DNA from: a virus
IMG/VR virus record: IMGVR_UViG_3300022921_001386
DNA length: 64,000 nucleotides
Reading direction: 5' to 3' (one strand)
Part shown: positions 1-64,000 of the stretch, piece by piece
How the letters are laid out: each line of letters begins with the position of its first letter
How positions within the stretch are numbered: position 1 is the stretch's first letter
The notes under the pieces: model-generated
Databases searched by the model: none
What the model saw: only the letters and a program-made list of their open reading frames with translations
Told to the model about the DNA's origin: nothing
Translations under genes and position numbers: made by a program

Positions 1-1
1 A

Positions 2-43
2 CGTTTAGGACAAATAGAGTATTTTAAACATGCTGGTAAGTGA
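2..43 (+). CDS. 3' end of a truncated upstream gene (RLGQIEYFKHAGK*)
   Basis: Frame 2 is open from the window edge to TGA at 41-43 and overlaps the next start, as in the rest of the operon. Confidence 0.4.
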   Translation, partial: RLGQIEYFKHAGK

Positions 44-227
44 GATTACAGAAAACTTTGCTGACGGTAAAGTAAAAGGCAAAAGCAGACCAGGACGAGT
101 AAAGAAGTCTGGTGCTAGTTGCAATGGTAGTGTTACAGCACTACGCAAACGTGCTAAAAATGCAAGTGGTGAAAAGGCTAAAATGTATCACTGGTGCGCT
201 AATATGAAAAGTGGTAAAAAGAAATGA
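30..227 (+). CDS. Small basic protein, putative internal head protein
   Basis: N-terminus MLVSEITE resembles T4 capsid-targeting/prohead-protease sites; Lys-rich. Confidence 0.55.
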   Translation: MLVSEITENFADGKVKGKSRPGRVKKSGASCNGSVTALRKRAKNASGEKAKMYHWCANMKSGKKK

Positions 228-337
228 CACAAGAAGAACTAGCACACTACATAGCAAAGTATAAAGAACATGAAGTGCAAAGAGCTAGTACTAACGAACG
301 CAATGCGTATTGGAGAGAATACAATGAAAATAAATGA
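224..337 (+). CDS. 37-aa hypothetical protein (not in ORF track)
   Basis: ATGA overlap with the previous stop; MTQEELAHYIAKYKEHEVQRASTNERNAYWREYNENK*. Confidence 0.5.
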   Translation: MTQEELAHYIAKYKEHEVQRASTNERNAYWREYNENK

Positions 338-503
338 ACTATTAGAAACAACTAGTGCAGGAAGCGTAGCAGCAGTAGCAGCACCAATCGGTGGTATGCA
401 ATCTCGTCAACCTAAAAACCCAGATGGTACTGCTAAAAATGCATTAGACAGTGATACATTAATGGCTGGAAAGAAAAAGAAGACTAAGAGTAAAAAGGCA
501 TAA
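324..503 (+). CDS. Small putative internal head protein
   Basis: Start re-assigned to ATG 324 (GGAG upstream); begins MKINELLE; basic tail. Confidence 0.6.
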   Translation: MKINELLETTSAGSVAAVAAPIGGMQSRQPKNPDGTAKNALDSDTLMAGKKKKTKSKKA

Positions 504-506
504 ATA
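499..506 (+). promoter_or_regulatory. T4-like late promoter candidate CATAAATA
   Basis: One mismatch to the T4 late consensus TATAAATA; lies just upstream of the gene at 534. Confidence 0.4.
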
Positions 507-533
507 CTTAAACTACTAGTATGGAGCCAATCA

Positions 534-896
534 ATGACTAAAAAAACAAATGAAGGTCTTGCAGACTTAGCTGATGTAGCTGAGCGCGACCACGAAGTAC
601 AAATGGCACGAAGCGATTTGTACAAACTTGCAAAATATTCTATCAAACTACACGAGATGCTAAAAAATGTAAGTGAAGCAGAAGGTATAGAAGGATGGCA
701 GCAAGCTAAGATTACCAAAGCAGCAGATTATATTTCAAGTGTATATCACGCATTGGATTATGACACAAAGTTTGAAAGTGTAAATGTAGCAGAAGATGCA
801 AAGCCAAAAACAATAAAACGTACATTATCTGATTCTCAAGTTAAATCTTACAAAGGCAGTTTATCTGAAAAACTTTCAACTATAACAGGGAGATAA
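534..896 (+). CDS. Hypothetical phage protein, probably head-associated
   Basis: GGAG RBS; helical core DHEVQMARSDL...WQQAKITKAADYISSVYHALDY. Confidence 0.6.
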   Translation: MTKKTNEGLADLADVAERDHEVQMARSDLYKLAKYSIKLHEMLKNVSEAEGIEGWQQAKITKAADYISSVYHALDYDTKFESVNVAEDAKPKTIKRTLSDSQVKSYKGSLSEKLSTITGR

Positions 897-898
897 TC

Positions 899-1105
899 AT
901 GAGAATACGTGAGCTATTTGAATCAGCAACTCTATGCAACGAATGCGGAAATCCTAGTTGGAAAACACTCGAGTCAGATGATCTTGATGAAGGTAAAAAG
1001 AAAAAGAAATCAACCAAGAAAAAAGGCAGCCACGGTAAAGTGTGCTGGAAGGGCTATCGCAGAGGTAAAGGTGATAGTTGTCATAAAGTAAAAGGGGACG
1101 GTTAA
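899..1105 (+). CDS. Small basic Cys-containing putative internal head protein
   Basis: MRIRELFE start, CxxC, CWKGY motif, poly-Lys. Confidence 0.55.
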   Translation: MRIRELFESATLCNECGNPSWKTLESDDLDEGKKKKKSTKKKGSHGKVCWKGYRRGKGDSCHKVKGDG

Positions 1106-1746
1106 TGGACTTTAATGCACTACAACACAAACTATTTGCAATGGATCCAGTTGATCCTAAAGAAGATATAGCAAGAATGAAAGCACAAGCTGCCGCTCCA
1201 GCAGTTGAAAGCAATAGCATTGACTATATTAACGAGAGTGCTATAGTTCCTGAAGGTTCCTTAAAAATGGATCGTGATTATAGTGTAACAGATTTTGCTG
1301 CACTAGCAGGTGTTACTATAACTGAATCACAAAGAACTGGCAGTGCTGGACAAGCAAAAGCCAATGCACCGATGCCGGCGGCAAAACCAGGGCGTACTAC
1401 ACATCCATTAAAAGATAAACTAGTAGGTGAATGCGCTGATGATACAGTTCGCATAGAAAAACTTGAAGATAAAATTAAATCACTAGAAGCTATTGTTATA
1501 AAACTAGCTGCAAAAGCAGGATTAGTTGAACGTGAACTTAGTAACGACGAAGAAAAAGAAAAAGAACGTCTTGTTAAGGGCATGAAGAAAAACAAAAGCG
1601 ATTTCAAAGATCGTTACGGAGATGATGCAGAAGCAGTTATGTATGCTACTGCTACAAAACGTGCAAAACAAACCGCAAGTGTGGATTATTCAGATGATAT
1701 TAAAACAAGATTGTATGATGCGTTAAATAAGAAAATGGGTGTATAA
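1105..1746 (+). CDS. Putative prohead core/internal protein
   Basis: TAATG coupling; several (I/L/V)xE sites; C-terminal RYGDDAEAVMYATATK. Confidence 0.55.
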   Translation: MDFNALQHKLFAMDPVDPKEDIARMKAQAAAPAVESNSIDYINESAIVPEGSLKMDRDYSVTDFAALAGVTITESQRTGSAGQAKANAPMPAAKPGRTTHPLKDKLVGECADDTVRIEKLEDKIKSLEAIVIKLAAKAGLVERELSNDEEKEKERLVKGMKKNKSDFKDRYGDDAEAVMYATATKRAKQTASVDYSDDIKTRLYDALNKKMGV

Positions 1747-4409
1747 TGAAACTAAACGAGTTTATCGTTGAAAATGTTTTAAAACAATTTAGGACAGCAG
1801 CAGGTCCAGGACTTTCAATGAATAATCCCGGTAATCCCGATGGCAGTCATGTTGTAGAAATCAAACGAGCTTTAAAGAAGCATACTCTTGTAACAGGAAA
1901 AACACAAAATGGCAGTTTTCAAACTGCTGGGCCTGCATGGTCAGGTGATGAGTCAGGAACTTGGGATCAAACATTAGACGATGCTATTAAAACTTGGAAA
2001 AATAGTATCAACATACAAGTTAATAATCCAAACGAACTAAACACTGCTTTAGGAGAACTACGAGAAAAAGATATTCGCTATCTTATTAGTACTAGTCTTT
2101 TTCCAGCTGGAAGCGGATCTATGGCAGGATTGCTACAAATAGGCAACAGTGGCACAACTCCTGGAAATCAAAATACTACTGCTACCTGGGAAGGACAAGA
2201 AGTTGATGTAAATCATGTTATTGATACTCCAGTTGGACAAGTAACTGATACAGCACAAATGATTGCTGCTATTGGCTTTAGTGGCTGGTATTTTATTCTA
2301 CAAGAACTACTTAACAAACGTGAAGAAAACACACAAGGAATACAACAAAGTCGAAACGCAAGACTAGCCGAACTCAATAGAATGATGGTAACCATCTATG
2401 AAAGACAAAATGAGCTTGGATCTAGATGGCTAGAGGAAGTATGGAAAAGAGGAGTTGTCCTTAAAATAAGTGACGGACTGACTGCTACTCTTGCAAATGG
2501 CGAGGAAATGGAGTTTTCACCGCCAAACTGGCGCAATGGGTCAATGCGTGAAGAAGCACAACAACTTTACGAATATTTTAGACAACTTGCAACAGGATTA
2601 ATAGCCAAGTTTAAACAACAAGACTCCGAAGCTGATGCAGCAAGAAATGCTCCAGATGTAGTTGATACACCTACATTAGATGCAACTACTACAACAGCAT
2701 GGGTTACTGCAATGAATCAGGCATTCGAAAATAGTATTGGTGCAGGTATTATACCAGGGGGTCGAGGATTTGGATATGATCGTGAAAAGATCAGCGATCT
2801 AATGAATCAACTAAACACAGCAGGAGATTGGGACCAAGTTGAGGAAGCATACGATGCACAGTTTGAAGATCTATCAACACAGCTAGTTGATGAACTTAGC
2901 GAAGCTGATTATCAAGCCCTAGTTATAAGACGACTTACTGCATTAAGAAGAATAAATCCAAAACTGTTGTATGCATCTATTGTTTGGGGACAAGACACTG
3001 ATAGCATGGATGTTAGTATTGATGATGACACCTATACTGTTGTTAAACAGTTAGATAGTAATGGGTTTCCTGTGGTCAACAAAGGCAGACGTGAAGTTAA
3101 CGATGTATTAGTTATTGATGATGCATTGAAGGCAGCGATTGAACTATCTGGTGGAACTGTTCCTGATCTAAACATTGAAGCTAATGAAGAACACCGTGCA
3201 ATGGGCGGCGCTATTATTGTAACAGTAATAAACGATCGTGTTCCAGAAATGACAGCGTTTTATACAATGCAAGATCCGTTTAGTGAATCACAGTTTAAAT
3301 CATTAGGTCCGAGACGGTTGCTAGGTATAAGTGAAGGTGCTGCGGTGCTTGTAGCAAATGGTTCAAGTGAAGAATCTGTTGCACAATGGATACACGGACA
3401 AGTTATAGACGATAGACTTTGGCTTATTGGCGATGAATCTCAAGATATCGAAGGTGCTGCTAATGTTCATTTTGATAGTAGGTATAGAGACGAAAGTGAA
3501 CAATCAGACGGATTCGAAAGCGATGATGATGATGTTGAAAATACAGAACTCGAAACTGATCTTATAAACAGATTATTCAGTCCTGATGCACGAAATGCTG
3601 CATTGGCAGAACTTGGACAAATATCTCCAGACACAGAACTACAAAGAGTATATGACAGAGTTTATCGCGGATATCAAAGTACACACGGCAAATGGCTAGA
3701 CGAAGATATTACACAAGTAAGCGAATTAGAAAACTATGTAGAAGGTGATCAAAACAATATTCCAGATGGCTTTAAATCTATCATGGGTAAAATAGGCATT
3801 CCATATGCTGCACCAACACTGATGGCCCAAATATTTAAAGAAAGTATGGAACCTGGATGGTTTGGTTGGGGAACTGATGATAATCTATTAGGTGCGTTGA
3901 TTGCACAAATAAGAAATAGAGAAGATTATTTACAAGTAAATGAAAGATACAAAGCAAAATACGGTAGCGACTTAATCGACGATGTTGATGCAGAGGATAG
4001 TAGTTGGAAACTCAACAATGATGGTGAATTTGTTGAAGCACTTAAACTTGCTATTGGAGAAGATGTTGATATTACACGAGAAGGTATAAGCACGCCTGCT
4101 ATGAGAGCATTTTCTACAATGCGTAACGAACCTACAGAAAATAATATTGCAGCCTTTAGAGCAAAGATTAGTAAATCTAACTTTGATAGTGTTGGCGCAG
4201 TAATGTATATACTAGATGAAATCAATAATATTGTATTAGCAACTCCAGGTGCATCACCGGAACAACAAGAAGAGTTTTTACAAATCATTGCAGATTTTGA
4301 AGAAACATTTGAAGGTGAAAGAGCTGAGCGTAGAGGATATAGTGCGCCAAAGTTTGAAGATATAATTGCTGACTGGAAACTAAACAACAGCGATCAATGG
4401 TTTCAATAA
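1746..4409 (+). CDS. 887-aa acidic virion/ejection-type protein with peptidoglycan-binding-like and annexin-like repeats
   Basis: MKLNEFIVE start; VVEIKRAL...GTWDQTLDDAIKTWK resembles PG_binding_1; GWGTDDNLL...YKAKYGSDLIDDVDAE resembles the annexin repeat. Confidence 0.6.
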   Translation: MKLNEFIVENVLKQFRTAAGPGLSMNNPGNPDGSHVVEIKRALKKHTLVTGKTQNGSFQTAGPAWSGDESGTWDQTLDDAIKTWKNSINIQVNNPNELNTALGELREKDIRYLISTSLFPAGSGSMAGLLQIGNSGTTPGNQNTTATWEGQEVDVNHVIDTPVGQVTDTAQMIAAIGFSGWYFILQELLNKREENTQGIQQSRNARLAELNRMMVTIYERQNELGSRWLEEVWKRGVVLKISDGLTATLANGEEMEFSPPNWRNGSMREEAQQLYEYFRQLATGLIAKFKQQDSEADAARNAPDVVDTPTLDATTTTAWVTAMNQAFENSIGAGIIPGGRGFGYDREKISDLMNQLNTAGDWDQVEEAYDAQFEDLSTQLVDELSEADYQALVIRRLTALRRINPKLLYASIVWGQDTDSMDVSIDDDTYTVVKQLDSNGFPVVNKGRREVNDVLVIDDALKAAIELSGGTVPDLNIEANEEHRAMGGAIIVTVINDRVPEMTAFYTMQDPFSESQFKSLGPRRLLGISEGAAVLVANGSSEESVAQWIHGQVIDDRLWLIGDESQDIEGAANVHFDSRYRDESEQSDGFESDDDDVENTELETDLINRLFSPDARNAALAELGQISPDTELQRVYDRVYRGYQSTHGKWLDEDITQVSELENYVEGDQNNIPDGFKSIMGKIGIPYAAPTLMAQIFKESMEPGWFGWGTDDNLLGALIAQIRNREDYLQVNERYKAKYGSDLIDDVDAEDSSWKLNNDGEFVEALKLAIGEDVDITREGISTPAMRAFSTMRNEPTENNIAAFRAKISKSNFDSVGAVMYILDEINNIVLATPGASPEQQEEFLQIIADFEETFEGERAERRGYSAPKFEDIIADWKLNNSDQWFQ

Positions 4410-5086
4410 TAGTGGACGAGTACGATTTAGACGAGCACGAACTTTATCTAAAATATCCACAACATCACAAATGGTGGAATAAACTTTATCTAGCAGAAAC
4501 CATGGGCTATAGTTGTGGTCCAGGGGGTGTAAGAATACCCAGCACAGGCGAATATGTAATACGTCCTATATACAATCTTATAGGCATGGGTGTGTGTACA
4601 ACTATAAAAGTATTAAAACAAGGTGATTGTACCAGCACACCTCCGGGTTACTTTTGGTGCGAATACTTAGAAGGCAATCATTACAGTGCTACATACGAAA
4701 ATATCAACGGTACATGGAAACCTTTACACTGCTGGCAAGGATTTAACCGGAAATCAAATGTTGTAAAGTTTAATAAATGGATACGCAGTGATTATACACC
4801 AACCATTCCCAAAGCTATTGCTAATATAAATAATGTAAAGTATATCAACATTGAATACAAAGGCGACAATCCTATTGAGTTGCATTTTCGTCCTAGTGGC
4901 AATCCAGATGGTACATCGATTAGTAAGTGGAATGAATATATTCCTATATGGCATGATACTACACAGTTTGAAAAAGACAAACTAGTTGACCAAGGATACA
5001 CTTGGATAGATAATCCGTATGATAACTGGATGGAAGACATGGAGCCGTATTTGAACGAAAGGCGGCTCGGGTACTATGTACGGTAG
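4397..5086 (+). CDS. ATP-grasp-like protein
   Basis: YVIRPIYNLIGMG, FWCEYLEG.HYS and INIEY...IELHFR follow the order of ATP-grasp motifs. Confidence 0.45.
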   Translation: MVSIIVDEYDLDEHELYLKYPQHHKWWNKLYLAETMGYSCGPGGVRIPSTGEYVIRPIYNLIGMGVCTTIKVLKQGDCTSTPPGYFWCEYLEGNHYSATYENINGTWKPLHCWQGFNRKSNVVKFNKWIRSDYTPTIPKAIANINNVKYINIEYKGDNPIELHFRPSGNPDGTSISKWNEYIPIWHDTTQFEKDKLVDQGYTWIDNPYDNWMEDMEPYLNERRLGYYVR

Positions 5087-5513
5087 AATTGATTTATCCA
5101 AAGTAAAATACAAACTAGATCCTGACATTTTTTTGCACAAACCTAGTTGGAAAGAAGCAGCACACGTATACAATGTCTATTGTAAATACAAAAACTTTGA
5201 TAGTGTGTTTCCATTGTATAGTGATGATATTTTACAGAATGATTTTCATTGTTTGTATATAGACAATAAACTTGTAGCATGGGAACAAACAAGAACATAT
5301 ACAAATGACAAAGTTGCATTTAGTGATCAGTTTGCATGGGATTACAGCAATCCAGAAGATAGAGTTGGTTGGAGATTTAGCTACCACGTTCCGGCTTATT
5401 ACAAGTCACAAGGTTATAAGTATCTATACTTAGGAGATCACCACGACTATAAAAGTCGTATTCAAGGATACGAAATATTAGGTCCAATAAAAACACTTGA
5501 CAACAAAACATAA
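5076..5513 (+). CDS. Aminoacyl-tRNA-protein transferase (ATE/Bpt) C-terminal-like GNAT domain
   Basis: YIDNKLVAW, FAWDYSNP and GYKYLYLG...YKSR resemble the ATE C-terminal domain. Confidence 0.5.
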   Translation: MYGRIDLSKVKYKLDPDIFLHKPSWKEAAHVYNVYCKYKNFDSVFPLYSDDILQNDFHCLYIDNKLVAWEQTRTYTNDKVAFSDQFAWDYSNPEDRVGWRFSYHVPAYYKSQGYKYLYLGDHHDYKSRIQGYEILGPIKTLDNKT

Positions 5514-5525
5514 CTACTGTATATT
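5497..5525 (+). promoter_or_regulatory. Sigma70-type promoter
   Basis: TTGACA-17 bp-TATATT upstream of the gene at 5550. Confidence 0.7.
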
Positions 5526-5549
5526 AAACTTAATAAAAAGGAGTATTGC

Positions 5550-5813
5550 ATGAGCGATAGAGTATATGGACAAGAAGAAAAAGCCAAGCTAGAACGTCTA
5601 GTTAAAGAAGGTGTAACTGTACTACAGGAAATCGAAGATCTGCAAGGCGGATTAAAAGAAACTGTAAAAGCAGTTGCCGAAGAACTAAATGTTAAACCAA
5701 GTCTTATTAACAAAGCCATCAAAGTTGCACAAAAACGTGACTGGAGTCGAGTTGCAGACGAATATGAAGATCTTGAAACTATTGTTGCTACAGTAGGATA
5801 CGATACGGAGTGA
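5550..5813 (+). CDS. T4 DsbA/GapR-like dsDNA-binding protein
   Basis: 87-aa coiled coil EIEDLQGGLKETVKAVAEELNVKPSLINKAIK; AGGAG RBS. Confidence 0.6.
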   Translation: MSDRVYGQEEKAKLERLVKEGVTVLQEIEDLQGGLKETVKAVAEELNVKPSLINKAIKVAQKRDWSRVADEYEDLETIVATVGYDTE

Positions 5814-5853
5814 ATGAAAAGAAATATAGTATAGTGAATAATAAGGAGACTCC

Positions 5854-8541
5854 ATGCCATACGTAGACGCATTTTTTGACAGAGATTCGGATATTATTCG
5901 AGTAGTTGAACGCAAGGACGGAAAAAGACATTTCCATGAATATCAATCAAAGTACACATTTTATTGTGAAGATCCGCGTGGTAAGTACAAAAGCATCTAC
6001 GGCGACCAACTAAGTCGGATTGTATGCAAAAACACAAAAGACTTTAGAAAAGAACTTGCTATCAACCGTGGCAAAAACTTGTTTGAAAGTGACATTAATC
6101 CAATCTTTCAGTGTTTGAGTGAAAACTATCTTAATCAAGATGCACCAAAGTTGAATGTAGCGTTTTGGGACATCGAAACCGACTTTGATCCAGAGCGTGG
6201 ATTTGCTCCAGTCGAAGATCCGTTTATGCCGATCACTGCTATCACTGTGTGCTTACAGTGGTTAGATAGTGCGCTAATAACTGTTGCTATGCCTCCCAAA
6301 GGCATGCCACTTGAAGAAGCAACAGCAATGTGCAAAAAACGCTGGGGTGATAATACTTGTATACTTTTTCCCAACAGCGAAGCAGGCGAAGGACAAATGC
6401 TTAGTATGTTCTTGGACTTGATTGAAGATGCTGATATCCACAGCGGATGGAACAGTGAAGGATACGATGTTCCATACACAGTTAACCGTATTAAACGTGT
6501 ACTAAGCAGTGATGATACACGTAGATTCTGCTTATGGGGACAAAAGCCCAAGCGTAGAGAATATGAAAAGTTTGGTAAGACAAGTGAGACATATGATACT
6601 ATCGGAAGAGTACATATGGACTATCTCAACTTGTATCGCAAGTATACATACGAAGAACGTCATACATATCGACTGGATGCCATCGGCGAACTGGAAGTAG
6701 GAGAGAACAAAACTGTATATGAAGGTACACTTGATCAGCTGTACAACAATGACTTTGAAACTTTTATTGAATACAACAGACAAGACGTTGCACTGTTAGA
6801 CAAACTAGACAAGAAACTAAAATTTATCGATCTTGCAAATGTACTAGCACACGAAAATACTGTGTTACTACAAACCACAATGGGTGCTGTTGCACTTACT
6901 GAGCAGGCTATTGTTAACGAGTCGCATAGACGTGGTATGCAAGTGCCGAATAGAAAACAACACGAAGGAAACACAGCAGCAGCAGGCGCATATGTTGCAT
7001 TTCCTAAAAAAGGTGTGCATGAATGGGTTGGATCAATGGACTTAAACAGCCTGTATCCAAGTGTTATTCGTGCATTAAATATGGGCCCCGAAACTGTAGT
7101 TGGTCAAATACGTTTGGATATTAGTGACGAGCGTATTCACAATGATACAACGCTAAAAAAGAAGAGCTTTGCAGGCAGCTGGGAAGGACGTTTTGCAACT
7201 GAAGAATATGAAGCAGTTATGGAACAAAAACGTGATGTAATGCTTACATTAGATTTAGAAAACGGGCAGGAAGAAGTGCTGAGTGCAGCAGAAGTTTGGA
7301 AGTTGATTTATGATAGTCATCAGCCATGGATGCTTAGTTCAAACGGTACAATCTTTACAAACGAGTTTGAAGGTGTTATTCCAGGACTACTAAAACGTTG
7401 GTACAGCGAACGTAAAGATCTACAAAAGAATCTTAAAAAAGCAAAAGATGCTAAGAACGAAGTAGAGATTGAATACTGGGATAAACGTCAGTTGGTTAAG
7501 AAGATTAACTTGAACAGTTTGTATGGTGCTATTCTCAATCCAGGTTGTAGATTCTTTGACAAGCGTATTGGACAGAGTACAACGCTAACAGGTAGAACTA
7601 TTGTTAAACATATGAGTGCAGAGGTTAATAAGATTATTACTGGTGAGTATGATCATGTTGGTAAAGCTGTTATCTATGGCGATACTGACTCTGTGTATTT
7701 TAGTGCATATCCTGTACTAAAAGATGACATTGCAGCGGGAAAGATTCCGTGGACCAAAGATAATGTAATAAAACTTTATGACCAAGTGTGCGAGCAGGCA
7801 AACGAAACATTTCCAGAAATGATGCTAAAAGCATTTCATTGTCCAAAGAGTCGTAGCGATGTTATTGCAGCAGGTAGAGAGATTGTTGCTGAAACTGGGC
7901 TGTTTATCACTAAGAAACGCTATGCAGCACTAGTGTACGACATTGAAGGATTTAGAACAGATGAAGATGGAAAACTAGGCAAAGTCAAAGCAATGGGCCT
8001 GGACTTGAAGCGTAGTGATACGCCGGTGTTTATGCAGGATTTCTTAAAAGAGTTGCTTGATATGGTACTACAGAAAAAACCTGAAGCAGAACTACTTGAA
8101 GCTATTAGTCAGTTTAGACGTGATTTCAAAGAACGTCCAGGGTTTGAAAAAGGTAGTCCAAAACGTGCAAACAAGATTGGACACTATCAGCGTCTTGAAG
8201 AGAAGCAAGGCAAAGCAAACATGCCCGGACACGTAAGAGCAAGTATCAACTGGAATACACTAAAGCGTATGAACGGTGACAAATACTCACAAGAAATCGT
8301 CGACGGTATGAAGGTTATTGTTTGTAAACTAAAACAAAATCCACTAGGATATACAAGTGTTGCATATCCAACAGATGAACTACGTATTCCGGATTGGTTC
8401 AAAGAACTGCCATTTGATGGCGATGCTATGGAAGAAGTTATTATTGACAACAAACTAGACAACTTGATTGGTGTGCTGGACTATGACTTAGAAAGTACAA
8501 AACAAAAAACTACATTTAATAACTTATTTGATTGGAGTTAA
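5854..8541 (+). CDS. Family B DNA polymerase (T4 gp43-like)
   Basis: Exo motifs DIETD, GWNSEGYD, YNRQDV; Pol motifs DLNSLYPS, KINLNSLYG, YGDTDS. Confidence 0.97.
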   Translation: MPYVDAFFDRDSDIIRVVERKDGKRHFHEYQSKYTFYCEDPRGKYKSIYGDQLSRIVCKNTKDFRKELAINRGKNLFESDINPIFQCLSENYLNQDAPKLNVAFWDIETDFDPERGFAPVEDPFMPITAITVCLQWLDSALITVAMPPKGMPLEEATAMCKKRWGDNTCILFPNSEAGEGQMLSMFLDLIEDADIHSGWNSEGYDVPYTVNRIKRVLSSDDTRRFCLWGQKPKRREYEKFGKTSETYDTIGRVHMDYLNLYRKYTYEERHTYRLDAIGELEVGENKTVYEGTLDQLYNNDFETFIEYNRQDVALLDKLDKKLKFIDLANVLAHENTVLLQTTMGAVALTEQAIVNESHRRGMQVPNRKQHEGNTAAAGAYVAFPKKGVHEWVGSMDLNSLYPSVIRALNMGPETVVGQIRLDISDERIHNDTTLKKKSFAGSWEGRFATEEYEAVMEQKRDVMLTLDLENGQEEVLSAAEVWKLIYDSHQPWMLSSNGTIFTNEFEGVIPGLLKRWYSERKDLQKNLKKAKDAKNEVEIEYWDKRQLVKKINLNSLYGAILNPGCRFFDKRIGQSTTLTGRTIVKHMSAEVNKIITGEYDHVGKAVIYGDTDSVYFSAYPVLKDDIAAGKIPWTKDNVIKLYDQVCEQANETFPEMMLKAFHCPKSRSDVIAAGREIVAETGLFITKKRYAALVYDIEGFRTDEDGKLGKVKAMGLDLKRSDTPVFMQDFLKELLDMVLQKKPEAELLEAISQFRRDFKERPGFEKGSPKRANKIGHYQRLEEKQGKANMPGHVRASINWNTLKRMNGDKYSQEIVDGMKVIVCKLKQNPLGYTSVAYPTDELRIPDWFKELPFDGDAMEEVIIDNKLDNLIGVLDYDLESTKQKTTFNNLFDWS

Positions 8542-8542
8542 T

Positions 8543-8962
8543 ATGAAAGTAGGTATTACATTTAGTGCATTTGATTTACTTCATGCCGGACACATCGGCA
8601 TGTTACGTGAAGCAAGAGCAAACTGCGATTATCTTATTGTAGGGTTGCAAACAGATCCTACAATCGATCGGGCCGATACCAAAAACAAACCAGTGCAAAC
8701 TCTAGTTGAACGCTATGCGCAACTTAATGCACTCAAGTTTATTGACGAGATTGTGCCATACGAAACTGAGCAGGACTTAATGGATATACTAGAGCTGTTT
8801 CAAATTGATGTAAGGTTCTTAGGCGAAGAATACAAAGAAGACGAGTTTAGTGGCAAAGATATATGTCGCAAGCGAGGTATTCAACTGCATTTTAACAAGC
8901 GTGATCACAGATTCAGCACAAGTGATTTACGCAAACGAGTTGCTGAAAGAGAGAACAAATGA
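8543..8962 (+). CDS. Cytidylyltransferase-like protein (TagD/RfaE family)
   Basis: FSAFDLLHAGH (HxGH), LIVGL, STSDLR. Confidence 0.88.
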   Translation: MKVGITFSAFDLLHAGHIGMLREARANCDYLIVGLQTDPTIDRADTKNKPVQTLVERYAQLNALKFIDEIVPYETEQDLMDILELFQIDVRFLGEEYKEDEFSGKDICRKRGIQLHFNKRDHRFSTSDLRKRVAERENK

Positions 8963-9150
8963 TTAAAGCATTTTGGACTGGGTTCAAACAAGGGTTTAAG
9001 CAAGGGTTTAAGCAGTTTTTTTGGATAGGTATAGCACTTGGTGTCGGAACATCACTAGGTAGTTGGAGTCATCCTTATGAACAGTGTAAGCGTATGTACG
9101 ACACGCCTGAAGATATTTCAGAGTGTGTTTGGATTAAGGAGGCTGAATAA
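8959..9150 (+). CDS. Small membrane protein with GFKQ x3 repeat
   Basis: ATGA coupling; hydrophobic FFWIGIALGVG segment. Confidence 0.6.
   Translation: MIKAFWTGFKQGFKQGFKQFFWIGIALGVGTSLGSWSHPYEQCKRMYDTPEDISECVWIKEAE
8980..9015 (+). repeat. Imperfect 12-bp tandem repeat x3
   Basis: gggttcaaacaa / gggtttaagcaa / gggtttaagcag. Confidence 0.85.
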
Positions 9151-9314
9151 TGAGTGAAGCAGCCGCAGCAATTGTGTTAGCGTTTAATGTAGGTGTTATG
9201 CTGGGCATTGGAGTAGCAACAGCAGAATGGAGCCTCATTTTTGGTGCTGCTGTATTACTGTTTGTAACTGTATGTTATTATCATAATTTTGTAAAACCCA
9301 AGGAGAATCCGTGA
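9150..9314 (+). CDS. 54-aa two-TM membrane protein (not in ORF track)
   Basis: AGGAGG RBS, TAATG coupling; MSEAAAAIVLAFNVGVMLGIG... Confidence 0.65.
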   Translation: MSEAAAAIVLAFNVGVMLGIGVATAEWSLIFGAAVLLFVTVCYYHNFVKPKENP

Positions 9315-9484
9315 TGAGCAAATATACAAAAGCATTAACCGCCGAACAGTTGATACAATATATTGCTATTGATCGTCCTGAAATGTCACATGATAAAGTT
9401 AAGTGGCAGAGAGATCATTATATTAAAATCTGTCTTGAATGGTTAGAGGAGAATGTCAATGTGGACACTGTGGATCGTAAGTAG
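9314..9484 (+). CDS. 56-aa hypothetical protein (not in ORF track)
   Basis: AGGAG RBS, TGATG coupling; MSKYTKALTAEQL... Confidence 0.6.
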   Translation: MSKYTKALTAEQLIQYIAIDRPEMSHDKVKWQRDHYIKICLEWLEENVNVDTVDRK

Positions 9485-9623
9485 CGTTATTGGTAGCGCA
9501 GAACCTAAATACACTCGATATGAAACTTTTGAAACTCAAAAAGAGTGCTTATTAGAACGAGCAGTACTTACTTCAACCTTTACACAAGGCGAAAGAGCAT
9601 TTTGCGAAGGAACAAATGAATAA
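9459..9623 (+). CDS. 54-aa hypothetical protein with hydrophobic N-terminus (not in ORF track)
   Basis: GAGGAG RBS; MWTLWIVSSVIG...FETQKEC...AFCEG. Confidence 0.6.
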   Translation: MWTLWIVSSVIGSAEPKYTRYETFETQKECLLERAVLTSTFTQGERAFCEGTNE

Positions 9624-10326
9624 ATTTATATTTGATGTGGACGGAACACTAACTCCGAGTAGGCAAAAGATTGATCCAACTTTTGAAAAGTTTTTTGAAT
9701 TGTTTTGTCGAGACAACGAAGTTTACCTTGTTACTGGCAGTGACTATCCTAAGACATTGGAGCAACTAGGTGAACGTATTGTAAACCAAGTAAAAGCTGT
9801 TTACAACTGTAGCGGCAATGATGTATGGCAGCATGGCAAAAACATCAAACGCAACAACTGGACACTTCCAGACGAGTGTCGTAAGTTTTTAGCAGGATGG
9901 ATTGAAGGTAGCGTGTTTCCAATCCGCACAGGCAATCACATTGAAGAACGACCAGGAACTGTAAACTTCTCGATTGTAGGACGTAACGCTACTCAAGAAC
10001 AACGTAAATTGTATGTAGAGTGGGATTTAGAACATCGTGAAAGAGAAAGCATTGCGTTGCAATTCAACATGATATACAAAGATCTTACTGCTACAGTAGG
10101 CGGAGATACCGGTATTGACATCTATCCTACAGGATATGACAAAGGTCAAATTATCAAAGATTTTAATCTAAGAAAAGATAAACTTTATTTCTTTGGTGAT
10201 AAAACATTGCCCGGCGGCAACGATGAACCGCTGGCAAAATTAATCAATCACACTTATCAAGTTAGAAACTGGCGAGACACTCACGAAAGACTTGGTTATT
10301 TTCAGGAGGCAAGGTTAGCAGGATGA
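9616..10326 (+). CDS. HAD-IIB phosphomannomutase (eukaryotic PMM-type)
   Basis: FDVDGTLTPSRQ, VTGSD, IEERPGTVNFSIVGRNA, FFGDKTLPGGND. Confidence 0.88.
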   Translation: MNKFIFDVDGTLTPSRQKIDPTFEKFFELFCRDNEVYLVTGSDYPKTLEQLGERIVNQVKAVYNCSGNDVWQHGKNIKRNNWTLPDECRKFLAGWIEGSVFPIRTGNHIEERPGTVNFSIVGRNATQEQRKLYVEWDLEHRERESIALQFNMIYKDLTATVGGDTGIDIYPTGYDKGQIIKDFNLRKDKLYFFGDKTLPGGNDEPLAKLINHTYQVRNWRDTHERLGYFQEARLAG

Positions 10327-11078
10327 TTATTGCAGGATACGGTTTTGTAGGCAAGGCATACGAATTACTATTTAATGGTTTTCGTAGAGAAATAGTAGTA
10401 CACGATCCTCCCAAAGGTATGGTAGCAGACTTTGATAATACCAGTGCTGTTGTTGTTTGTGTGCCTACACCAGAATTAGAATCAGGAGCGTGTGACATCA
10501 GTGCTGTATACGATGTAATATCGCAGTGTAACAAAGATACTCCTATAATGATCAAAAGCACTATCAGTTTGCAAGGTTGGAAGTTTTTAAAAGAAACATT
10601 TCCTAATCATCGTTTGTGCTTTTCACCGGAGTTTTTACGTGCTGCAAACTACATGAACGATATTAAAAACTTGGACAGTGTTATTCTAAGTGGTGATACT
10701 GATTACTGGCGAGATCAATATAGTTACAATTGGCCTAAGATTAAAATCCACACCGTAATACCAGAAGAAGCTATTGCTATTAAATATTTCCGCAATGCAT
10801 TTTTAGCAACCAAGGTTAGTTTCTTCAACGAGATCTATGATTTTTGTACAGCATATGGAATCGACTTTGATCAAGTAAGGGGCGGGGTTGCAGCAGACAC
10901 CCGTATTGGAGATAGTCATACGTATGTATGGCCCAATGAAAATGTAAGAGGATTTGGAGGCTATTGTTTTCCAAAAGACACTAGTGCGCTATTAAAAATG
11001 GCAGCAGAAAAGAAAATAAATCTAAATACTCTTGAAGCAGCAGTTGAATACAATAATAAAATAAAAAATAATGCTTGA
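10323..11078 (+). CDS. UDP-glucose/GDP-mannose dehydrogenase family protein lacking the C-terminal domain
   Basis: GYGFVG, CVPTP, IKST, PEFLR, NAFLATKVSFFNE, GFGGYCFPKD. Confidence 0.9.
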   Translation: MIIAGYGFVGKAYELLFNGFRREIVVHDPPKGMVADFDNTSAVVVCVPTPELESGACDISAVYDVISQCNKDTPIMIKSTISLQGWKFLKETFPNHRLCFSPEFLRAANYMNDIKNLDSVILSGDTDYWRDQYSYNWPKIKIHTVIPEEAIAIKYFRNAFLATKVSFFNEIYDFCTAYGIDFDQVRGGVAADTRIGDSHTYVWPNENVRGFGGYCFPKDTSALLKMAAEKKINLNTLEAAVEYNNKIKNNA

Positions 11079-11103
11079 CTTTCTACAAGTTAAACATTAT
11101 AAT
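11075..11103 (+). promoter_or_regulatory. Sigma70-type promoter
   Basis: TTGACT-17 bp-TATAAT upstream of the clamp gene. Confidence 0.8.
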
Positions 11104-11123
11104 AAAACATATAGGAGATAAAA

Positions 11124-11852
11124 ATGCAAGACATTCTACAAGATATCGTAAGCCATACGCACTCGTTGGGCTTTATTACAACACTAAAAGTTACAGCAGA
11201 AACAGAAACACAGATTGAAAGCATGGCAGACGATCGTAGTGTTATTATGACTGCAACTACAAACACGCCAGTTGGAGAATTTGTTGGTACGTTTGGCATG
11301 CCAGACTTGGGTAAGCTGTCGTATCATTTGAAGAATCCAGAATACAAAGAAAATGCTAGTATTAAAGTCGTACAAGCAGAACGCAATGGAGAAACTATTC
11401 CAACACACATTCACTTTGAAAACACAGCAGGCGATTTTGAAAATGATTATCGCTTTATGAACAAAGCAGTGATTGAAGAGAAACTTAAAAGTGTTAAGTT
11501 TAAAGGCAACAGCTGGAATGTTGAGTTTCAGCCAAGTATGGCAAGTATTGCACGTATGAAACTTATGTCAGGCGCACATTCAGAAGAAACTGTGTTCCAA
11601 GTTAAGACAGAAGATGACAACCTAAACTTTTACTTTGGAGACGAAGCAACACACGCTGGATCATTTACATTTGAACACGGCGTTGAAGGCACATTAACTC
11701 ATACATGGGCGTGGCCAGTTGCACAAACTATTGCTATCTTGAACTTGGATGGCGATAAAACAATGAGCATTACAGACCAAGGTGCTATGAAGATTTCAGT
11801 AGATAGCGGTATGGCCAAGTATGACTACATCCTTCCAGCACAGCAGAAGTAA
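11124..11852 (+). CDS. DNA polymerase sliding clamp (gp45-like)
   Basis: 242 aa, beta-rich two-domain pattern, FGMPDLGKL, C-terminal YDYILPA; replication context. Confidence 0.7.
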   Translation: MQDILQDIVSHTHSLGFITTLKVTAETETQIESMADDRSVIMTATTNTPVGEFVGTFGMPDLGKLSYHLKNPEYKENASIKVVQAERNGETIPTHIHFENTAGDFENDYRFMNKAVIEEKLKSVKFKGNSWNVEFQPSMASIARMKLMSGAHSEETVFQVKTEDDNLNFYFGDEATHAGSFTFEHGVEGTLTHTWAWPVAQTIAILNLDGDKTMSITDQGAMKISVDSGMAKYDYILPAQQK

Positions 11853-11853
11853 T

Positions 11854-12249
11854 ATGGAAGATTTTGATATCAACGAGTTTGCACGTATGTTTGACGCAGC
11901 ACTTGCGTCAGACAACCCTACTGTTAAAAAAGCACTGCGTAACTTTATGATGGTTACTGCTATTGTTCACTCAAAAGAACAAACCACGCCAGCGTTGACC
12001 ATAGGGCCATTGGAAAGACTGGTCAAAAAAGTAGAAGAGCTTGAGCGTATGGTGTATGAACTACAAAATAATCGCGTGACAACAGGTTATAAAGACAAGT
12101 ACCAGCGGGATTATTATAATAATACTTGGACATACGCACCTAATACTAGCACTACAAGCGGAACTATTAGTGGTACCAGTGTTGACAAAGTATGGTATGA
12201 TGAAGCAACTGACATTGTAGACCTACTAAAGGACTTAAAAATTAGATGA
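11854..12249 (+). CDS. Hypothetical protein
   Basis: Start re-assigned to MEDFDINE; coupled to the next gene. Confidence 0.65.
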   Translation: MEDFDINEFARMFDAALASDNPTVKKALRNFMMVTAIVHSKEQTTPALTIGPLERLVKKVEELERMVYELQNNRVTTGYKDKYQRDYYNNTWTYAPNTSTTSGTISGTSVDKVWYDEATDIVDLLKDLKIR

Positions 12250-13793
12250 AAACAAACCTTACTGAAACACAAAATGACTATGCTGTCTTCTTGCCTAGTA
12301 TTAGTGGCTTTTATGCTACATTTATAGGCAAACAACGTTATAGCGAATATGTTGATCCAACTCGTGTTCCAGCAGGTATTGGCACTGTGGAAGCAATGAA
12401 CTTTTTAAATTCCAAAGAAGGAGTGTTCCATTACAAGTGGGCACTCTATTCAGCTGGACATGCAGAGCTTGATACAACCAAGCACAGTGAAAAAGAAGAT
12501 ATGCTTCGCAATCGTGATAGAGATAACTCATGGTTGCTGGGCGACTCGGGAGGCTTCCAGATTGCCAAAGGTCTTTGGCCTGGTGATTGGACTGATCCTA
12601 ACTGTCCACATGCTGCTAAAAAGCGTGAACTGGTTGTTAACTGGATGGAAGAATATATGGACTACGGAATGATGTTGGATATTCCAACTTGGACATTCCA
12701 GGATCCTAAAGCAGCAGAAGCAGCAAACATTCACAGCTATCAAGATGCTGTAGATGCTACACACATTAATGCAAAATACTATATGGCTAATCGTCGTGGT
12801 AACTTTAAAGTACTAAATGTTCTACAAGGCAGCAATCATGGTGACGCAGACAGCTGGTACGAAGAGTTTAAAGATTACTGCGACCCTGCTAAGTATCCAG
12901 ACACACACTTTAATGGCTGGGCAATGGGCGGACAAAACATGTGTGATGTGCATCTTATCCTAAGACGCCTTGTGCATATGATACACGATGGATTGCTTGA
13001 AGAAGGATTGCATGATGTAATGCACTTCCTTGGTACTAGTAAACTAGAGTGGGCTGTGTTACTTACAGACATTCAACGTGCTGTTCGCAAGTATCATAAT
13101 CCTAACTTTATGATCACTTATGACTGTGCATCGCCTTTCCTTGCTACTGCAAACGGACAGATTTATCACAGTATTCGTATTGAAGATCGCGGTAAGTGGA
13201 GTTACATGATGAGCCCTGGTGCTGATGCACTAAAGTATGCAACAGATACACGCAAGTTCAAAGATGCAGTTGTTACAGATCGTATCCTAGATGCATTTGA
13301 AGATTCTCCAATGAGTGTACATTGCAATATTAATGATATTTGTATATATGCAGAAGGTGATAAGAACAAGATTGGCACACCTAAAGTAAAAGCAGGTGAT
13401 GTTGATATAGACAAGCATGGCAATCCTATACTAGATGAAGATGGTAACCCTGTTGTTCGTAAGAAAGACAGTACCAGCTGGGATAGTTTCAGCTATGCAC
13501 TACAAATGGGGCATAATGTTTGGATGCACATCGAAAGCACACAACGTGCTAACAGAGAATATGACGCTGGCATTTCGCCTTATATGCTAATCAATGACAC
13601 AGACTTTCCGGGTTGGGGAGTTGTTAAGTTCAAAGAAGTAGTTGACGAGATCTTTAGTTTGAAAGACAGGCAGAAGAGCTTGGACTTGATCGAAAAATAT
13701 GATCGTTATTGGATGCATGTGATTGGTACACGCCTTAACATTGGTAAGAAGGCTAAAAACGCACTGACAAAATATGGAGAGTTATTTGAATGA
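12246..13793 (+). CDS. dpdA: tRNA-guanine transglycosylase-fold protein, DpdA-like DNA 7-deazaguanine insertase
   Basis: LGDSGGFQ, MMLDIP, VLQG, GWAMGG, HFLG, YDCASP; folE and queE are in the same region. Confidence 0.8.
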   Translation: MKTNLTETQNDYAVFLPSISGFYATFIGKQRYSEYVDPTRVPAGIGTVEAMNFLNSKEGVFHYKWALYSAGHAELDTTKHSEKEDMLRNRDRDNSWLLGDSGGFQIAKGLWPGDWTDPNCPHAAKKRELVVNWMEEYMDYGMMLDIPTWTFQDPKAAEAANIHSYQDAVDATHINAKYYMANRRGNFKVLNVLQGSNHGDADSWYEEFKDYCDPAKYPDTHFNGWAMGGQNMCDVHLILRRLVHMIHDGLLEEGLHDVMHFLGTSKLEWAVLLTDIQRAVRKYHNPNFMITYDCASPFLATANGQIYHSIRIEDRGKWSYMMSPGADALKYATDTRKFKDAVVTDRILDAFEDSPMSVHCNINDICIYAEGDKNKIGTPKVKAGDVDIDKHGNPILDEDGNPVVRKKDSTSWDSFSYALQMGHNVWMHIESTQRANREYDAGISPYMLINDTDFPGWGVVKFKEVVDEIFSLKDRQKSLDLIEKYDRYWMHVIGTRLNIGKKAKNALTKYGELFE

Positions 13794-13984
13794 ATTATGA
13801 TAGTCTTGAGGCACATTTAGATGAGCTTGTTAAAAAACATCGAAAACTTGATGAAGAAGTCGAGCAGTTGTCGACCCAGCATGTTAGTGCAGAACTAAGG
13901 CAACTAAAAACACAAAAACTTTGGCTCAAGGATGAAATACATCGTATACAAAAACAACTCAAAGGAAGTAACGGCCATGGATAG
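13790..13984 (+). CDS. DUF465/YdcH-like coiled-coil protein
   Basis: HRKLDEEV...LKTQKLWLKDEI. Confidence 0.75.
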   Translation: MNYDSLEAHLDELVKKHRKLDEEVEQLSTQHVSAELRQLKTQKLWLKDEIHRIQKQLKGSNGHG

Positions 13985-14144
13985 TAAACAGATCCAACTT
14001 ACTAACTTAGAACTTGCACTAGAAGATCTTGATAAAATCATTGACAATATGAAAAAGAACAACTATAGTAAAGAAGAGTTAAATGAATACGTGAAAAAAC
14101 GTTGGAATGTTTGGAACGAAATGCATCAGGTAAAAAAACAATGA
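13977..14144 (+). CDS. Hypothetical protein
   Basis: Start re-assigned to MDSKQIQ (AGGAAG RBS). Confidence 0.6.
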   Translation: MDSKQIQLTNLELALEDLDKIIDNMKKNNYSKEELNEYVKKRWNVWNEMHQVKKQ

Positions 14145-14668
14145 AACGAATATATGACCAAGGCGACAAGATTGAAAACGTGCAATACTTTACAGGCACC
14201 GAAGTAGAACATACTCCGCAATATGGAAAACGCACACTGTTTGTTGTAGGTGTTAAAGATGCAGAAGAAGTAATTGCTACAGCAGAAGAAGCTGGGTGCA
14301 AACACATCTACCTTGGTGCTAATATGAGCTTTAATGTTACCAGCAATACTGAAAGCGAATGGCAACCTTGGGAAGCTATGGTATTTCCGTTGCTCAAAGA
14401 AGGATATTGGGTAACGCTAGATGTAGATGCGAACCAAGTAGAAGGGTTACTAGAAACTGGCTTTACAGAATACAACCGCTTTATTCCAATGATTAGTGTA
14501 AAGATTCCGTACATCGAACAACTCGGATACAATGCTTGTTTAAAAGTTGACGACAAAGACTTTGATGCAAGCAACCCGGGTGTTTGGGTACATCGTGTAC
14601 ATGATTTAAAAAATAAATCTGTGTTTACAGATTGGTCTAAATACACCACAGACACAATTATTAGTTGA
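14141..14668 (+). CDS. Hypothetical alpha/beta protein within the dpd cluster
   Basis: ATGA coupling; GTEVEHTP, TLFVVG, HIYLGAN, KVDD..F..SNPGVW. Confidence 0.75.
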   Translation: MKRIYDQGDKIENVQYFTGTEVEHTPQYGKRTLFVVGVKDAEEVIATAEEAGCKHIYLGANMSFNVTSNTESEWQPWEAMVFPLLKEGYWVTLDVDANQVEGLLETGFTEYNRFIPMISVKIPYIEQLGYNACLKVDDKDFDASNPGVWVHRVHDLKNKSVFTDWSKYTTDTIIS

Positions 14669-14693
14669 CAAAATGACACAAGAATCGTATTAT
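14665..14693 (+). promoter_or_regulatory. Sigma70-type promoter, possibly producing a leaderless mRNA
   Basis: TTGACA-17 bp-TATTAT, then 6 nt, then in-frame ATG at 14700. Confidence 0.55.
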
Positions 14694-14699
14694 AACTAT

Positions 14700-15146
14700 A
14701 TGAAACGGCGCAGCAAAGAAGAGGACGCTAAATTGACAGAAGCAAGTACAACTATTAATGTACCCATGACAACAGCAAAACGTAGTATTTGGGTAACCTT
14801 TACCAAAGAGGGTATTCACAAATATCCAGCAGCACTAGAAGATCCTAAACTTGCTACTGGTGATGAGTATGATGTAAGTTTCTTAGGATACCCGCATCGA
14901 CATACTTTTCATTTTAAAGTGCAAATTGAAGTATTTCACAACGATCGTGATATTGAGTTTATTCAATTCAAGCGTTGGTTGGAAAACTTGTACAAAGATG
15001 ATGTATTGCAACTTGATTACCTATCATGTGAAATGATTTCAGATTCCTTGTACACACAGATTAACAGCAGATATCCCGGCCGGTTTGTTGTTATTGATGT
15101 CGCCGAAGATGGCGAAAACGGCTGTCAAATTGTTTACCCAGCATAA
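14700..15146 (+). CDS. QueD-like T-fold protein, DpdL-type (putative CDG decarboxylase)
   Basis: LGYPHRHTF (LxxxHRHxF replacing QueD CxxxHGH), DRDIEFI, SCEM, EDGENG; alternative start 14673. Confidence 0.7.
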   Translation: MKRRSKEEDAKLTEASTTINVPMTTAKRSIWVTFTKEGIHKYPAALEDPKLATGDEYDVSFLGYPHRHTFHFKVQIEVFHNDRDIEFIQFKRWLENLYKDDVLQLDYLSCEMISDSLYTQINSRYPGRFVVIDVAEDGENGCQIVYPA

Positions 15147-15160
15147 AGGAATAAAGGTAA

Positions 15161-15361
15161 ATGACTATTACAAATCCAGTAGTAAACAAAATATTTAACG
15201 ATCTTGAAGAGTTCCACGACTTCTGTCGTACTGAAGGACACCCTTTTAACAAGGAAGATTTATATCGCAACGATCGTCGGCCGTGGATGGCCTTCCAGAA
15301 ATACAAAAACTGGCTACGTGCAAAAGCTCGCGGTGGCGAAAGAAAGCCTCGTAATGCGTAA
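15161..15361 (+). CDS. Hypothetical protein
   Basis: RBS present; IFNDLEEFHDFCR...FNKEDLY. Confidence 0.7.
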   Translation: MTITNPVVNKIFNDLEEFHDFCRTEGHPFNKEDLYRNDRRPWMAFQKYKNWLRAKARGGERKPRNA

Positions 15362-16532
15362 ACTGTTTTATATGGGGCTAGAGCCCTATGAAGGCAGGTA
15401 CACACTCCAGTTGCAAGACTGGAGTGAACGTGCATTTAAAAAACGTGGCATTGACTACGTTGTTGTACCTGGCAAAACTATTGACAATACTAAAGCTATT
15501 AGTGTTGGACAAGTGTTAGATGCACACGGACGCAGTTACTTTGGTATGAGTCAGATGATGAATCTTGTACAAATGATGCGTGAAGGTGAATGTACTGGCG
15601 AAGACGTTGTTTTCTTTGAAGACATGTTTCAGCCAGGCATGGAATCACTTCCATATATTATGGATCAGATTCCAGAAGAACAACGCCCTAAGGTTTGGGT
15701 GCGTTGTTTGGCACAAGCCGTAGACCCAGATGACTTTGTTCATGTTTGGGGTATGGGCAAATGGATGAGTTTGTATGAAGAAATGTGCAACGAGTTTGTT
15801 ACTGGCGTACTAGCAAGTAATGAAGAAATGGTTGCTAACATGAAGATTGCAAACTGGAAGGCTCCTCTCTACAATGTCAGTGGACTTGCATTTGATAAGA
15901 CTGAAGTGCAAGAACGTGTAAATGGTGTAATCAAAGATTGGACAGATCGTAAGGATCGTGTTGTGTTTACTGCACGGTTTGATCAAGAAAAACAACCAGA
16001 CTTCTACATGGATTTGATTGAAGAATGGTACGGTACACCCGGAACACCTGAAGTAGAGTTTGCTATTTTACAAGGCGGACCATTGCGTAGTAACAATCAA
16101 AAGTATATTGATCGTGCTAGAAAAATGGCAGAACGTGGCCAACTTGTTATCTACGAAAACTTGAAGAAGGACGAATATTACGATATTGTAAACAACAGTA
16201 AAGTATTGTTTAACTGTGCATTGCAGGACTGGACAAGCAATACTGTCAGCGAAGCAGACGCATTAGGTTGTAATGTGCTGTTTCCAGCGTATCGTAGTTT
16301 TCCTGAAATCTTTAACAACGATCATACACGCTTGTATGTTCCGTGGAGTATTGAAGATGCAATGAACAAAATGCAAACTTTATTACACATTCCACACAAA
16401 GATGTTGGCAAGATTTCAGATTGGACCACTGGTACTATTGATCGTTACATTGATATTATGCAAGGCAACGGTGAACAATGGAACCGCAACAGTAACCGCT
16501 ACAGAGATGAAGTAGCAACTACAAAATACTGA
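15354..16532 (+). CDS. GT-B fold glycosyltransferase (GT4-like)
   Basis: Start re-assigned to MRKLFY; VFTARFDQEKQPD, EYYDIV, EADALGCNVLFP, SFPE. Confidence 0.8.
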   Translation: MRKLFYMGLEPYEGRYTLQLQDWSERAFKKRGIDYVVVPGKTIDNTKAISVGQVLDAHGRSYFGMSQMMNLVQMMREGECTGEDVVFFEDMFQPGMESLPYIMDQIPEEQRPKVWVRCLAQAVDPDDFVHVWGMGKWMSLYEEMCNEFVTGVLASNEEMVANMKIANWKAPLYNVSGLAFDKTEVQERVNGVIKDWTDRKDRVVFTARFDQEKQPDFYMDLIEEWYGTPGTPEVEFAILQGGPLRSNNQKYIDRARKMAERGQLVIYENLKKDEYYDIVNNSKVLFNCALQDWTSNTVSEADALGCNVLFPAYRSFPEIFNNDHTRLYVPWSIEDAMNKMQTLLHIPHKDVGKISDWTTGTIDRYIDIMQGNGEQWNRNSNRYRDEVATTKY

Positions 16533-16540
16533 GTAATAAT

Positions 16541-16957
16541 ATGTCAAATGTTGTTAGCATTCATAAAGCATACGCACCAAAGTGCTGTCATCCAAACTGT
16601 TCTACTCGGGTAGGATATCATAATAAAAAAAGAAAAACAGACGGCTCGTGGAGTTATAAATGGAAGGCATTTTGCGAATATCATCGTACTGATGTTGTTG
16701 GTAAAAGTCTTGTAGATGCATTTAAAGCTTCTCGAGGCGGATGTGAAAGCCAAATACTTGGATGGCCGTGCCCCGGTCACCATGGCGACTTAACTATTGA
16801 TCACTACGACGGCGACAAGCATAATAACAACGAAGATAACTTGTTGGTATTATGCCCAAATTGCCATGCAAAGAAAACAAAGTTGTATGGTGATAATCGA
16901 GTAAGGTATAATAATATTCAAGCATTGCCTGCTCACTTATGGGATGTAAAAGCATGA
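16541..16957 (+). mobile_element. Free-standing HNH endonuclease (putative homing endonuclease)
   Basis: IDHYDGDKHNNNEDNLLVLCPNCHAKKT; N-terminal Cys/His motifs. Confidence 0.8.
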
Positions 16958-17826
16958 GAGTATTGGTCACAGGCGCAACTGGTTATATTGGTAGCCATGT
17001 TTGTAAACTATTAAAAGAGCACGGACATCATGTTACTGCTTGGGATATTAACATTCACGGTGAATACAATGACATCATGGCATACTGTGACCAATACTCG
17101 AGCTCTGATATTACAAAGTTTGTACACGGCTCGTATGATGCTGTTGTACACTTAGCAGGACGCAGTGTGGTGCCGCAGAGCTTGTTAGAGCCCACAGAGT
17201 ACTATAGAGTAAATGTAATGGGCACTGCTAACTTGTTAGAGCGTGTACAAACTGATCACATACTGTTTGCTAGTACCAGTAGTGCTTGGGAAATGGCTTC
17301 GCCTTATGCTAGAAGCAAAGTAGCAGCAGAAGATGTAATCAAGGAGAAAGCCAATGGATACACAATCTTTAGATTTTTTAACGTATCTGGTACTGACGGC
17401 GTTAATCGTCAACTAGGCGATCCTACCCATCTTATTCGTGTTGCTGCTATGGTGGCTGCTGAGAAACTACCCGACATTAAGATCTTTGGTACGGACTATG
17501 ATACTAGGGATGGCACTTGTATTCGTGATTATATTCATGTTGTTGATTTGGCTCGTGCCATTGTCAACGGAGTGGAACGAGGTCCTGCCAACACACCATA
17601 CGAATGTCTTGGTTCTAACGTAGGATACAGTGTGCGTGAAGTAATCAATACCATGCAGCAAGTCACTGGTAAAAAGTTAAATACTATTAAAGCAGAACGC
17701 AGAGAAGGTGATGCTGTATCTAGTGTTGTAGATAATCTTAGTGATTTAGTAACATTAGAAAAAAGCATCGAAGATATGTGTTTAGATCAATACACCCTGG
17801 AGATTAGAAAAAATGGAAAAACTTAA
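16954..17826 (+). CDS. galE: UDP-glucose 4-epimerase
   Basis: VLVTGATGYIGSH, HLAG, YARSK, RFFNV, DGTCIRDYIHVVDLA. Confidence 0.9.
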   Translation: MRVLVTGATGYIGSHVCKLLKEHGHHVTAWDINIHGEYNDIMAYCDQYSSSDITKFVHGSYDAVVHLAGRSVVPQSLLEPTEYYRVNVMGTANLLERVQTDHILFASTSSAWEMASPYARSKVAAEDVIKEKANGYTIFRFFNVSGTDGVNRQLGDPTHLIRVAAMVAAEKLPDIKIFGTDYDTRDGTCIRDYIHVVDLARAIVNGVERGPANTPYECLGSNVGYSVREVINTMQQVTGKKLNTIKAERREGDAVSSVVDNLSDLVTLEKSIEDMCLDQYTLEIRKNGKT

Positions 17827-18040
17827 TAAACTCACATTACAAATAGTAGAGATGTTAGATAATGGCGATCTTATGGGATGCTATAGTTTATTTGAAGCAG
17901 AGATAAGAGATATTATACCAACTTTAGATCAAGAATCAGAAATAGGAAAAACGTGGCTACATCAAGTTAAACTGATCGACGACGAAGACTGGGGCGGAGT
18001 AATGGAAAATATGGAAAATATTAGAAAGTTTGTTGAATAA
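17813..18040 (+). CDS. Hypothetical protein
   Basis: GGAG RBS; coupled ORF. Confidence 0.6.
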   Translation: MEKLNKLTLQIVEMLDNGDLMGCYSLFEAEIRDIIPTLDQESEIGKTWLHQVKLIDDEDWGGVMENMENIRKFVE

Positions 18041-18360
18041 TGGAAGAAGATACTATTACTATTAGTAGTGACAATGAATATACGTTTGACATCGCTGATT
18101 TAACAGTTGATACCATTGATATTAGTAGTATTACATCAAGTACTGTTAGTACTATTACACTTGAAGGCACACACTGGTCAGACGGGATTACTTGGGAACA
18201 AGTTGAGTTCGAAGATAGTATGCCCAGTGTTGCCAAAGTAGAAGATATGTGCAATGATTATCCGGCATTGGCAACAGCATACGAAAACTTTAAAACTATC
18301 TACTCTCTAGTACATCAAGACTGGAAAGGCAAACAAAATGATGATGCGCATCCATTCTAA
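18040..18360 (+). CDS. Hypothetical protein with S/T/D-rich N-terminus
   Basis: TAATG coupling; MCNDYPALATAYENFKTIY. Confidence 0.65.
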   Translation: MEEDTITISSDNEYTFDIADLTVDTIDISSITSSTVSTITLEGTHWSDGITWEQVEFEDSMPSVAKVEDMCNDYPALATAYENFKTIYSLVHQDWKGKQNDDAHPF

Positions 18361-18862
18361 TATAACACCAGATTGGAATATTGATGATTACAAATCATTA
18401 AGCTTCAAACGTGATACTGTAAAAGGGCAAACTACAGTACAGGAATACTTTCGAGTAGGACATCAGCCTGGCCGAATGACAATGCTCAACTATTTTGAAC
18501 CTAACCCTATGCCTAGTAGTGTTGATTATGTTAAAACATTTTTCAGCGATTTAGTTAATGTTACTGCGGCGATTAATGTGTTTGAACCTGGACACTACTT
18601 ACCATTACATCGAGACAACTATAGAAAATATCAAAGTGTTGCTAAAGAGATTTTAAAAGACAGAGGCATAAATGCAATATACCGATATGTTGTTATGCTT
18701 GAAGATAGTGTTCCTGGGCAAATGATGCATATTGGAAGTACTATACATCATACATGGAGCGCTGGCGATGTATTTGGTTGGGTTGGTGACGAAATGCATA
18801 CATTTTATAATATGAGTTTAAAGGATCGATATGCAATACAAATTACAGGAATACAACCGTAG
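18338..18862 (+). CDS. Cupin/2OG-Fe(II) oxygenase-like protein
   Basis: PGHYLPLHRD (HxD), WSAGD, HTFYN, RYAIQITG. Confidence 0.7.
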   Translation: MMMRIHSNITPDWNIDDYKSLSFKRDTVKGQTTVQEYFRVGHQPGRMTMLNYFEPNPMPSSVDYVKTFFSDLVNVTAAINVFEPGHYLPLHRDNYRKYQSVAKEILKDRGINAIYRYVVMLEDSVPGQMMHIGSTIHHTWSAGDVFGWVGDEMHTFYNMSLKDRYAIQITGIQP

Positions 18863-20108
18863 TGATGTTTTTTTAGATAACTGTTTGGTTATACAAATAA
18901 AAGGTCAAACTCGATTTGTAGATGAAAAATATAATATACTAAACAATCTCAACAACTATATTGGATGTGATCAAATGTATAAAATGAGTTTTTTAAGTCA
19001 TTATGATGGAAACTTTATACAAATACACGATATGGGACATCTTCCATACTTGGAGAATTTAAATCTAAGCTCTATTGATATTAATGAACTAAACAAAAAT
19101 AAGCTAACTATTTTTCTCACTGAACAAATAATTCATACTGATAACGATTATTGTAGAATATTACTAGGAACAGATGATACTGTAAGCACCTTAACGTCTG
19201 GCATTCCTTACAATACTACAAACACTATTTGGTCGCCCGAACTTGACAGTATTGAAATATTTGTAAAAAATAATAATCTAACCAATGTTTCAGTTTGTGT
19301 AAGTTTTGATGACATCACTGATATTTACAAAGACAGATACAGTTTTAACTTATATCGAAATGATGCTTGTTTAGATGCACTAAACAACTTATATAAATCA
19401 TTTGATGAGGTAGAACATATTCGACCTGTTGACATTAACAAAAAGTTTTGGTGTGCAAACTGGAGATATAGTTCTCATAGACATCTTATTACAGCATATG
19501 CTAGTACACTTGACACTGAATATAGTTGGGGATTTATTGACGACGACTTGAAAGTTTTAAAAAATTTATGGTTAGATTTAGAAAACTTTAAATTCAAAAA
19601 TAGCATTGTTGATAGATTAGAATATTTAAACAAAAACAATAGAAGTATAGATATACCAACTACGTCGATGGAGATTGATGGCAACATACTTGACGAAGCT
19701 AAACGTCTACAAGAAATACCAGCTGGACCATATGATACTAATCAATATGCTAGTAGTGATTTATTTAAAAATACATTTTGTTCAATTGTTAATTTAAGTA
19801 CATTTGCAGAGCCGTTTCCCTGCTACGATGAAAAACCACTAAATGCAATATTTAACTTACGTCCATTTATATTATGTGGACCACCGGGCAGTTTGGCACT
19901 TATGCGTAAAGATGGGTTTAAAACGTTTGGAGATTTTTGGGACGAATCATACGACAATGAGTTGGATCATACCAAACGTTTAGAAAAAATATTCAAACTA
20001 ATAGATGAGATAGATAGTTGGAGCATACGTGATTGTCAAGAAATATATGCCAACATGATTCCAACACTATTTGAAAACTATCATAAATTTAAAAAACCAA
20101 ACTTATGA
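18831..20108 (+). CDS. Putative glycosyltransferase-like protein
   Basis: C-terminal FCSIV...EKPL...RPFI.CG...GFKTF.DFWDESYD resembles GT10-like donor-binding domains. Confidence 0.45.
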   Translation: MQYKLQEYNRSDVFLDNCLVIQIKGQTRFVDEKYNILNNLNNYIGCDQMYKMSFLSHYDGNFIQIHDMGHLPYLENLNLSSIDINELNKNKLTIFLTEQIIHTDNDYCRILLGTDDTVSTLTSGIPYNTTNTIWSPELDSIEIFVKNNNLTNVSVCVSFDDITDIYKDRYSFNLYRNDACLDALNNLYKSFDEVEHIRPVDINKKFWCANWRYSSHRHLITAYASTLDTEYSWGFIDDDLKVLKNLWLDLENFKFKNSIVDRLEYLNKNNRSIDIPTTSMEIDGNILDEAKRLQEIPAGPYDTNQYASSDLFKNTFCSIVNLSTFAEPFPCYDEKPLNAIFNLRPFILCGPPGSLALMRKDGFKTFGDFWDESYDNELDHTKRLEKIFKLIDEIDSWSIRDCQEIYANMIPTLFENYHKFKKPNL

Positions 20109-21034
20109 AATGTGCAGCGTTATACAATCATACTAACATAAGGGGAGGTGATCGCATCTTCCCTTGCTGCCGTTTTAAAAACAGCATACAATGGTTTGAC
20201 GGTGACGTAAACAACATACTAAACAGTTACAGTTACAATCTACTTAGAAGTAGAATGGAATCTGGCGAAAAGTTACCAGAATGTGCCAAGTGCTGGCATG
20301 AAGAAAATCTAGGCAAACCTAGTCTTAGACAATGGTTCAACGAAAACTACAGTACAGATGAAATCAAACTTAGATACCTTGAGGTAGGATTTGACAACAT
20401 TTGCGATCTAACCTGTGACGGATGTTGGGAAGAATGGAGCAGTAGTTGGTGGGTTAAAAAGAATCCCGGACTTCCTCCCAAACAAGGTATTACTAGTACA
20501 ACTGAATTTAGAAACATTCCAGAAAGCATTGAAAAGGTTGTGTTTTTAGGCGGTGAGCCTCTAATGACCAATAGGCACAGACGCTTCTTGGAAAGTTTTG
20601 ATACGTTAGAACATTTAGAAGTAGAATACTTTACAAACGGTATGCATAGTTTAACACAAGAGGATTACGCTGTATTGAGTAAATGCAAACGTGTACATTT
20701 CACTGTAAGCATAGATGGTGTCGGTGCACTAAATGAACAAGTACGTGGAAACAGTATTTGGAGTAAGGTTCTAAAAACACTAGACGAGATTGCTGACACA
20801 TTTGATTATACTATTCATACTACAATACATAAAAATAACTGGCATGGATTGCCTGATATGTACCAATGGACAAAAAAATATGCAAAATGGACAACAAATG
20901 TCTTGACATATCCTAAAAAATTAGATATAATAAACTTAGAGCAGTGTGACAAACAAAAACTTTTGGATATCTTAGATGAGTTTGATATTCCAAATAAACA
21001 ATATATAGGCACACACTTAAAAGGAGACGCATAA
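20105..21034 (+). CDS. Radical SAM protein with N-terminal twitch/SPASM-like Cys cluster
   Basis: PCC, CAKC...E...SLR; CDLTCDGC; GGEP; TNG; SIDG. Confidence 0.9.
   Translation: MKCAALYNHTNIRGGDRIFPCCRFKNSIQWFDGDVNNILNSYSYNLLRSRMESGEKLPECAKCWHEENLGKPSLRQWFNENYSTDEIKLRYLEVGFDNICDLTCDGCWEEWSSSWWVKKNPGLPPKQGITSTTEFRNIPESIEKVVFLGGEPLMTNRHRRFLESFDTLEHLEVEYFTNGMHSLTQEDYAVLSKCKRVHFTVSIDGVGALNEQVRGNSIWSKVLKTLDEIADTFDYTIHTTIHKNNWHGLPDMYQWTKKYAKWTTNVLTYPKKLDIINLEQCDKQKLLDILDEFDIPNKQYIGTHLKGDA
20903..20931 (+). promoter_or_regulatory. Perfect consensus sigma70 promoter inside the rSAM gene
   Basis: TTGACA-17 bp-TATAAT, about 100 bp upstream of the gene at 21034. Confidence 0.75.
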
Positions 21035-21645
21035 TGGATATGCGAAGTTATGAAGATTGGCAAGTACACGATGCTACTGAAGGATCAGTAGAAGATGTTA
21101 CTTGGAACAGCAATGACCTTCTTACGTTACCGTGGGAAGCAACATATATGACAGACGAAATTCCCGAAGATAGTAGTTGGGATACATTTGCAACAAAAAA
21201 CAAAAAAGCATTAGAAGCAATGTACGCACAATGGGGAGTACCTAAAGAAGGTAGCTTACACTATATGAGCATACGTCCTGCACTTACAAAAGGACTAGGC
21301 AGTATTATTTCTCCGTATGCACATATGACATTTAACTATAACTTTTTAAAACTTACACCGGGTTGTAGTTTAATGTGGCACTTTGATACATATGCTACAT
21401 TTGTAAGATACAACAACATTGCAGAAGACGATGTTCACAATGTATGTAGAACTGTTATTATGATGAAAGACTGGGATAGAGGACAAGTATTACAAGTAGG
21501 TGATGAAGTTTACACACATTGGCAAGAAGGTGATACGTACACTTGGAAAGGCGATACGTGGCACGGTATGGCAAACTTTGGTCCTAGTGACATAGTTGTT
21601 GCACAAGTAACATTTTTGGATGAAAATGACCGATATACCCAATGA
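21034..21645 (+). CDS. Cupin/2OG-Fe(II) oxygenase-like protein
   Basis: PGCSLMWHFD, WQEGD, WHGMAN; similar to 18338. Confidence 0.7.
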   Translation: MDMRSYEDWQVHDATEGSVEDVTWNSNDLLTLPWEATYMTDEIPEDSSWDTFATKNKKALEAMYAQWGVPKEGSLHYMSIRPALTKGLGSIISPYAHMTFNYNFLKLTPGCSLMWHFDTYATFVRYNNIAEDDVHNVCRTVIMMKDWDRGQVLQVGDEVYTHWQEGDTYTWKGDTWHGMANFGPSDIVVAQVTFLDENDRYTQ

Positions 21646-22525
21646 TAAACGCAGCATGGATTTTGGCAGTGCATTTGCTATAGCAGATCCAGAAACTATA
21701 AAGCTGTTGCGTCAAACTTTTAATTTTACCGATCTTAACAGCGATAGTATCATTGATGAGTTTTTGAATGAATATGACACTTGGATTAAAAGTGGCACAC
21801 TAAATGTATTTACTGGATTAGAAGATTTCAAATACAAATGCTATAGTAATGGTACTACTGAAAGTTTTGATAAGTTTTACATGAAAAATTCCAAGCGTAG
21901 GTTTCGCTGCTACAAAGGCGAGTATATGTATCATAAACTTGCATGGCGTGATAAGTTTGATTGGCAATGGTTAGAAGAGGCCCCGTTGCACAAAAACGAT
22001 GCTGTTGTTATAAGTTTGCCGTTTGCAGACACTGGCGACAAGCATACATTGTATCATGAACTTATGCGCAAGTGCAGCAAGCTAAACATACCTGTGTTAG
22101 TAGATTGTGCATACTACGGGGCTTGTAGGCATATACATATTGATTTAGCGTATCCGTGTATTACAGATGTTACATTTTCGTTAAGCAAAACATTCCCTGT
22201 TGCATATGCACGTATCGGAATACGCTATACTAGAGTTGACGATGATGACACTATGTTTGTGTATCATAAAATAAACTACAACAATAAAATAGGTGCATTG
22301 CTAGGATTAGAATATTTTAAGAACTTTACACCCGATTATATATCAAACAAATATCTTGACAAACAAACAGAATTCTGTAATAATACTAATGTGTTACCAA
22401 GTAAGACAGTATTATTTGGTATTGACAACAATAATAAATACCCTCAATACAACCGAGGCGGAACTAGTAATCGACTAAGTTTCCACAAGCAATATATTAA
22501 AGGACTAGACTTTGCCAGTACATAG
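21620..22525 (+). CDS. PLP-dependent fold-type I enzyme (aminotransferase class I/II-like)
   Basis: VLVDCAY (DxA), FSLSKTF (Schiff-base Lys), ARIG. Confidence 0.75.
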   Translation: MKMTDIPNDKRSMDFGSAFAIADPETIKLLRQTFNFTDLNSDSIIDEFLNEYDTWIKSGTLNVFTGLEDFKYKCYSNGTTESFDKFYMKNSKRRFRCYKGEYMYHKLAWRDKFDWQWLEEAPLHKNDAVVISLPFADTGDKHTLYHELMRKCSKLNIPVLVDCAYYGACRHIHIDLAYPCITDVTFSLSKTFPVAYARIGIRYTRVDDDDTMFVYHKINYNNKIGALLGLEYFKNFTPDYISNKYLDKQTEFCNNTNVLPSKTVLFGIDNNNKYPQYNRGGTSNRLSFHKQYIKGLDFAST

Positions 22526-23567
22526 TAATAACGATTGGGATCCACTAGAAGAAATTATTATTGGCACAGCAGAAAACTGTGTACATCCTACTATGAATAA
22601 GAGTACACACAGTTTTATCTATGGCGGAGAACAACTTGAAGATATCAAACAGTTTGACGGTCAACCTATTGAACAATGGATTGTAGATGAAGCAAACGAA
22701 GACTTAGAAGGTCTTGAAAAATGTTTGCAAGGGCTAGGTGTTAAAACATTACGTCCTGAACCAATAGATCACAACAAGAAGTTTAGCACACCAGAATGGG
22801 AAACAACAGGCTGGTATACTTTTTGTCCACGTGACTTACTACTACCATTGGACAATATGATTATTGAATGTCCAAGCCCTATGCGAGCAAGATACTTTGA
22901 AACTAGAGCATACTATAAACACTTGTATCGTTGGATGCAAGAAGGCACACAATGGATCAATGCTCCTAAGCCTATCCTAACAGATGACAACTATCAACTA
23001 GAAGACAGGCGTGATGCTACACTAGTAAACAAAGAGATTATTTTTGATGCACCTAACATTGTGCGACTAGGCAGAGACTTGCTGTGTCAAGTAAGCAACA
23101 GTGGTAATCAACTAGGCTTTCAGTGGCTAAAGACTATCTTAGAACCCAAGGGATATCGTTTGCACGTTGCAGAGAAGTATTATAGCTTTGCACACTTTGA
23201 CAGTACAGTACTACCTTTACGCCCAGGTTTGGTACTATTAAACGCAGGAAGACTAAGCGAGGATTGGTATCCACCTATTTTCAAAGACTGGGATAAGATC
23301 TGGGTAGGCGAAGAAGACTTGCACGTTCCGGCTGCAAACACAGGTGTTGCTCCATGTAGTCCTTACATTGGACTTAACTTTTTAAGTGTTAACGAAGAAC
23401 TGGTTATTGTAGACGAAAAGCAAGAGTCATTAAGACGCATCTTGGGCAAGCATGGTATTGATACTATTGGGTTGCCCATGCGTCAAGCACGTAGTATGAG
23501 CGGCGGCTTTCACTGTGCAACACTAGATACAAAACGCAAAGGTACACTAGAGGATTATTTTCAATGA
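22512..23567 (+). CDS. Amidinotransferase (glycine/inosamine-phosphate amidinotransferase family)
   Basis: TTG start; NDWDPLEEIIIG, CPRD, FDAPN.VRLGRD, HFDST, GGFHCATLD. Confidence 0.92.
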   Translation: MPVHSNNDWDPLEEIIIGTAENCVHPTMNKSTHSFIYGGEQLEDIKQFDGQPIEQWIVDEANEDLEGLEKCLQGLGVKTLRPEPIDHNKKFSTPEWETTGWYTFCPRDLLLPLDNMIIECPSPMRARYFETRAYYKHLYRWMQEGTQWINAPKPILTDDNYQLEDRRDATLVNKEIIFDAPNIVRLGRDLLCQVSNSGNQLGFQWLKTILEPKGYRLHVAEKYYSFAHFDSTVLPLRPGLVLLNAGRLSEDWYPPIFKDWDKIWVGEEDLHVPAANTGVAPCSPYIGLNFLSVNEELVIVDEKQESLRRILGKHGIDTIGLPMRQARSMSGGFHCATLDTKRKGTLEDYFQ

Positions 23568-23746
23568 CCATGAACCCACGGCCAAACAAAAACACAGATC
23601 AAGAAATGATTGATGAGTTTTTAAACAAGGGTGGAAAGATCACCAAAGGCAAAACTAAAGCAATGCCCAGTGAACTTGGCATCAGTAACAATCAATGGAA
23701 CAACAAACTTACTAAAGCAGAAAAAGATGCAAAGGACGGCAAGTAA
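23564..23746 (+). CDS. Hypothetical protein
   Basis: IDEFLNKGGKITK motif; coupled. Confidence 0.65.
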   Translation: MTMNPRPNKNTDQEMIDEFLNKGGKITKGKTKAMPSELGISNNQWNNKLTKAEKDAKDGK

Positions 23747-23970
23747 TGTTACATACTATTGAAGATCTTATACATCGTATTAATTTAATGAAAGACAAAG
23801 CAATCTTATTGCATCGAGTTCGCAACGAGTTTGCTGAGATTTCTTATAAAGAATATGACAAAATAACATGTCAAAATCTTATTGCCGATATTCAAAGCAT
23901 TGCTCGAGGTATTGCTAACGATACCCAAGGCGATGAAATAAAAACAGAAATGGATGAATGGAAGAAATGA
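23746..23970 (+). CDS. Hypothetical protein
   Basis: TAATG coupling. Confidence 0.6.
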   Translation: MLHTIEDLIHRINLMKDKAILLHRVRNEFAEISYKEYDKITCQNLIADIQSIARGIANDTQGDEIKTEMDEWKK

Positions 23971-25046
23971 ACAACTATATTTTTACTAGCGAAAGTGTTA
24001 GCGAAGGACACCCAGATAAGGTTGCAGACCAAATCTCGGACGCACTCGTTGATGCTGGGCTAAAGGCAGGTGATACTACAACTCGCGTTGCTATTGAAAC
24101 ACTTGTAACTACCAATCATGTAACATTGGCAGGCGAAGTAAAAAACTTTAACGTGAACAAAGAAGAAGTCAAAGAAATTGTGCGCAACACGGTTCGTGAG
24201 ATTGGTTATGAACAAGAAGGGTTTCATTGGGATAAACTAAACATCTACAATGAAATCCACAATCAAAGTGCAGACATTGCGCTGGGCACAGATGACTTTG
24301 GTGCAGGCGATCAGGGTATTATGTTTGGTTATGCCTGCAACGACAACGATGCATACTTGCCAGCACCAATCTATTATGCACACGAAATACTTAAAGAACT
24401 TAAACAACAGCGTCAGCATGTTTTAGGTCCAGATGCTAAGTCACAAGTAAGTGTCGAGTATGAAGGCGGCAAAGTCAAACGTATTGACCAAGTTGTTATC
24501 AGTACACAACACGGAGAAGGTCAAGTTGAACAAGCAAGAAACATTAGCAAACTTGCTGCAATGAATGTATTAGGAGATTTAGTAGATGAAAAAACTGTAT
24601 GGCATCTCAATCCAACGGGTAACTTTGTTATTGGTGGTCCAGATGGTGATGCTGGTGTCACTGGGCGCAAAATTATCGTTGATACTTATGGCGGTTTTGC
24701 CCCTCACGGTGGTGGCGCTTTTAGTGGAAAAGACCCTACAAAAGTAGATCGCAGTGCAGCATATATGGCACGTTGGCTTGCTAAAAACGTAGTAGCAGAT
24801 GACATGGCAGACTGGTGCCAGATACAGTTAAGCTATGCTATTGGCGTTAAAGAACCTACAAGTATCTATGTAGATTCAAATGGACACAATCGTAGTATCG
24901 AGCGTTTCATTCGAGAGAACATTGATCTAACACCTAAAGGAATCATTGACAGATTTGATTTATTCAAGTATACTAACTATAGTAAGAACTGCACATACGG
25001 ACACTTTGGCAACAAAGATGTACCTTGGGAAAAAATTGGATGGTAA
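23967..25046 (+). CDS. metK: S-adenosylmethionine synthetase
   Basis: FTSESVSEGHPDK, GAGDQG, PDAKSQV, GRKIIVDTYGG, GGGAFSGKD. Confidence 0.97.
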   Translation: MNNYIFTSESVSEGHPDKVADQISDALVDAGLKAGDTTTRVAIETLVTTNHVTLAGEVKNFNVNKEEVKEIVRNTVREIGYEQEGFHWDKLNIYNEIHNQSADIALGTDDFGAGDQGIMFGYACNDNDAYLPAPIYYAHEILKELKQQRQHVLGPDAKSQVSVEYEGGKVKRIDQVVISTQHGEGQVEQARNISKLAAMNVLGDLVDEKTVWHLNPTGNFVIGGPDGDAGVTGRKIIVDTYGGFAPHGGGAFSGKDPTKVDRSAAYMARWLAKNVVADDMADWCQIQLSYAIGVKEPTSIYVDSNGHNRSIERFIRENIDLTPKGIIDRFDLFKYTNYSKNCTYGHFGNKDVPWEKIGW

Positions 25047-25594
25047 AAAAATACTACACATATGATGATGTACACAATGCTGCAATGCATATTGTATTGC
25101 AAATGTACAAAGACAACTGGCGGCCAGACTATGTTGTAGGCATTACAAGAGGCGGATTGCCTTTGGCATTGCGTATTAGTAACCTGCTAGATTGTCGTAT
25201 GGAAACACTCAAAGTTAAACTGCGAGACGGTAAGCCAGGCGAAGAATGCGAAAGCAACTGCTGGATGGCAGAAGATGCATTTGGATATGTGTCAGAGTTA
25301 GACCGCGACGGTATTATGGAAAATGTAAAAAGTGATTCAAATGCAAAGAAAAATATTCTCGTTGTAGATGACATTAATGATACTGGTGCTACATTTAACT
25401 GGATTAAACAAGACTGGATGAGCAGTTGTTTGCCCGACGATCCTAACTGGGATACTGTATGGGGCGGTAATGTAAGATTTGCTACTATGACTGAAAATTT
25501 TAGTAGTCAGTTTCCTGACGTCAACTATTGGTGGCACGAAGTAAATAAGTCAGAAGAAAATACCTGGCTAGTATATCCATGGGAATATGATTAA
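25040..25594 (+). CDS. Type I purine phosphoribosyltransferase (Gpt-like)
   Basis: VGITRGG, ILVVDDINDTGAT (PRPP loop), WLVYPWE. Confidence 0.88.
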   Translation: MVKKYYTYDDVHNAAMHIVLQMYKDNWRPDYVVGITRGGLPLALRISNLLDCRMETLKVKLRDGKPGEECESNCWMAEDAFGYVSELDRDGIMENVKSDSNAKKNILVVDDINDTGATFNWIKQDWMSSCLPDDPNWDTVWGGNVRFATMTENFSSQFPDVNYWWHEVNKSEENTWLVYPWEYD

Positions 25595-25603
25595 GGAGAT
25601 AAT

Positions 25604-25747
25604 ATGAGTTGTGGTTGCGGAAGATCGCCAACAGGTAGATGTGTTGGCTGGCATAGTTTGACAGAAGAAGAATATCATGTTAAACTAGATGAATACAATA
25701 AAAGACAAGCATTAAAGGAGAAAAAAAATGCAGGAACAACTAGTTAA
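25604..25747 (+). CDS. 47-aa CDGSH-like iron-sulfur protein (not in ORF track)
   Basis: AAGGAG RBS; MSCGCGRSPTGRCVGWH gives a 3Cys-1His set like CDGSH domains. Confidence 0.7.
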   Translation: MSCGCGRSPTGRCVGWHSLTEEEYHVKLDEYNKRQALKEKKNAGTTS

Positions 25748-25928
25748 AGCGGCGCGGATGCATGCCGAAGGAGAACTCGAAAGAGCAAAAACAAACATCT
25801 TGGTATACATGAATCACAGTGTAGGTATTGGTGAACACAGTGATATTGTAGAAGCTATTCAAGAAGAACTTGATAAAATGGCAGCAGCAACTGATCGTAT
25901 TGAAATGTTAAACGTACATTTTAGTTGA
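25728..25928 (+). CDS. Small helical hypothetical protein
   Basis: AAGGAG RBS; VGIGEHSDIVEAI. Confidence 0.7.
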   Translation: MQEQLVKAARMHAEGELERAKTNILVYMNHSVGIGEHSDIVEAIQEELDKMAAATDRIEMLNVHFS

Positions 25929-25953
25929 CAAAAGATCTAAATAATGTTACTAT
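25925..25953 (+). promoter_or_regulatory. Sigma70-type promoter for folE-queE
   Basis: TTGACA-17 bp-TACTAT with extended TG. Confidence 0.7.
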
Positions 25954-25960
25954 AAACCTA

Positions 25961-25988
25961 TATAGACATCCACGTCTATAACTCGGAG
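25961..25988 (+). promoter_or_regulatory. 5'-UTR hairpin / candidate pseudoknot upstream of folE
   Basis: 7-bp stem TATAGAC/GTCTATA, loop ATCCAC; loop TCC is complementary to GGA of the SD. Confidence 0.45.
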
Positions 25989-25994
25989 AAATAA

Positions 25995-26726
25995 ATGATA
26001 AAAAATAATACTGGACTTGATACTGATACTGTAGATACAGTTAAAATAAGTGAAGTCGTTCGCGAGCGTTTGCGTAAAAACGGCGTTCGCTTTTTTGCTA
26101 ATGACAACATTAGCGAACATATTAGTGAATTTGAGTTACAAGAGATTCAAAATGAACTAGCCTACAAGTTTCAAGATGTACTTGAAACATTGATTATCGA
26201 TACTGATAACGATCCTAATAGCGAAGGCACTGCAAAGCGACTTGCTAAAATGTATATTAATGAACTTATGCAAGGACGTTATTTTAAAGCACCTAATGCA
26301 ACTTCGTTTCCAAATGAAACAGACGACCCATATGACGGTATGTTAGTTGTACGCAGTGAACTAAAAAGTGTTTGTTCACATCACCACCAGCCTGTAACAG
26401 GTGTTGCGTATATTGGTATTCTTGCAGCTGATAAACTTATTGGTCTTAGCAAATATACACGTATTGCACAATGGTGTGCTAGACGTGGAACATTGCAAGA
26501 AGAACTGTGTATGGACATTACTAAAGAAATTATGAAAGTAACAGGTGCTAAAGACTGTGGCGTTTATATCCAAGCTATACACGGTTGCTGTGAGAATCGT
26601 GGCATTATGGCACATAGTAGTCTTACACAAACAAGTGTGCTTAAAGGTGCATTTAAAACCGATCCAGGTACAAAGAAAGAGTTCTTTGACAACATTAAAC
26701 TACAGCAGGAGTTTGCACCGAGATGA
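25995..26726 (+). CDS. folE: GTP cyclohydrolase I
   Basis: TAKRLAKMY, SVCSHHHQP, GLSK, LQEEL, HGCCENRG. Confidence 0.95.
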   Translation: MIKNNTGLDTDTVDTVKISEVVRERLRKNGVRFFANDNISEHISEFELQEIQNELAYKFQDVLETLIIDTDNDPNSEGTAKRLAKMYINELMQGRYFKAPNATSFPNETDDPYDGMLVVRSELKSVCSHHHQPVTGVAYIGILAADKLIGLSKYTRIAQWCARRGTLQEELCMDITKEIMKVTGAKDCGVYIQAIHGCCENRGIMAHSSLTQTSVLKGAFKTDPGTKKEFFDNIKLQQEFAPR

Positions 26727-27619
26727 AACTAAGATATTCAGAAGCATTTTACAGTGTGCAAGGTGAAGGTAAGTTCGTAGGAGTACCTAGTGTATTCCTA
26801 CGCACATTCGGTTGTAACTTCCGTTGTATGAACTTTGGTGTTGACAAAAGTGTCGGCGATCGTTGGGAACAACACGCACGAGGCGAACGTTATAATGCAG
26901 AAGTAAAAGCATTGCTCGATGCAGGTGTACACGAAACAACTGAAAAGTTTGAGGACTTGCCTATCATTCACACAGGTTGTGATACATACGCAAGTATCTA
27001 TCCTGAGTTTAAAGACTTTAACAAGTTGGCAACTATTGACGAAGTAGTCGAACACTTGCTTAGTTTGTTGCCAGAAGGCAAATGGACTATGGATAATGGT
27101 CAAGACGTGCATTTGATCTTGACAGGCGGCGAACCACTGCTTGCTTGGCAACGACTGTATGTCGAGTTATTTGAACACCCAGGTATGAAGGATCTAAAAA
27201 ATGTCACAATCGAAACCAACACTACACAGCATCTACATGATGACTTCTACAATTACCTCAACAATCACGAAACAATTAAACTCACTTTTAGCTGCTCACC
27301 AAAGCTATCCGTTTCGGGCGAGTCTTGGGATGATGCTATTAAGCCTGATGTTGCTCGTGAGTATTCCCTTGTGGATGGCAGCGATATGTATTTTAAGTTT
27401 GTTGTTGCTGATCAAGAAGATGTTGATGAAGTTACTCGGGCTGTTCAGCAATACAGGGATTCCGGGTTGGAATGTCCAGTATATCTTATGCCAATGGGTG
27501 GACGCAGTGAAGAATATTCCCTCAACGTTAAAGAAGTGGCGGAACTCTGTATGGAAAGAGGATGGCGATTCACTCCCCGGCTCCACATTAGCTTATTCGG
27601 AAATGCCTGGGGGACTTAA
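26723..27619 (+). CDS. queE: 7-carboxy-7-deazaguanine synthase (radical SAM)
   Basis: FYSVQGEG, FLRTFGCNFRC...GCDT, TGGEP, IETN, SPKL, FKFVV, PRLH. Confidence 0.92.
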   Translation: MKLRYSEAFYSVQGEGKFVGVPSVFLRTFGCNFRCMNFGVDKSVGDRWEQHARGERYNAEVKALLDAGVHETTEKFEDLPIIHTGCDTYASIYPEFKDFNKLATIDEVVEHLLSLLPEGKWTMDNGQDVHLILTGGEPLLAWQRLYVELFEHPGMKDLKNVTIETNTTQHLHDDFYNYLNNHETIKLTFSCSPKLSVSGESWDDAIKPDVAREYSLVDGSDMYFKFVVADQEDVDEVTRAVQQYRDSGLECPVYLMPMGGRSEEYSLNVKEVAELCMERGWRFTPRLHISLFGNAWGT

Positions 27620-27691
27620 TAAGGAAGATTTAGAAATCCTCCAAGGCAAGAAGATTACACAAGAACAGTACGAAGCTATAAGGAAACAAAT

Positions 27692-28096
27692 ATGAAAAAT
27701 TTTATTAAAAAAATAACAGGTATTACTGCTCGAGAAGAAGCACTTGAAGCAGCAGAAATACGCATCGTAGAAGAAGAAATGCAACTTCTCAAAAAGAAAG
27801 ATCCAAAAGAATATGCTACACGCCGCAAAGAGCCTTGGGTAAATGTTCTTGATATGCAAGTAAACGAAGAGAACATCCGAAATGGGTTTTTCGAACTTGA
27901 TTGGAATGACTTGTTTATTAAAGAACTCATTACTAATGGGTACGGCACTAATGATGATCCACAAGAAGAAATTGTAGATCGTTGGTTCCGTGATATTGTG
28001 TATAACATGTTAGCAGAAGAAGGCATGGACACAGATCGAGGTGCTGGTTACATTAATGTTGTACCTATTGACAAAGGACGCAGTGAAGTATCATGA
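27692..28096 (+). CDS. Hypothetical phage protein
   Basis: EPWV.V, GFFELDWN, EEIVDRWF. Confidence 0.75.
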   Translation: MKNFIKKITGITAREEALEAAEIRIVEEEMQLLKKKDPKEYATRRKEPWVNVLDMQVNEENIRNGFFELDWNDLFIKELITNGYGTNDDPQEEIVDRWFRDIVYNMLAEEGMDTDRGAGYINVVPIDKGRSEVS

Positions 28097-28109
28097 AATA
28101 CATTATAAC

Positions 28110-28138
28110 TTGACAAACGATGATTTTAATGCTACAAT
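28110..28138 (+). promoter_or_regulatory. Sigma70-type promoter
   Basis: TTGACA-17 bp-TACAAT with extended TG. Confidence 0.75.
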
Positions 28139-28174
28139 CAGTAATAACATTAAACAAATAACAGAGGCATCTAA

Positions 28175-29158
28175 ATGAGCACTTATATCTTAGTAGATAC
28201 AGCAAACACATTCTTTCGTGCAAGACATGTAGTACGTGGTGATCTTGATACTAAACTCGGCATGGCACTACATATTACACTTAATAGTGTAAAGAAAGCA
28301 TGGTTGGACTTTAATGCAGATCATGTTGTGTTCTGCTTAGAAGGCCGTAGTTGGCGCAAGGATTACTACGAGCCTTACAAGCGTAATCGTAAAGAACATC
28401 GCGATGCAATGACTGTACAACAGCAAGAAGAAGATACATTGTTTTGGGAGATCTTTGATGAGTTTAAAGACTTTATTGGCAATAAAACTAACTGTACTGT
28501 AATGCAAAATCCTGTACTAGAAGCAGATGACTTGATTGCAGGCTGGGTGCAGGCACATCCTAATGACAATCATGTTATTATCAGCACAGACGGTGACTTT
28601 GCACAACTTATTGCTCCTAATGTTAGACAGTACAATGGGGTAAGTAATACTACTATTACAGTTGAAGGATACTTTGATGACAAAGGCAAGCCCGTCTTGG
28701 ATAAGAAGACAAAGGAGCCAAAGCCTGCTCCAGAACCTGAATTCATGTTGTTTGAAAAATGTATGCGTGGCGACACTAGTGACAATGTGTTTAGCGCCTA
28801 TCCAGGTGTTAGAAAAAAAGGCACAAAAAACAAAGTTGGACTCCTAGAAGCATTTGCTGACAAAACTACAAAAGGCTTTAGTTGGAATAATATGATGTTG
28901 CAACGCTGGACTGATCATGAAGGCGTAGAACATCGTGTACTAGATGATTATACACGCAATGTTACATTGTGTGATTTAACTGCGCAGCCCGAACATATCA
29001 GACAAGAAATAGATAACACTGTTGCAGAAGTTAAACCTAAAGACATTACACAAGTTGGCATGCGTCTTATGAAGTTTTGTGCTAAATGGGATATGCAACG
29101 TATTGCAGACCAAGCAGCGAGTTATGCAGATCCATTACAAGCGAGATATCCACAATGA
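28175..29158 (+). CDS. rnh: T4 RNase H-like 5'-3' exonuclease/flap endonuclease
   Basis: LVDTAN, YKRNR, EADDLI, STDGDF.QL, GDTSDNV. Confidence 0.9.
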   Translation: MSTYILVDTANTFFRARHVVRGDLDTKLGMALHITLNSVKKAWLDFNADHVVFCLEGRSWRKDYYEPYKRNRKEHRDAMTVQQQEEDTLFWEIFDEFKDFIGNKTNCTVMQNPVLEADDLIAGWVQAHPNDNHVIISTDGDFAQLIAPNVRQYNGVSNTTITVEGYFDDKGKPVLDKKTKEPKPAPEPEFMLFEKCMRGDTSDNVFSAYPGVRKKGTKNKVGLLEAFADKTTKGFSWNNMMLQRWTDHEGVEHRVLDDYTRNVTLCDLTAQPEHIRQEIDNTVAEVKPKDITQVGMRLMKFCAKWDMQRIADQAASYADPLQARYPQ

Positions 29159-29628
29159 CTATGAAAGCTAAACCAGTACTAGAAAATAAATTCTGGATCG
29201 TTGAAGAAGAAGGATTACGAGTCGGTACTCTTTCAAAAAACGATGAAGGATTTGTTGTTAGTCAAAAAGGTTCTGTTAAGTTTTATCGAAGTGAAAATCA
29301 GTTAAAAAAGACATTTGGAAAAAACTTTTTAGTTGCAAATATTAAAAATGAAACTAAACATTCAAACAGAGAAGTACACGGATATCCAACCCGTACAACT
29401 CCTTACAACAGCATGTACGATATTAAACATAAACTGCCATTGTTTACTAAAAGTAAAAAGTCTAAAAGTGTATATTGTGCTGGATATTATCTTGTTAAGT
29501 TTAATGTTAACTGGCTTAAAAGTTACTGTCCAAAGCTAATTACTATTGAACGTAATGAATATTTAGGTCCATACAAGACTGAGTTAGAAATGAAAGCAGC
29601 ACTAAGCAATGTCAACAGATCCTATTAA
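29155..29628 (+). CDS. Hypothetical phage protein
   Basis: Start re-assigned to MTMKAKPV; YCAGYY, CPKLIT, GPYKT. Confidence 0.75.
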   Translation: MTMKAKPVLENKFWIVEEEGLRVGTLSKNDEGFVVSQKGSVKFYRSENQLKKTFGKNFLVANIKNETKHSNREVHGYPTRTTPYNSMYDIKHKLPLFTKSKKSKSVYCAGYYLVKFNVNWLKSYCPKLITIERNEYLGPYKTELEMKAALSNVNRSY

Positions 29629-29851
29629 TACAATGCCAATACAGCAGCTGATCCAAATGGTGAAAGCTGCTGAACAAAGTAAAGCAAGAGAAATAAGACT
29701 TGATATAAATCAAGCAAAAATATTAGCACTTACATTAGGCGAAGTTATGGCAAGGTTACATGGAGATTTAGAAAAAATCATTGATAGTAAACTTGAAAAG
29801 CTCAATGAAGATCAAATCATTGAAGTAAATATGGACTCTGGGGCTTGGTAA
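29609..29851 (+). CDS. Hypothetical phage protein
   Basis: Coupled ORF ending VNMDSGAW. Confidence 0.7.
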   Translation: MSTDPINTMPIQQLIQMVKAAEQSKAREIRLDINQAKILALTLGEVMARLHGDLEKIIDSKLEKLNEDQIIEVNMDSGAW

Positions 29852-29854
29852 AAA

Positions 29855-29862
29855 GATAAATA
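29855..29862 (+). promoter_or_regulatory. T4-like late promoter candidate GATAAATA
   Basis: Intergenic; one mismatch to TATAAATA. Confidence 0.4.
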
Positions 29863-29890
29863 TATGCGTAGTTAATAAAGGACACGCATT

Positions 29891-30178
29891 ATGAGTAGAC
29901 CAAAACCAGTTATTAGACTTGAGTATACAAATAAAGTCACCTACAAATGTGAACAAATTTTAGATGCAGAAGCTATTTGGGCAGTGTTCTATCAAGATAA
30001 ACCATTTAATTTGAAAAGTTCAAATGCATTGACCAACTATCCAGGTCCTAAATATAAGAAAACTAGTTTTTCAAATCCTGGACATGCACATAATCTAGCT
30101 AAAAAACTAAACAATATGTTTAACTGCAATGACTTTTCGGTATATATGTTATCTGAAGGTGAGAAGTTGTTTGACTGA
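29891..30178 (+). CDS. Hypothetical phage protein
   Basis: MSRPKP, KYKKTSFSNPGHAHNLAKKLN. Confidence 0.75.
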   Translation: MSRPKPVIRLEYTNKVTYKCEQILDAEAIWAVFYQDKPFNLKSSNALTNYPGPKYKKTSFSNPGHAHNLAKKLNNMFNCNDFSVYMLSEGEKLFD

Positions 30179-30581
30179 CAAAGTTACCTATACTAAACTT
30201 TTTTTAAAAGAACTTAATAAAAGTTATAATGATATTAACGTAAAAGAATACATGCCATTGTGGTGGCAGAATACACGTACCAAAGGCAATGGTGGTCTAA
30301 GACTCACAGAAGAAGGGTTTGATGTCATCAATCAAATTGGCATTACTACATATGATATACCTTATCCAAGAGACATTCCTCTAACCACACAGATTATAAT
30401 ACACCTTGATAAGTTTATAACTTGTCCATATTATCTTACAAATCGAAGTATAACGGTTACAGATGAACGTAAAGCAATCGAGCTTGGGCTGTTTAGTGGT
30501 GATTTACGCAAGTATGGATTGACTAAAGCAATGAATAGACAGAATCAAGATGAGATTTCCGCAGGCAGCAGAGCAGACTAA
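30171..30581 (+). CDS. Hypothetical phage protein
   Basis: Probable TTG start at 30171; WWQN.R...GGLRLTEEG, CPYY. Confidence 0.65.
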   Translation: MTDKVTYTKLFLKELNKSYNDINVKEYMPLWWQNTRTKGNGGLRLTEEGFDVINQIGITTYDIPYPRDIPLTTQIIIHLDKFITCPYYLTNRSITVTDERKAIELGLFSGDLRKYGLTKAMNRQNQDEISAGSRAD

Positions 30582-30604
30582 TCTATATTGGATCGGTCAA
30601 GGTG

Positions 30605-30638
30605 AAGGGAGTAGTTGCCGCTACTCCCTTTTTCTTTT
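30605..30638 (+). terminator. Rho-independent terminator
   Basis: AAGGGAGTAG-TTGCCG-CTACTCCCTT followed by a T tract. Confidence 0.9.
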
Positions 30639-30679
30639 ATAATAAAATAAAAAAATATCAAAAAACTTTACTTTAAAGG

Positions 30680-30708
30680 TTGACACTAATAGCAGTTAAT
30701 GCTATTGT
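30680..30708 (+). promoter_or_regulatory. Strong early-type promoter with A-rich UP region
   Basis: TTGACA-17 bp-TATTGT, extended TG, A-tracts upstream. Confidence 0.7.
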
Positions 30709-30748
30709 ACTGTATAGGCACTGAACACAAATCTAAAAGGAATATAAA

Positions 30749-31834
30749 ATGTCAGACGTAATTCGCACCGTTTCTCCAAATAAAGCAAAAAACGCTCTTC
30801 GTCATGCAATGCAAAAGAAGCGTCCTGTTTTTCTTTGGGGACCTCCAGGTATTGGTAAATCCGATATTGTAGAACAGATTACTGCAAGTTTTTCTAACTC
30901 GCATCTTATTGATATTCGGTTGAGTCTTTGGGATCCAACTGACATTAAGGGTATTCCATACTTTGACAGTAATAATGTTAAAATGGCATGGGGTGCTCCA
31001 AGTGAACTGCCAGATCAAGAAATGGCAGCACAATACGACAATATTGTACTTTTCTTAGATGAAATGAACTCAGCGGCACCTGCTGTGCAAGCGGCAGCAT
31101 ACCAGCTAATCCTTAACCGTCGTGTAGGTACTTATAAACTACCTGACAATGTTATTATTGTTGCAGCCGGCAATCGCGAAAGCGATAAAGGTGTTACATA
31201 TCGTATGCCTGCGCCGTTGGCTAACCGCTTTGTACACTTGGAACTTGCTGTCAACTTCGATGACTGGTTTGAGTGGAGTGTTAACAATAATATCCACAAA
31301 GACGTTGTAGGTTACTTGACGTTTGCAAAAAAAGACTTGTATGATTTTGATCCAAAGTCAGCAAGCCGTTCGTTTGCAACGCCACGTAGTTGGTCTTTTG
31401 TTAGTGAACTAATCGCAGACGAAATTGACGATAATACAACTACTGACTTGGTTGCAGGTACAGTAGGTGAAGGTCTTGCTGTCAAGTTTATGGCACACCG
31501 TAAGGTTGCCTCAAGTATGCCAAACCCAACAGATATTCTAGCAGGTAAAGTAAAAGAGCTAAAAACTAAAGAAATCAGTGCTATGTATTCCTTAACAGTT
31601 TCACTCTGCTACGAACTGAAAGAAGCATGTGATAAAAATGACAAGAAGTTCGATGACAAAGTAAATAACTTCCTGCGCTTTGCAATGGACAATTTTGATG
31701 TTGAATTGGTTGTTATGGGTGTCAAACTTGCTATTACCCAATATGCACTTCCTATCGATCCAGACGAAGTGGAATGCTTTGATGAGTTCCACGATCGCTA
31801 TGGTAAGTATATTAAGGCAGCGCAACAGGTTTAA
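30749..31834 (+). CDS. MoxR-like AAA+ ATPase
   Basis: GPPGIGKS (Walker A), LFLDEMN (Walker B), AAGN, ANRF. Confidence 0.92.
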   Translation: MSDVIRTVSPNKAKNALRHAMQKKRPVFLWGPPGIGKSDIVEQITASFSNSHLIDIRLSLWDPTDIKGIPYFDSNNVKMAWGAPSELPDQEMAAQYDNIVLFLDEMNSAAPAVQAAAYQLILNRRVGTYKLPDNVIIVAAGNRESDKGVTYRMPAPLANRFVHLELAVNFDDWFEWSVNNNIHKDVVGYLTFAKKDLYDFDPKSASRSFATPRSWSFVSELIADEIDDNTTTDLVAGTVGEGLAVKFMAHRKVASSMPNPTDILAGKVKELKTKEISAMYSLTVSLCYELKEACDKNDKKFDDKVNNFLRFAMDNFDVELVVMGVKLAITQYALPIDPDEVECFDEFHDRYGKYIKAAQQV

Positions 31835-31842
31835 GTTGGTAC

Positions 31843-31877
31843 ATAATGGGCAGTTTCGGCTGCCCATTATTCTATTT
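31843..31877 (+). terminator. Hairpin terminator with UUCG loop
   Basis: ATAATGGGCAGT-TTCG-GCTGCCCATTAT then TCTATTT. Confidence 0.8.
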
Positions 31878-31882
31878 AAAGG

Positions 31883-31910
31883 TTGACATTAATAGTAAAT
31901 ATGTTATATT
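31883..31910 (+). promoter_or_regulatory. Early-type promoter
   Basis: TTGACA-16 bp-TATATT with extended TG; same flanks as the 30680 promoter. Confidence 0.65.
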
Positions 31911-31940
31911 AAATATATAACACTTATATGAGGTGAGGAC

Positions 31941-33233
31941 ATGGCTACTAAAGATACAGCAAGTAAACTAAAAAACTGGACGCCAAATCCAGATATTACT
32001 CCAAACGAACTAGAAGCAATGCGTGTAGAAGTACTTGACCGCATTATTGTTGCACGAATAGGGTTGCTACTACATCATCCGTTCTTTGGTAACATGGCTA
32101 CACGTTTACGTATTCAGGCAGCAGATGAATGGCTAGGTACTGCCGCTGTAGATGGCAGAAACTTATACTTTAATACGCAATTCTTTAATGCTATGAATAA
32201 CAAAGAAATTGAGTTTGTTATTGCACATGAGATTTTGCATTGCGTATTTGATCACTTAGGACGGCGTGATGACCGTAATCCTATGTTGTATAACATTGCC
32301 GCAGACTACATTGTAAACAATCTACTTGTACGTGATCGTATTGGTGTCAAGCCTAGTATCGTAGATTGTTATCAAGACTTTAAATATGAAGGTTGGACTA
32401 GTGAAGAAGTCTATGACGAGCTGTTCGAAGAAGCTAAAAAGAACGGTGAAGAAGCACTCAAGCAACTTGGCGAAATGTTAGACGAACATTTGGATCTAGA
32501 AGGTGACGGCACAGGCGATGGTGACGAAGAAGGCAACGGTGACGGCAAAGGGCGTCCGCGTTATAGCAAAGCAGAACTAGATCAAATTCGCGACGAAGTA
32601 AAAGAAGCAATGATTAATGCTGCACAGACGGCAGGTGCGGGTAATGTTCCTGCAGGTGTTCGACGTATGATCAAAGATCTTACAGAGCCTAAGATGAACT
32701 GGCGTGAGCTTATTCGTCAGCAAATCCAAAGTACTATCAAAAGCGACTTTACATTTAGCCGCCCTTCACGCAAAGGTTGGCACACTGGTGCAATACTTCC
32801 AGGTATGGATTTCCAAGATACTATTGACCTGTGTATCTGCATTGACATGTCGGGTAGTATTGGTAATAGTCAGGCAGCTGACTTCTTAGGTGAAATACAA
32901 GGCATTATGGATGAGTTCAAAGACTATAAGATCAAGTTATGGTGTTTTGATACTAAAGTTTATAACGAGCAAGACTTTAGTGCAGACAATGGTGAAAACC
33001 TATACGACTATGAAATCTTAGGTGGCGGCGGCACTGACTTTATGGTGAACTGGACTTACATGAAAGACAATGACATCCAGCCTAAGAAGTTTATTATGTT
33101 CACAGATGGATATGCTTGGGATAGCTGGGGTGATGAAGATTATTGTGAGACAGTATTTGTTATTCACTCACACCATGATAAAAACTTACAAGCGCCGTTT
33201 GGTGTTACAGCACATTATGAGGAGGCGGCTTGA
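31941..33233 (+). CDS. Metallopeptidase-like plus VWA domain protein (DUF2201 family), MoxR partner
   Basis: AHEILH (HExxH), NIAADY, IDMSGS (MIDAS), GGGGTDF, FTDG. Confidence 0.9.
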   Translation: MATKDTASKLKNWTPNPDITPNELEAMRVEVLDRIIVARIGLLLHHPFFGNMATRLRIQAADEWLGTAAVDGRNLYFNTQFFNAMNNKEIEFVIAHEILHCVFDHLGRRDDRNPMLYNIAADYIVNNLLVRDRIGVKPSIVDCYQDFKYEGWTSEEVYDELFEEAKKNGEEALKQLGEMLDEHLDLEGDGTGDGDEEGNGDGKGRPRYSKAELDQIRDEVKEAMINAAQTAGAGNVPAGVRRMIKDLTEPKMNWRELIRQQIQSTIKSDFTFSRPSRKGWHTGAILPGMDFQDTIDLCICIDMSGSIGNSQAADFLGEIQGIMDEFKDYKIKLWCFDTKVYNEQDFSADNGENLYDYEILGGGGTDFMVNWTYMKDNDIQPKKFIMFTDGYAWDSWGDEDYCETVFVIHSHHDKNLQAPFGVTAHYEEAA

Positions 33234-33508
33234 AACTAAAAGACCCTAATCCTCTCGATGTATTAGATATAAGGAGGGTAGATTTTTGCCCTCCTCATTT
33301 TACTACAATAAGTATTCCACGTAGATATAACTTGGATCAAGTAATATGTGACTGGATTACTGAAAATCTATCCGGAAGATACTTTTTTGGTAACTCTATT
33401 CAGTTAGATGAAGTAAACAATCTTGTACAGCAACATTATATTGGATTTGAAAGTTCAAAAGAACTTAGCTTCTTTATGCTGGCTTGTCCACATTTGAAGT
33501 ACAACTAA
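33230..33508 (+). CDS. Hypothetical phage protein
   Basis: TTG start overlapping the previous stop; IGFE..KELSFFMLACP. Confidence 0.7.
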   Translation: MKLKDPNPLDVLDIRRVDFCPPHFTTISIPRRYNLDQVICDWITENLSGRYFFGNSIQLDEVNNLVQQHYIGFESSKELSFFMLACPHLKYN

Positions 33509-33517
33509 AACACTGGT

Positions 33518-33525
33518 TATAAATA
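33518..33525 (+). promoter_or_regulatory. T4-like late promoter TATAAATA
   Basis: Exact consensus, intergenic, 20 bp before the ATG. Confidence 0.6.
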
Positions 33526-33545
33526 AATTATACAAGGAGTAAAAT

Positions 33546-33785
33546 ATGACCGAAAATACACAAGCAAATGAATTAAATATTCAAGATTTAGCATTAGCAA
33601 GAGCTGTTATCGAACTTGCAACAGAACGTGGTACATTTAAGGCTAATGAGTTGGCTAATGTAGGTGCGTTATATAATAAACTAGATGCTTTCTTAAAAGA
33701 AGTAGAAGCACAAGCCAAAGCAGCAAAAGAAGGTGCTGAAGCAGCAATGACAGAAACTCCACAGGAGAATGAAGATGGCGCTTAA
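33546..33785 (+). CDS. Hypothetical phage protein
   Basis: AGGAG RBS; LNIQDL...ERGTFKANE..VG.LYNKL. Confidence 0.75.
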   Translation: MTENTQANELNIQDLALARAVIELATERGTFKANELANVGALYNKLDAFLKEVEAQAKAAKEGAEAAMTETPQENEDGA

Positions 33786-34416
33786 ACATGTAGGCAGAGT
33801 TGCTGCCAATAGACGTAAAGTAGTTGTAGCATATCGAGTTATTCCAGGCGATCCTGATAACTGCTTGGTTGTACAAACAGAAAATCTTAGTGCAGACGAA
33901 CATGACAGTTTGATTAGAGTTGTTGAATCTGCTGCCGGTCAAGAAGCATACGAGTTTGCAGAAGCAATGGCTCGTGCATATTTGCCAGATGGACGTAATA
34001 TGTTGGCAGGATTTCAACAAACAGGCAAGTTGAGAAAAGTTCCAACCCAAGCTATTGAAATGACGCCAAATGGTAACACCAACATTGCTCTTAATGTACT
34101 AAACAGTACTATTGCGGAACAAAAAGGTGTTACAGTAAACGACTTGGCACTTAAAGGCCCAGGTGGTCAAACTGCTCCACAGCCAAGTAATCAATCAGAG
34201 CCAGCTGTTGATCCTACCGCAGTTTATACTAACGAAACTACAGTCTCTACAGACGGTGTACTTGATGATAACGCACTTGCGGCGCAATACAGATCACAAG
34301 CAGATGCTTTGTATAAAGAAGCAAAAGCACTCCGAGCACAAGCTGAAGAATTAGTACCAACCATCAAGAAGAAAGCAAAGGTGACAGAAAAGAAAACTGA
34401 AACCAGTGACGGATAA
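33775..34416 (+). CDS. Hypothetical phage protein
   Basis: MALKHVG start; coupled. Confidence 0.75.
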   Translation: MALKHVGRVAANRRKVVVAYRVIPGDPDNCLVVQTENLSADEHDSLIRVVESAAGQEAYEFAEAMARAYLPDGRNMLAGFQQTGKLRKVPTQAIEMTPNGNTNIALNVLNSTIAEQKGVTVNDLALKGPGGQTAPQPSNQSEPAVDPTAVYTNETTVSTDGVLDDNALAAQYRSQADALYKEAKALRAQAEELVPTIKKKAKVTEKKTETSDG

Positions 34417-34699
34417 AAACAAAGACGAGTATTGGGAAGAAATACTAAATGATATTGATATGGATTATATTCCATTAGAATATATCAATACTGTCATTGT
34501 TGGGTTTATTGATGGGAAAGAATGGGAAATTGATATCAAAAAAACCAAACAATCTACCGACGATGTTGATTCTATACTAGAAGAGTTTTTTAAAGAATAT
34601 GATGAAACAATCGATAAGGTTGATTTTAGATTAGATACTGAACGTTTAAAAAAAGACATTCAAAAAAGAACAACACGGTTTCTTAAAGTAAACAAATGA
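34406..34699 (+). CDS. Acidic hypothetical protein
   Basis: GTG start; WEEILNDID...IPLEY. Confidence 0.65.
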   Translation: MTDKNKDEYWEEILNDIDMDYIPLEYINTVIVGFIDGKEWEIDIKKTKQSTDDVDSILEEFFKEYDETIDKVDFRLDTERLKKDIQKRTTRFLKVNK

Positions 34700-35250
34700 T
34701 AACTAAAATTGATTTAGATATCGATTATAACAAAATTATCGATACGTATAACAGTTTAAATATAGACCATTTACTCCAAAGTAACTTGAAACAAGTTGCT
34801 TTACAATGTAGAAAAGGCTGTCCATCAGACATACAATTGTATGAAAGTTGTGGCAGTCTTTTTTATGACTGGGTAGAATATGATAAAAATCCTAATGGAA
34901 AACTGCCATTAAGAAAAAAAATATACAAACAAGAAGACTTTACAGAGTTATGCAATATCTATAAAAACACCTATTTTAAAACTGTTGTAGAAAAAATTAA
35001 TCAACAATACAATATTACAAGAGGCAGGTTTATGCTAATGGAACATAAGACTTGTTTAACTTATCACACAGATCAATCTCCAAGAATACATATTCCGATC
35101 TATACAAACGAAAACTGTATGATGATCATTAACGATCAAGTTGTAAGACTTCCATTTGGCAATACATATCTTGTAAATACCAGATTGCAACATACTGCAA
35201 TAAATGCAAGTAAATATGCTCGTGTACATTTAGTTTTTTGTATTTCTTAA
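34696..35250 (+). CDS. Aspartyl/asparaginyl beta-hydroxylase-like 2OG-Fe(II) oxygenase
   Basis: RGRFM, CLTYHTD, RIHIPIYTN, HTAINAS, RVHLV. Confidence 0.75.
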   Translation: MITKIDLDIDYNKIIDTYNSLNIDHLLQSNLKQVALQCRKGCPSDIQLYESCGSLFYDWVEYDKNPNGKLPLRKKIYKQEDFTELCNIYKNTYFKTVVEKINQQYNITRGRFMLMEHKTCLTYHTDQSPRIHIPIYTNENCMMIINDQVVRLPFGNTYLVNTRLQHTAINASKYARVHLVFCIS

Positions 35251-35272
35251 GAAATAGTTTCTGTACAGATAT

Positions 35273-35280
35273 GATAAATA
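35273..35280 (+). promoter_or_regulatory. T4-like late promoter candidate GATAAATA
   Basis: Upstream of the tail fibre gene. Confidence 0.5.
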
Positions 35281-35308
35281 TATAAAACAGTACCTAGGAG
35301 ACTTTAAC

Positions 35309-36991
35309 ATGGCTTTAAAGCTAAGACGCGGAACAGAAGCAAACAGGACAAGTATTACGCCGGCAGAGGGCGAAATAATATATGTTACTGATACTAAAAA
35401 ACTATACGTTGGCGATGGAATTACACCCGGAGGTGTACTACAAGGTGGTAGTGGCGGAAGTTTAACTGGTATTACCGATAATGCTACAGCATCGGTGTTA
35501 ACACTCGGTGACGCAAACATTAGTATTGATGTTGATTTAAGTATTACTGGACAAGAAATTGTCGGTGATGGTGATATTAATATATCAGGAGATATTACGG
35601 CAAGCGGTGCAGGTACTGGCATAATAACCGCTAATAGTTTCATAGGTGATGTAACAGGTAATGTAACAGGTAATGTTGTTGGAACTGTAACAGGTACATT
35701 TGATGGTGATATGACTGGTAGTGTGTTCGGCGACGATAGCACATTACTAGTAGACGGTGTTAATAGTAGCATAAATGTAGAAAGATATAAAAGTACATCT
35801 AACGACTACAATTTTGGAAATGATAATAACGCTGTGTCATCTAGAATTGTAGTAAACTCAGTTAACAACCTCGGCGCTTTACAACTTCAAAGAGAAAGTG
35901 AATTAGATTTAACTGGAGATACTGCAATAAACTACGGTATGATACGATTTTCGAGAAATGATTCCAATGGATTATTGGAAACAGGGATAATCGTAGGTAG
36001 AGAAAATGCCTTGTTATTTTCATCATCATCAACTGGTTCTTTTGTAGATCCTACTGACTATTTTGCATTTAAGGAAAAAAAGTTTGGTATTGGTACAATT
36101 ACTCCAACTGAATCATTAGATGTAGTCGGTAATGCTAAAGCATCAGGCTTTATACAAACAGGATCATTTACAACGGAAGAACGTGACGCACTCACAGGTG
36201 CCGAAGGTATGATGATCTATAACACTACAACCAGTAGATATCAAATATTTGAAGCTGGCAACTGGTTAAACATGCGTGAAGTATCTAGTGGTGGCGGCGG
36301 CAGTACTGACAACTATTCACACTGGAATATCACAGCAGACGATAGTACATTAAGAGTTGTTAACGGTCAAGAAACTATTGGCATACTAGGCGGAACTAAT
36401 ATTACTACAACAAGTGATGCAGAAGGTAATATAACTATTACCAATACAGTAGTAGATTTTACTGATTTAGGTGTAACTCCAACAACACTAGCAGGATACG
36501 GCATTACAGATGCTATACAAGCAGGATCTGCATTTGATATAAAAGGTAGTGTGTTTGCTGACGATAGTAGTACTATGATAGACGGAGCGGCTGGAAAGAT
36601 TATCGGTCCTATCGAAACAACTAACGCAGTTATTTCAGGAACAATAGATAGCGCAGACTCAAGTGCAATCACATTTATTCCTGCTGTTGTTATGAACAGC
36701 GATGTTACTATAGAAAACAATCTTATAGTTACAAACAAGATTATTGCAGATACAATCGAAGTTGAAAATATTATTACCAATGCCAGCGGAACACCAGAGA
36801 TATCAAGTGACACTGATATTATTCTTGCAGCAGGAACAAGAGTTGAGGTATCGAGTAGTCCGTTTAAACTAGCAAGTTTTACTACTGTAGAACGTGATGC
36901 ACTAGCTGCCGAAAACGGCGATATGATTTACAATACAACTGACAACAAATTCCAAGGATATGAGAACGGTGCTTGGGCTAACTTAATCTAA
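35309..36991 (+). CDS. Tail fibre/virion protein with Mtd N-terminal-like domain
   Basis: ALKLRRGT...EGE.IYVTDTKKLYVGDG; G/T/S-rich; PTTLAGYGITDA; internal repeats. Confidence 0.8.
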   Translation: MALKLRRGTEANRTSITPAEGEIIYVTDTKKLYVGDGITPGGVLQGGSGGSLTGITDNATASVLTLGDANISIDVDLSITGQEIVGDGDINISGDITASGAGTGIITANSFIGDVTGNVTGNVVGTVTGTFDGDMTGSVFGDDSTLLVDGVNSSINVERYKSTSNDYNFGNDNNAVSSRIVVNSVNNLGALQLQRESELDLTGDTAINYGMIRFSRNDSNGLLETGIIVGRENALLFSSSSTGSFVDPTDYFAFKEKKFGIGTITPTESLDVVGNAKASGFIQTGSFTTEERDALTGAEGMMIYNTTTSRYQIFEAGNWLNMREVSSGGGGSTDNYSHWNITADDSTLRVVNGQETIGILGGTNITTTSDAEGNITITNTVVDFTDLGVTPTTLAGYGITDAIQAGSAFDIKGSVFADDSSTMIDGAAGKIIGPIETTNAVISGTIDSADSSAITFIPAVVMNSDVTIENNLIVTNKIIADTIEVENIITNASGTPEISSDTDIILAAGTRVEVSSSPFKLASFTTVERDALAAENGDMIYNTTDNKFQGYENGAWANLI

Positions 36992-37002
36992 GGGCTAGAA
37001 AT

Positions 37003-40000
37003 ATGAGTGAACAATATTATTCGTTAGGAACGAATACAGCAGAACAATATATCGAAATACACAATCAACTTTGCGAAGCAACTAATGGGATTGCAAATAT
37101 TCCAGATAGAGTATGCACATGCACAGATGAAAAAGAACATAGTCTTACAAGAGGAAGTTTTTCCTTAACAGATGCAGAAGCAACTGCACTAAAAGCAGAT
37201 CCACGTATAAAGTTTATCAATATCGATTACTCGAAATATCCTGAAACATATAAGGCGCCGCCGGACGAACTTTATGCAAGTGCTCCAAAAAACTTTAATA
37301 GATACAAAAATACAGTTAAAGTTTACAAAGAAATGGAAACTTCAAACACATTGCCCGGCACACCTGATTCAACAGATATCAATAGAACCAACTGGGGAAC
37401 ATTAAGAGGTAGCACACTAGTCGATCCTTGGATAGAAGGCGGTGACGCAGATAACGTTGTAAAAACAAGTAAAATACCTCAATGGGGAGACGGCAAGCAT
37501 GTTGATGTCATTGTAGCTGATGATGGCGCTGGATGGATCGGTCACCCTGAGTTCAATAGGGACACAGAAGGCGAAAAACCAAATGGATACATAGGTGGTA
37601 ATCTACTACCAGGTAACGGAAGTTGCGATGTACTAGATTTATGTTTAGATGCACCTTATTATTTAGATCCAGATTATTTTAATGCAGATCCAGATAATAG
37701 ACTTATAACACGTTGGGATGGTACTATTGTACCTGTAGAAAGTTTTGCAAGAGGTTGGTGGACAAGCACAGGCAATAGAAGTAGTGTATTCAATGCAAAG
37801 TTTCCTAGTGCAGGTATCGTATCGTTTATTACAAGCGGATACACAAGAGCATATTGCAACGGCACAAATACAATACCAAGCACTGTAGGACAGCACTGTA
37901 CGCCCTGTATGGCGCTTACATACGGTAGAACACAGGGCTGGGCATACAACGCTAACAAATGGGCACTTAACTTATATGGCACTAATAGTACTGACATCGA
38001 ACCAGGCTTTGATTTACAAAAAATATTCCACAATACAAAACCAGTAAATCCTGCATACGGCACACAAGACCCTACTGTAAGTTCAAACAGTTGGGGATAT
38101 CGTGCAAGCAAAGGTTCAAACCCAGGATGGTATCATTTTAGAGAAGATGCTCCTGTAACATATGCAGGAACAGGTGCAGAACCTACATTTATCTCACATA
38201 TGGGATCACAAGGAGATGGCGGTCGCTGGAAAAGTGAAATGAAAACCAACTCACTTACAACTGCATTAGACGAACTTATCGACAGCGGAGTAATATTTGT
38301 GTGTGCTGCTGGCAACAGTAACCAAAAACAAACCAACTGGGGGCATCCTGATTTTAACAACTATATCAGTGCCAACAGCGATGACACTATCGAAGAAAGC
38401 AGTTATTTTGAATTTAGCGTAGAAACCACTGGTACAACTAATAGACGTGGATTTCCGCAACAAGGTGGCAAACATGATTTAAGTGACGGTCTCGGTAGCG
38501 ATTTCTTTAAGCGTGAACTTACAGTTAATGGTGTACGTATTGTAGGAGCCGGTAGCGTTGGCGGGCAGGTAGCAGTGCCAGATGCATGGTTAGAAAAAGT
38601 TGGACGTATGTTTGAACTTTTCTTAGACAAAAATGCCGCAGGTATTAATGAAGCTGCACAAAGAACTGTTATTAAAACACTCAGTGGTGACGCAGGAACT
38701 TATCATGCAGCCCAAGGACCAACACTACAACGAGTAGCAAGAGGCGCCGGTGGAGACTATAGCACAAACTTCTTAACAGATGATGGTATTACTTTTTGGA
38801 ATCTATCACCACTATTTGATAGCCATGTAGCAAACGATATGGTTTGGTATTTGAATTCAACCGGCGATGGTTACGGAGACGGTGACAACGATGCACAAGA
38901 AGTTATTGAACACGTATTCCATACACTTCATATGCATGGCTTAGATGCTGTGTCATTAAAGTTGTATTCTTATATTAGTGCAGACTGGGCAAGTGGTCCA
39001 CTGTATGCGGCTATGGAAGAAGCATACGATGCAGGCATGTGGGATAGTTCGGGATACGGCGGAGACACTTGGAAGACTGATGGGGATGCATTTGAAGTAG
39101 CCGCAAAAGAATATTTGTTCCTACTGAACTTTGCAATGTTTGAATACACAGAATTATGGACCGGCGGAAGTCTTGCTCCTGAATGGAGTGATTTAATGCG
39201 TACTCAAGCAGGCATTCTAGCAAACAATCCGCTAGGATACGCACTACACAACACATACATTGCTCCAGTTATTAGCAAACCATCACTTGCTACTATTAGA
39301 AGCATATTCCAAGATGGAAACACACCAGCACAAGACGATCCAAGTCTGGCAGGTGTATCAGGATATGTTGTAAGTAACGGAAGTACGCAGGACCCTGAAT
39401 ACAACAACGGACCGCTTATTAGCAATGGTGAAGTTACATATAAAACAATCAACATTGGTGCATTGGATGATGATCATGCTGTTGGTGCAAAAGAACGCAA
39501 AGTTGGATATAGCGACAGAGGCAATGGTATAGACTTGTATGCCCCTGCAGATGGAATATTATCAGCAAATAAAAGCTATACTCCAGAAGGCAGGTACCCT
39601 GCTGTATATTCTGGATTTACTGCCAACAGCGGTAGTGGTTCAGGAGTACCCGAGGATACAGGATTTAGTGGTACAAGTGCAGCGTGTCCATGTGCAGCTG
39701 GATTTATTTCTACCTTAGTGCAGTTTAATAGAAACTGGACATATGCAGATATTAAAACATATCTTTCAAACATGCCAGGACAAACAACTGATAACTTTTA
39801 TTATGGATCTGAATCAACAACTGCAACCGAGGCTAACTGGACTGACTATCCTAGTATAGAAACTGACGAAGCACCAAAGGTTATATACCAAGATGCAACA
39901 CAGTTTACTCAAACAGTATTTCCAAAGCGTAAAAGTAAAATAAAATCTGGCTTGCGTACTAGCGGTATACAAATAAACTATATCCAAAAGTGGGATAGAG

Positions 40001-40005
40001 GTTGA
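37003..40005 (+). CDS. Subtilisin-like S8 serine peptidase with an inserted domain (probably virion-associated)
   Basis: VDVIVADDG (Asp), GQHCT.C (His), AAGNS (oxyanion Asn), FSGTSAACP (Ser). Confidence 0.85.
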   Translation: MSEQYYSLGTNTAEQYIEIHNQLCEATNGIANIPDRVCTCTDEKEHSLTRGSFSLTDAEATALKADPRIKFINIDYSKYPETYKAPPDELYASAPKNFNRYKNTVKVYKEMETSNTLPGTPDSTDINRTNWGTLRGSTLVDPWIEGGDADNVVKTSKIPQWGDGKHVDVIVADDGAGWIGHPEFNRDTEGEKPNGYIGGNLLPGNGSCDVLDLCLDAPYYLDPDYFNADPDNRLITRWDGTIVPVESFARGWWTSTGNRSSVFNAKFPSAGIVSFITSGYTRAYCNGTNTIPSTVGQHCTPCMALTYGRTQGWAYNANKWALNLYGTNSTDIEPGFDLQKIFHNTKPVNPAYGTQDPTVSSNSWGYRASKGSNPGWYHFREDAPVTYAGTGAEPTFISHMGSQGDGGRWKSEMKTNSLTTALDELIDSGVIFVCAAGNSNQKQTNWGHPDFNNYISANSDDTIEESSYFEFSVETTGTTNRRGFPQQGGKHDLSDGLGSDFFKRELTVNGVRIVGAGSVGGQVAVPDAWLEKVGRMFELFLDKNAAGINEAAQRTVIKTLSGDAGTYHAAQGPTLQRVARGAGGDYSTNFLTDDGITFWNLSPLFDSHVANDMVWYLNSTGDGYGDGDNDAQEVIEHVFHTLHMHGLDAVSLKLYSYISADWASGPLYAAMEEAYDAGMWDSSGYGGDTWKTDGDAFEVAAKEYLFLLNFAMFEYTELWTGGSLAPEWSDLMRTQAGILANNPLGYALHNTYIAPVISKPSLATIRSIFQDGNTPAQDDPSLAGVSGYVVSNGSTQDPEYNNGPLISNGEVTYKTINIGALDDDHAVGAKERKVGYSDRGNGIDLYAPADGILSANKSYTPEGRYPAVYSGFTANSGSGSGVPEDTGFSGTSAACPCAAGFISTLVQFNRNWTYADIKTYLSNMPGQTTDNFYYGSESTTATEANWTDYPSIETDEAPKVIYQDATQFTQTVFPKRKSKIKSGLRTSGIQINYIQKWDRG

Positions 40006-40021
40006 CACCGTTTCTATCCCA
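39991..40021. terminator. Hairpin at the convergence of the + and - transcription units
   Basis: TGGGATAGA...TCTATCCCA inverted repeat spanning the subtilase stop. Confidence 0.6.
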
Positions 40022-40029
40022 TAAATTGG

Positions 40030-40290
40030 TTATTTCTTAGCTTCTTTTTCAGCTTCAATCACTGCTTGTAATTCCTTGAACAACTCTTCAGCCATTGACA
40101 CTTGACGTAATGCAAATTTATGCGGCAACGCTGGGAAAATGAATGGAAAGAATGCATGTATAAAACCAGTTAATGGAATTAGTAATGAGTGTGATGACAA
40201 CTTAATAGCATACCACATATGCAAAAAATATCCAGACCTTACGTCTTTAAGATGCTCAAAATTTATAATGCTATTTTTAAAAAGGCTCAT
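40030..40290 (-). CDS. DUF6356-like small membrane protein
   Basis: HL.....GYF.H...A....IHAFFPFIF. Confidence 0.7.
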   Translation of the reverse strand: MSLFKNSIINFEHLKDVRSGYFLHMWYAIKLSSHSLLIPLTGFIHAFFPFIFPALPHKFALRQVSMAEELFKELQAVIEAEKEAKK

Positions 40291-40496
40291 TTATGATGCT
40301 CAAATGTTGTGTCTACTAAACTTGCCAATTTCTTTGCTGCATTCATAGATGATGCTTCAAGCACAAATGGAAAGATAGCATGTATTGTACTTGTTATAAA
40401 TACTGCCAATGACCAAAATACCATGTGTGATCCAATTTTAAGATGTCCAAAATATCCAGTGTCAGCCTTTTCGCAGTGTGCAGTTAATGTAGTCAT
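40287..40496 (-). CDS. DUF6356-like small membrane protein
   Basis: AAGGAG RBS; H....TGYFGH...IHAIFPFVL. Confidence 0.75.
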   Translation of the reverse strand: MTTLTAHCEKADTGYFGHLKIGSHMVFWSLAVFITSTIHAIFPFVLEASSMNAAKKLASLVDTTFEHHK

Positions 40497-40525
40497 ATCG
40501 TTCTCCTTATGTTACAATATATCAT

Positions 40526-40533
40526 TATTTATA
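40526..40533 (-). promoter_or_regulatory. T4-like late promoter TATAAATA inside an inverted repeat
   Basis: Exact consensus on the - strand between 9-bp arms at 40508-40516 and 40541-40549. Confidence 0.55.
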
Positions 40534-40566
40534 TTTTTTGTGTAACATATTAAATAGATTTGATTA

Positions 40567-41265
40567 TTATTCAAATCCCCATTTTTTTTCTCGACACCAC
40601 CAACATAATCCACATTCCCTTTTTTCATAAGTAGCAGTAGGATCTACGCACGATTTTGTTAACTTATATAATGATTCCATTAAGTTTTCTTGTTTATAAA
40701 TCTTTGCTATGTCGCGCTTGTTTGTGTTTATCCACGGTTTATACAGAACATTTCCATATATAGTTTTGGATAGTCTTGGCTCAATACAAACATTTCTATA
40801 TTGATCTGCGCCGTTTTCTAACCCGTGCAGGTTCATTTCTTCATTTGGTGGGTTAGCTGTTACTGCATTAACAAATGTTAATATATTATTTTGTTCTCTA
40901 ACTTTCTTAAGAGCCGCCATTAGCTGAAAATATTTTGATAATCCTTCTATTGACGAAAAAGTAAAGTTATCAAATTGATCCTTAGCTTTTTTAAACCAAA
41001 AAGTATCATTAGTGTCAAATCTATATGTTTCGTGCTTTCCTATGTTAGCATCAGGAAATCTTTTACGCATAAATTTTAAAATATCATAAGCACAAAGTAT
41101 GTCTGCAGGATTACATGCATCATCACCTGAAAACGGAACAATATAAGTTTTTGGAAAGTGTTTGCAAATTAAATAAAATAATATTGCAGAATCTAATCCG
41201 CCTGATAACATTAATATAACTTGCTTAGGTGGTCCATCTGGAAAATCATCTTTTGTAAAAATCAT
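40567..41265 (-). CDS. QueC-like PP-loop ATPase
   Basis: LSGGLDS; TKSC...CGLCWWCREK. Confidence 0.8.
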   Translation of the reverse strand: MIFTKDDFPDGPPKQVILMLSGGLDSAILFYLICKHFPKTYIVPFSGDDACNPADILCAYDILKFMRKRFPDANIGKHETYRFDTNDTFWFKKAKDQFDNFTFSSIEGLSKYFQLMAALKKVREQNNILTFVNAVTANPPNEEMNLHGLENGADQYRNVCIEPRLSKTIYGNVLYKPWINTNKRDIAKIYKQENLMESLYKLTKSCVDPTATYEKRECGLCWWCREKKWGFE

Positions 41266-41266
41266 T

Positions 41267-41944
41267 TTAATATCCTATTAAAGATGGTACAATAATATTT
41301 CTATCTAACACTGTAATTTTCATCCAGTTAAATCCGTCTGTTAGTCCATCTTCTATAGATAACTGAAATCTAGAATATTTTTTTATAGACTTTTTAAGTT
41401 CGACCGTATCAAATACAGACCATAGCATGTTATCGTTATTTGTAATATACGAAACTTTATTGCTGCGTATTTTTTTCATTTGTTTTTCTGAAACATCTAT
41501 TGTTCTGTGCGTATTATGAAGTATATCAAATATTTTTTGATTAGATGGATCGATATATGTAAAATATACATATGTAGATATGGTACATAGGTTTTCTACA
41601 CAATAAAGTAGTTCTTCTAAGTTATGATGAGTAAATACACTGTTAGCAAACGAAATATCAAATATTCCAATATTTGGAAATGTTTCTGTTTTACTACCAG
41701 CAGGATTATATATAGAATGGTATCTGTTCCAATAAACTACATTTGCAGCCGGGTGTTCATTTAAAAGAGCATTCAATGAATCCTTACTTACGTCCATACA
41801 AGTATAGTTTTTTTCATGGATTTTGCCGTTGCTATAACTAATTAGATTACCTCGGTTTCCTCCAAAGTCTAATATTTTTTTATTTTTGTAATCAGTTACA
41901 AACTGATCAAATATATTAAACACATTAAGTTTTTTAAATATCAT
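41267..41944 (-). CDS. Class I SAM-dependent methyltransferase
   Basis: ILDFGGNRG, MDVS, FDISFANSVFTH. Confidence 0.75.
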   Translation of the reverse strand: MIFKKLNVFNIFDQFVTDYKNKKILDFGGNRGNLISYSNGKIHEKNYTCMDVSKDSLNALLNEHPAANVVYWNRYHSIYNPAGSKTETFPNIGIFDISFANSVFTHHNLEELLYCVENLCTISTYVYFTYIDPSNQKIFDILHNTHRTIDVSEKQMKKIRSNKVSYITNNDNMLWSVFDTVELKKSIKKYSRFQLSIEDGLTDGFNWMKITVLDRNIIVPSLIGY

Positions 41945-42519
41945 GGTAATATATCTGCTACTAAATGAATACGATCAATATTACTAGCATTTAACGCAGT
42001 ATGATTTCCTTTATCTGTATGAGCAAATGTCCATTGATCTTTTGGTAAATGGTATACTTCATCTTCGATAATCATAAGACAAGCCTCGTTGGTTTGTATT
42101 GGATAATGTATACGAGGAATTGGATCTATATGCCAATTCATACAAGTATACGGTTTTGATTTTAATAGACGCACTCTACCGACAGTGTATTTTGTTTCTA
42201 ATACACAATAGGCGTGATTAAACAATGTGCCTTTAAAAACATCACACAGCTCCCAGTCGTATACTGACTTTGGAGACATTGGTATTCTAACATCTCCTTC
42301 TGGTGTAAGTCTAATAAAGAAATCAGACTTGCCTTTATCTGCAAAGTAACCAGCCCCAAAGCTATAATCATCTGTATAGCCTGGTGCGGCATTTAAACAT
42401 ATCTGTTGAGCGCTGTGTGGATTAGAAGGTTTGAACCATTCTAAATTTAAGTTGTCTAATTCTTCTAACAGACCTTCGACTATCGGTAAGTTTATTGTAT
42501 CATAATGAATCAATGCCAA
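41941..42519 (-). CDS. Aspartyl/asparaginyl beta-hydroxylase-like 2OG-Fe(II) oxygenase
   Basis: RVRLL, CMNWHID, RIHYPIQTN, HTALNAS, RIHLV. Confidence 0.75.
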   Translation of the reverse strand: MALIHYDTINLPIVEGLLEELDNLNLEWFKPSNPHSAQQICLNAAPGYTDDYSFGAGYFADKGKSDFFIRLTPEGDVRIPMSPKSVYDWELCDVFKGTLFNHAYCVLETKYTVGRVRLLKSKPYTCMNWHIDPIPRIHYPIQTNEACLMIIEDEVYHLPKDQWTFAHTDKGNHTALNASNIDRIHLVADILP

Positions 42520-44575
42520 ATAAATCTCCTTCTTTGCCGTTGATTGCTTCTAATACTTCGTCATAACTTTTATCAAAAATTGCTAGTTTAAAAAGTACTC
42601 TTTCATTATATGTTTGTACACTGTGCTCTTCTTGTACATTAAGCAAAGCACCTTCATAATAGACATCGATATCTTCGTTCCAGGATATAGGACTATTCCA
42701 TGTTATAGGACCGTCGCCATCTAGTATTATATTTAAAGCAGTTATTGTTCCATGATCACGATGAGGAGATAGGTAACTATCTCCGTCTTGTATATAATAC
42801 CTAGGAACAGCTTTGCAACCAATAATAGAACTAACATGATTTGCTATACTATTTGCTACGTTACAATTAGACATATCGTCTTGTCTAATCACACGAAGAT
42901 GATCAATGCTTTTTGTTTCGTGCTCGTTGGAAGCAGTAAATACTTTAGCAAGTGACTTGTTTTCATAAAACTCTTTTCTTAATTTAGATTTTAAATCTTG
43001 GTTAACCGATAAGTTTTTCATATATCTTATATTAGGTTCGGGCTTCTTTATTTCTAAAAGGTTTTCAACTTTTGAATAATAAGATTTTTCTAAAAAATGC
43101 CGTGCTTTACGACGAGGCTCGGCACTTGTAAATAATTCAGTAAATGTCATTTTTCTAAGTTCTTCGAATGAATATCCAAGACACTGATAAAACATTAAAA
43201 AGAAGGTAGAAACTTTAATATCATCGATAAAATCTTTTGTAAGTACTTTTACGTATTCAACAGCCTCGTCACTATCCCAATCTTTAGTACGCCATTTGTT
43301 TTGCTTTTCATCATCAGTATATACTGTATAGCCAAACTTTTCTGGATTTTTTGAAAGCTCAGATGCTGTGCCGAGCTCTAATGGGCTAAAAGAAAAAGCA
43401 TCAAACAGATCTTTGTTTTTAATAACATCCTTAGTCCAAACATCCATTGTTTCTTTACTATCATAAGGCAACCCAGCAATAAAGCTACCGTAAACACTTA
43501 ACGATCCATCAAATACTTCTCGAGATTTTCTGATTGTTTCAAAAATTGTTGCGCTAGGACAACCCTTTCCGATTGTCTTGGCTGACTCATAATTCAACGA
43601 TTCAACACCGAGAAACCAAGAACACACATTGATTTTTTTAAGTAGTTCTAGTTGCTCTGGCCATTTTGCTACAAGATCAATACGTATAAATGCCGAAAAC
43701 TGTAGTTGTTCTGGTAGATTAATTTCTTCTATGGCATCTGCAATAGCTTGTAGCTTAACAGTCTGCTCATTAAATGTATCATCGATAATTATATACTTTG
43801 TAGTGCCATATAACTCATAGTTTTGTTTTAATTCGTGTTTGATACATTCTTTATCTCTTAAAAAAGATTGATCGCCTTTTTTCTTTCCTATCAATGGATA
43901 AGCACAAAACTTACATTTAAAAATGCATCCACGGCCAAATTCGATACCCATAGCTTCTTCCGCACTCCAAAAGTCCTCTGGAATATAGTTTACTTTTGTA
44001 TTTCTAAAATCAAATAACGCTCCTTTTTGATCATAATCAAATATATAGGGAGTAGTTCCGAGATTGGCATTATAGTTAAGATCTGTACCATTTTTTAAGT
44101 GATTAGTAATATTTAATGCAGTATGTTCGCCCATTCCAACTACATAATAATCTATTTCATTTTTAACTTCTTCGGCTCGATGATATGACATACTGCCGCC
44201 GTATACAGTTTTTACACCTTTGGTATATCGAATATAATCAGTCATTTTTCTAATATCTTCGTCTTCAGTAGGCCAGCGCCAAAGAATATTTTTTTTATTA
44301 GTATCTCGTGTATGTCGTTTGGTATATACTTCGTTACTCTTTCTCATAAACAACGAAGAACTAAATCCAACCCATAGTGTGTTATCACCGATTAACTTGT
44401 CAAGAATTTGTTTAATCATTCCGTTTTTAATCCAATGTGAAAAGTTATTTAATACAAAAACACTATATCCTTCATTGCGTAAAGCAGATGCAATTTTATA
44501 GCCGCCGATTCCCCGTGCTACATTAAATACCGGGTCGCTGCCTTCAGTCATGATTATAACATCATATGTTTTCAT
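42500..44575 (-). CDS. Cobalamin-binding (class B-type) radical SAM enzyme fused to a C-terminal cupin/oxygenase domain
   Basis: WVGFSS, YGG, VVGMGE; GRGCIFKCKFC; DDTFN, GVES, FIAGLP; C-terminal PHRD...ALN...HSV...RVL. Confidence 0.82.
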   Translation of the reverse strand: MKTYDVIIMTEGSDPVFNVARGIGGYKIASALRNEGYSVFVLNNFSHWIKNGMIKQILDKLIGDNTLWVGFSSSLFMRKSNEVYTKRHTRDTNKKNILWRWPTEDEDIRKMTDYIRYTKGVKTVYGGSMSYHRAEEVKNEIDYYVVGMGEHTALNITNHLKNGTDLNYNANLGTTPYIFDYDQKGALFDFRNTKVNYIPEDFWSAEEAMGIEFGRGCIFKCKFCAYPLIGKKKGDQSFLRDKECIKHELKQNYELYGTTKYIIIDDTFNEQTVKLQAIADAIEEINLPEQLQFSAFIRIDLVAKWPEQLELLKKINVCSWFLGVESLNYESAKTIGKGCPSATIFETIRKSREVFDGSLSVYGSFIAGLPYDSKETMDVWTKDVIKNKDLFDAFSFSPLELGTASELSKNPEKFGYTVYTDDEKQNKWRTKDWDSDEAVEYVKVLTKDFIDDIKVSTFFLMFYQCLGYSFEELRKMTFTELFTSAEPRRKARHFLEKSYYSKVENLLEIKKPEPNIRYMKNLSVNQDLKSKLRKEFYENKSLAKVFTASNEHETKSIDHLRVIRQDDMSNCNVANSIANHVSSIIGCKAVPRYYIQDGDSYLSPHRDHGTITALNIILDGDGPITWNSPISWNEDIDVYYEGALLNVQEEHSVQTYNERVLFKLAIFDKSYDEVLEAINGKEGDLFGIDSL

Positions 44576-44576
44576 A

Positions 44577-45344
44577 TTATCCTTTCCTTGGATTATTAAA
44601 GTCTACTGGAGTGCCGTTTCTTCCAATGTAGAATAATATTCCGTCTTGTTCTATTACTTGATCTTGTGTATTAAACCAGTTGTCCCCATATACAGATATA
44701 TCACCTTTTACTAATAATCTATTTTCTTTGTCTATCTTATAATCACAGTTAAATATATTACCGAGTACAGTAGAGTTAGCAGGCGTAATATCTTTAAGTG
44801 CATACACTTCTTCTATGTTATTAAATATATGCATAATGGCATTTACTCCAACTTCGGTCATTCCCCATATACATATTACTCGAGCACCTCGATTGATAAA
44901 ACCTTCAATAATATCATACGTGACGGGCTCAGATCCTACTAAAAATGTTTTGCCGGTTAAGTCAAGTGTTTTAAATCCCTTTGTTAACATAACACCCTTT
45001 GCTTGCTTTGGGGTTAAATGTGTATGAGTATATCTATCTGCTACTTTAGTATATTTATATAGATTAAATTTATCAAAGTTAACTGTTGCACCAGCTATCA
45101 ATCCTGGAATAGATTGGGCAAACAATCCTCCAGCACGCTCTAAACTTAAACAAGTGTATATAGAACTATGCACATTAATATCCTGAACTTGGATTGCACA
45201 TTTGGCATCTGCTACTATTTTACTTGGGGGCTGATATATCTCTTTTGGAACTCCGGATGTACCCGATGTTTTAATAGTTATGCCATTTACAATAATATGT
45301 TCTAATTTATCAATCAAAGTAATGAAATCCAAACTCTTGGTCAA
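44577..45344 (-). CDS. Minimal AMP-dependent (ANL family) adenylate-forming enzyme
   Basis: TSGTSGVPK, VGSEP, WGMTE, WFNTQD, IGR; no C-terminal domain. Confidence 0.8.
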   Translation of the reverse strand: MTKSLDFITLIDKLEHIIVNGITIKTSGTSGVPKEIYQPPSKIVADAKCAIQVQDINVHSSIYTCLSLERAGGLFAQSIPGLIAGATVNFDKFNLYKYTKVADRYTHTHLTPKQAKGVMLTKGFKTLDLTGKTFLVGSEPVTYDIIEGFINRGARVICIWGMTEVGVNAIMHIFNNIEEVYALKDITPANSTVLGNIFNCDYKIDKENRLLVKGDISVYGDNWFNTQDQVIEQDGILFYIGRNGTPVDFNNPRKG

Positions 45345-46497
45345 CGTATTTTAAAACGTGATGACCCATGAACCGTTCAGTAATAGTTTTAAACATTTCG
45401 TCGTTTTGCCCTTTTACATATCGTTTCAATACATCAGTCTTTTCTATACGTTCAGCAGATGTTTTCTTTGCCCAGTCCCAAAATTCGTTTTTGTATATAG
45501 AGCCTCCATGATAGATTAAGTTAATTAAATCTTCTACTGCACGATAGTTTAAAATACATAGCTCGTTTGCTCGAGAGCCGTTAATTTCGCCTCGTATATA
45601 ATCAGAAAGTATTTGACAGTTTTTAACAGCCATATACAACGAATTTGCACTCATTGGTTCAAAGAACACTGCACAGTTTCCATTTTTTAATAAACGTTGG
45701 TCAACTGTCTTCTTACAATAATATGGTTTTAAATCAAATGTACGGAAGTTTTTTGTATCTGCATCTGTTGCATCTGTGATACGAATAAGTTCCTTTTCAG
45801 CTTCTTCACGTGTACAAAACTCACTGTTGTACAGGAAGCCATGAGATGTCCTATGTTGTAATGGAATAACAAACATCCATCCATACTTATGAGCAACATG
45901 ACGTGTGAATCCAAAATCAGATGGTGTTGGATCATCATATACCAAAGCAGAGTTTAGAACAAGGTTACATTCATTGTAATCAGTAAAATCTGTCGGTCTA
46001 CCTCGACAATCGATAATATAATCAAATATGTGCAGTTTTCCGTCTACGGTTAGTTCGCCGCCTCTTGATTCGTTAGTATAATCAGTAAAACTTTGCGATA
46101 CTCTTTCTACGTTACCGTGTAATACAGTATAACTATTATATAATTTTTTTAAGCGTTCCATGCCCATTTTAACAAAATCTTTTGCATCAAAATGGATAGC
46201 ATGATATCCTGATTGAAAAGGAAAAATAATATCTTTCTCTCTCCAATCAATGTAATGTGTGCCGTACTTAGTTGTGCTGTTGAGTTCTTTTGCTTCTGTT
46301 GCAAATATGAAATCAAATGCCTGACCAATAGCAAAGGTTACTTCTGACGTTGTACTCTCACCTACTCCGAGGATAGGCTTACTTGGATCATATACATGGG
46401 TAAGCTCTAACTCAATTTCACGATTTTTAAAATCTTTAAGTAAACAGCCTGCAGTTAATACCCCTGCACTTCCAGCACCTAATATAGCAATCTTCAT
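45310..46497 (-). CDS. Flavin-dependent (tryptophan halogenase-like) enzyme
   Basis: GAGSAG, GVGEST, STTKYG, IDCRG, GWMFVIPL, FFEPM. Confidence 0.85.
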   Translation of the reverse strand: MKIAILGAGSAGVLTAGCLLKDFKNREIELELTHVYDPSKPILGVGESTTSEVTFAIGQAFDFIFATEAKELNSTTKYGTHYIDWREKDIIFPFQSGYHAIHFDAKDFVKMGMERLKKLYNSYTVLHGNVERVSQSFTDYTNESRGGELTVDGKLHIFDYIIDCRGRPTDFTDYNECNLVLNSALVYDDPTPSDFGFTRHVAHKYGWMFVIPLQHRTSHGFLYNSEFCTREEAEKELIRITDATDADTKNFRTFDLKPYYCKKTVDQRLLKNGNCAVFFEPMSANSLYMAVKNCQILSDYIRGEINGSRANELCILNYRAVEDLINLIYHGGSIYKNEFWDWAKKTSAERIEKTDVLKRYVKGQNDEMFKTITERFMGHHVLKYVDQEFGFHYFD

Positions 46498-47013
46498 TTA
46501 AATCTCCGGGTTTATCTTACAATATTCTTTTATATTTAGTTTCCATATATTTTGTTCGGTATCAAAAACCTTTTGACACCCTAGATGTTCTACTATTTGT
46601 TTTTTTTCAAGTATGTGATAAAGTTTGTTTAACTTTAACATTTTGCCGCTGTGGTCAGTTTCGGTATTAGTTGTTATGTATATAGGCTTATTGCTGTACA
46701 TATTAATTACTATAGGCAAGTGATAGCGAAACATCCAACAATTCATATGATTCTTACTTAATCCGCCAGGAATTGAATAAAGTTGACATCCTCTAAATAA
46801 TGCTCGTATACCGTTGAGGAATGGATGTACTCCGCTTATGCCAACAATTTTAGTATTATGAAAAGTGGCGAACCAGTTTCCGCCAATACGTAATGTGTTA
46901 TTAAATTTCATAGACTCTAGGCTATTGTTATTATTGTAATTCATCCTATCACATTCATTAATGAATTCTAATAACTGCAAGGTAGGTTTAGATATAATCC
47001 TTGTTTCTATCAC
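46498..47013 (-). CDS. GNAT-like hypothetical protein
   Basis: WFATFHNTKIVGISGVH, RALFR, IYITTN. Confidence 0.45.
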   Translation of the reverse strand: MIETRIISKPTLQLLEFINECDRMNYNNNNSLESMKFNNTLRIGGNWFATFHNTKIVGISGVHPFLNGIRALFRGCQLYSIPGGLSKNHMNCWMFRYHLPIVINMYSNKPIYITTNTETDHSGKMLKLNKLYHILEKKQIVEHLGCQKVFDTEQNIWKLNIKEYCKINPEI

Positions 47014-48257
47014 GAAAATACCATTTCTAAATCTTTGTAAACAGTTGTACTTCCAAACATAGCAGGCAATAGCTCAGGCTGTCTTGTAATCTCAAACGTA
47101 TCAAATCTATCTAATAATGCATTTGTAATAATTTCTAAAAAATGCTTAACAAGAAAATCACCTGTACAATGATGCGGGCCATATGCAAGTGTTACCGGCA
47201 ACGGTTCGTTATCTCTTTCAAGTCTAAATACTAACGGATCTTTATAATATTTTGGATCTCGATTGGCACCATATGTATATAACAAAATGCGGCCGCCTCC
47301 ATCAAACTTATAACCATGAAATACTGTATCGTCAACAATATCTCGTACGCCGCCCTTTAAAGGTGCTAATCGTAAACTTTCTCTAGCAAATGCAGAAACT
47401 AAAGACCTATCTTCTTTTATACGTTTAACAATATCTGGATATTTACAAAAGTTCATTAAAATGTTCTGATATAAACTTAACGAAAATGTAGGAATAACCA
47501 CTGTCCATAAAGACTGAATAAACATATACGCCATTAGTTTAGGATTATCGTTATATTCAGATTGTTTGTCGTTGAGGTTTTTAGTCATATTAATCATAGT
47601 ATCGTAATCTTTATCATTGTTATGATAATATTCTATTGCTTCGTTAACTATACGAGAGAACATACTATAAAACTCAGTAGTCTCTGATACAGGCTTATCG
47701 TAATCAAAGTCCGGATTAAAGTTTGAAAATACATTTCCAGGACGCATCCACTTATGAAATCCGTCTTTTACATAATCTTCAGTAACATCCAATGCATCCC
47801 ACGGAAACTCAATTGATTGAACTTGGGTATCTGTTACTGTTTTGCCTATGACATCGTATGCTTTAAATGGAACGCCCTTTTTAATCGAGTCAAGATCTTT
47901 ATATAAGTTATCTGTAAAGATTTTTGTAAAATCGCCTGCTCGACGTTTAATCCAATCTAAACTATGTTTTTTAGCAAGGTGGTGATGCGGACCTTCACGA
48001 AGTGTCAACGCATATCCTGCTCTCCAAACACCTCCAAGAGGAGTAGGATCAAATGGTGCTGGAGATGTTTTTGCAAGACTGAATCTATCATTCATTTTAG
48101 ATGCCTCTTTAAGGCGATCCATCGAAAAGATAATCCAATGTTTATATACTGGGTGCCAAAAGAAGCCGCGTTCTTCGTTTTTAAAACAAAATGTTATGTG
48201 TTCGTCCATTTTGTATAAGAAATCAGGATTAACAATTTCAAAATCAATTTTCCTCAT
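47010..48257 (-). CDS. Cytochrome P450
   Basis: EGPHH (C-helix), ESLR (ExxR), ANRDP.YY.DP..F...R, AYGPHHCTG (heme Cys); 415 aa. Confidence 0.88.
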   Translation of the reverse strand: MRKIDFEIVNPDFLYKMDEHITFCFKNEERGFFWHPVYKHWIIFSMDRLKEASKMNDRFSLAKTSPAPFDPTPLGGVWRAGYALTLREGPHHHLAKKHSLDWIKRRAGDFTKIFTDNLYKDLDSIKKGVPFKAYDVIGKTVTDTQVQSIEFPWDALDVTEDYVKDGFHKWMRPGNVFSNFNPDFDYDKPVSETTEFYSMFSRIVNEAIEYYHNNDKDYDTMINMTKNLNDKQSEYNDNPKLMAYMFIQSLWTVVIPTFSLSLYQNILMNFCKYPDIVKRIKEDRSLVSAFARESLRLAPLKGGVRDIVDDTVFHGYKFDGGGRILLYTYGANRDPKYYKDPLVFRLERDNEPLPVTLAYGPHHCTGDFLVKHFLEIITNALLDRFDTFEITRQPELLPAMFGSTTVYKDLEMVFS

Positions 48258-49369
48258 TTGATTTTCCTCTTAGGTATTTTACTATCAGCACTACTGACAC
48301 AACTTTCGGTTATACAAGGCATAGCCTTGTCAAACAGTTTAAATCCTGTTTCAATATTGCCAAGAGGCACATCGTGGCAACTATAACTGCGTTTCACACT
48401 GCCATCTGGCTCACGAATGATAATACCTTGATAACCAGCATTACAACTCCAGCCTTTAAACTTGTTAAAGTTGAAAGCATTAAAACGTTCTGCTTGATCC
48501 ATATACCATGCTTTACCGTCTTTGTCTCTAAATTCTACTTGCATATGCCAAGGCACTTTTGCATCTGGTTTATGCATTGCATCAGCAGGTATTTCAAATT
48601 TAGGACTCGGACGACCGCTCCATTTGCGTTTGGTTTCAGTGTATGCACGTTGCGGCATACCGTTGTGTAAACGCTTTAGGTTGTCTGCTGTATACCCATC
48701 TACCACTCGGCTGGCTGTAGGGTCGCTTTGAGGCTTTAGCGTAACGTTTATACCTTGTTCGTGAAAGAACAATGCGTTTTCCCAATCTCTTTCAAACCAG
48801 TCCGGAACCATAACCATATTGATTGTAACTTGAACATCGTGCTCCTGACAGAAGATTAGTTTATCTGCAAAGTCTTGCATCTTCTCAACTGTATTTAAAT
48901 GTTCTGTGTGCAAACTTGCTGTAATACTGGCACGGTGGAATGGCTTAACTGCTTCTACATACTTTTCAAACCACGCCATATTACGACTACAGTTCGATGT
49001 CATGTGTACACTAGTGTAGTTGGTGTTGTCTACGTCATCAGCCAGATGTTGTAAAATGTCCAAGTAGCCAGGATGGAAAGTAGGCTCGCCGCCACTAAGA
49101 CTAAAATGATAACTATTAAATCCGTTTTCACGTGCCTGCCTTTTTATCTCATCTATTGTTTTAAGACATAGTTCTGTGGGTCTGTGGTCTTTACGGTCTG
49201 AACGAGCGTAGGGCCAACAATAGGAGCATTTGTAGTTACAGAATCTACCCAGTAGCCAACTGATAGTAAATATGTCACGATACAACAAAGTGCGCTGACC
49301 AACACTAACAATATCATCAAAGGGTATTTTTGTAAAGTCATAGTTTGACCATTTTAAATCTTCATTCAT
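48254..49369 (-). CDS. Radical SAM protein with C-terminal twitch-like Cys cluster
   Basis: WLLGRFCNYKCSYC, SGGEPT, WSCNAG, CITESCVSSAD. Confidence 0.9.
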   Translation of the reverse strand: MNEDLKWSNYDFTKIPFDDIVSVGQRTLLYRDIFTISWLLGRFCNYKCSYCWPYARSDRKDHRPTELCLKTIDEIKRQARENGFNSYHFSLSGGEPTFHPGYLDILQHLADDVDNTNYTSVHMTSNCSRNMAWFEKYVEAVKPFHRASITASLHTEHLNTVEKMQDFADKLIFCQEHDVQVTINMVMVPDWFERDWENALFFHEQGINVTLKPQSDPTASRVVDGYTADNLKRLHNGMPQRAYTETKRKWSGRPSPKFEIPADAMHKPDAKVPWHMQVEFRDKDGKAWYMDQAERFNAFNFNKFKGWSCNAGYQGIIIREPDGSVKRSYSCHDVPLGNIETGFKLFDKAMPCITESCVSSADSKIPKRKIK

Positions 49370-49374
49370 ATTTT

Positions 49375-49403
49375 ATTATACCATATTATTAGCAATAAGT
49401 CAA
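49375..49403 (-). promoter_or_regulatory. Sigma70-type promoter, possibly leaderless
   Basis: TTGACT-17 bp-TATAAT on the - strand; ATG follows after 5 nt with no SD. Confidence 0.7.
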
Positions 49404-50617
49404 CTAGAACTTTTCGTAAGCTCTTCAACTATATTACGAATATGTGGAAATAATACATCCCAGTTGTATTCAGATCTTTTTAACTTAAAGTAATTAAACT
49501 TTTGCTTAATAGCATCCGGCTCTGCATATTCGATCTTAGTTCCTACTAGTTTTTTCATATTAGTTAGATGTTTAGCATAATATATTCCGTTTTCTTTACA
49601 AAAAGTAATAGCGTCATCAAAGTGAGACGCATAATGTCTAGGTATATATAAGATAGACATCTCTGGTTCCATTGCAATATTATGATTAAATAATGTGTTT
49701 AAATTATAATCTATTATTCCATTTTTTTCATATTCATTACGTAAAAGGTTATAAAAGAAACTAACAAACTCAAATGTTTGTGGCAAACTATAGATATTAA
49801 CAGTTGGAGAGATACGTATTTTAACATTAGGTTCTAACACTAGTTTTTTTAAGTTTGCAACTGCACGATCCCATATTATGCCAGTACGTACCGCTTCGCA
49901 GTGGTTTCCAATTCCATCTACGCTGCAATCAAACGTCCATTTAATATTCCTATCTTCTTGTATTTCTTTTAAGTAACGATTAAATATTTTTTCTTTGGTA
50001 TTTATATTGGTACTTATTACTAAATTTAGTTTATTGTTAGGAACATGTTTTTTAATCTCTTGAATATAATGAAGTGTTTTAGGATTATATGTTGGTTCGC
50101 CTCCTGAAAAGAAAAACCAATAGTTTTCTTGGGTGTATTTTTTTTGTTTAAGATATTCAAATAATGTATACTCTACTGTATTACTCCAGTCTTCATCGCC
50201 ATTATGTATATCTTCGCCTAACTCTTTTGCCCAACTTGTACTATCTTTAGATCCACAGTATATACATTTTAAATCACACGCACTACTTAACACAAACTCA
50301 AATGTTTGTAGATTATCTGACTTATATAATTCAGTTTTTTGTTGATTTGTAAATGTATCTTTCCATTCATTCCAAGTTCTAAATAAGCTATATGGTTCTG
50401 TCTTTATACAACTATTACATGCATTTTTTGGTAGTTCGTTAAGAAATAACATATCTGCTTTTTTAGCAAGATACCCCGGAGTTTCTATTAATCCATATTT
50501 TTTAATATCATGTAGACTTGTAGATTCATCTTCAGTTTTACAACAGTTTTTTATCGAACTGTACGGAAAACGAATATTTATATCAGTAAACATTTTGCTG
50601 CATATATTCTGTGTCAT
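49400..50617 (-). CDS. Radical SAM protein with N-terminal twitch-like domain
   Basis: NCC, CNSC; CDLKCIYC; SGGEPT; SVDG. Confidence 0.9.
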   Translation of the reverse strand: MTQNICSKMFTDINIRFPYSSIKNCCKTEDESTSLHDIKKYGLIETPGYLAKKADMLFLNELPKNACNSCIKTEPYSLFRTWNEWKDTFTNQQKTELYKSDNLQTFEFVLSSACDLKCIYCGSKDSTSWAKELGEDIHNGDEDWSNTVEYTLFEYLKQKKYTQENYWFFFSGGEPTYNPKTLHYIQEIKKHVPNNKLNLVISTNINTKEKIFNRYLKEIQEDRNIKWTFDCSVDGIGNHCEAVRTGIIWDRAVANLKKLVLEPNVKIRISPTVNIYSLPQTFEFVSFFYNLLRNEYEKNGIIDYNLNTLFNHNIAMEPEMSILYIPRHYASHFDDAITFCKENGIYYAKHLTNMKKLVGTKIEYAEPDAIKQKFNYFKLKRSEYNWDVLFPHIRNIVEELTKSSS

Positions 50618-50635
50618 TTAATAAAATTCCAAATG

Positions 50636-51895
50636 TTAGATGGTTTCATTACCATTTCCTTTATCAAAATCGTATACTAGTTTTTTAAGAGAGCCGCCTT
50701 TGTTGTCAACTTCTTGCATTTCCATTAGCTTTGGCTCAATATTAGGAGCATGATAACTAAAAATTGATGTTGCAACACTGTCCACTCTTGCTTTAGGAAC
50801 ACATAGTCCGCAACCGCAATGTGTCTTTGGGCATCTTATTAACGGTATAGTATTTGTTACAAACTGTTCTTCTAATTTATTACAATACTTATCAAAATCT
50901 TTAACAGATGATATTGGACCTATCTTGCCTTCTAAGTTAACTTGACAAGTTTGATGATGCCATATCTTATCAATCTCCTGATGTATGTACAAGAAATACC
51001 AGTTTATCATACAGTTCCATCCTTGAAAGTTATTATTTTCTACAAACGTACTATTAGAAATTTCGCCATTATCAAATCCTAAATCTAAGTTGCGGCCGCC
51101 GCAACACGGTCTGCCTATCTTTTGGCCAACTTCTTTTTTCTTCTCTGGCTGGTTAGTATTTGGTGTACTAACTTTTGCAGGAGGATTACTAGCATAATAA
51201 GCAGGCTCTAGTTCGCCATTTTTCTTTGCTTTCCAATAGTCCTTGAGCCAATCTAGTTGACTTTCTGTATAAGTATGAACTGTCTTATCTTTAAGACCTT
51301 GTTTGATATCGCCTTGATCCCCTATAACCCGCGGTGTATAATCCACTCCGTTTTTATCACACCATTGTGCCAAGTATATACATTCATTAAAGTAATCTGC
51401 ATCTTCGTGAAACATAATGTTTATTTTAAAATTATAGTTAGCATCTAACATAGTTTGTAGATTTTCTCTAACCTGTTTTTTCTGTACTTCTGTACCTTCG
51501 CAATGATAACTAACTGTAGTAAACTCCGTACTACGCATAACAACTTCAAGTTTACGTTTACTATAAAACCCATTGGTAGTTAGTGTTCGTTTCCAATGCG
51601 GATATGTTTCTTGTAAATATTCTAAAAACTTAAAAAACTCTGGATTTACAGTAGGTTCACCGCCAGTAAAACTTGCAGCAACTCTAAATCTCTCATTGCG
51701 TTTAGAATTATAAATTTCGCTATATCTTTCTAAACTATCAGCAGTTTTTACTAGTTCATCAAAACTTGCTAGATCACTCCAGTTATTTTTTCGATGTGGT
51801 GGACAATAAGTACAAGCAAATGTACATCTACGACCTAGATCCCATATAACCATAAGTTGTTTTTCGGTCTTATCGTCTATACTACATAATCCCAT
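50636..51895 (-). CDS. Radical SAM protein (WDLGRRC subtype) with C-terminal Cys cluster
   Basis: WDLGRRCTFACTYC, TGGEPT, RPCCG, HQTC, CPKTHCGCGLC. Confidence 0.9.
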   Translation of the reverse strand: MGLCSIDDKTEKQLMVIWDLGRRCTFACTYCPPHRKNNWSDLASFDELVKTADSLERYSEIYNSKRNERFRVAASFTGGEPTVNPEFFKFLEYLQETYPHWKRTLTTNGFYSKRKLEVVMRSTEFTTVSYHCEGTEVQKKQVRENLQTMLDANYNFKINIMFHEDADYFNECIYLAQWCDKNGVDYTPRVIGDQGDIKQGLKDKTVHTYTESQLDWLKDYWKAKKNGELEPAYYASNPPAKVSTPNTNQPEKKKEVGQKIGRPCCGGRNLDLGFDNGEISNSTFVENNNFQGWNCMINWYFLYIHQEIDKIWHHQTCQVNLEGKIGPISSVKDFDKYCNKLEEQFVTNTIPLIRCPKTHCGCGLCVPKARVDSVATSIFSYHAPNIEPKLMEMQEVDNKGGSLKKLVYDFDKGNGNETI

Positions 51896-52772
51896 CTATT
51901 TTTCCTATTTTTTTCTTTGCTTCATTTATAGCCCATGTTTTTTCTAAACACCAAAAACAATCATTGCATTCAGGTAGCTCGTCGCCAGGGCGATAATACT
52001 TGTACGAATCTTCGTATCGGTTATCGACTAGTAGATTTTTTATACCAGATTCAACTGATCTAATATGCATTATATTTCCAAAGGCTTCACAACTACGAGT
52101 AACTTCGAGTAAGTCTTCTATATTATACAAAAAATAATCTGCAATAATATCGTCTTTTGTATGATATATAAATGGTTGTACATTTAAAGGATATGAACTA
52201 TTATTTTGTTGTCTGTAAGATAATCTATATCCTTGTAGATCTATTTCTGACATATTTCTATCAGGCGAAACATCACCAACTGTACTTAATAATTCAGGAT
52301 TTCGAGTAGTAGAACAATATAATGCATCTAAATTATTTGTATATCCAATCCACAATGCATAACTAGAGTTTTCTATTTTGTCTCCTGATTTTAATGTGTC
52401 GTTAATAGGAATAATATCTCCAATTATTCCATATTCTATTTCTGTAGGAATATAATTTTCATGTTCTATAAACTTAATAGTAGGAAACATAGATTTTAAC
52501 TTTTTAATCACTTCTAAACGCACATGTTTTTGCCAAGGTTTTATTTGCCATCCTCTTACATGACTTATTGTATGTATTTCTATCTTTAAATTATGTTTTA
52601 TTATATAGTTGCATATATTATAGCATAAAATAGCACTATCGGCGCCACCGGAAATATTAATACCAATCTTTGTCCATGCATCATTAAAAGGAATCGGAAC
52701 TCCATTTGCTGTTTCAAAATAATTAAACTCGTTAGATTCTTTATAAATTTGTTTTATATTGTGATTTAACAT
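51882..52772 (-). CDS. QueC-like PP-loop ATPase
   Basis: ISGGADS; TRSCE...CNDCFWCLEK. Confidence 0.8.
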   Translation of the reverse strand: MLNHNIKQIYKESNEFNYFETANGVPIPFNDAWTKIGINISGGADSAILCYNICNYIIKHNLKIEIHTISHVRGWQIKPWQKHVRLEVIKKLKSMFPTIKFIEHENYIPTEIEYGIIGDIIPINDTLKSGDKIENSSYALWIGYTNNLDALYCSTTRNPELLSTVGDVSPDRNMSEIDLQGYRLSYRQQNNSSYPLNVQPFIYHTKDDIIADYFLYNIEDLLEVTRSCEAFGNIMHIRSVESGIKNLLVDNRYEDSYKYYRPGDELPECNDCFWCLEKTWAINEAKKKIGKIDGIM

Positions 52773-54110
52773 TTATTGTCTTTCTATGTTGCAGTCATTT
52801 GCAAGTTCTTTTAAATGAGGGAATGTTGTAAAAAAATCCCATGTAGGATATGTTTTTTGGTATTGCTTGTTTACATAGTTAAGTTTACTAAAGAAAAATT
52901 CTGCTTGTTCAGGTGTTAAACTATCTGGCATATCACTAGTAACGCTTGCAAAATAACCATCTTCATAGTATACATTATGATAGTCTGATGCTAACTGTTT
53001 AAATATTTCATGTGCTTTTTTTATCTTTTCTATTGCGTATTTCTTTGGCAAATATGCAGTTTGCATCCATTCTGGATCTTGTAATGCATTAAATGCTATT
53101 TCTACTCTATGACGCTTGCCTTCTACATAGTTACTACGGATAGTATCATTTATATATTGTGCCATTTGATCTATATAGGGTAAATTTAAACCTGTAACAA
53201 CTGTAAAACTTCTAACATTATCGACTACACTGTCTGGTTTAATCCAGTTTCCAAAGTTTTTTTGTATTTGATCAAAATCAGCACCATGTCGAACCATTAC
53301 CTGATCGTGAGCACCATCTTGGCTTAACATTATTTTTGTTTGCCAACCAGCTGCTTTATATTTTTTAAACATGTTATAAAAACGTTCATTAAGTTTATCT
53401 TTACTTGTACCGTTTGTTGTTATTTCTATAATTAGTGTCTTGCCTGCTGCAATAGATTCTCTGCCGGCTTCAATAAACTCATCTGCATGATCGTACATTT
53501 CGTCATGTAGTGTAGGTTCGCCGCCTAAATATGCAATATTCATCATATGTCGGCATTCTCTAATAGACTTCTTTGCAAATTCTATAACAGCACTGGTCCA
53601 TTGTTGTTTATGTTCGCCCTTATAATATCTACTATCCGCAAGATAGTTTTCATATCCTCTTCCGTCTGACCCATTGGTGTCATAATCCTTGTACCATATT
53701 TTTCTTAGTGTATTACTATTTCCTACCCAACACATGAAGCAGCCTAGATTGCAAGTTGAATTCATCCATAGTTCTATGCGGCTCGGAAGTGCTACATCTG
53801 TTGGTATTGTACGATTATTAAATAGTCCATTATAATTTGGACCATGATGCTGCCGCATACTCAAAATACCGCGCTCTTCTTTTTTCCAACATGTTGTACA
53901 ATCAGCATGTTTTATATTATCATACAAACTTTGTTTGCGCTCTATTAGTTTTGGAAACTTGGTAAAATATTCATTTCCTAACTCAATAAATGCATCTTCA
54001 TCAAATTGATATGGCCATGAATCACAACAAGCCGAAAACTCACCAACTTCAGGTTGAAACTTATAAACAGTGTAACTCATTGGACAATGAAGTTGTGTAA
54101 AATCAGTCAT
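52773..54110 (-). CDS. Radical SAM protein with N-terminal twitch-like domain
   Basis: ACC, CTTC...E..G..SMR; CNLGCFMC; GGEP; TTNG. Confidence 0.9.
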   Translation of the reverse strand: MTDFTQLHCPMSYTVYKFQPEVGEFSACCDSWPYQFDEDAFIELGNEYFTKFPKLIERKQSLYDNIKHADCTTCWKKEERGILSMRQHHGPNYNGLFNNRTIPTDVALPSRIELWMNSTCNLGCFMCWVGNSNTLRKIWYKDYDTNGSDGRGYENYLADSRYYKGEHKQQWTSAVIEFAKKSIRECRHMMNIAYLGGEPTLHDEMYDHADEFIEAGRESIAAGKTLIIEITTNGTSKDKLNERFYNMFKKYKAAGWQTKIMLSQDGAHDQVMVRHGADFDQIQKNFGNWIKPDSVVDNVRSFTVVTGLNLPYIDQMAQYINDTIRSNYVEGKRHRVEIAFNALQDPEWMQTAYLPKKYAIEKIKKAHEIFKQLASDYHNVYYEDGYFASVTSDMPDSLTPEQAEFFFSKLNYVNKQYQKTYPTWDFFTTFPHLKELANDCNIERQ

Positions 54111-55443
54111 TGGTAATATCCTCTTCTATATACTTTTTTAATCCTGGTACTACATTACTTATAGATTCGTTTCTTATCTTGTCTAAAGTATTGGTATAGT
54201 GTACAAACTCTTGCCAATATTCATTGTAATAACTTTTACTATTCATATAGCTGCAAATTCCGTTTTTAATACCATTTGCTGCATACAAATATTTTTTATC
54301 AAACTTTTGTTCTTCAATCCAGTTTACAAAGTTGTCAAACTTTGTAGATAAATGATGCTTGTATTCATCAGGAAGAACTTGTATATTTAAGTGAGGCGGA
54401 TTGTGAGCTACGTGATATGTTATTATAGGTTTAATAGAACTATTATTAATTTTTTCAAAGTTACTATGTGTTAGTTTCCATTTCATAAAATCAATCATAT
54501 GTTCAACATTATATGCTGTTACTGTAAATGCTATCCAGGCTTTTATATTAGAGGGTAACTTGTCTATTGTATTTAAATTTTTTAATATTTTATTCCATTT
54601 TGCAGGATATCGTTGATATTCTAAAACTTTTTCCATGCCGTCGACACTAACTCCTAATCGTATTTCTTTAAATTTTGTCCATAAGCCAACAACCCTTGGT
54701 GGTAATGTAGTTCCGTTTGTATTATATTCAATTAATATGTTTTTAGCGTACCCATAATCTATACATTTTTGTAAGAAATCGTAATGCCTTTCAATAAGCA
54801 TAGGTTCGCCGCCTGCAAAATATACATGTTCTATATTAGGAATATTTTTTTCAAGCTGTTTCCAAAACATTTCACTATTTGGCCAATCAAAATCTTTAGA
54901 TATAAGTTTTCCATTTACATTATGTATTTCAATTTCGCCGCTGGTATCGTTAAACGTATGCTTGCCTGTTAGCTTAATCCAATCGTCAAACCATGCACTC
55001 GAATCTGATGGGCCGCACATTCTGCATTTTAAGTTGCAAAAATTGCCAAATCTTAAATCATAGTATTTTATAGGAGACTTTTCGGTATCTATACTACCAT
55101 CTTTATTTGTAGTTGTAAGTGCATCAATAATAGAAAAATCCCACTGCAATCTTTCGTACTGACGTCTACTAGTTAATCCGTTTTCTTCTTCTTGGCGGCA
55201 TCTGTCACATTCTTCGTTCCACTTACTACTTAACATATTTTTACGTATATCTTTCATTAGCTGACCGTTGCGTGCCTCGCTCAAATCATCTATGCCAACA
55301 TTATATGCGGCGCCTGTTTCTTTTCTTACAACACCTTTATTTTTAGTTACATTAGCTTGACAACAAACACGTACATCGCCATTACTACGTGCTGCCTGAA
55401 ATATCCACGGAATAGGACAAAAAGTTTTTTCACCTTTAATCAT
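54103..55443 (-). CDS. Radical SAM protein with N-terminal twitch-like domain
   Basis: Start re-assigned to MIKGEK; CPIPW, VCC, CDRC; CNLKCRMC; AGGEP. Confidence 0.9.
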   Translation of the reverse strand: MIKGEKTFCPIPWIFQAARSNGDVRVCCQANVTKNKGVVRKETGAAYNVGIDDLSEARNGQLMKDIRKNMLSSKWNEECDRCRQEEENGLTSRRQYERLQWDFSIIDALTTTNKDGSIDTEKSPIKYYDLRFGNFCNLKCRMCGPSDSSAWFDDWIKLTGKHTFNDTSGEIEIHNVNGKLISKDFDWPNSEMFWKQLEKNIPNIEHVYFAGGEPMLIERHYDFLQKCIDYGYAKNILIEYNTNGTTLPPRVVGLWTKFKEIRLGVSVDGMEKVLEYQRYPAKWNKILKNLNTIDKLPSNIKAWIAFTVTAYNVEHMIDFMKWKLTHSNFEKINNSSIKPIITYHVAHNPPHLNIQVLPDEYKHHLSTKFDNFVNWIEEQKFDKKYLYAANGIKNGICSYMNSKSYYNEYWQEFVHYTNTLDKIRNESISNVVPGLKKYIEEDITND

Positions 55444-56588
55444 TAAAAATGCTCCGGTGTTATTAAATGTTCTAACTTGTTCCAAAGCTCACTATTTTTA
55501 TCCATCCAATGTTCTTTTCTAATCTTGTTTAACTGAGCGTCATTTCTTAAAAACAATCCAAAGTTGCCGGGCTGCTTGATCTCATGTATAAGCTGTGCAA
55601 ATATTTTACGGTATAGCACAGTATAGTTTTTTTCAATACTTTGTAAATATTCTAAAATCCAAGGTTTTATATCTTCGTGCAAGTTACGTGGTTGCATCCA
55701 TTCCGGACCGTCAATGACCACACACTCGTGGTACAACTCTTGCTCAATACAAAAATCTAATATCTCGTGAATCTTGTTTACATTATATATACTAAATGCA
55801 CTATGCACATTTATATGTTGGAAATGTTGTTTGTACCATATGAGATTGTTGTAAACTGTGTCCCATTTACTATCTTTGCGAAGAAACTCATTAAGCTCTC
55901 CATAACTATCAATACTCAAATCAATATGCACTTTTTTACATTGCTGTAATAGTTTGACTAGTTGTTCATTTGGTAATATACTTACGTTTGTTACTAATAA
56001 TATACTCAGCTGACTAAGATTGCATTTGTTAAGTACTTTGATCAACTTATCTTGTTCCATCATTGGCTCACCGCCTAATACTTTTATAAACCTTAAGTCT
56101 GATAGATCATAATGATTGATAATGGTGTTGTCTGTGATAATGCCTTTTGGTATTTTCCAGCCAAGTTTTTTAGCATCACTATACCAATGTGTACTAAGTT
56201 CAGGCATGCACATTCTACATTTATTATTACACACATTACTTAGAGCCAAATCAATGTTTGTAAGTTTTTTTATTTTTCCTTTACCTTCGGCTTTGGTAGG
56301 TAATCCAAAATCTCCGATGAATCCAGAGTTTATATCAGTACGCATACTTCTAGCACTACTTTTTTCATCATCATAACACTTTTTACACCCGTGAACATAC
56401 TCATCATTGGACATTTTTTGTCTAATATAGTTCATATATTCGTGATTAAACGGATCCGGGTGCGCAACATTTAAATCTTCAGGAACTTCTTCTTCTCTAA
56501 ATACACAACATGGCCATATTTGACCATCAGGACGCATTGCCATGTGATGAAATGGCAGCGCACATGCATATTTTGGCATACTAGGCAT
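55443..56588 (-). CDS. Radical SAM protein with N-terminal twitch-like domain
   Basis: Start re-assigned to MPSMPKY; CALPF, PCC, CKKC; CNNKCRMC; GGEP. Confidence 0.9.
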   Translation of the reverse strand: MPSMPKYACALPFHHMAMRPDGQIWPCCVFREEEVPEDLNVAHPDPFNHEYMNYIRQKMSNDEYVHGCKKCYDDEKSSARSMRTDINSGFIGDFGLPTKAEGKGKIKKLTNIDLALSNVCNNKCRMCMPELSTHWYSDAKKLGWKIPKGIITDNTIINHYDLSDLRFIKVLGGEPMMEQDKLIKVLNKCNLSQLSILLVTNVSILPNEQLVKLLQQCKKVHIDLSIDSYGELNEFLRKDSKWDTVYNNLIWYKQHFQHINVHSAFSIYNVNKIHEILDFCIEQELYHECVVIDGPEWMQPRNLHEDIKPWILEYLQSIEKNYTVLYRKIFAQLIHEIKQPGNFGLFLRNDAQLNKIRKEHWMDKNSELWNKLEHLITPEHF

Positions 56589-57135
56589 ACCAGTTCTCCG
56601 ATTGCATCGGATCAATGCTTAATTCGTTGATGTTTAAATGCTTAGGCTGATCAACTATCCATTTTATATACTCAGCAGCTAGATTAATATCCATAGTTTT
56701 TCTGTCTGGATGCTTTGCTTGATTGTTATCAAGTGTTCCGAGACTGATGTAACTTATTTTAGGGCCGCTTGCCCATATGCCAGTAAGCCCTAACGTATTG
56801 CTATAATCACGCAATGCTTTCTTTTCAGCATTGTATAACCATGCTCCGCCTTTTTTAACTCTATCAGTAGTACTGCCTATGTTGATAATATGACATTGGT
56901 GATTTTCAAGTATACATTTTTTATAAACAATATCAAGTAAACTGGTTTGATTGAATCTAAACAGCGCACTACAGTTGATAAACACATCATGATGTATCAC
57001 TGCTTCGGCACATCTTTCCATATCAACTTTTTTACCAAAGTCGTAACCGGTACTTCTACTAATAAACTCTGCATCGGGATAAATCTTTGCTAATGCTCCA
57101 GCTACACCTGTGTCTTTGTTACCCGTTATGATCAT
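56581..57135 (-). CDS. Short-chain dehydrogenase/reductase (compact)
   Basis: IITG...GV..AL, FINCSA, IINIGS, YNAEK (YxxxK). Confidence 0.8.
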   Translation of the reverse strand: MIITGNKDTGVAGALAKIYPDAEFISRSTGYDFGKKVDMERCAEAVIHHDVFINCSALFRFNQTSLLDIVYKKCILENHQCHIINIGSTTDRVKKGGAWLYNAEKKALRDYSNTLGLTGIWASGPKISYISLGTLDNNQAKHPDRKTMDINLAAEYIKWIVDQPKHLNINELSIDPMQSENWYA

Positions 57136-58273
57136 CTAATACTCCTATGTCTATGTGATTATTTAATACGTTTAATAGTTTGTCTGTTTGCATACTCTTA
57201 GGAGCACATAATCCACATCCACATGTTTGCTTTGGACAAACAATAGTAGGCATTGTTCCAGTTTGCATTTGTTTTCTCAAATCATCTACTAGTTTTTTAC
57301 CTTCACTTATTTTTCCTATTGCGCCGCGTGTGCCATTAAACTTTGCTTGACATGTTTGATGATGAAATACTTGGTCAGTTTGTTGTTCTAAATGCAAGAA
57401 GAACCAGTTAACACTGCATTTCCACCCTTTGAACTCTCTAAAATCTACAAATGTACTTTTACGTTTTTCTGTGCCGCTGTGTAACATCATGTCTCTACTA
57501 CCACAACAAGGACGTCCTATACTACTTCCTAGTTTTTTTGCATTTTTTACAACATCACCTACTGCACTACTAGCATATAGTGCATCATTTTTTTGCCTCC
57601 AATAGTTTTTCATCCACGCTAGTTGTTCTTCATTGTACTGATGAGCAAAGCTAGGTTTGCTATCTGGCTCTTCGCCAATAACTCGCGGAACAAAATCAAC
57701 ACCATGCTGTTGTAAAAACTCGCATAGCTCTTTGCACTCATCAAAATATTCTGCGTGAAACATAACATTTACACTAACTGTACACTCGTACATATCACCT
57801 TGATAATGCAACTGTAATATTCTATCTTTTACTTGCTGTTTGAGTTTGCCATCGCTTTCACTGTGATAGCTGATAGTAGCATGACAGAAGTTTTCCATTA
57901 TTGCTTGGCCCATTTTTTCACTAAATGCGCCATTGCTTGTAAGAGCAAAATCAGCTATCCACTTGTCTTGATATTTTGCTTCGTATTCTTCTTTTAGATA
58001 TTTTGCAAAAGGAATAAAATGTGGATTAACTGTGGGCTCGCCGCCTGTAAATCCTACATTTGCTTCTTTGAAGTTGCGATGCTCCATGTATACATCAATG
58101 TATTCAAACAGAAAATCTACGTTGGCTTTTAGTTCATCTAACGTAGCATGTTTACTAAAGTTGTCGTGCCTGTGGATTGGGCAATAACTACAATCATAGT
58201 TGCACCGTCTTCCAAGATCCCATGTTACTTGAAACAACTTTCCAGTTAACAAATCAATAGTATCAAAACTCAT
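57119..58273 (-). CDS. Radical SAM protein (WDLGRRC subtype), paralog of 50636
   Basis: WDLGRRCNYDCSYC, TGGEPT, RPCCG, HQTC, CPKQTCGCGLC. Confidence 0.9.
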   Translation of the reverse strand: MSFDTIDLLTGKLFQVTWDLGRRCNYDCSYCPIHRHDNFSKHATLDELKANVDFLFEYIDVYMEHRNFKEANVGFTGGEPTVNPHFIPFAKYLKEEYEAKYQDKWIADFALTSNGAFSEKMGQAIMENFCHATISYHSESDGKLKQQVKDRILQLHYQGDMYECTVSVNVMFHAEYFDECKELCEFLQQHGVDFVPRVIGEEPDSKPSFAHQYNEEQLAWMKNYWRQKNDALYASSAVGDVVKNAKKLGSSIGRPCCGSRDMMLHSGTEKRKSTFVDFREFKGWKCSVNWFFLHLEQQTDQVFHHQTCQAKFNGTRGAIGKISEGKKLVDDLRKQMQTGTMPTIVCPKQTCGCGLCAPKSMQTDKLLNVLNNHIDIGVLDDHNG

Positions 58274-59096
58274 TTATTTCCTCAATGACAGATTTTACTT
58301 GTTTGTCTGCCCAATCTCTTTCTTCACACCACCAACACTGTTTGCATTCTGGTATATACATTCCTGCATTGTAATCTCTAAAATGCCCGCAAGACTCTTT
58401 TATATTTTCCATATGATTTATATCGCCTTCACAACTACGTGTTGTGTTGTACAAATCTAATATATTATGTATGTGGTATTGTGCTACAATCCAATCTTTT
58501 TTTACAAATCTAAAAGGATGGACAAATGTTGATTTTACTTTTCCGCTGTAAAACCATAAATCAGTTAGTTGTCCATCTTCGGCATCTTTGTCTCTATTGG
58601 TCATACGGTCTTCACGCAAGTCATCTGGATTCTTACTTGTAGCATTATATACTGCATCCAAGTTGTATTCCCATGCTGCAAACTTGTTGTAACTTCCTAC
58701 TATAATCTGATCGCCACTCTTGCCGTTGATACTTGCTCCTATTACACCGTGTTCTATTTCAGGCGGAATATATGTTGTGTATCTATTTTCAATAATATAA
58801 GGAAACATGTCTTTTAGTTTGTCAAATACTTGTAAACTAATATAGCCTTGCCAAGGTCTTGTTTCCCAACAACGTTGGTATGTAATAACATCTACTTTTG
58901 TAGTTAGATTGTTGCGTTGTATGATTGTACACAATAAATATGTTAGCAATGCACTATCGGCACCACCAGAAAGATTAATGCCAATACGCTGCCATTTTTC
59001 ATCAAACGGAATAGTTAACTTACTAAAAGTTGTAAGCAGTATATCATTAGAAATATTTTTATATAACGAGTTGTTTGTATCAAACATTTCGTACAA
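58263..59096 (-). CDS. QueC-like PP-loop ATPase, paralog of 51882
   Basis: LSGGADS; TRSCE...CKQCWWCEER. Confidence 0.8.
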   Translation of the reverse strand: MYEMFDTNNSLYKNISNDILLTTFSKLTIPFDEKWQRIGINLSGGADSALLTYLLCTIIQRNNLTTKVDVITYQRCWETRPWQGYISLQVFDKLKDMFPYIIENRYTTYIPPEIEHGVIGASINGKSGDQIIVGSYNKFAAWEYNLDAVYNATSKNPDDLREDRMTNRDKDAEDGQLTDLWFYSGKVKSTFVHPFRFVKKDWIVAQYHIHNILDLYNTTRSCEGDINHMENIKESCGHFRDYNAGMYIPECKQCWWCEERDWADKQVKSVIEEINEF

Positions 59097-60414
59097 CTTC
59101 TCCGTTTACAAACTTGTAGTTTTCAATATGTTCATTGAAATCTTGTTTCCATATTTTATCTGTTTTTTCGATATACTTCATAAAATCAGTCCAATCAGAT
59201 TTTTTTGCATCGTAGTTTAGAATATATTTCCTTATGTATTCAAGCCCGGCAACTGCACTGGTGATATCTTGCCACATGTCATAGGGCTTTTCTATTCCAA
59301 CAGTAAAATGACTTTTTAACATCCTAGACGAATCTACGTTCTCTCTTCTTTTTTTGTCTACACCAAATATAGCATTACGTGTTTCTTCGATATCATTTAA
59401 TATAGAATTTCTATGCTTCAACAACATCACACTTGGATTTAGATAATCAGGTGTATACACTATACTAACATTAATATAGTTGATGTCAAGTTCTAAAAAA
59501 CTAAGAAATGAATCTTTTATTTCCATAAGCTGATATGTTCCTGTAGTATAGACTACATTAATGTCGCAATGATTATTGTCAACTTGTTTAAAACGATTTA
59601 TATTTTCTTTTAGCTTTTGCCAATCACCTTGTCTAAAATATGGATATAGTCTAGGACCTGCATCTAAACTTATTTGAATGTTTACATCACCAAATAAGTT
59701 TAATAATCTGCTCAACTCAACTGCATCAAAGTCTGCATTGAAGTTGCTATGAAAAATGATTTTCATATTTTCAGCGTTGGGATGATCGCCAAGTTTAGCT
59801 AATGTAGGAAAGAACTGTTTTTGGTACAACACTTCGCCGCCGGCAAAATCTACTCTTTCAAGGTTTGGAAAGTTGGTGTTAAGATCTTCAACTATTTCTA
59901 AAGCACGAGCTGTGCTAATACTTATAGTGTAATCATCATCTGCATCCTGTCGATGCATTTGTCCAGTTAGCTGTATTAGATTGTGTTTATAATCTTCGTC
60001 GTCAGGTGTGTATTTTTTTAACTTGGACATCCAACCGCTGCTGAATACTTGACTACAATGCAAACAACTCATATTACAACTATGACTGAAACGCATTTCG
60101 ATTGTTTTCAATCCTTCAAATGCTGTTTCACCAGTTTCGTGATTATAATATTGTAAATCAACACCTTGTTCTTGACGCATACTCTTGCCTGCATTTGCTT
60201 GTTCAACATGCTCGCACATATTACAACCTTTGCACCAAGTTCCGCTCATTAGTTTTTTACGATGATTTTTAAAGTTTTCATTATTGAAAAACTTGCTTGG
60301 CAGGTATTCCTCATCTAGCATTTGAAACTTTTCGTGTTGTGTAGGACAACTGGTTACAAATCCATTTTTAAAGTTGATTCCGCTTATAGCATAATAGCAA
60401 TCTAAACTAGCCAA
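59080..60414 (-). CDS. Radical SAM protein with N-terminal twitch-like domain
   Basis: TTG start; CNMC...SMR; CNMSCLHC; AGGEV. Confidence 0.88.
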   Translation of the reverse strand: MASLDCYYAISGINFKNGFVTSCPTQHEKFQMLDEEYLPSKFFNNENFKNHRKKLMSGTWCKGCNMCEHVEQANAGKSMRQEQGVDLQYYNHETGETAFEGLKTIEMRFSHSCNMSCLHCSQVFSSGWMSKLKKYTPDDEDYKHNLIQLTGQMHRQDADDDYTISISTARALEIVEDLNTNFPNLERVDFAGGEVLYQKQFFPTLAKLGDHPNAENMKIIFHSNFNADFDAVELSRLLNLFGDVNIQISLDAGPRLYPYFRQGDWQKLKENINRFKQVDNNHCDINVVYTTGTYQLMEIKDSFLSFLELDINYINVSIVYTPDYLNPSVMLLKHRNSILNDIEETRNAIFGVDKKRRENVDSSRMLKSHFTVGIEKPYDMWQDITSAVAGLEYIRKYILNYDAKKSDWTDFMKYIEKTDKIWKQDFNEHIENYKFVNGEVVRNV

Positions 60415-61282
60415 TGATTTTCTCCCATAGACTTTGCTTTGATATATCTAACAAAAATCCTTGTGCATTATTTTTACCCCATTCTTTTTCTTGACAGAAA
60501 AAACAGGTTCCGCATTCTGGAGGATATTTTGTTTTATAATCTTTTTCTATTTCAACTAAACTAATTTCGCAACTTCGTGTTAACTTTAATAAATCATCTA
60601 GTCTATAGTTAATGTACTGTGCCATTGTATAGTTTTTTCTAAGAAGTCCAAATGGATTAATGCAGGACCCTGTAATAACCCAATCCCAGTTATCCTTAAC
60701 AACTGTTTCATCTCGAAACTCAGGAGCCTGATCATTGTCTATTGGGGGATTCATAGTTGTTCCGCTATATACCCATTCGTAGTTATAAGATTTTATTAAA
60801 TATTCCTGATAACTATGTGTTATTAACACATCGCATTTTGCCATTGAAGGTAATGTCAAGTTGGGTAGATTTAGATTTTTTAAAGGCACAGTTTCAAATT
60901 CGTGTGGCAAGAATCCCCAATGCTGCATACCAATGATATTTGGAAACTGTTTTTTTAGATATCCGAATGCATCTTCTGCCATTGGTTTTAGCCAAGGCTT
61001 TTGTTCCCAAAAACGTACCATTGTATATACATCTATTTTTGTTTTGAGGTTTTCTCTTTTAATAAGTGTACACAACATATAAAGTAATAAACTACTGTCG
61101 GCGCCGCCGCTAAATGCTACTAATATTTTTTTTGCATGGTTATCAAGATGTATAGGCAGACCGTTTATCCTGTATACATTAGGATATCTGCGAGGGTATT
61201 GCGTTTTTTCATACTGCTCAATAAAATCTTGTTTTTTATAATGCAGTTCTAAGTAATCTAAATACTTAAAATCATCCATCAA
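60407..61282 (-). CDS. QueC-like PP-loop ATPase
   Basis: FSGGADS; TRSCE...CGTCFFCQEK. Confidence 0.8.
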   Translation of the reverse strand: MMDDFKYLDYLELHYKKQDFIEQYEKTQYPRRYPNVYRINGLPIHLDNHAKKILVAFSGGADSSLLLYMLCTLIKRENLKTKIDVYTMVRFWEQKPWLKPMAEDAFGYLKKQFPNIIGMQHWGFLPHEFETVPLKNLNLPNLTLPSMAKCDVLITHSYQEYLIKSYNYEWVYSGTTMNPPIDNDQAPEFRDETVVKDNWDWVITGSCINPFGLLRKNYTMAQYINYRLDDLLKLTRSCEISLVEIEKDYKTKYPPECGTCFFCQEKEWGKNNAQGFLLDISKQSLWEKIIG

Positions 61283-62669
61283 AAATATCTTTCATCTCAG
61301 GGAATGTTTTAGCAAATGTAATACCACGTTGTTTGTCGCATAGGTTTATAAACTCTTGCATTTCCGGCAAGCGTCTGCTCCAGTCCTCTGATTCCATAAA
61401 CTGTAGCATACCTTTAAGACGTTTTATACCATAGGGCGCTGCATCAAACATTGCTTTAGTTACTTTGCCCTTGTGCCAGCTAGGTATGCCAAGTTCCCAG
61501 TTAGCTTCCCACCAAGGATAAAACTCTTCGTACTTTTTGCGTACTTCTGCTTTGAACCATTCTGGCAATACTTTAACATTTAGGTGCGGTGGATGGTATA
61601 CAAAGTGATAGTTTACTCCGCCTGCACCGAATGGCCACATATTAATCTTTTTAAATTTTTGTTCTAGTTTCCAACGAATAAAATCTGGTATGTAATATAT
61701 GTTTAATGCTTGTACTGCACATGCTACAGTGATTTCTACATTGTTACTTGTTTCGTTGTCAAGTATATGAAATACTTCTTCTTGACGTTTCCAGTTACTT
61801 GGATAACGAATATAGTCATTCATCTCGTGTATACTATCTATTGAGTAATGAAAACGAACTACTTTAAACTCTTTCCATAGGTCAAACAAATCATCACGCC
61901 ATTCAACGCCATTTGAGTTGTAGCGTAGTTCTAGATCTTTTGCATAGCCCATTTTAATAGCATGTTCAAGTATTTCGTAATGTTCTTCAATAATAAGACT
62001 TTCGCCGCCGGCAAAATAAATCTGTTGCATACTACCCATTTGATCATAGAACTGTTGCCAAAATACAGGATTTTGTTTGTGCCAGTTGTAGCTACTACCA
62101 TTGGTGCTACCTTTGTCTTGCCACTGCATTGTCTCTTTGAGACTTTCGTTTTTTACTTCAGGAAAGATTGATTTATAATCTTTAATCCAGCCACTACTAT
62201 CATGCGGACTACACATAACACAAGCAAGCTGACATTTGGTGCCAAAGCGTAAATCAATGTATGCTAAGTTAGGCGGTACTTCGCCATCTTCTGTAGTATC
62301 AGCAATCAGTTTGTCAACATCAGTACGCTGACTCCAATATGCTGTTTCCCACATACGTTTGCTATTATGTCCTGCTGCTTCTTCTCTGTAGCACTTTAAA
62401 CAACTTGGAGGCTTTTCGCCATTCATCATCTGCTTGCGTACATTTTTCATATACTTGCTGTTCCACGCAGTTTGAAAATCTGTTACATTTAGGTTGTTTG
62501 GTTTGCCGTCATCTGTTTTAAGAATGCCAACTTGGCCGCCATGCTCTTTATCATTAGTAGCACCTACACTACTAGCGTTTGCTGTACAGCATACTCTCAT
62601 ACTGCCATCTGGTCTTGTACTTAGGTGTACCCACGGAAGAATACAAAAGGTGTCACTTACTTTGCTCAT
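61272..62669 (-). CDS. Radical SAM protein with N-terminal twitch-like domain
   Basis: CILPW, VCC, CLKC; CQLACVMC; AGGES; SIDS. Confidence 0.9.
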   Translation of the reverse strand: MSKVSDTFCILPWVHLSTRPDGSMRVCCTANASSVGATNDKEHGGQVGILKTDDGKPNNLNVTDFQTAWNSKYMKNVRKQMMNGEKPPSCLKCYREEAAGHNSKRMWETAYWSQRTDVDKLIADTTEDGEVPPNLAYIDLRFGTKCQLACVMCSPHDSSGWIKDYKSIFPEVKNESLKETMQWQDKGSTNGSSYNWHKQNPVFWQQFYDQMGSMQQIYFAGGESLIIEEHYEILEHAIKMGYAKDLELRYNSNGVEWRDDLFDLWKEFKVVRFHYSIDSIHEMNDYIRYPSNWKRQEEVFHILDNETSNNVEITVACAVQALNIYYIPDFIRWKLEQKFKKINMWPFGAGGVNYHFVYHPPHLNVKVLPEWFKAEVRKKYEEFYPWWEANWELGIPSWHKGKVTKAMFDAAPYGIKRLKGMLQFMESEDWSRRLPEMQEFINLCDKQRGITFAKTFPEMKDIFDG

Positions 62670-63730
62670 ACTGTACTTATGCCTTTATCTGCGTAGTTTA
62701 TTTCATTATGATATGCTTTATTTTTTGCACATGTTCTAATACATCTACTGAGATGTAATGGATGATTTGGTTGCCAACTTGCTGTTAATAAATCTTTATA
62801 CCAAGGGTGTTGCATTATTTCTTCTTTGCTGTGTAACAGTAAACTATTCCAGCCAGGTTCAAATCTGTTTAGTTTCTGCATTATATCTTCTCTGTTTTTA
62901 AATGCACTATCCCATAGAAAACAACACGGCCACATAGTTTGATCACTTGCTATAAATATTTCACCTTCATGGATATACTTACATATAATACTGTCAACTA
63001 CTTCTTTAGTTTTTTCGGCATCAGCTTTATGAGATTTATACTCAGTAATAAACTTATCCAAGTCTTTCATTATATCTTTTTTACTATGCTCTTTACTGCC
63101 TGTGGTTGTAATAACTTTTTGTTCCGTTTGTTTTTTAGTTTTTATTTTTGCAACCCAATCGTGATAACTATTACGCATTCCAGTACGTGTAGCAAAATCA
63201 AATCCTAATACTGCGGCATGTGCTCTAGCAGTAACTAGTTCTTGCTCATTGTGATCAAAAACTATGTAGATCCATGTAGCATGACGTTGTGGTGCTGCTT
63301 CAGAAAATGCTATAATGTTGCGTTCTACAACACTCCATTTGGTGTTTACCCTATATATATGATTGGTGTTTTTGTGTCCGTCAATACAAAAATGTATATG
63401 CAACTTTCCTATATAAGTTGATGCAAGATCGCCTAGTTGTTTCCACCATGCTGCGGTATTATATCCACCGTTGGTACTATACTCACAATATGCACCTTGG
63501 CTAAGAAGGTATTCTGTCATAGCCAAACAATCAGGATTAACAATAGGATCTCCAAGAACTCCGCAAAACTTGAACTCTACTCCATTGTAATCTGCAGGAG
63601 GAAAAATACGTTGCAAATCTTGCAACGTAAATGCGTTTATTTGCAACAATTCTTTGTTGAGTGTTCTTGCACACCCTGGACAAGCTGCATTACAATCGCT
63701 GGTTATTTCTAGTTCGACTTTTTTAATCAT
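62666..63730 (-). CDS. Radical SAM protein with C-terminal SPASM/twitch domain
   Basis: Start re-assigned to MIKKVELE; CNAACPGC; GDP; STNG; PCC...CIRTC. Confidence 0.9.
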   Translation of the reverse strand: MIKKVELEITSDCNAACPGCARTLNKELLQINAFTLQDLQRIFPPADYNGVEFKFCGVLGDPIVNPDCLAMTEYLLSQGAYCEYSTNGGYNTAAWWKQLGDLASTYIGKLHIHFCIDGHKNTNHIYRVNTKWSVVERNIIAFSEAAPQRHATWIYIVFDHNEQELVTARAHAAVLGFDFATRTGMRNSYHDWVAKIKTKKQTEQKVITTTGSKEHSKKDIMKDLDKFITEYKSHKADAEKTKEVVDSIICKYIHEGEIFIASDQTMWPCCFLWDSAFKNREDIMQKLNRFEPGWNSLLLHSKEEIMQHPWYKDLLTASWQPNHPLHLSRCIRTCAKNKAYHNEINYADKGISTV

Positions 63731-64000
63731 ATTAAATCCACTAACTCTGGAAAGGTTTCTACAAAGTCGGTGTTCCTTTTTTGATCCCACATTTCTATTG
63801 TTTTTTTAAAGTTACGACGAAGGTTAGGATTATCATCTCTAATGTGTAGATAATCAAACAATCGATGATTTTTTTGTAGTTGTTGTAGTTTGTTGTTTGC
63901 AACGTTTATTTGTTGATCATTTAGTAGTACTGGAGTATATGCAGTTGGACCGTGCCACGGTAATAACATCCAGTTGTTCATATCAATGTCATTGTCAATA
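63727..64000 (-). CDS. C-terminal part of a probable further radical SAM protein (truncated by the window edge)
   Basis: Ends WDQKRNTDFVETFPEL, like the D..R...F...FPE C-termini of neighbouring rSAM genes. Confidence 0.6.
   Translation of the reverse strand, partial: IDNDIDMNNWMLLPWHGPTAYTPVLLNDQQINVANNKLQQLQKNHRLFDYLHIRDDNPNLRRNFKKTIEMWDQKRNTDFVETFPELVDLI

Follow-up and report, generated by a model that had tools for sequence, protein, structure and literature searches.

A radical SAM and QueC-like operon in a T4-like phage

The window that we analysed, a stretch of 64,000 nt, comes from a large uncultured salt-marsh/marine T4-like phage, whose genome size of about 350 kb is implied by CheckV estimates for related contigs. 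Positions 40030-64000 of the minus strand hold a single tightly coupled gene run: all 24 ORFs (g01 to g24) lie on this strand, mostly with overlaps of 1-43 nt or gaps of 0-30 nt, and the sole larger gap (276 nt) is found ahead of g01. On the full contig this island reaches about 68852 in window numbering, which makes it an operon of radical SAM (rSAM) and QueC-like genes of about 29 kb with 13 rSAM genes in all. Both the co-oriented, mostly overlapping run and its extension past the window had been proposed in a preliminary description of this DNA, as had its convergence on tail-fibre-like and protease genes, which we also observed. The features are as follows.

23958-25046, plus: MetK, SAM synthetase, with all three S-AdoMet_synt domains (E 1e-34 to 1e-58)
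25995-27619, plus: FolE (3e-38) and a QueE-like rSAM (2.5e-13), directly after MetK
40030-40290, minus: g01, small DUF6356 protein (family search) with a single hydrophobic segment, the only one in the island
40567-41265, minus: g02, shortest QueC-fold PP-loop ATPase (232 aa; Pfam QueC 34 bits, C-terminal Zn region only)
41267-41944, minus: g03, class I methyltransferase-like (Methyltransf_12 28.7 bits, just below cut-off)
41941-42519, minus: g04, AspH-like cupin / 2OG-type oxygenase (Asp_Arg_Hydrox PF05118, 25 bits, above cut-off)
42500-44575, minus: g05, B12-binding rSAM of class B type (B12-binding domain and B12-rSAM NCBIfam models)
44577-45344, minus: g06, ANL adenylation N-domain alone (255 aa; AMP-binding 42 bits)
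45310-46497, minus: g07, PF04820 flavoprotein (Pfam 4.5e-31, 109 bits; GxGxxG present)
46498-47013, minus: g08, family-less 171-aa protein with a homologue in the minimal cassette of relatives
47010-48257, minus: g09, divergent cytochrome P450 of the variable arm (PF00067 48 bits; heme loop with Cys)
48254-49369, minus: g10, rSAM closing the conserved module (fam7; PF04055)
49375-49403, minus: candidate sigma-70-like promoter (TTGACT-17-TATAAT with TG, 11/12 match) in the only core intergenic gap; the promoter scan as a whole was not above shuffled expectation, and the site is a lead only
49400-54110, minus: g14-g11, inserted unit of N-twitch rSAM, QueC-like g13, CNY rSAM g12 and N-twitch rSAM
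54103-55485, minus: g15, N-twitch rSAM (NF033640 at 379 bits)
55443-56615, minus: g16, N-twitch rSAM (NF033640 at 238 bits)
56581-57135, minus: g17, short SDR (TGxxxGxG and YxxxK motifs)
57119-58273, minus: g18, Cys-rich rSAM of the CNYxCSYC class (CxxxCxxC, PF04055)
58263-59096, minus: g19, QueC-fold PP-loop ATPase (structure model pLDDT 92)
59080-60414, minus: g20, N-twitch rSAM (NF033640 at 193 bits, cut-off 170)
60407-61282, minus: g21, QueC-fold PP-loop ATPase (SGGADS and ECxxCxxC)
61272-62669, minus: g22, N-twitch rSAM (Pfam SPASM residues 9-94, rSAM 142-305)
62666-63790, minus: g23, 'fam1'-class rSAM (CxxxCxxC; core first, C-terminal Cys-rich domain PCC...CxxxC; NCBIfam SPASM-type maturase models at 3.5e-10)
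63727-64000, minus: g24, C-terminal part of a 391-aa N-twitch rSAM (full gene L086:4831-6006)

Eleven complete rSAMs carry CxxxCxxC (g05, g10, g11, g12, g14, g15, g16, g18, g20, g22 and g23), and Pfam PF04055 matched 10 of them at E <=1e-6, with g23 reaching 6e-3 only. Together with the partial g24, whose full protein has Pfam SPASM at residues 11-73 and then Radical_SAM, this agrees with the count given in the preliminary description, which was also right about the cobalamin-type rSAM (g05), the P450 (g09), the SDR (g17), the 2OG-type oxygenase (g04) and the phage MetK. Its methyltransferase (g03) stands as to family with a score just under the cut-off, and its ANL enzyme (g06) is limited to the N-terminal part. 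On the contrary, the halogenase label of g07 is unsupported, as the WxWxIP motif was absent in a motif check, and the GNAT-like gene, presumably g08, had no Pfam or NCBIfam match.

A chimeric or unexpressed region had been considered from the start. Identical DNA (>=99.9%) was recovered in at least five samples from independent assemblies, so the island is not a mis-assembly, and island DNA was also present within contigs of four salt-marsh RNA libraries. These results confirmed a genuine phage-borne operon of tailoring enzymes.

A conserved core and its rSAM-QueC-like unit

The QueC-like family is encoded in 259 IMG/VR loci, 80 of which were fetched. Most of the 80 read GT-like, methyltransferase, 74-aa protein, fam1 twice, N-Twi, QueC-like, N-Twi, QueC-like, CNY rSAM, SDR, N-Twi twice and g10. 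Across dozens of loci, these roughly 15 core genes stand in the same order at 50-80% identity, and the core is found again in hundreds of phages as well as in Bdellovibrio-type bacteria. Conservation within the island peaks at g22 (median identity 80%, 80 loci); the medians for g17 and g18 are 79% (34 loci) and 64% (75 loci), g10 is terminal in 47 loci with identity up to 94%, and the g23 family, with invariant Cys, is present in 76 of 82 loci. For g15 we found 1246 homologues, with more than 120 clusters among them at 60-91% identity. The operon head contains GT-A/GT2-like genes with a conserved DxD; the assignment of fam4 as a glycosyltransferase is based on a sub-threshold Pfam match, this motif and automatic cluster names, and a profile search of PDB sequences gave no match. 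The structure model of fam5 is a class I methyltransferase, with small-molecule enzymes as best matches.

Compared across loci, the island is a composite of the conserved core (GT-A-like, methyltransferase, 74-aa protein, g24-g15 and g10), the inserted g14-g11 and a rare arm, g09-g01. The inserted genes are unique to the source phage and locus L001, the nearest one, with only paralogue-level identity elsewhere (22-39% median). The arm genes are rare, each with no more than a few occurrences among the 80 loci (2 for g09), and g03, like g08, has a homologue in the minimal cassette. Three module architectures exist besides that cassette, and one relative has a TctA transporter instead. The run is therefore no indivisible whole, and a single shared product is unproven for g01-g09.

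The four proteins that had been called QueC-like ATPases (g02, g13, g19 and g21) indeed have SGGxDS in common, as well as a C-terminal SC...ECxxCxxC. In structural comparison, g19 came closest to QueC (3bl5, Z 14.4), Cap9 (Z 13.1) and QatC (Z 12.2), members of PF06508, with which the island proteins have in common the PP-loop, PF(x)4K and the C-terminal four-Cys metal site; the chemistry is presumably the same in kind, carboxylate adenylation followed by amine attack. However, YxQxHxxE and YPDC, the substrate motifs that mark canonical QueC and that Cap9 retains, were absent from all four proteins in a motif comparison. The island proteins also differ by a longer Cys-motif spacer, a 25-40-aa N-terminal extension and scores far under the TIGR00364 cut-off, and their type is nearly restricted to phages and always paired with rSAM enzymes.

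This pairing forms a repeating unit, N-twitch rSAM, QueC-like protein and an optional second rSAM, found in 1-4 copies among relatives. The orthologues of g20 and g19 occur fused in other phages (P0121-P0123, 826-842 aa), which speaks for functional coupling of the unit; fusion protein P0122 is on 24 contigs, Tara included, and sits within an 11-rSAM array. The rSAM half of the unit is closest to the uncharacterised NCBIfam family NF033640 (N_Twi_rSAM), whose curated cut-off is passed by g15, g16 and g20 and whose four to five N-terminal Cys ahead of the CxxxCxxC core are seen here as well (in g15, Cys 23, 41, 42, 93 and 96 upstream of core Cys 150, 154 and 157). Here, up to eight paralogues share one operon, and in one lineage the rSAM and a QueC-like ATPase form a single protein. 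To our knowledge, no member of NF033640 has a known reaction.

Bacterial relatives and related phage systems

Homologues of the core rSAMs and of the SDR were found in Bdellovibrionota at up to 61% identity, next to GT2, epimerase, sugar-kinase-like and nucleotidyltransferase genes. In the Bdellovibrionales MAG GCA_020435025.1, homologues of g22 (61%), g15 (42%), fam1 (43%) and g17 (39%, next to rSAMs) adjoin four GT2 genes, and another N-Twi copy lies among GT2, Epimerase_2, GH113, AspH-like, NAD-epimerase and AMP-binding genes. The chromosome CP003537.1 carries a 10-rSAM array together with APH-type kinase, NTP_transf_3, GDSL, GT2 and NAD-epimerase genes. Of 121 genomes sampled within the MAG's phylum, 26 gave an N_Twi_rSAM score over the cut-off, versus 0 of 14 control genomes. 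As QueC-like genes are absent from 25 of these 26 genomes, the bacterial context says little on the QueC-like half of the unit, whose sole bacterial relative adjoins an MBOAT O-acyltransferase. The contig with the 61%-identical homologue is MAG-derived and could be phage DNA itself.

Enzyme arrays of this kind are mentioned in the literature merely in passing, so that the earlier phrase "undescribed system" needs softening. The host recognition cluster (HRC) of pelagimyophages and cyanomyophages, a hypervariable island in the structural region of marine T4-like phages, is mentioned with glycosyltransferases and rSAM cassettes (Zaragoza-Solas 2020, PMC7029224). The island abuts tail-fibre-like and protease genes in the same manner; there the genes are listed and no chemistry is proposed for the rSAM cassettes, and our source phage is a larger salt-marsh/estuarine relative. 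The marine T4-like genome TARA_ERS488813_N000010 has 12 rSAM genes, discussed alongside phage Fe-S assembly genes but given there solely as a number of Fe-S proteins, and it is by this count, not by sequence, that we liken the two (Nishimura 2017, PMC5332604).

No significant specific similarity linked the island to BtrN, DesII, AprD4, BlsE or GenK, BlsE alone matching at E 1.6e-3 to 8.9e-3. These twitch/SPASM or B12-type rSAMs tailor sugars in bacterial pathways: they oxidise, deaminate, dehydrate, decarboxylate or C-methylate them, and are encoded near glycosyltransferases and SDRs. Such pathways use one or two rSAMs and no QueC-like partner, whereas the island has 13.

Candidate substrates of the island

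The preliminary description had left proteins, glycans, DNA and the envelope as targets. Two observations tilt our evidence to a sugar or glycan: GT-A-like genes open the operon, and the bacterial homologues lie among sugar genes; protein and DNA are kept as rival targets. Among the other phage genes are those for PMM, a UDP-sugar dehydrogenase, an epimerase and a GT-B-like protein (weak, below cut-off). As stated before, NRPS, PKS and transporter genes were absent from the island, and so were flippase, polymerase, ligase and sugar-nucleotide synthesis genes. That the island is the sugar/glycan tailoring part of a tail-fibre host recognition cluster is the account we tentatively favour, with a chance that we put a little short of even.

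Under this account, the soluble enzymes of the operon would make and chemically edit an unusual sugar-type unit in the infected cell, either nucleotide-activated or already attached. The GT-A-like transferases would attach it, and the class I methyltransferase, the short SDR and up to 13 rSAMs would edit it through C-H chemistry: oxidation or epimerisation, dehydration and, for the B12 enzyme, C-methylation. Each QueC-fold ATPase would partner its upstream N-twitch rSAM and adenylate a carboxyl or carbonyl, with amine replacement giving an amide or amidine. The number of units (1-4) and the arm enzymes (P450, PF04820 flavoprotein, cupin, methyltransferase and ANL fragment) may diversify the product between phages, and MetK is the likely SAM supply. 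Gene content, operon structure, conservation, the fusion, the QueC fold and the bacterial contexts are shown by the data, whereas we infer what class of substrate is used, which reaction each enzyme carries out and whether the product ends up on a virion fibre or on the host envelope. Guilt by association is unable to name the substrate, the family matches reach only superfamily or uncharacterised-family level, with no characterised orthologues, and two features of the locus would suit other substrates.

The first is the 74-aa core protein (L086:7075-7299), which holds a fixed module position in 47 of 82 loci and would fit a peptide substrate. Of its residues, 20 are invariant, and aromatics, Asn and His account for many of these. 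SPASM/twitch rSAMs and QueC-like ligases might hypermodify this protein, or a virion fibre protein encoded by the adjoining genes, in a RiPP-like manner and leave cross-links and amide conjugates, in the way that Cap9 and QatC act on protein N-termini; protein substrates are known for the QueC family (PMC13329287), and both Cap9 and QatC are among the best matches of g19. The weak best NCBIfam matches of g16 and g18 include the maturases PapB, YhhB, XyeB and CcpM. However, the peptide-maturase matches span the generic rSAM core only. The small protein is conserved over its whole length as in a folded three-helix protein, with no Cys and no leader/core split. It is missing from the second and minimal architectures and moves in three loci. 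The 74-aa ORF is a candidate for the precursor sought past the window; Pfam gave no RRE or PqqD match for any of the genes. Sugar genes surround the bacterial homologues, and no small ORF beside them matched the 74-aa protein. We regard protein modification as unlikely.

The second feature is the pair FolE and QueE, which would fit a nucleobase. The substrate of the QueC-like enzymes could be 7-carboxy-7-deazaguanine, supplied by phage FolE, QueD and QueE, or a related carboxylate of purine or pterin type, which they would join to amines; the base, elaborated by the rSAMs and the remaining enzymes, would finish in phage DNA or in a nucleotide product. In agreement with this, FolE was present in 5 of 5 island-bearing contigs, a QueE-like gene occurred in 15 of 24 such contigs, a QueC-like gene was found in 8 of 13 large QueE-bearing contigs, and the five largest island-bearing contigs lacked Pfam QueC; QueC itself is the best match of g19, and MoaA and viperin, two enzymes with nucleotide substrates, are among the best NCBIfam matches of g10 and g12. 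In relatives, FolE and the QueE-like gene accompany the island, but a functional connection is unproven: they lie at least 13 kb away, on the opposite strand and in a different block, and the co-occurrence may reflect only the common ancestry of one phage lineage. The lack of both QueC substrate motifs, and the absence of deazapurine genes from the contexts examined of bacterial rSAM arrays of the same families, also count against this explanation, which we regard as improbable. A proposed DpdA (12246-13793) had no Pfam, NCBIfam or PDB-sequence match.

Compared with sugar/glycan tailoring, a site that only harbours cassettes exchanged independently, their substrates unrelated and without a common product, would suit the scattered arm, the private insert, the several architectures and the TctA transporter of one relative, but it is very doubtful given the kept core order, the operon-like overlaps, the known fusion of two core genes and the four core families that co-travel in bacteria as well.

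Extent and expression of the island

The 24 ORFs of the island (g01-g24) all lie on the minus strand at 40030-64000 of the window and mostly overlap by 1-43 nt or stand at most 30 nt apart, with one larger gap of 276 nt ahead of the final gene, g01. At 40 kb both skews flip sign and the G+C content, about 0.39 before this point, falls to about 0.33, as expected from the strand switch. With g22 as query, a look-up by identity gave contigs of 43-171 kb in four samples, and a second look-up added a fifth. As these independent contigs are at least 99.9% identical to the window across the 12.7 kb compared, the chimeric assembly feared in the preliminary description is excluded. They also confirmed that the cluster runs beyond the window, continuing upstream to an operon start at about position 68852.

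Genes of the island and its upstream surroundings (window coordinate = coordinate in locus L086 + 58896; N-Twi, N-terminal-twitch; rSAM, radical SAM; fam, gene family)
g11, g14, g15, g16, g20, g22 and partial g24, minus strand: N-Twi rSAM enzymes (from Pfam, NCBIfam and motif scans)
g12 and g18 (39% mutual identity) and the more distant g10, minus strand: Cys-rich rSAM enzymes of the CNYxCSYC class
g23, minus strand: fam1 rSAM
g05, minus strand: B12-rSAM
g02, g13, g19, g21, minus strand: QueC-like PP-loop ATPases
g17, minus strand: short SDR with TGxxxGxG and YxxxK
g09, minus strand: P450
g08, minus strand: protein of unknown family
g07, minus strand: PF04820 flavoprotein
g06, minus strand: ANL N-domain fragment
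g04, minus strand: AspH-like cupin
g03, minus strand: methyltransferase-like protein
g01, minus strand: DUF6356 protein
Upstream order: g24 (391 aa), second fam1 rSAM, 74-aa protein, fam5 predicted methyltransferase (347 aa), fam4 GT-A-like protein (547 aa)
L086:10001-14620 (window about 68897-73516), plus strand: divergent four-gene unit of a 482-aa protein, a 352-aa ANL protein, a 498-aa PF04820 protein and a 195-aa protein

Past the divergent unit, which adds a second small ANL enzyme and a second, full-length PF04820 flavoprotein (498 aa, Pfam 3.5e-71), we found a minus-strand block with one further rSAM and a second fam4 gene. The unit separates this block from the island, and in other phages the two are contiguous.

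RNA contigs from four salt-marsh metatranscriptome runs span almost all of 38001-58000 at 99% identity or more. This is compatible with expression of the region but no proof of it, as such contigs are uninformative on strand, level and DNA carry-over, and the low-cover bins (among them 40669-41335 and 52008-52674) carry no meaning. Inside g03, contigs of two of the RNA libraries (X1 and X3) depart from the window at 41489 and return at 41674, which points to a co-occurring strain in which part of the methyltransferase gene has been replaced. The T4 late promoter motif TATAAATA was not enriched (8 found, 9 expected), and sigma-70-like sites and terminators were counted at shuffle level.

CheckV completeness of the IMG/VR records behind three island-bearing loci (L067, L124 and L162) was 59-77% at 217-275 kb, pointing to genomes of about 350 kb and thus to a T4-like lineage of jumbo-phage size. 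This lineage, found in many marine and estuarine metagenomes, would give roughly one tenth of its genome to oxygen-sensitive radical enzymes.

Conserved core and exchangeable additions

A profile built from the four PP-loop proteins recovered 259 IMG/VR loci; among 185,579 species genomes of bacteria and archaea it gave one weak match. When the genes of 80 loci were clustered into families, a conserved order emerged: it starts with fam4 (1-3 copies), fam5, the 74-aa protein, two fam1 rSAMs and an N-Twi rSAM, continues with an optional QueC-like protein, N-Twi (g20), QueC-like (g19), an optional N-Twi and the CNY rSAM (g18), and ends with an SDR or fam16, two N-Twi rSAMs and a g10-like gene in terminal position. 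Compared with the window genes, median identity was 80% for g22, 79% for g17, 64% for g18, 58% for g23, 52% for g15 and 51% for g10. Genes g11-g14 were matched solely at paralogue level (nearest locus, L001), which makes them an insertion specific to this phage, and g01-g09 were rare among the loci. The pattern indicates that the island consists of a conserved core (fam4, fam5, the 74-aa protein, g24-g15 and g10) and exchangeable additions (the insert g14-g11 and the variable arm g09-g01), a three-layer anatomy that appears to be new here.

Two further arrangements were seen: a second architecture, and a minimal cassette that again adjoins a tail-fibre gene. In this cassette a B12-rSAM is accompanied by methyltransferases, one N-Twi rSAM, one fam1 rSAM, a QueC-like protein resembling g02 and a protein resembling g08. 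In one case the cassette includes a subunit of a TctA-family tricarboxylate transporter (L168:11114-12403, Pfam 2e-57), on a contig of about 257 kb from a related phage. We considered it as a pointer to a carboxylate substrate and discarded it, since it is confined to one phage type.

Among 50,697 deposited phage genomes there was no near DNA match and no match to a QueC-like protein; g15 retrieved only distant proteins, none above 26% identity, from jumbo phages of Vibrio and Ralstonia and from one single-cell virus record of marine origin. Searches of IMG/VR for the exact pattern of the window end and of loci with g13 as single protein returned nothing. In the literature, rSAM arrays are present as descriptive records only (PMC5332604, PMC7029224), and literature searches for a phage RiPP cluster of this kind, or for a phage rSAM/QueC-like system that has been characterised, found none.

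Enzymes of the island and the repeating unit

Motif scans, Pfam and NCBIfam agreed on the 11 complete rSAM enzymes and the partial one first counted from the sequence alone. CxxxCxxC is present in all 11 complete proteins and all match PF04055, g14 (29.3 bits) and g23 (17 bits) below the gathering score and both backed by NCBIfam rSAM models. Among the five N-Twi proteins scanned, the N-Twi model NF033640, whose family is without a characterised member, scored above its curated cut-off of 170 bits in g15 (379), g16 (238) and g20 (193); g14 (154) and g11 (138) fell under it though aligned over their full length. These proteins carry an auxiliary Cys domain N-terminal to the core: in g15, Cys columns 23, 41, 93 and 96, kept in 8/8 paralogues, precede the core Cys at positions 150, 154 and 157, and the Pfam SPASM match sits N-terminally in g15, g22 and g24. 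The one cobalamin-type enzyme described before proved to be g05, with an rSAM core (56 bits) and a B12-binding domain (24 bits, under the gathering score). It matches 13 B12-rSAM models of NCBIfam (best 1e-17), all far short of equivalog cut-offs, and by its domains falls into class B, the B12-dependent rSAMs. The island paralogues are old, sharing 20-39% identity.

The QueC-like ATPases g02, g13, g19 and g21 have SGGxDS and a C-terminal SC...ECxxCxxC in common. Across 40 such sequences S-G-G-x-D, C222, C254 and C257 are invariant and C251 is kept in at least 90%, while the spacer ahead of CxxCxxC exceeds C(x)8. Measured against the signature for canonical QueC published in 2026 (PMC13329287), the family retains SGGxDS, PF(x)4K and the Cys4 site; the substrate motifs of canonical QueC are YxQxHxxE, VPxRN and YPDC, and in the four proteins neither YxQxHxxE nor YPDC was found, only an (S/T)xxNP that is perhaps equivalent to RN. 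The TIGR00364 score was 24 bits, far under the cut-off of 150, and the A1 profile searched against PDB sequences had the PP-loop motif as sole match. The model of g19 (pLDDT 92) is predicted to have the QueC fold: its best structure was 3bl5 (Z 14.4, 187 aligned, rmsd 3.7), followed by 2pg3 (Z 14.1) and by Cap9 (13.1) and QatC (12.2), two QueC-family proteins that it resembles, with TilS and NcsA close behind, within 1.5-2 Z. As fold and PP-loop are kept while YxQxHxxE and YPDC are absent, we infer that these are QueC-fold adenylating enzymes and not preQ0 synthases. The earlier label therefore stands for the PP-loop and Cys site of all four and the modelled fold of g19, but not for the canonical substrate motifs. 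The functional clusters mapped in 2026 do not include this clade.

The order N-Twi rSAM, QueC-like protein, optional CNY rSAM forms a unit of which the window has three copies. Among longer relatives, three fusion proteins of 826-842 aa turned up, in which a g20 orthologue (46-51% identity) and a g19 orthologue (44-47%) are joined by a linker that is KE-rich and about 150 aa long. One of them (P0122) was read on 24 contigs, a Tara Oceans assembly among these, and is located in an 11-rSAM array. Such fusions are evidence of the Rosetta-stone kind for joint action of the two enzymes, and they offer a one-polypeptide entry point for biochemistry. Both the rSAM-QueC-like fusion and the exclusion, at motif level, of preQ0 synthase function would be new here. 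A further, doubtful possibility is that N-Twi rSAM and QueC-fold ATPase make up a new two-cofactor unit coupling radical C-H activation to ATP-driven amide or amidine formation, whose 1-4 copies, multiplied and shuffled by phages beside their tail-fibre genes, would write a strain-specific chemical code on surface glycan or fibres, setting host range or excluding competitors.

Some other assignments had to be revised. PF04820 membership and a GxGxxG at residue 7 characterise both g07 and its 498-aa paralogue past the window, and WxWxIP is missing in both; the flavin-dependent halogenase label given to g07 was thus withdrawn, leaving a PF04820 member. The ANL adenylating enzyme (g06) keeps the N-domain and lacks the C-domain, and family scans did not support a GNAT-like gene.

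Candidate substrates

The island adjoins tail-fibre-like and protease genes and varies between loci. T4-like marine myophages carry a host recognition cluster, a variable island in the structural module with tail fibres, between VrlC and gp14 (PMC7029224). We consider a sugar- or glycan-tailoring operon of this cluster the most likely reading, if still a tentative one, in which the rSAM/QueC-like units might perform repeated steps of editing plus amidation. Core genes are relevant here: fam4 carries a conserved DxD and matched in the ESM Atlas only virus-only 'GT2-like' clusters, and the fam5 model (pLDDT 93) shows a helical repeat ahead of a class I SAM methyltransferase domain. PDB-sequence and profile searches were unhelpful for both, as for a 515-aa 'DpdA-like' protein and ORF 18831-20108. 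The phage also encodes PMM, a UDP-sugar dehydrogenase, an epimerase and a GT-B-like protein (weak, under cut-off).

Bacterial relatives gave a further clue. N_Twi_rSAM was above cut-off in 26/121 genomes sampled from the phylum of a Bdellovibrionales MAG, often in arrays, and in 0/14 controls. In this MAG (GCA_020435025.1), homologues of g22 (61%), g15 (42%), g17 (39%) and fam1 (43% and 32%) adjoin four GT2 genes, the g22 neighbourhood being apparently a new observation; another N-Twi copy lies among GT2, Epimerase_2, GH113, AspH-like, NAD-epimerase and AMP-binding genes. The complete chromosome CP003537.1 carries ten rSAMs of island families with an APH-type kinase, NTP_transf_3, GDSL, GT2, nitroreductase and NAD-epimerase; the nitroreductase gene (L188:6707-7315) adjoins the rSAM array. 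A bacterial g02-like protein is flanked by acyl-CoA dehydrogenase and MBOAT. QueC-like genes are missing in 25/26 of the N-Twi-bearing Bdellovibrionota genomes, suggesting that the QueC-like half of the unit is a phage-side addition, which limits the sugar clue. Bdellovibrio-type chromosomal arrays might serve as a culturable model for genetics. Should the sugar reading be true, the island would represent a large set of new carbohydrate-editing enzymes that is modular and can be mined cheaply, and a new route for phages to change their own or the host surface.

Protein or RiPP-like modification, favoured by the high conservation of the 74-aa protein, seems unlikely. The search for a precursor beyond the window did find this conserved ORF just past its edge, without a match in the ESM Atlas, but it is absent from some module architectures, and Pfam detected no RRE or PqqD domain in the island genes.

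Deazapurine or DNA modification is less probable again. MetK (all three domains, strong match), FolE (3e-38) and a QueE-like rSAM (under curated cut-offs) stand in a row at 23958-27619 (plus strand), and among island-bearing contigs FolE was present in 5/5 and the QueE-like gene in 15/24; this linkage may, however, reflect lineage inheritance, and motifs binding 7-carboxy-7-deazaguanine are missing from the QueC-like proteins. No canonical QueC was found among the cluster genes scanned, nor by Pfam in the five largest island-bearing contigs. The DpdA candidate (12246-13793) and the QueD-like one (14102-14668) had neither a family match nor a PDB-sequence match. That the island is a set of unrelated cassettes without a common product is the least probable reading, and we give it little credit.

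Outside the island, the window holds several other genes of interest. An 887-aa protein at 1746-4409 (plus strand) contains a Pfam Annexin repeat at residues 707-752, barely above cut-off (E 1e-5). At 30749-33233 (plus strand), an AAA ATPase (phrog_1297) is followed by a DUF2201 metallopeptidase/VWA-like protein, an HNH endonuclease according to PHROGs; together they resemble the CobS/CobT-like pair that is common among marine myophages. An extra rSAM gene (PF04055, 3e-9) was found at 20105-21034 (plus strand) within a block of sugar-nucleotide genes.
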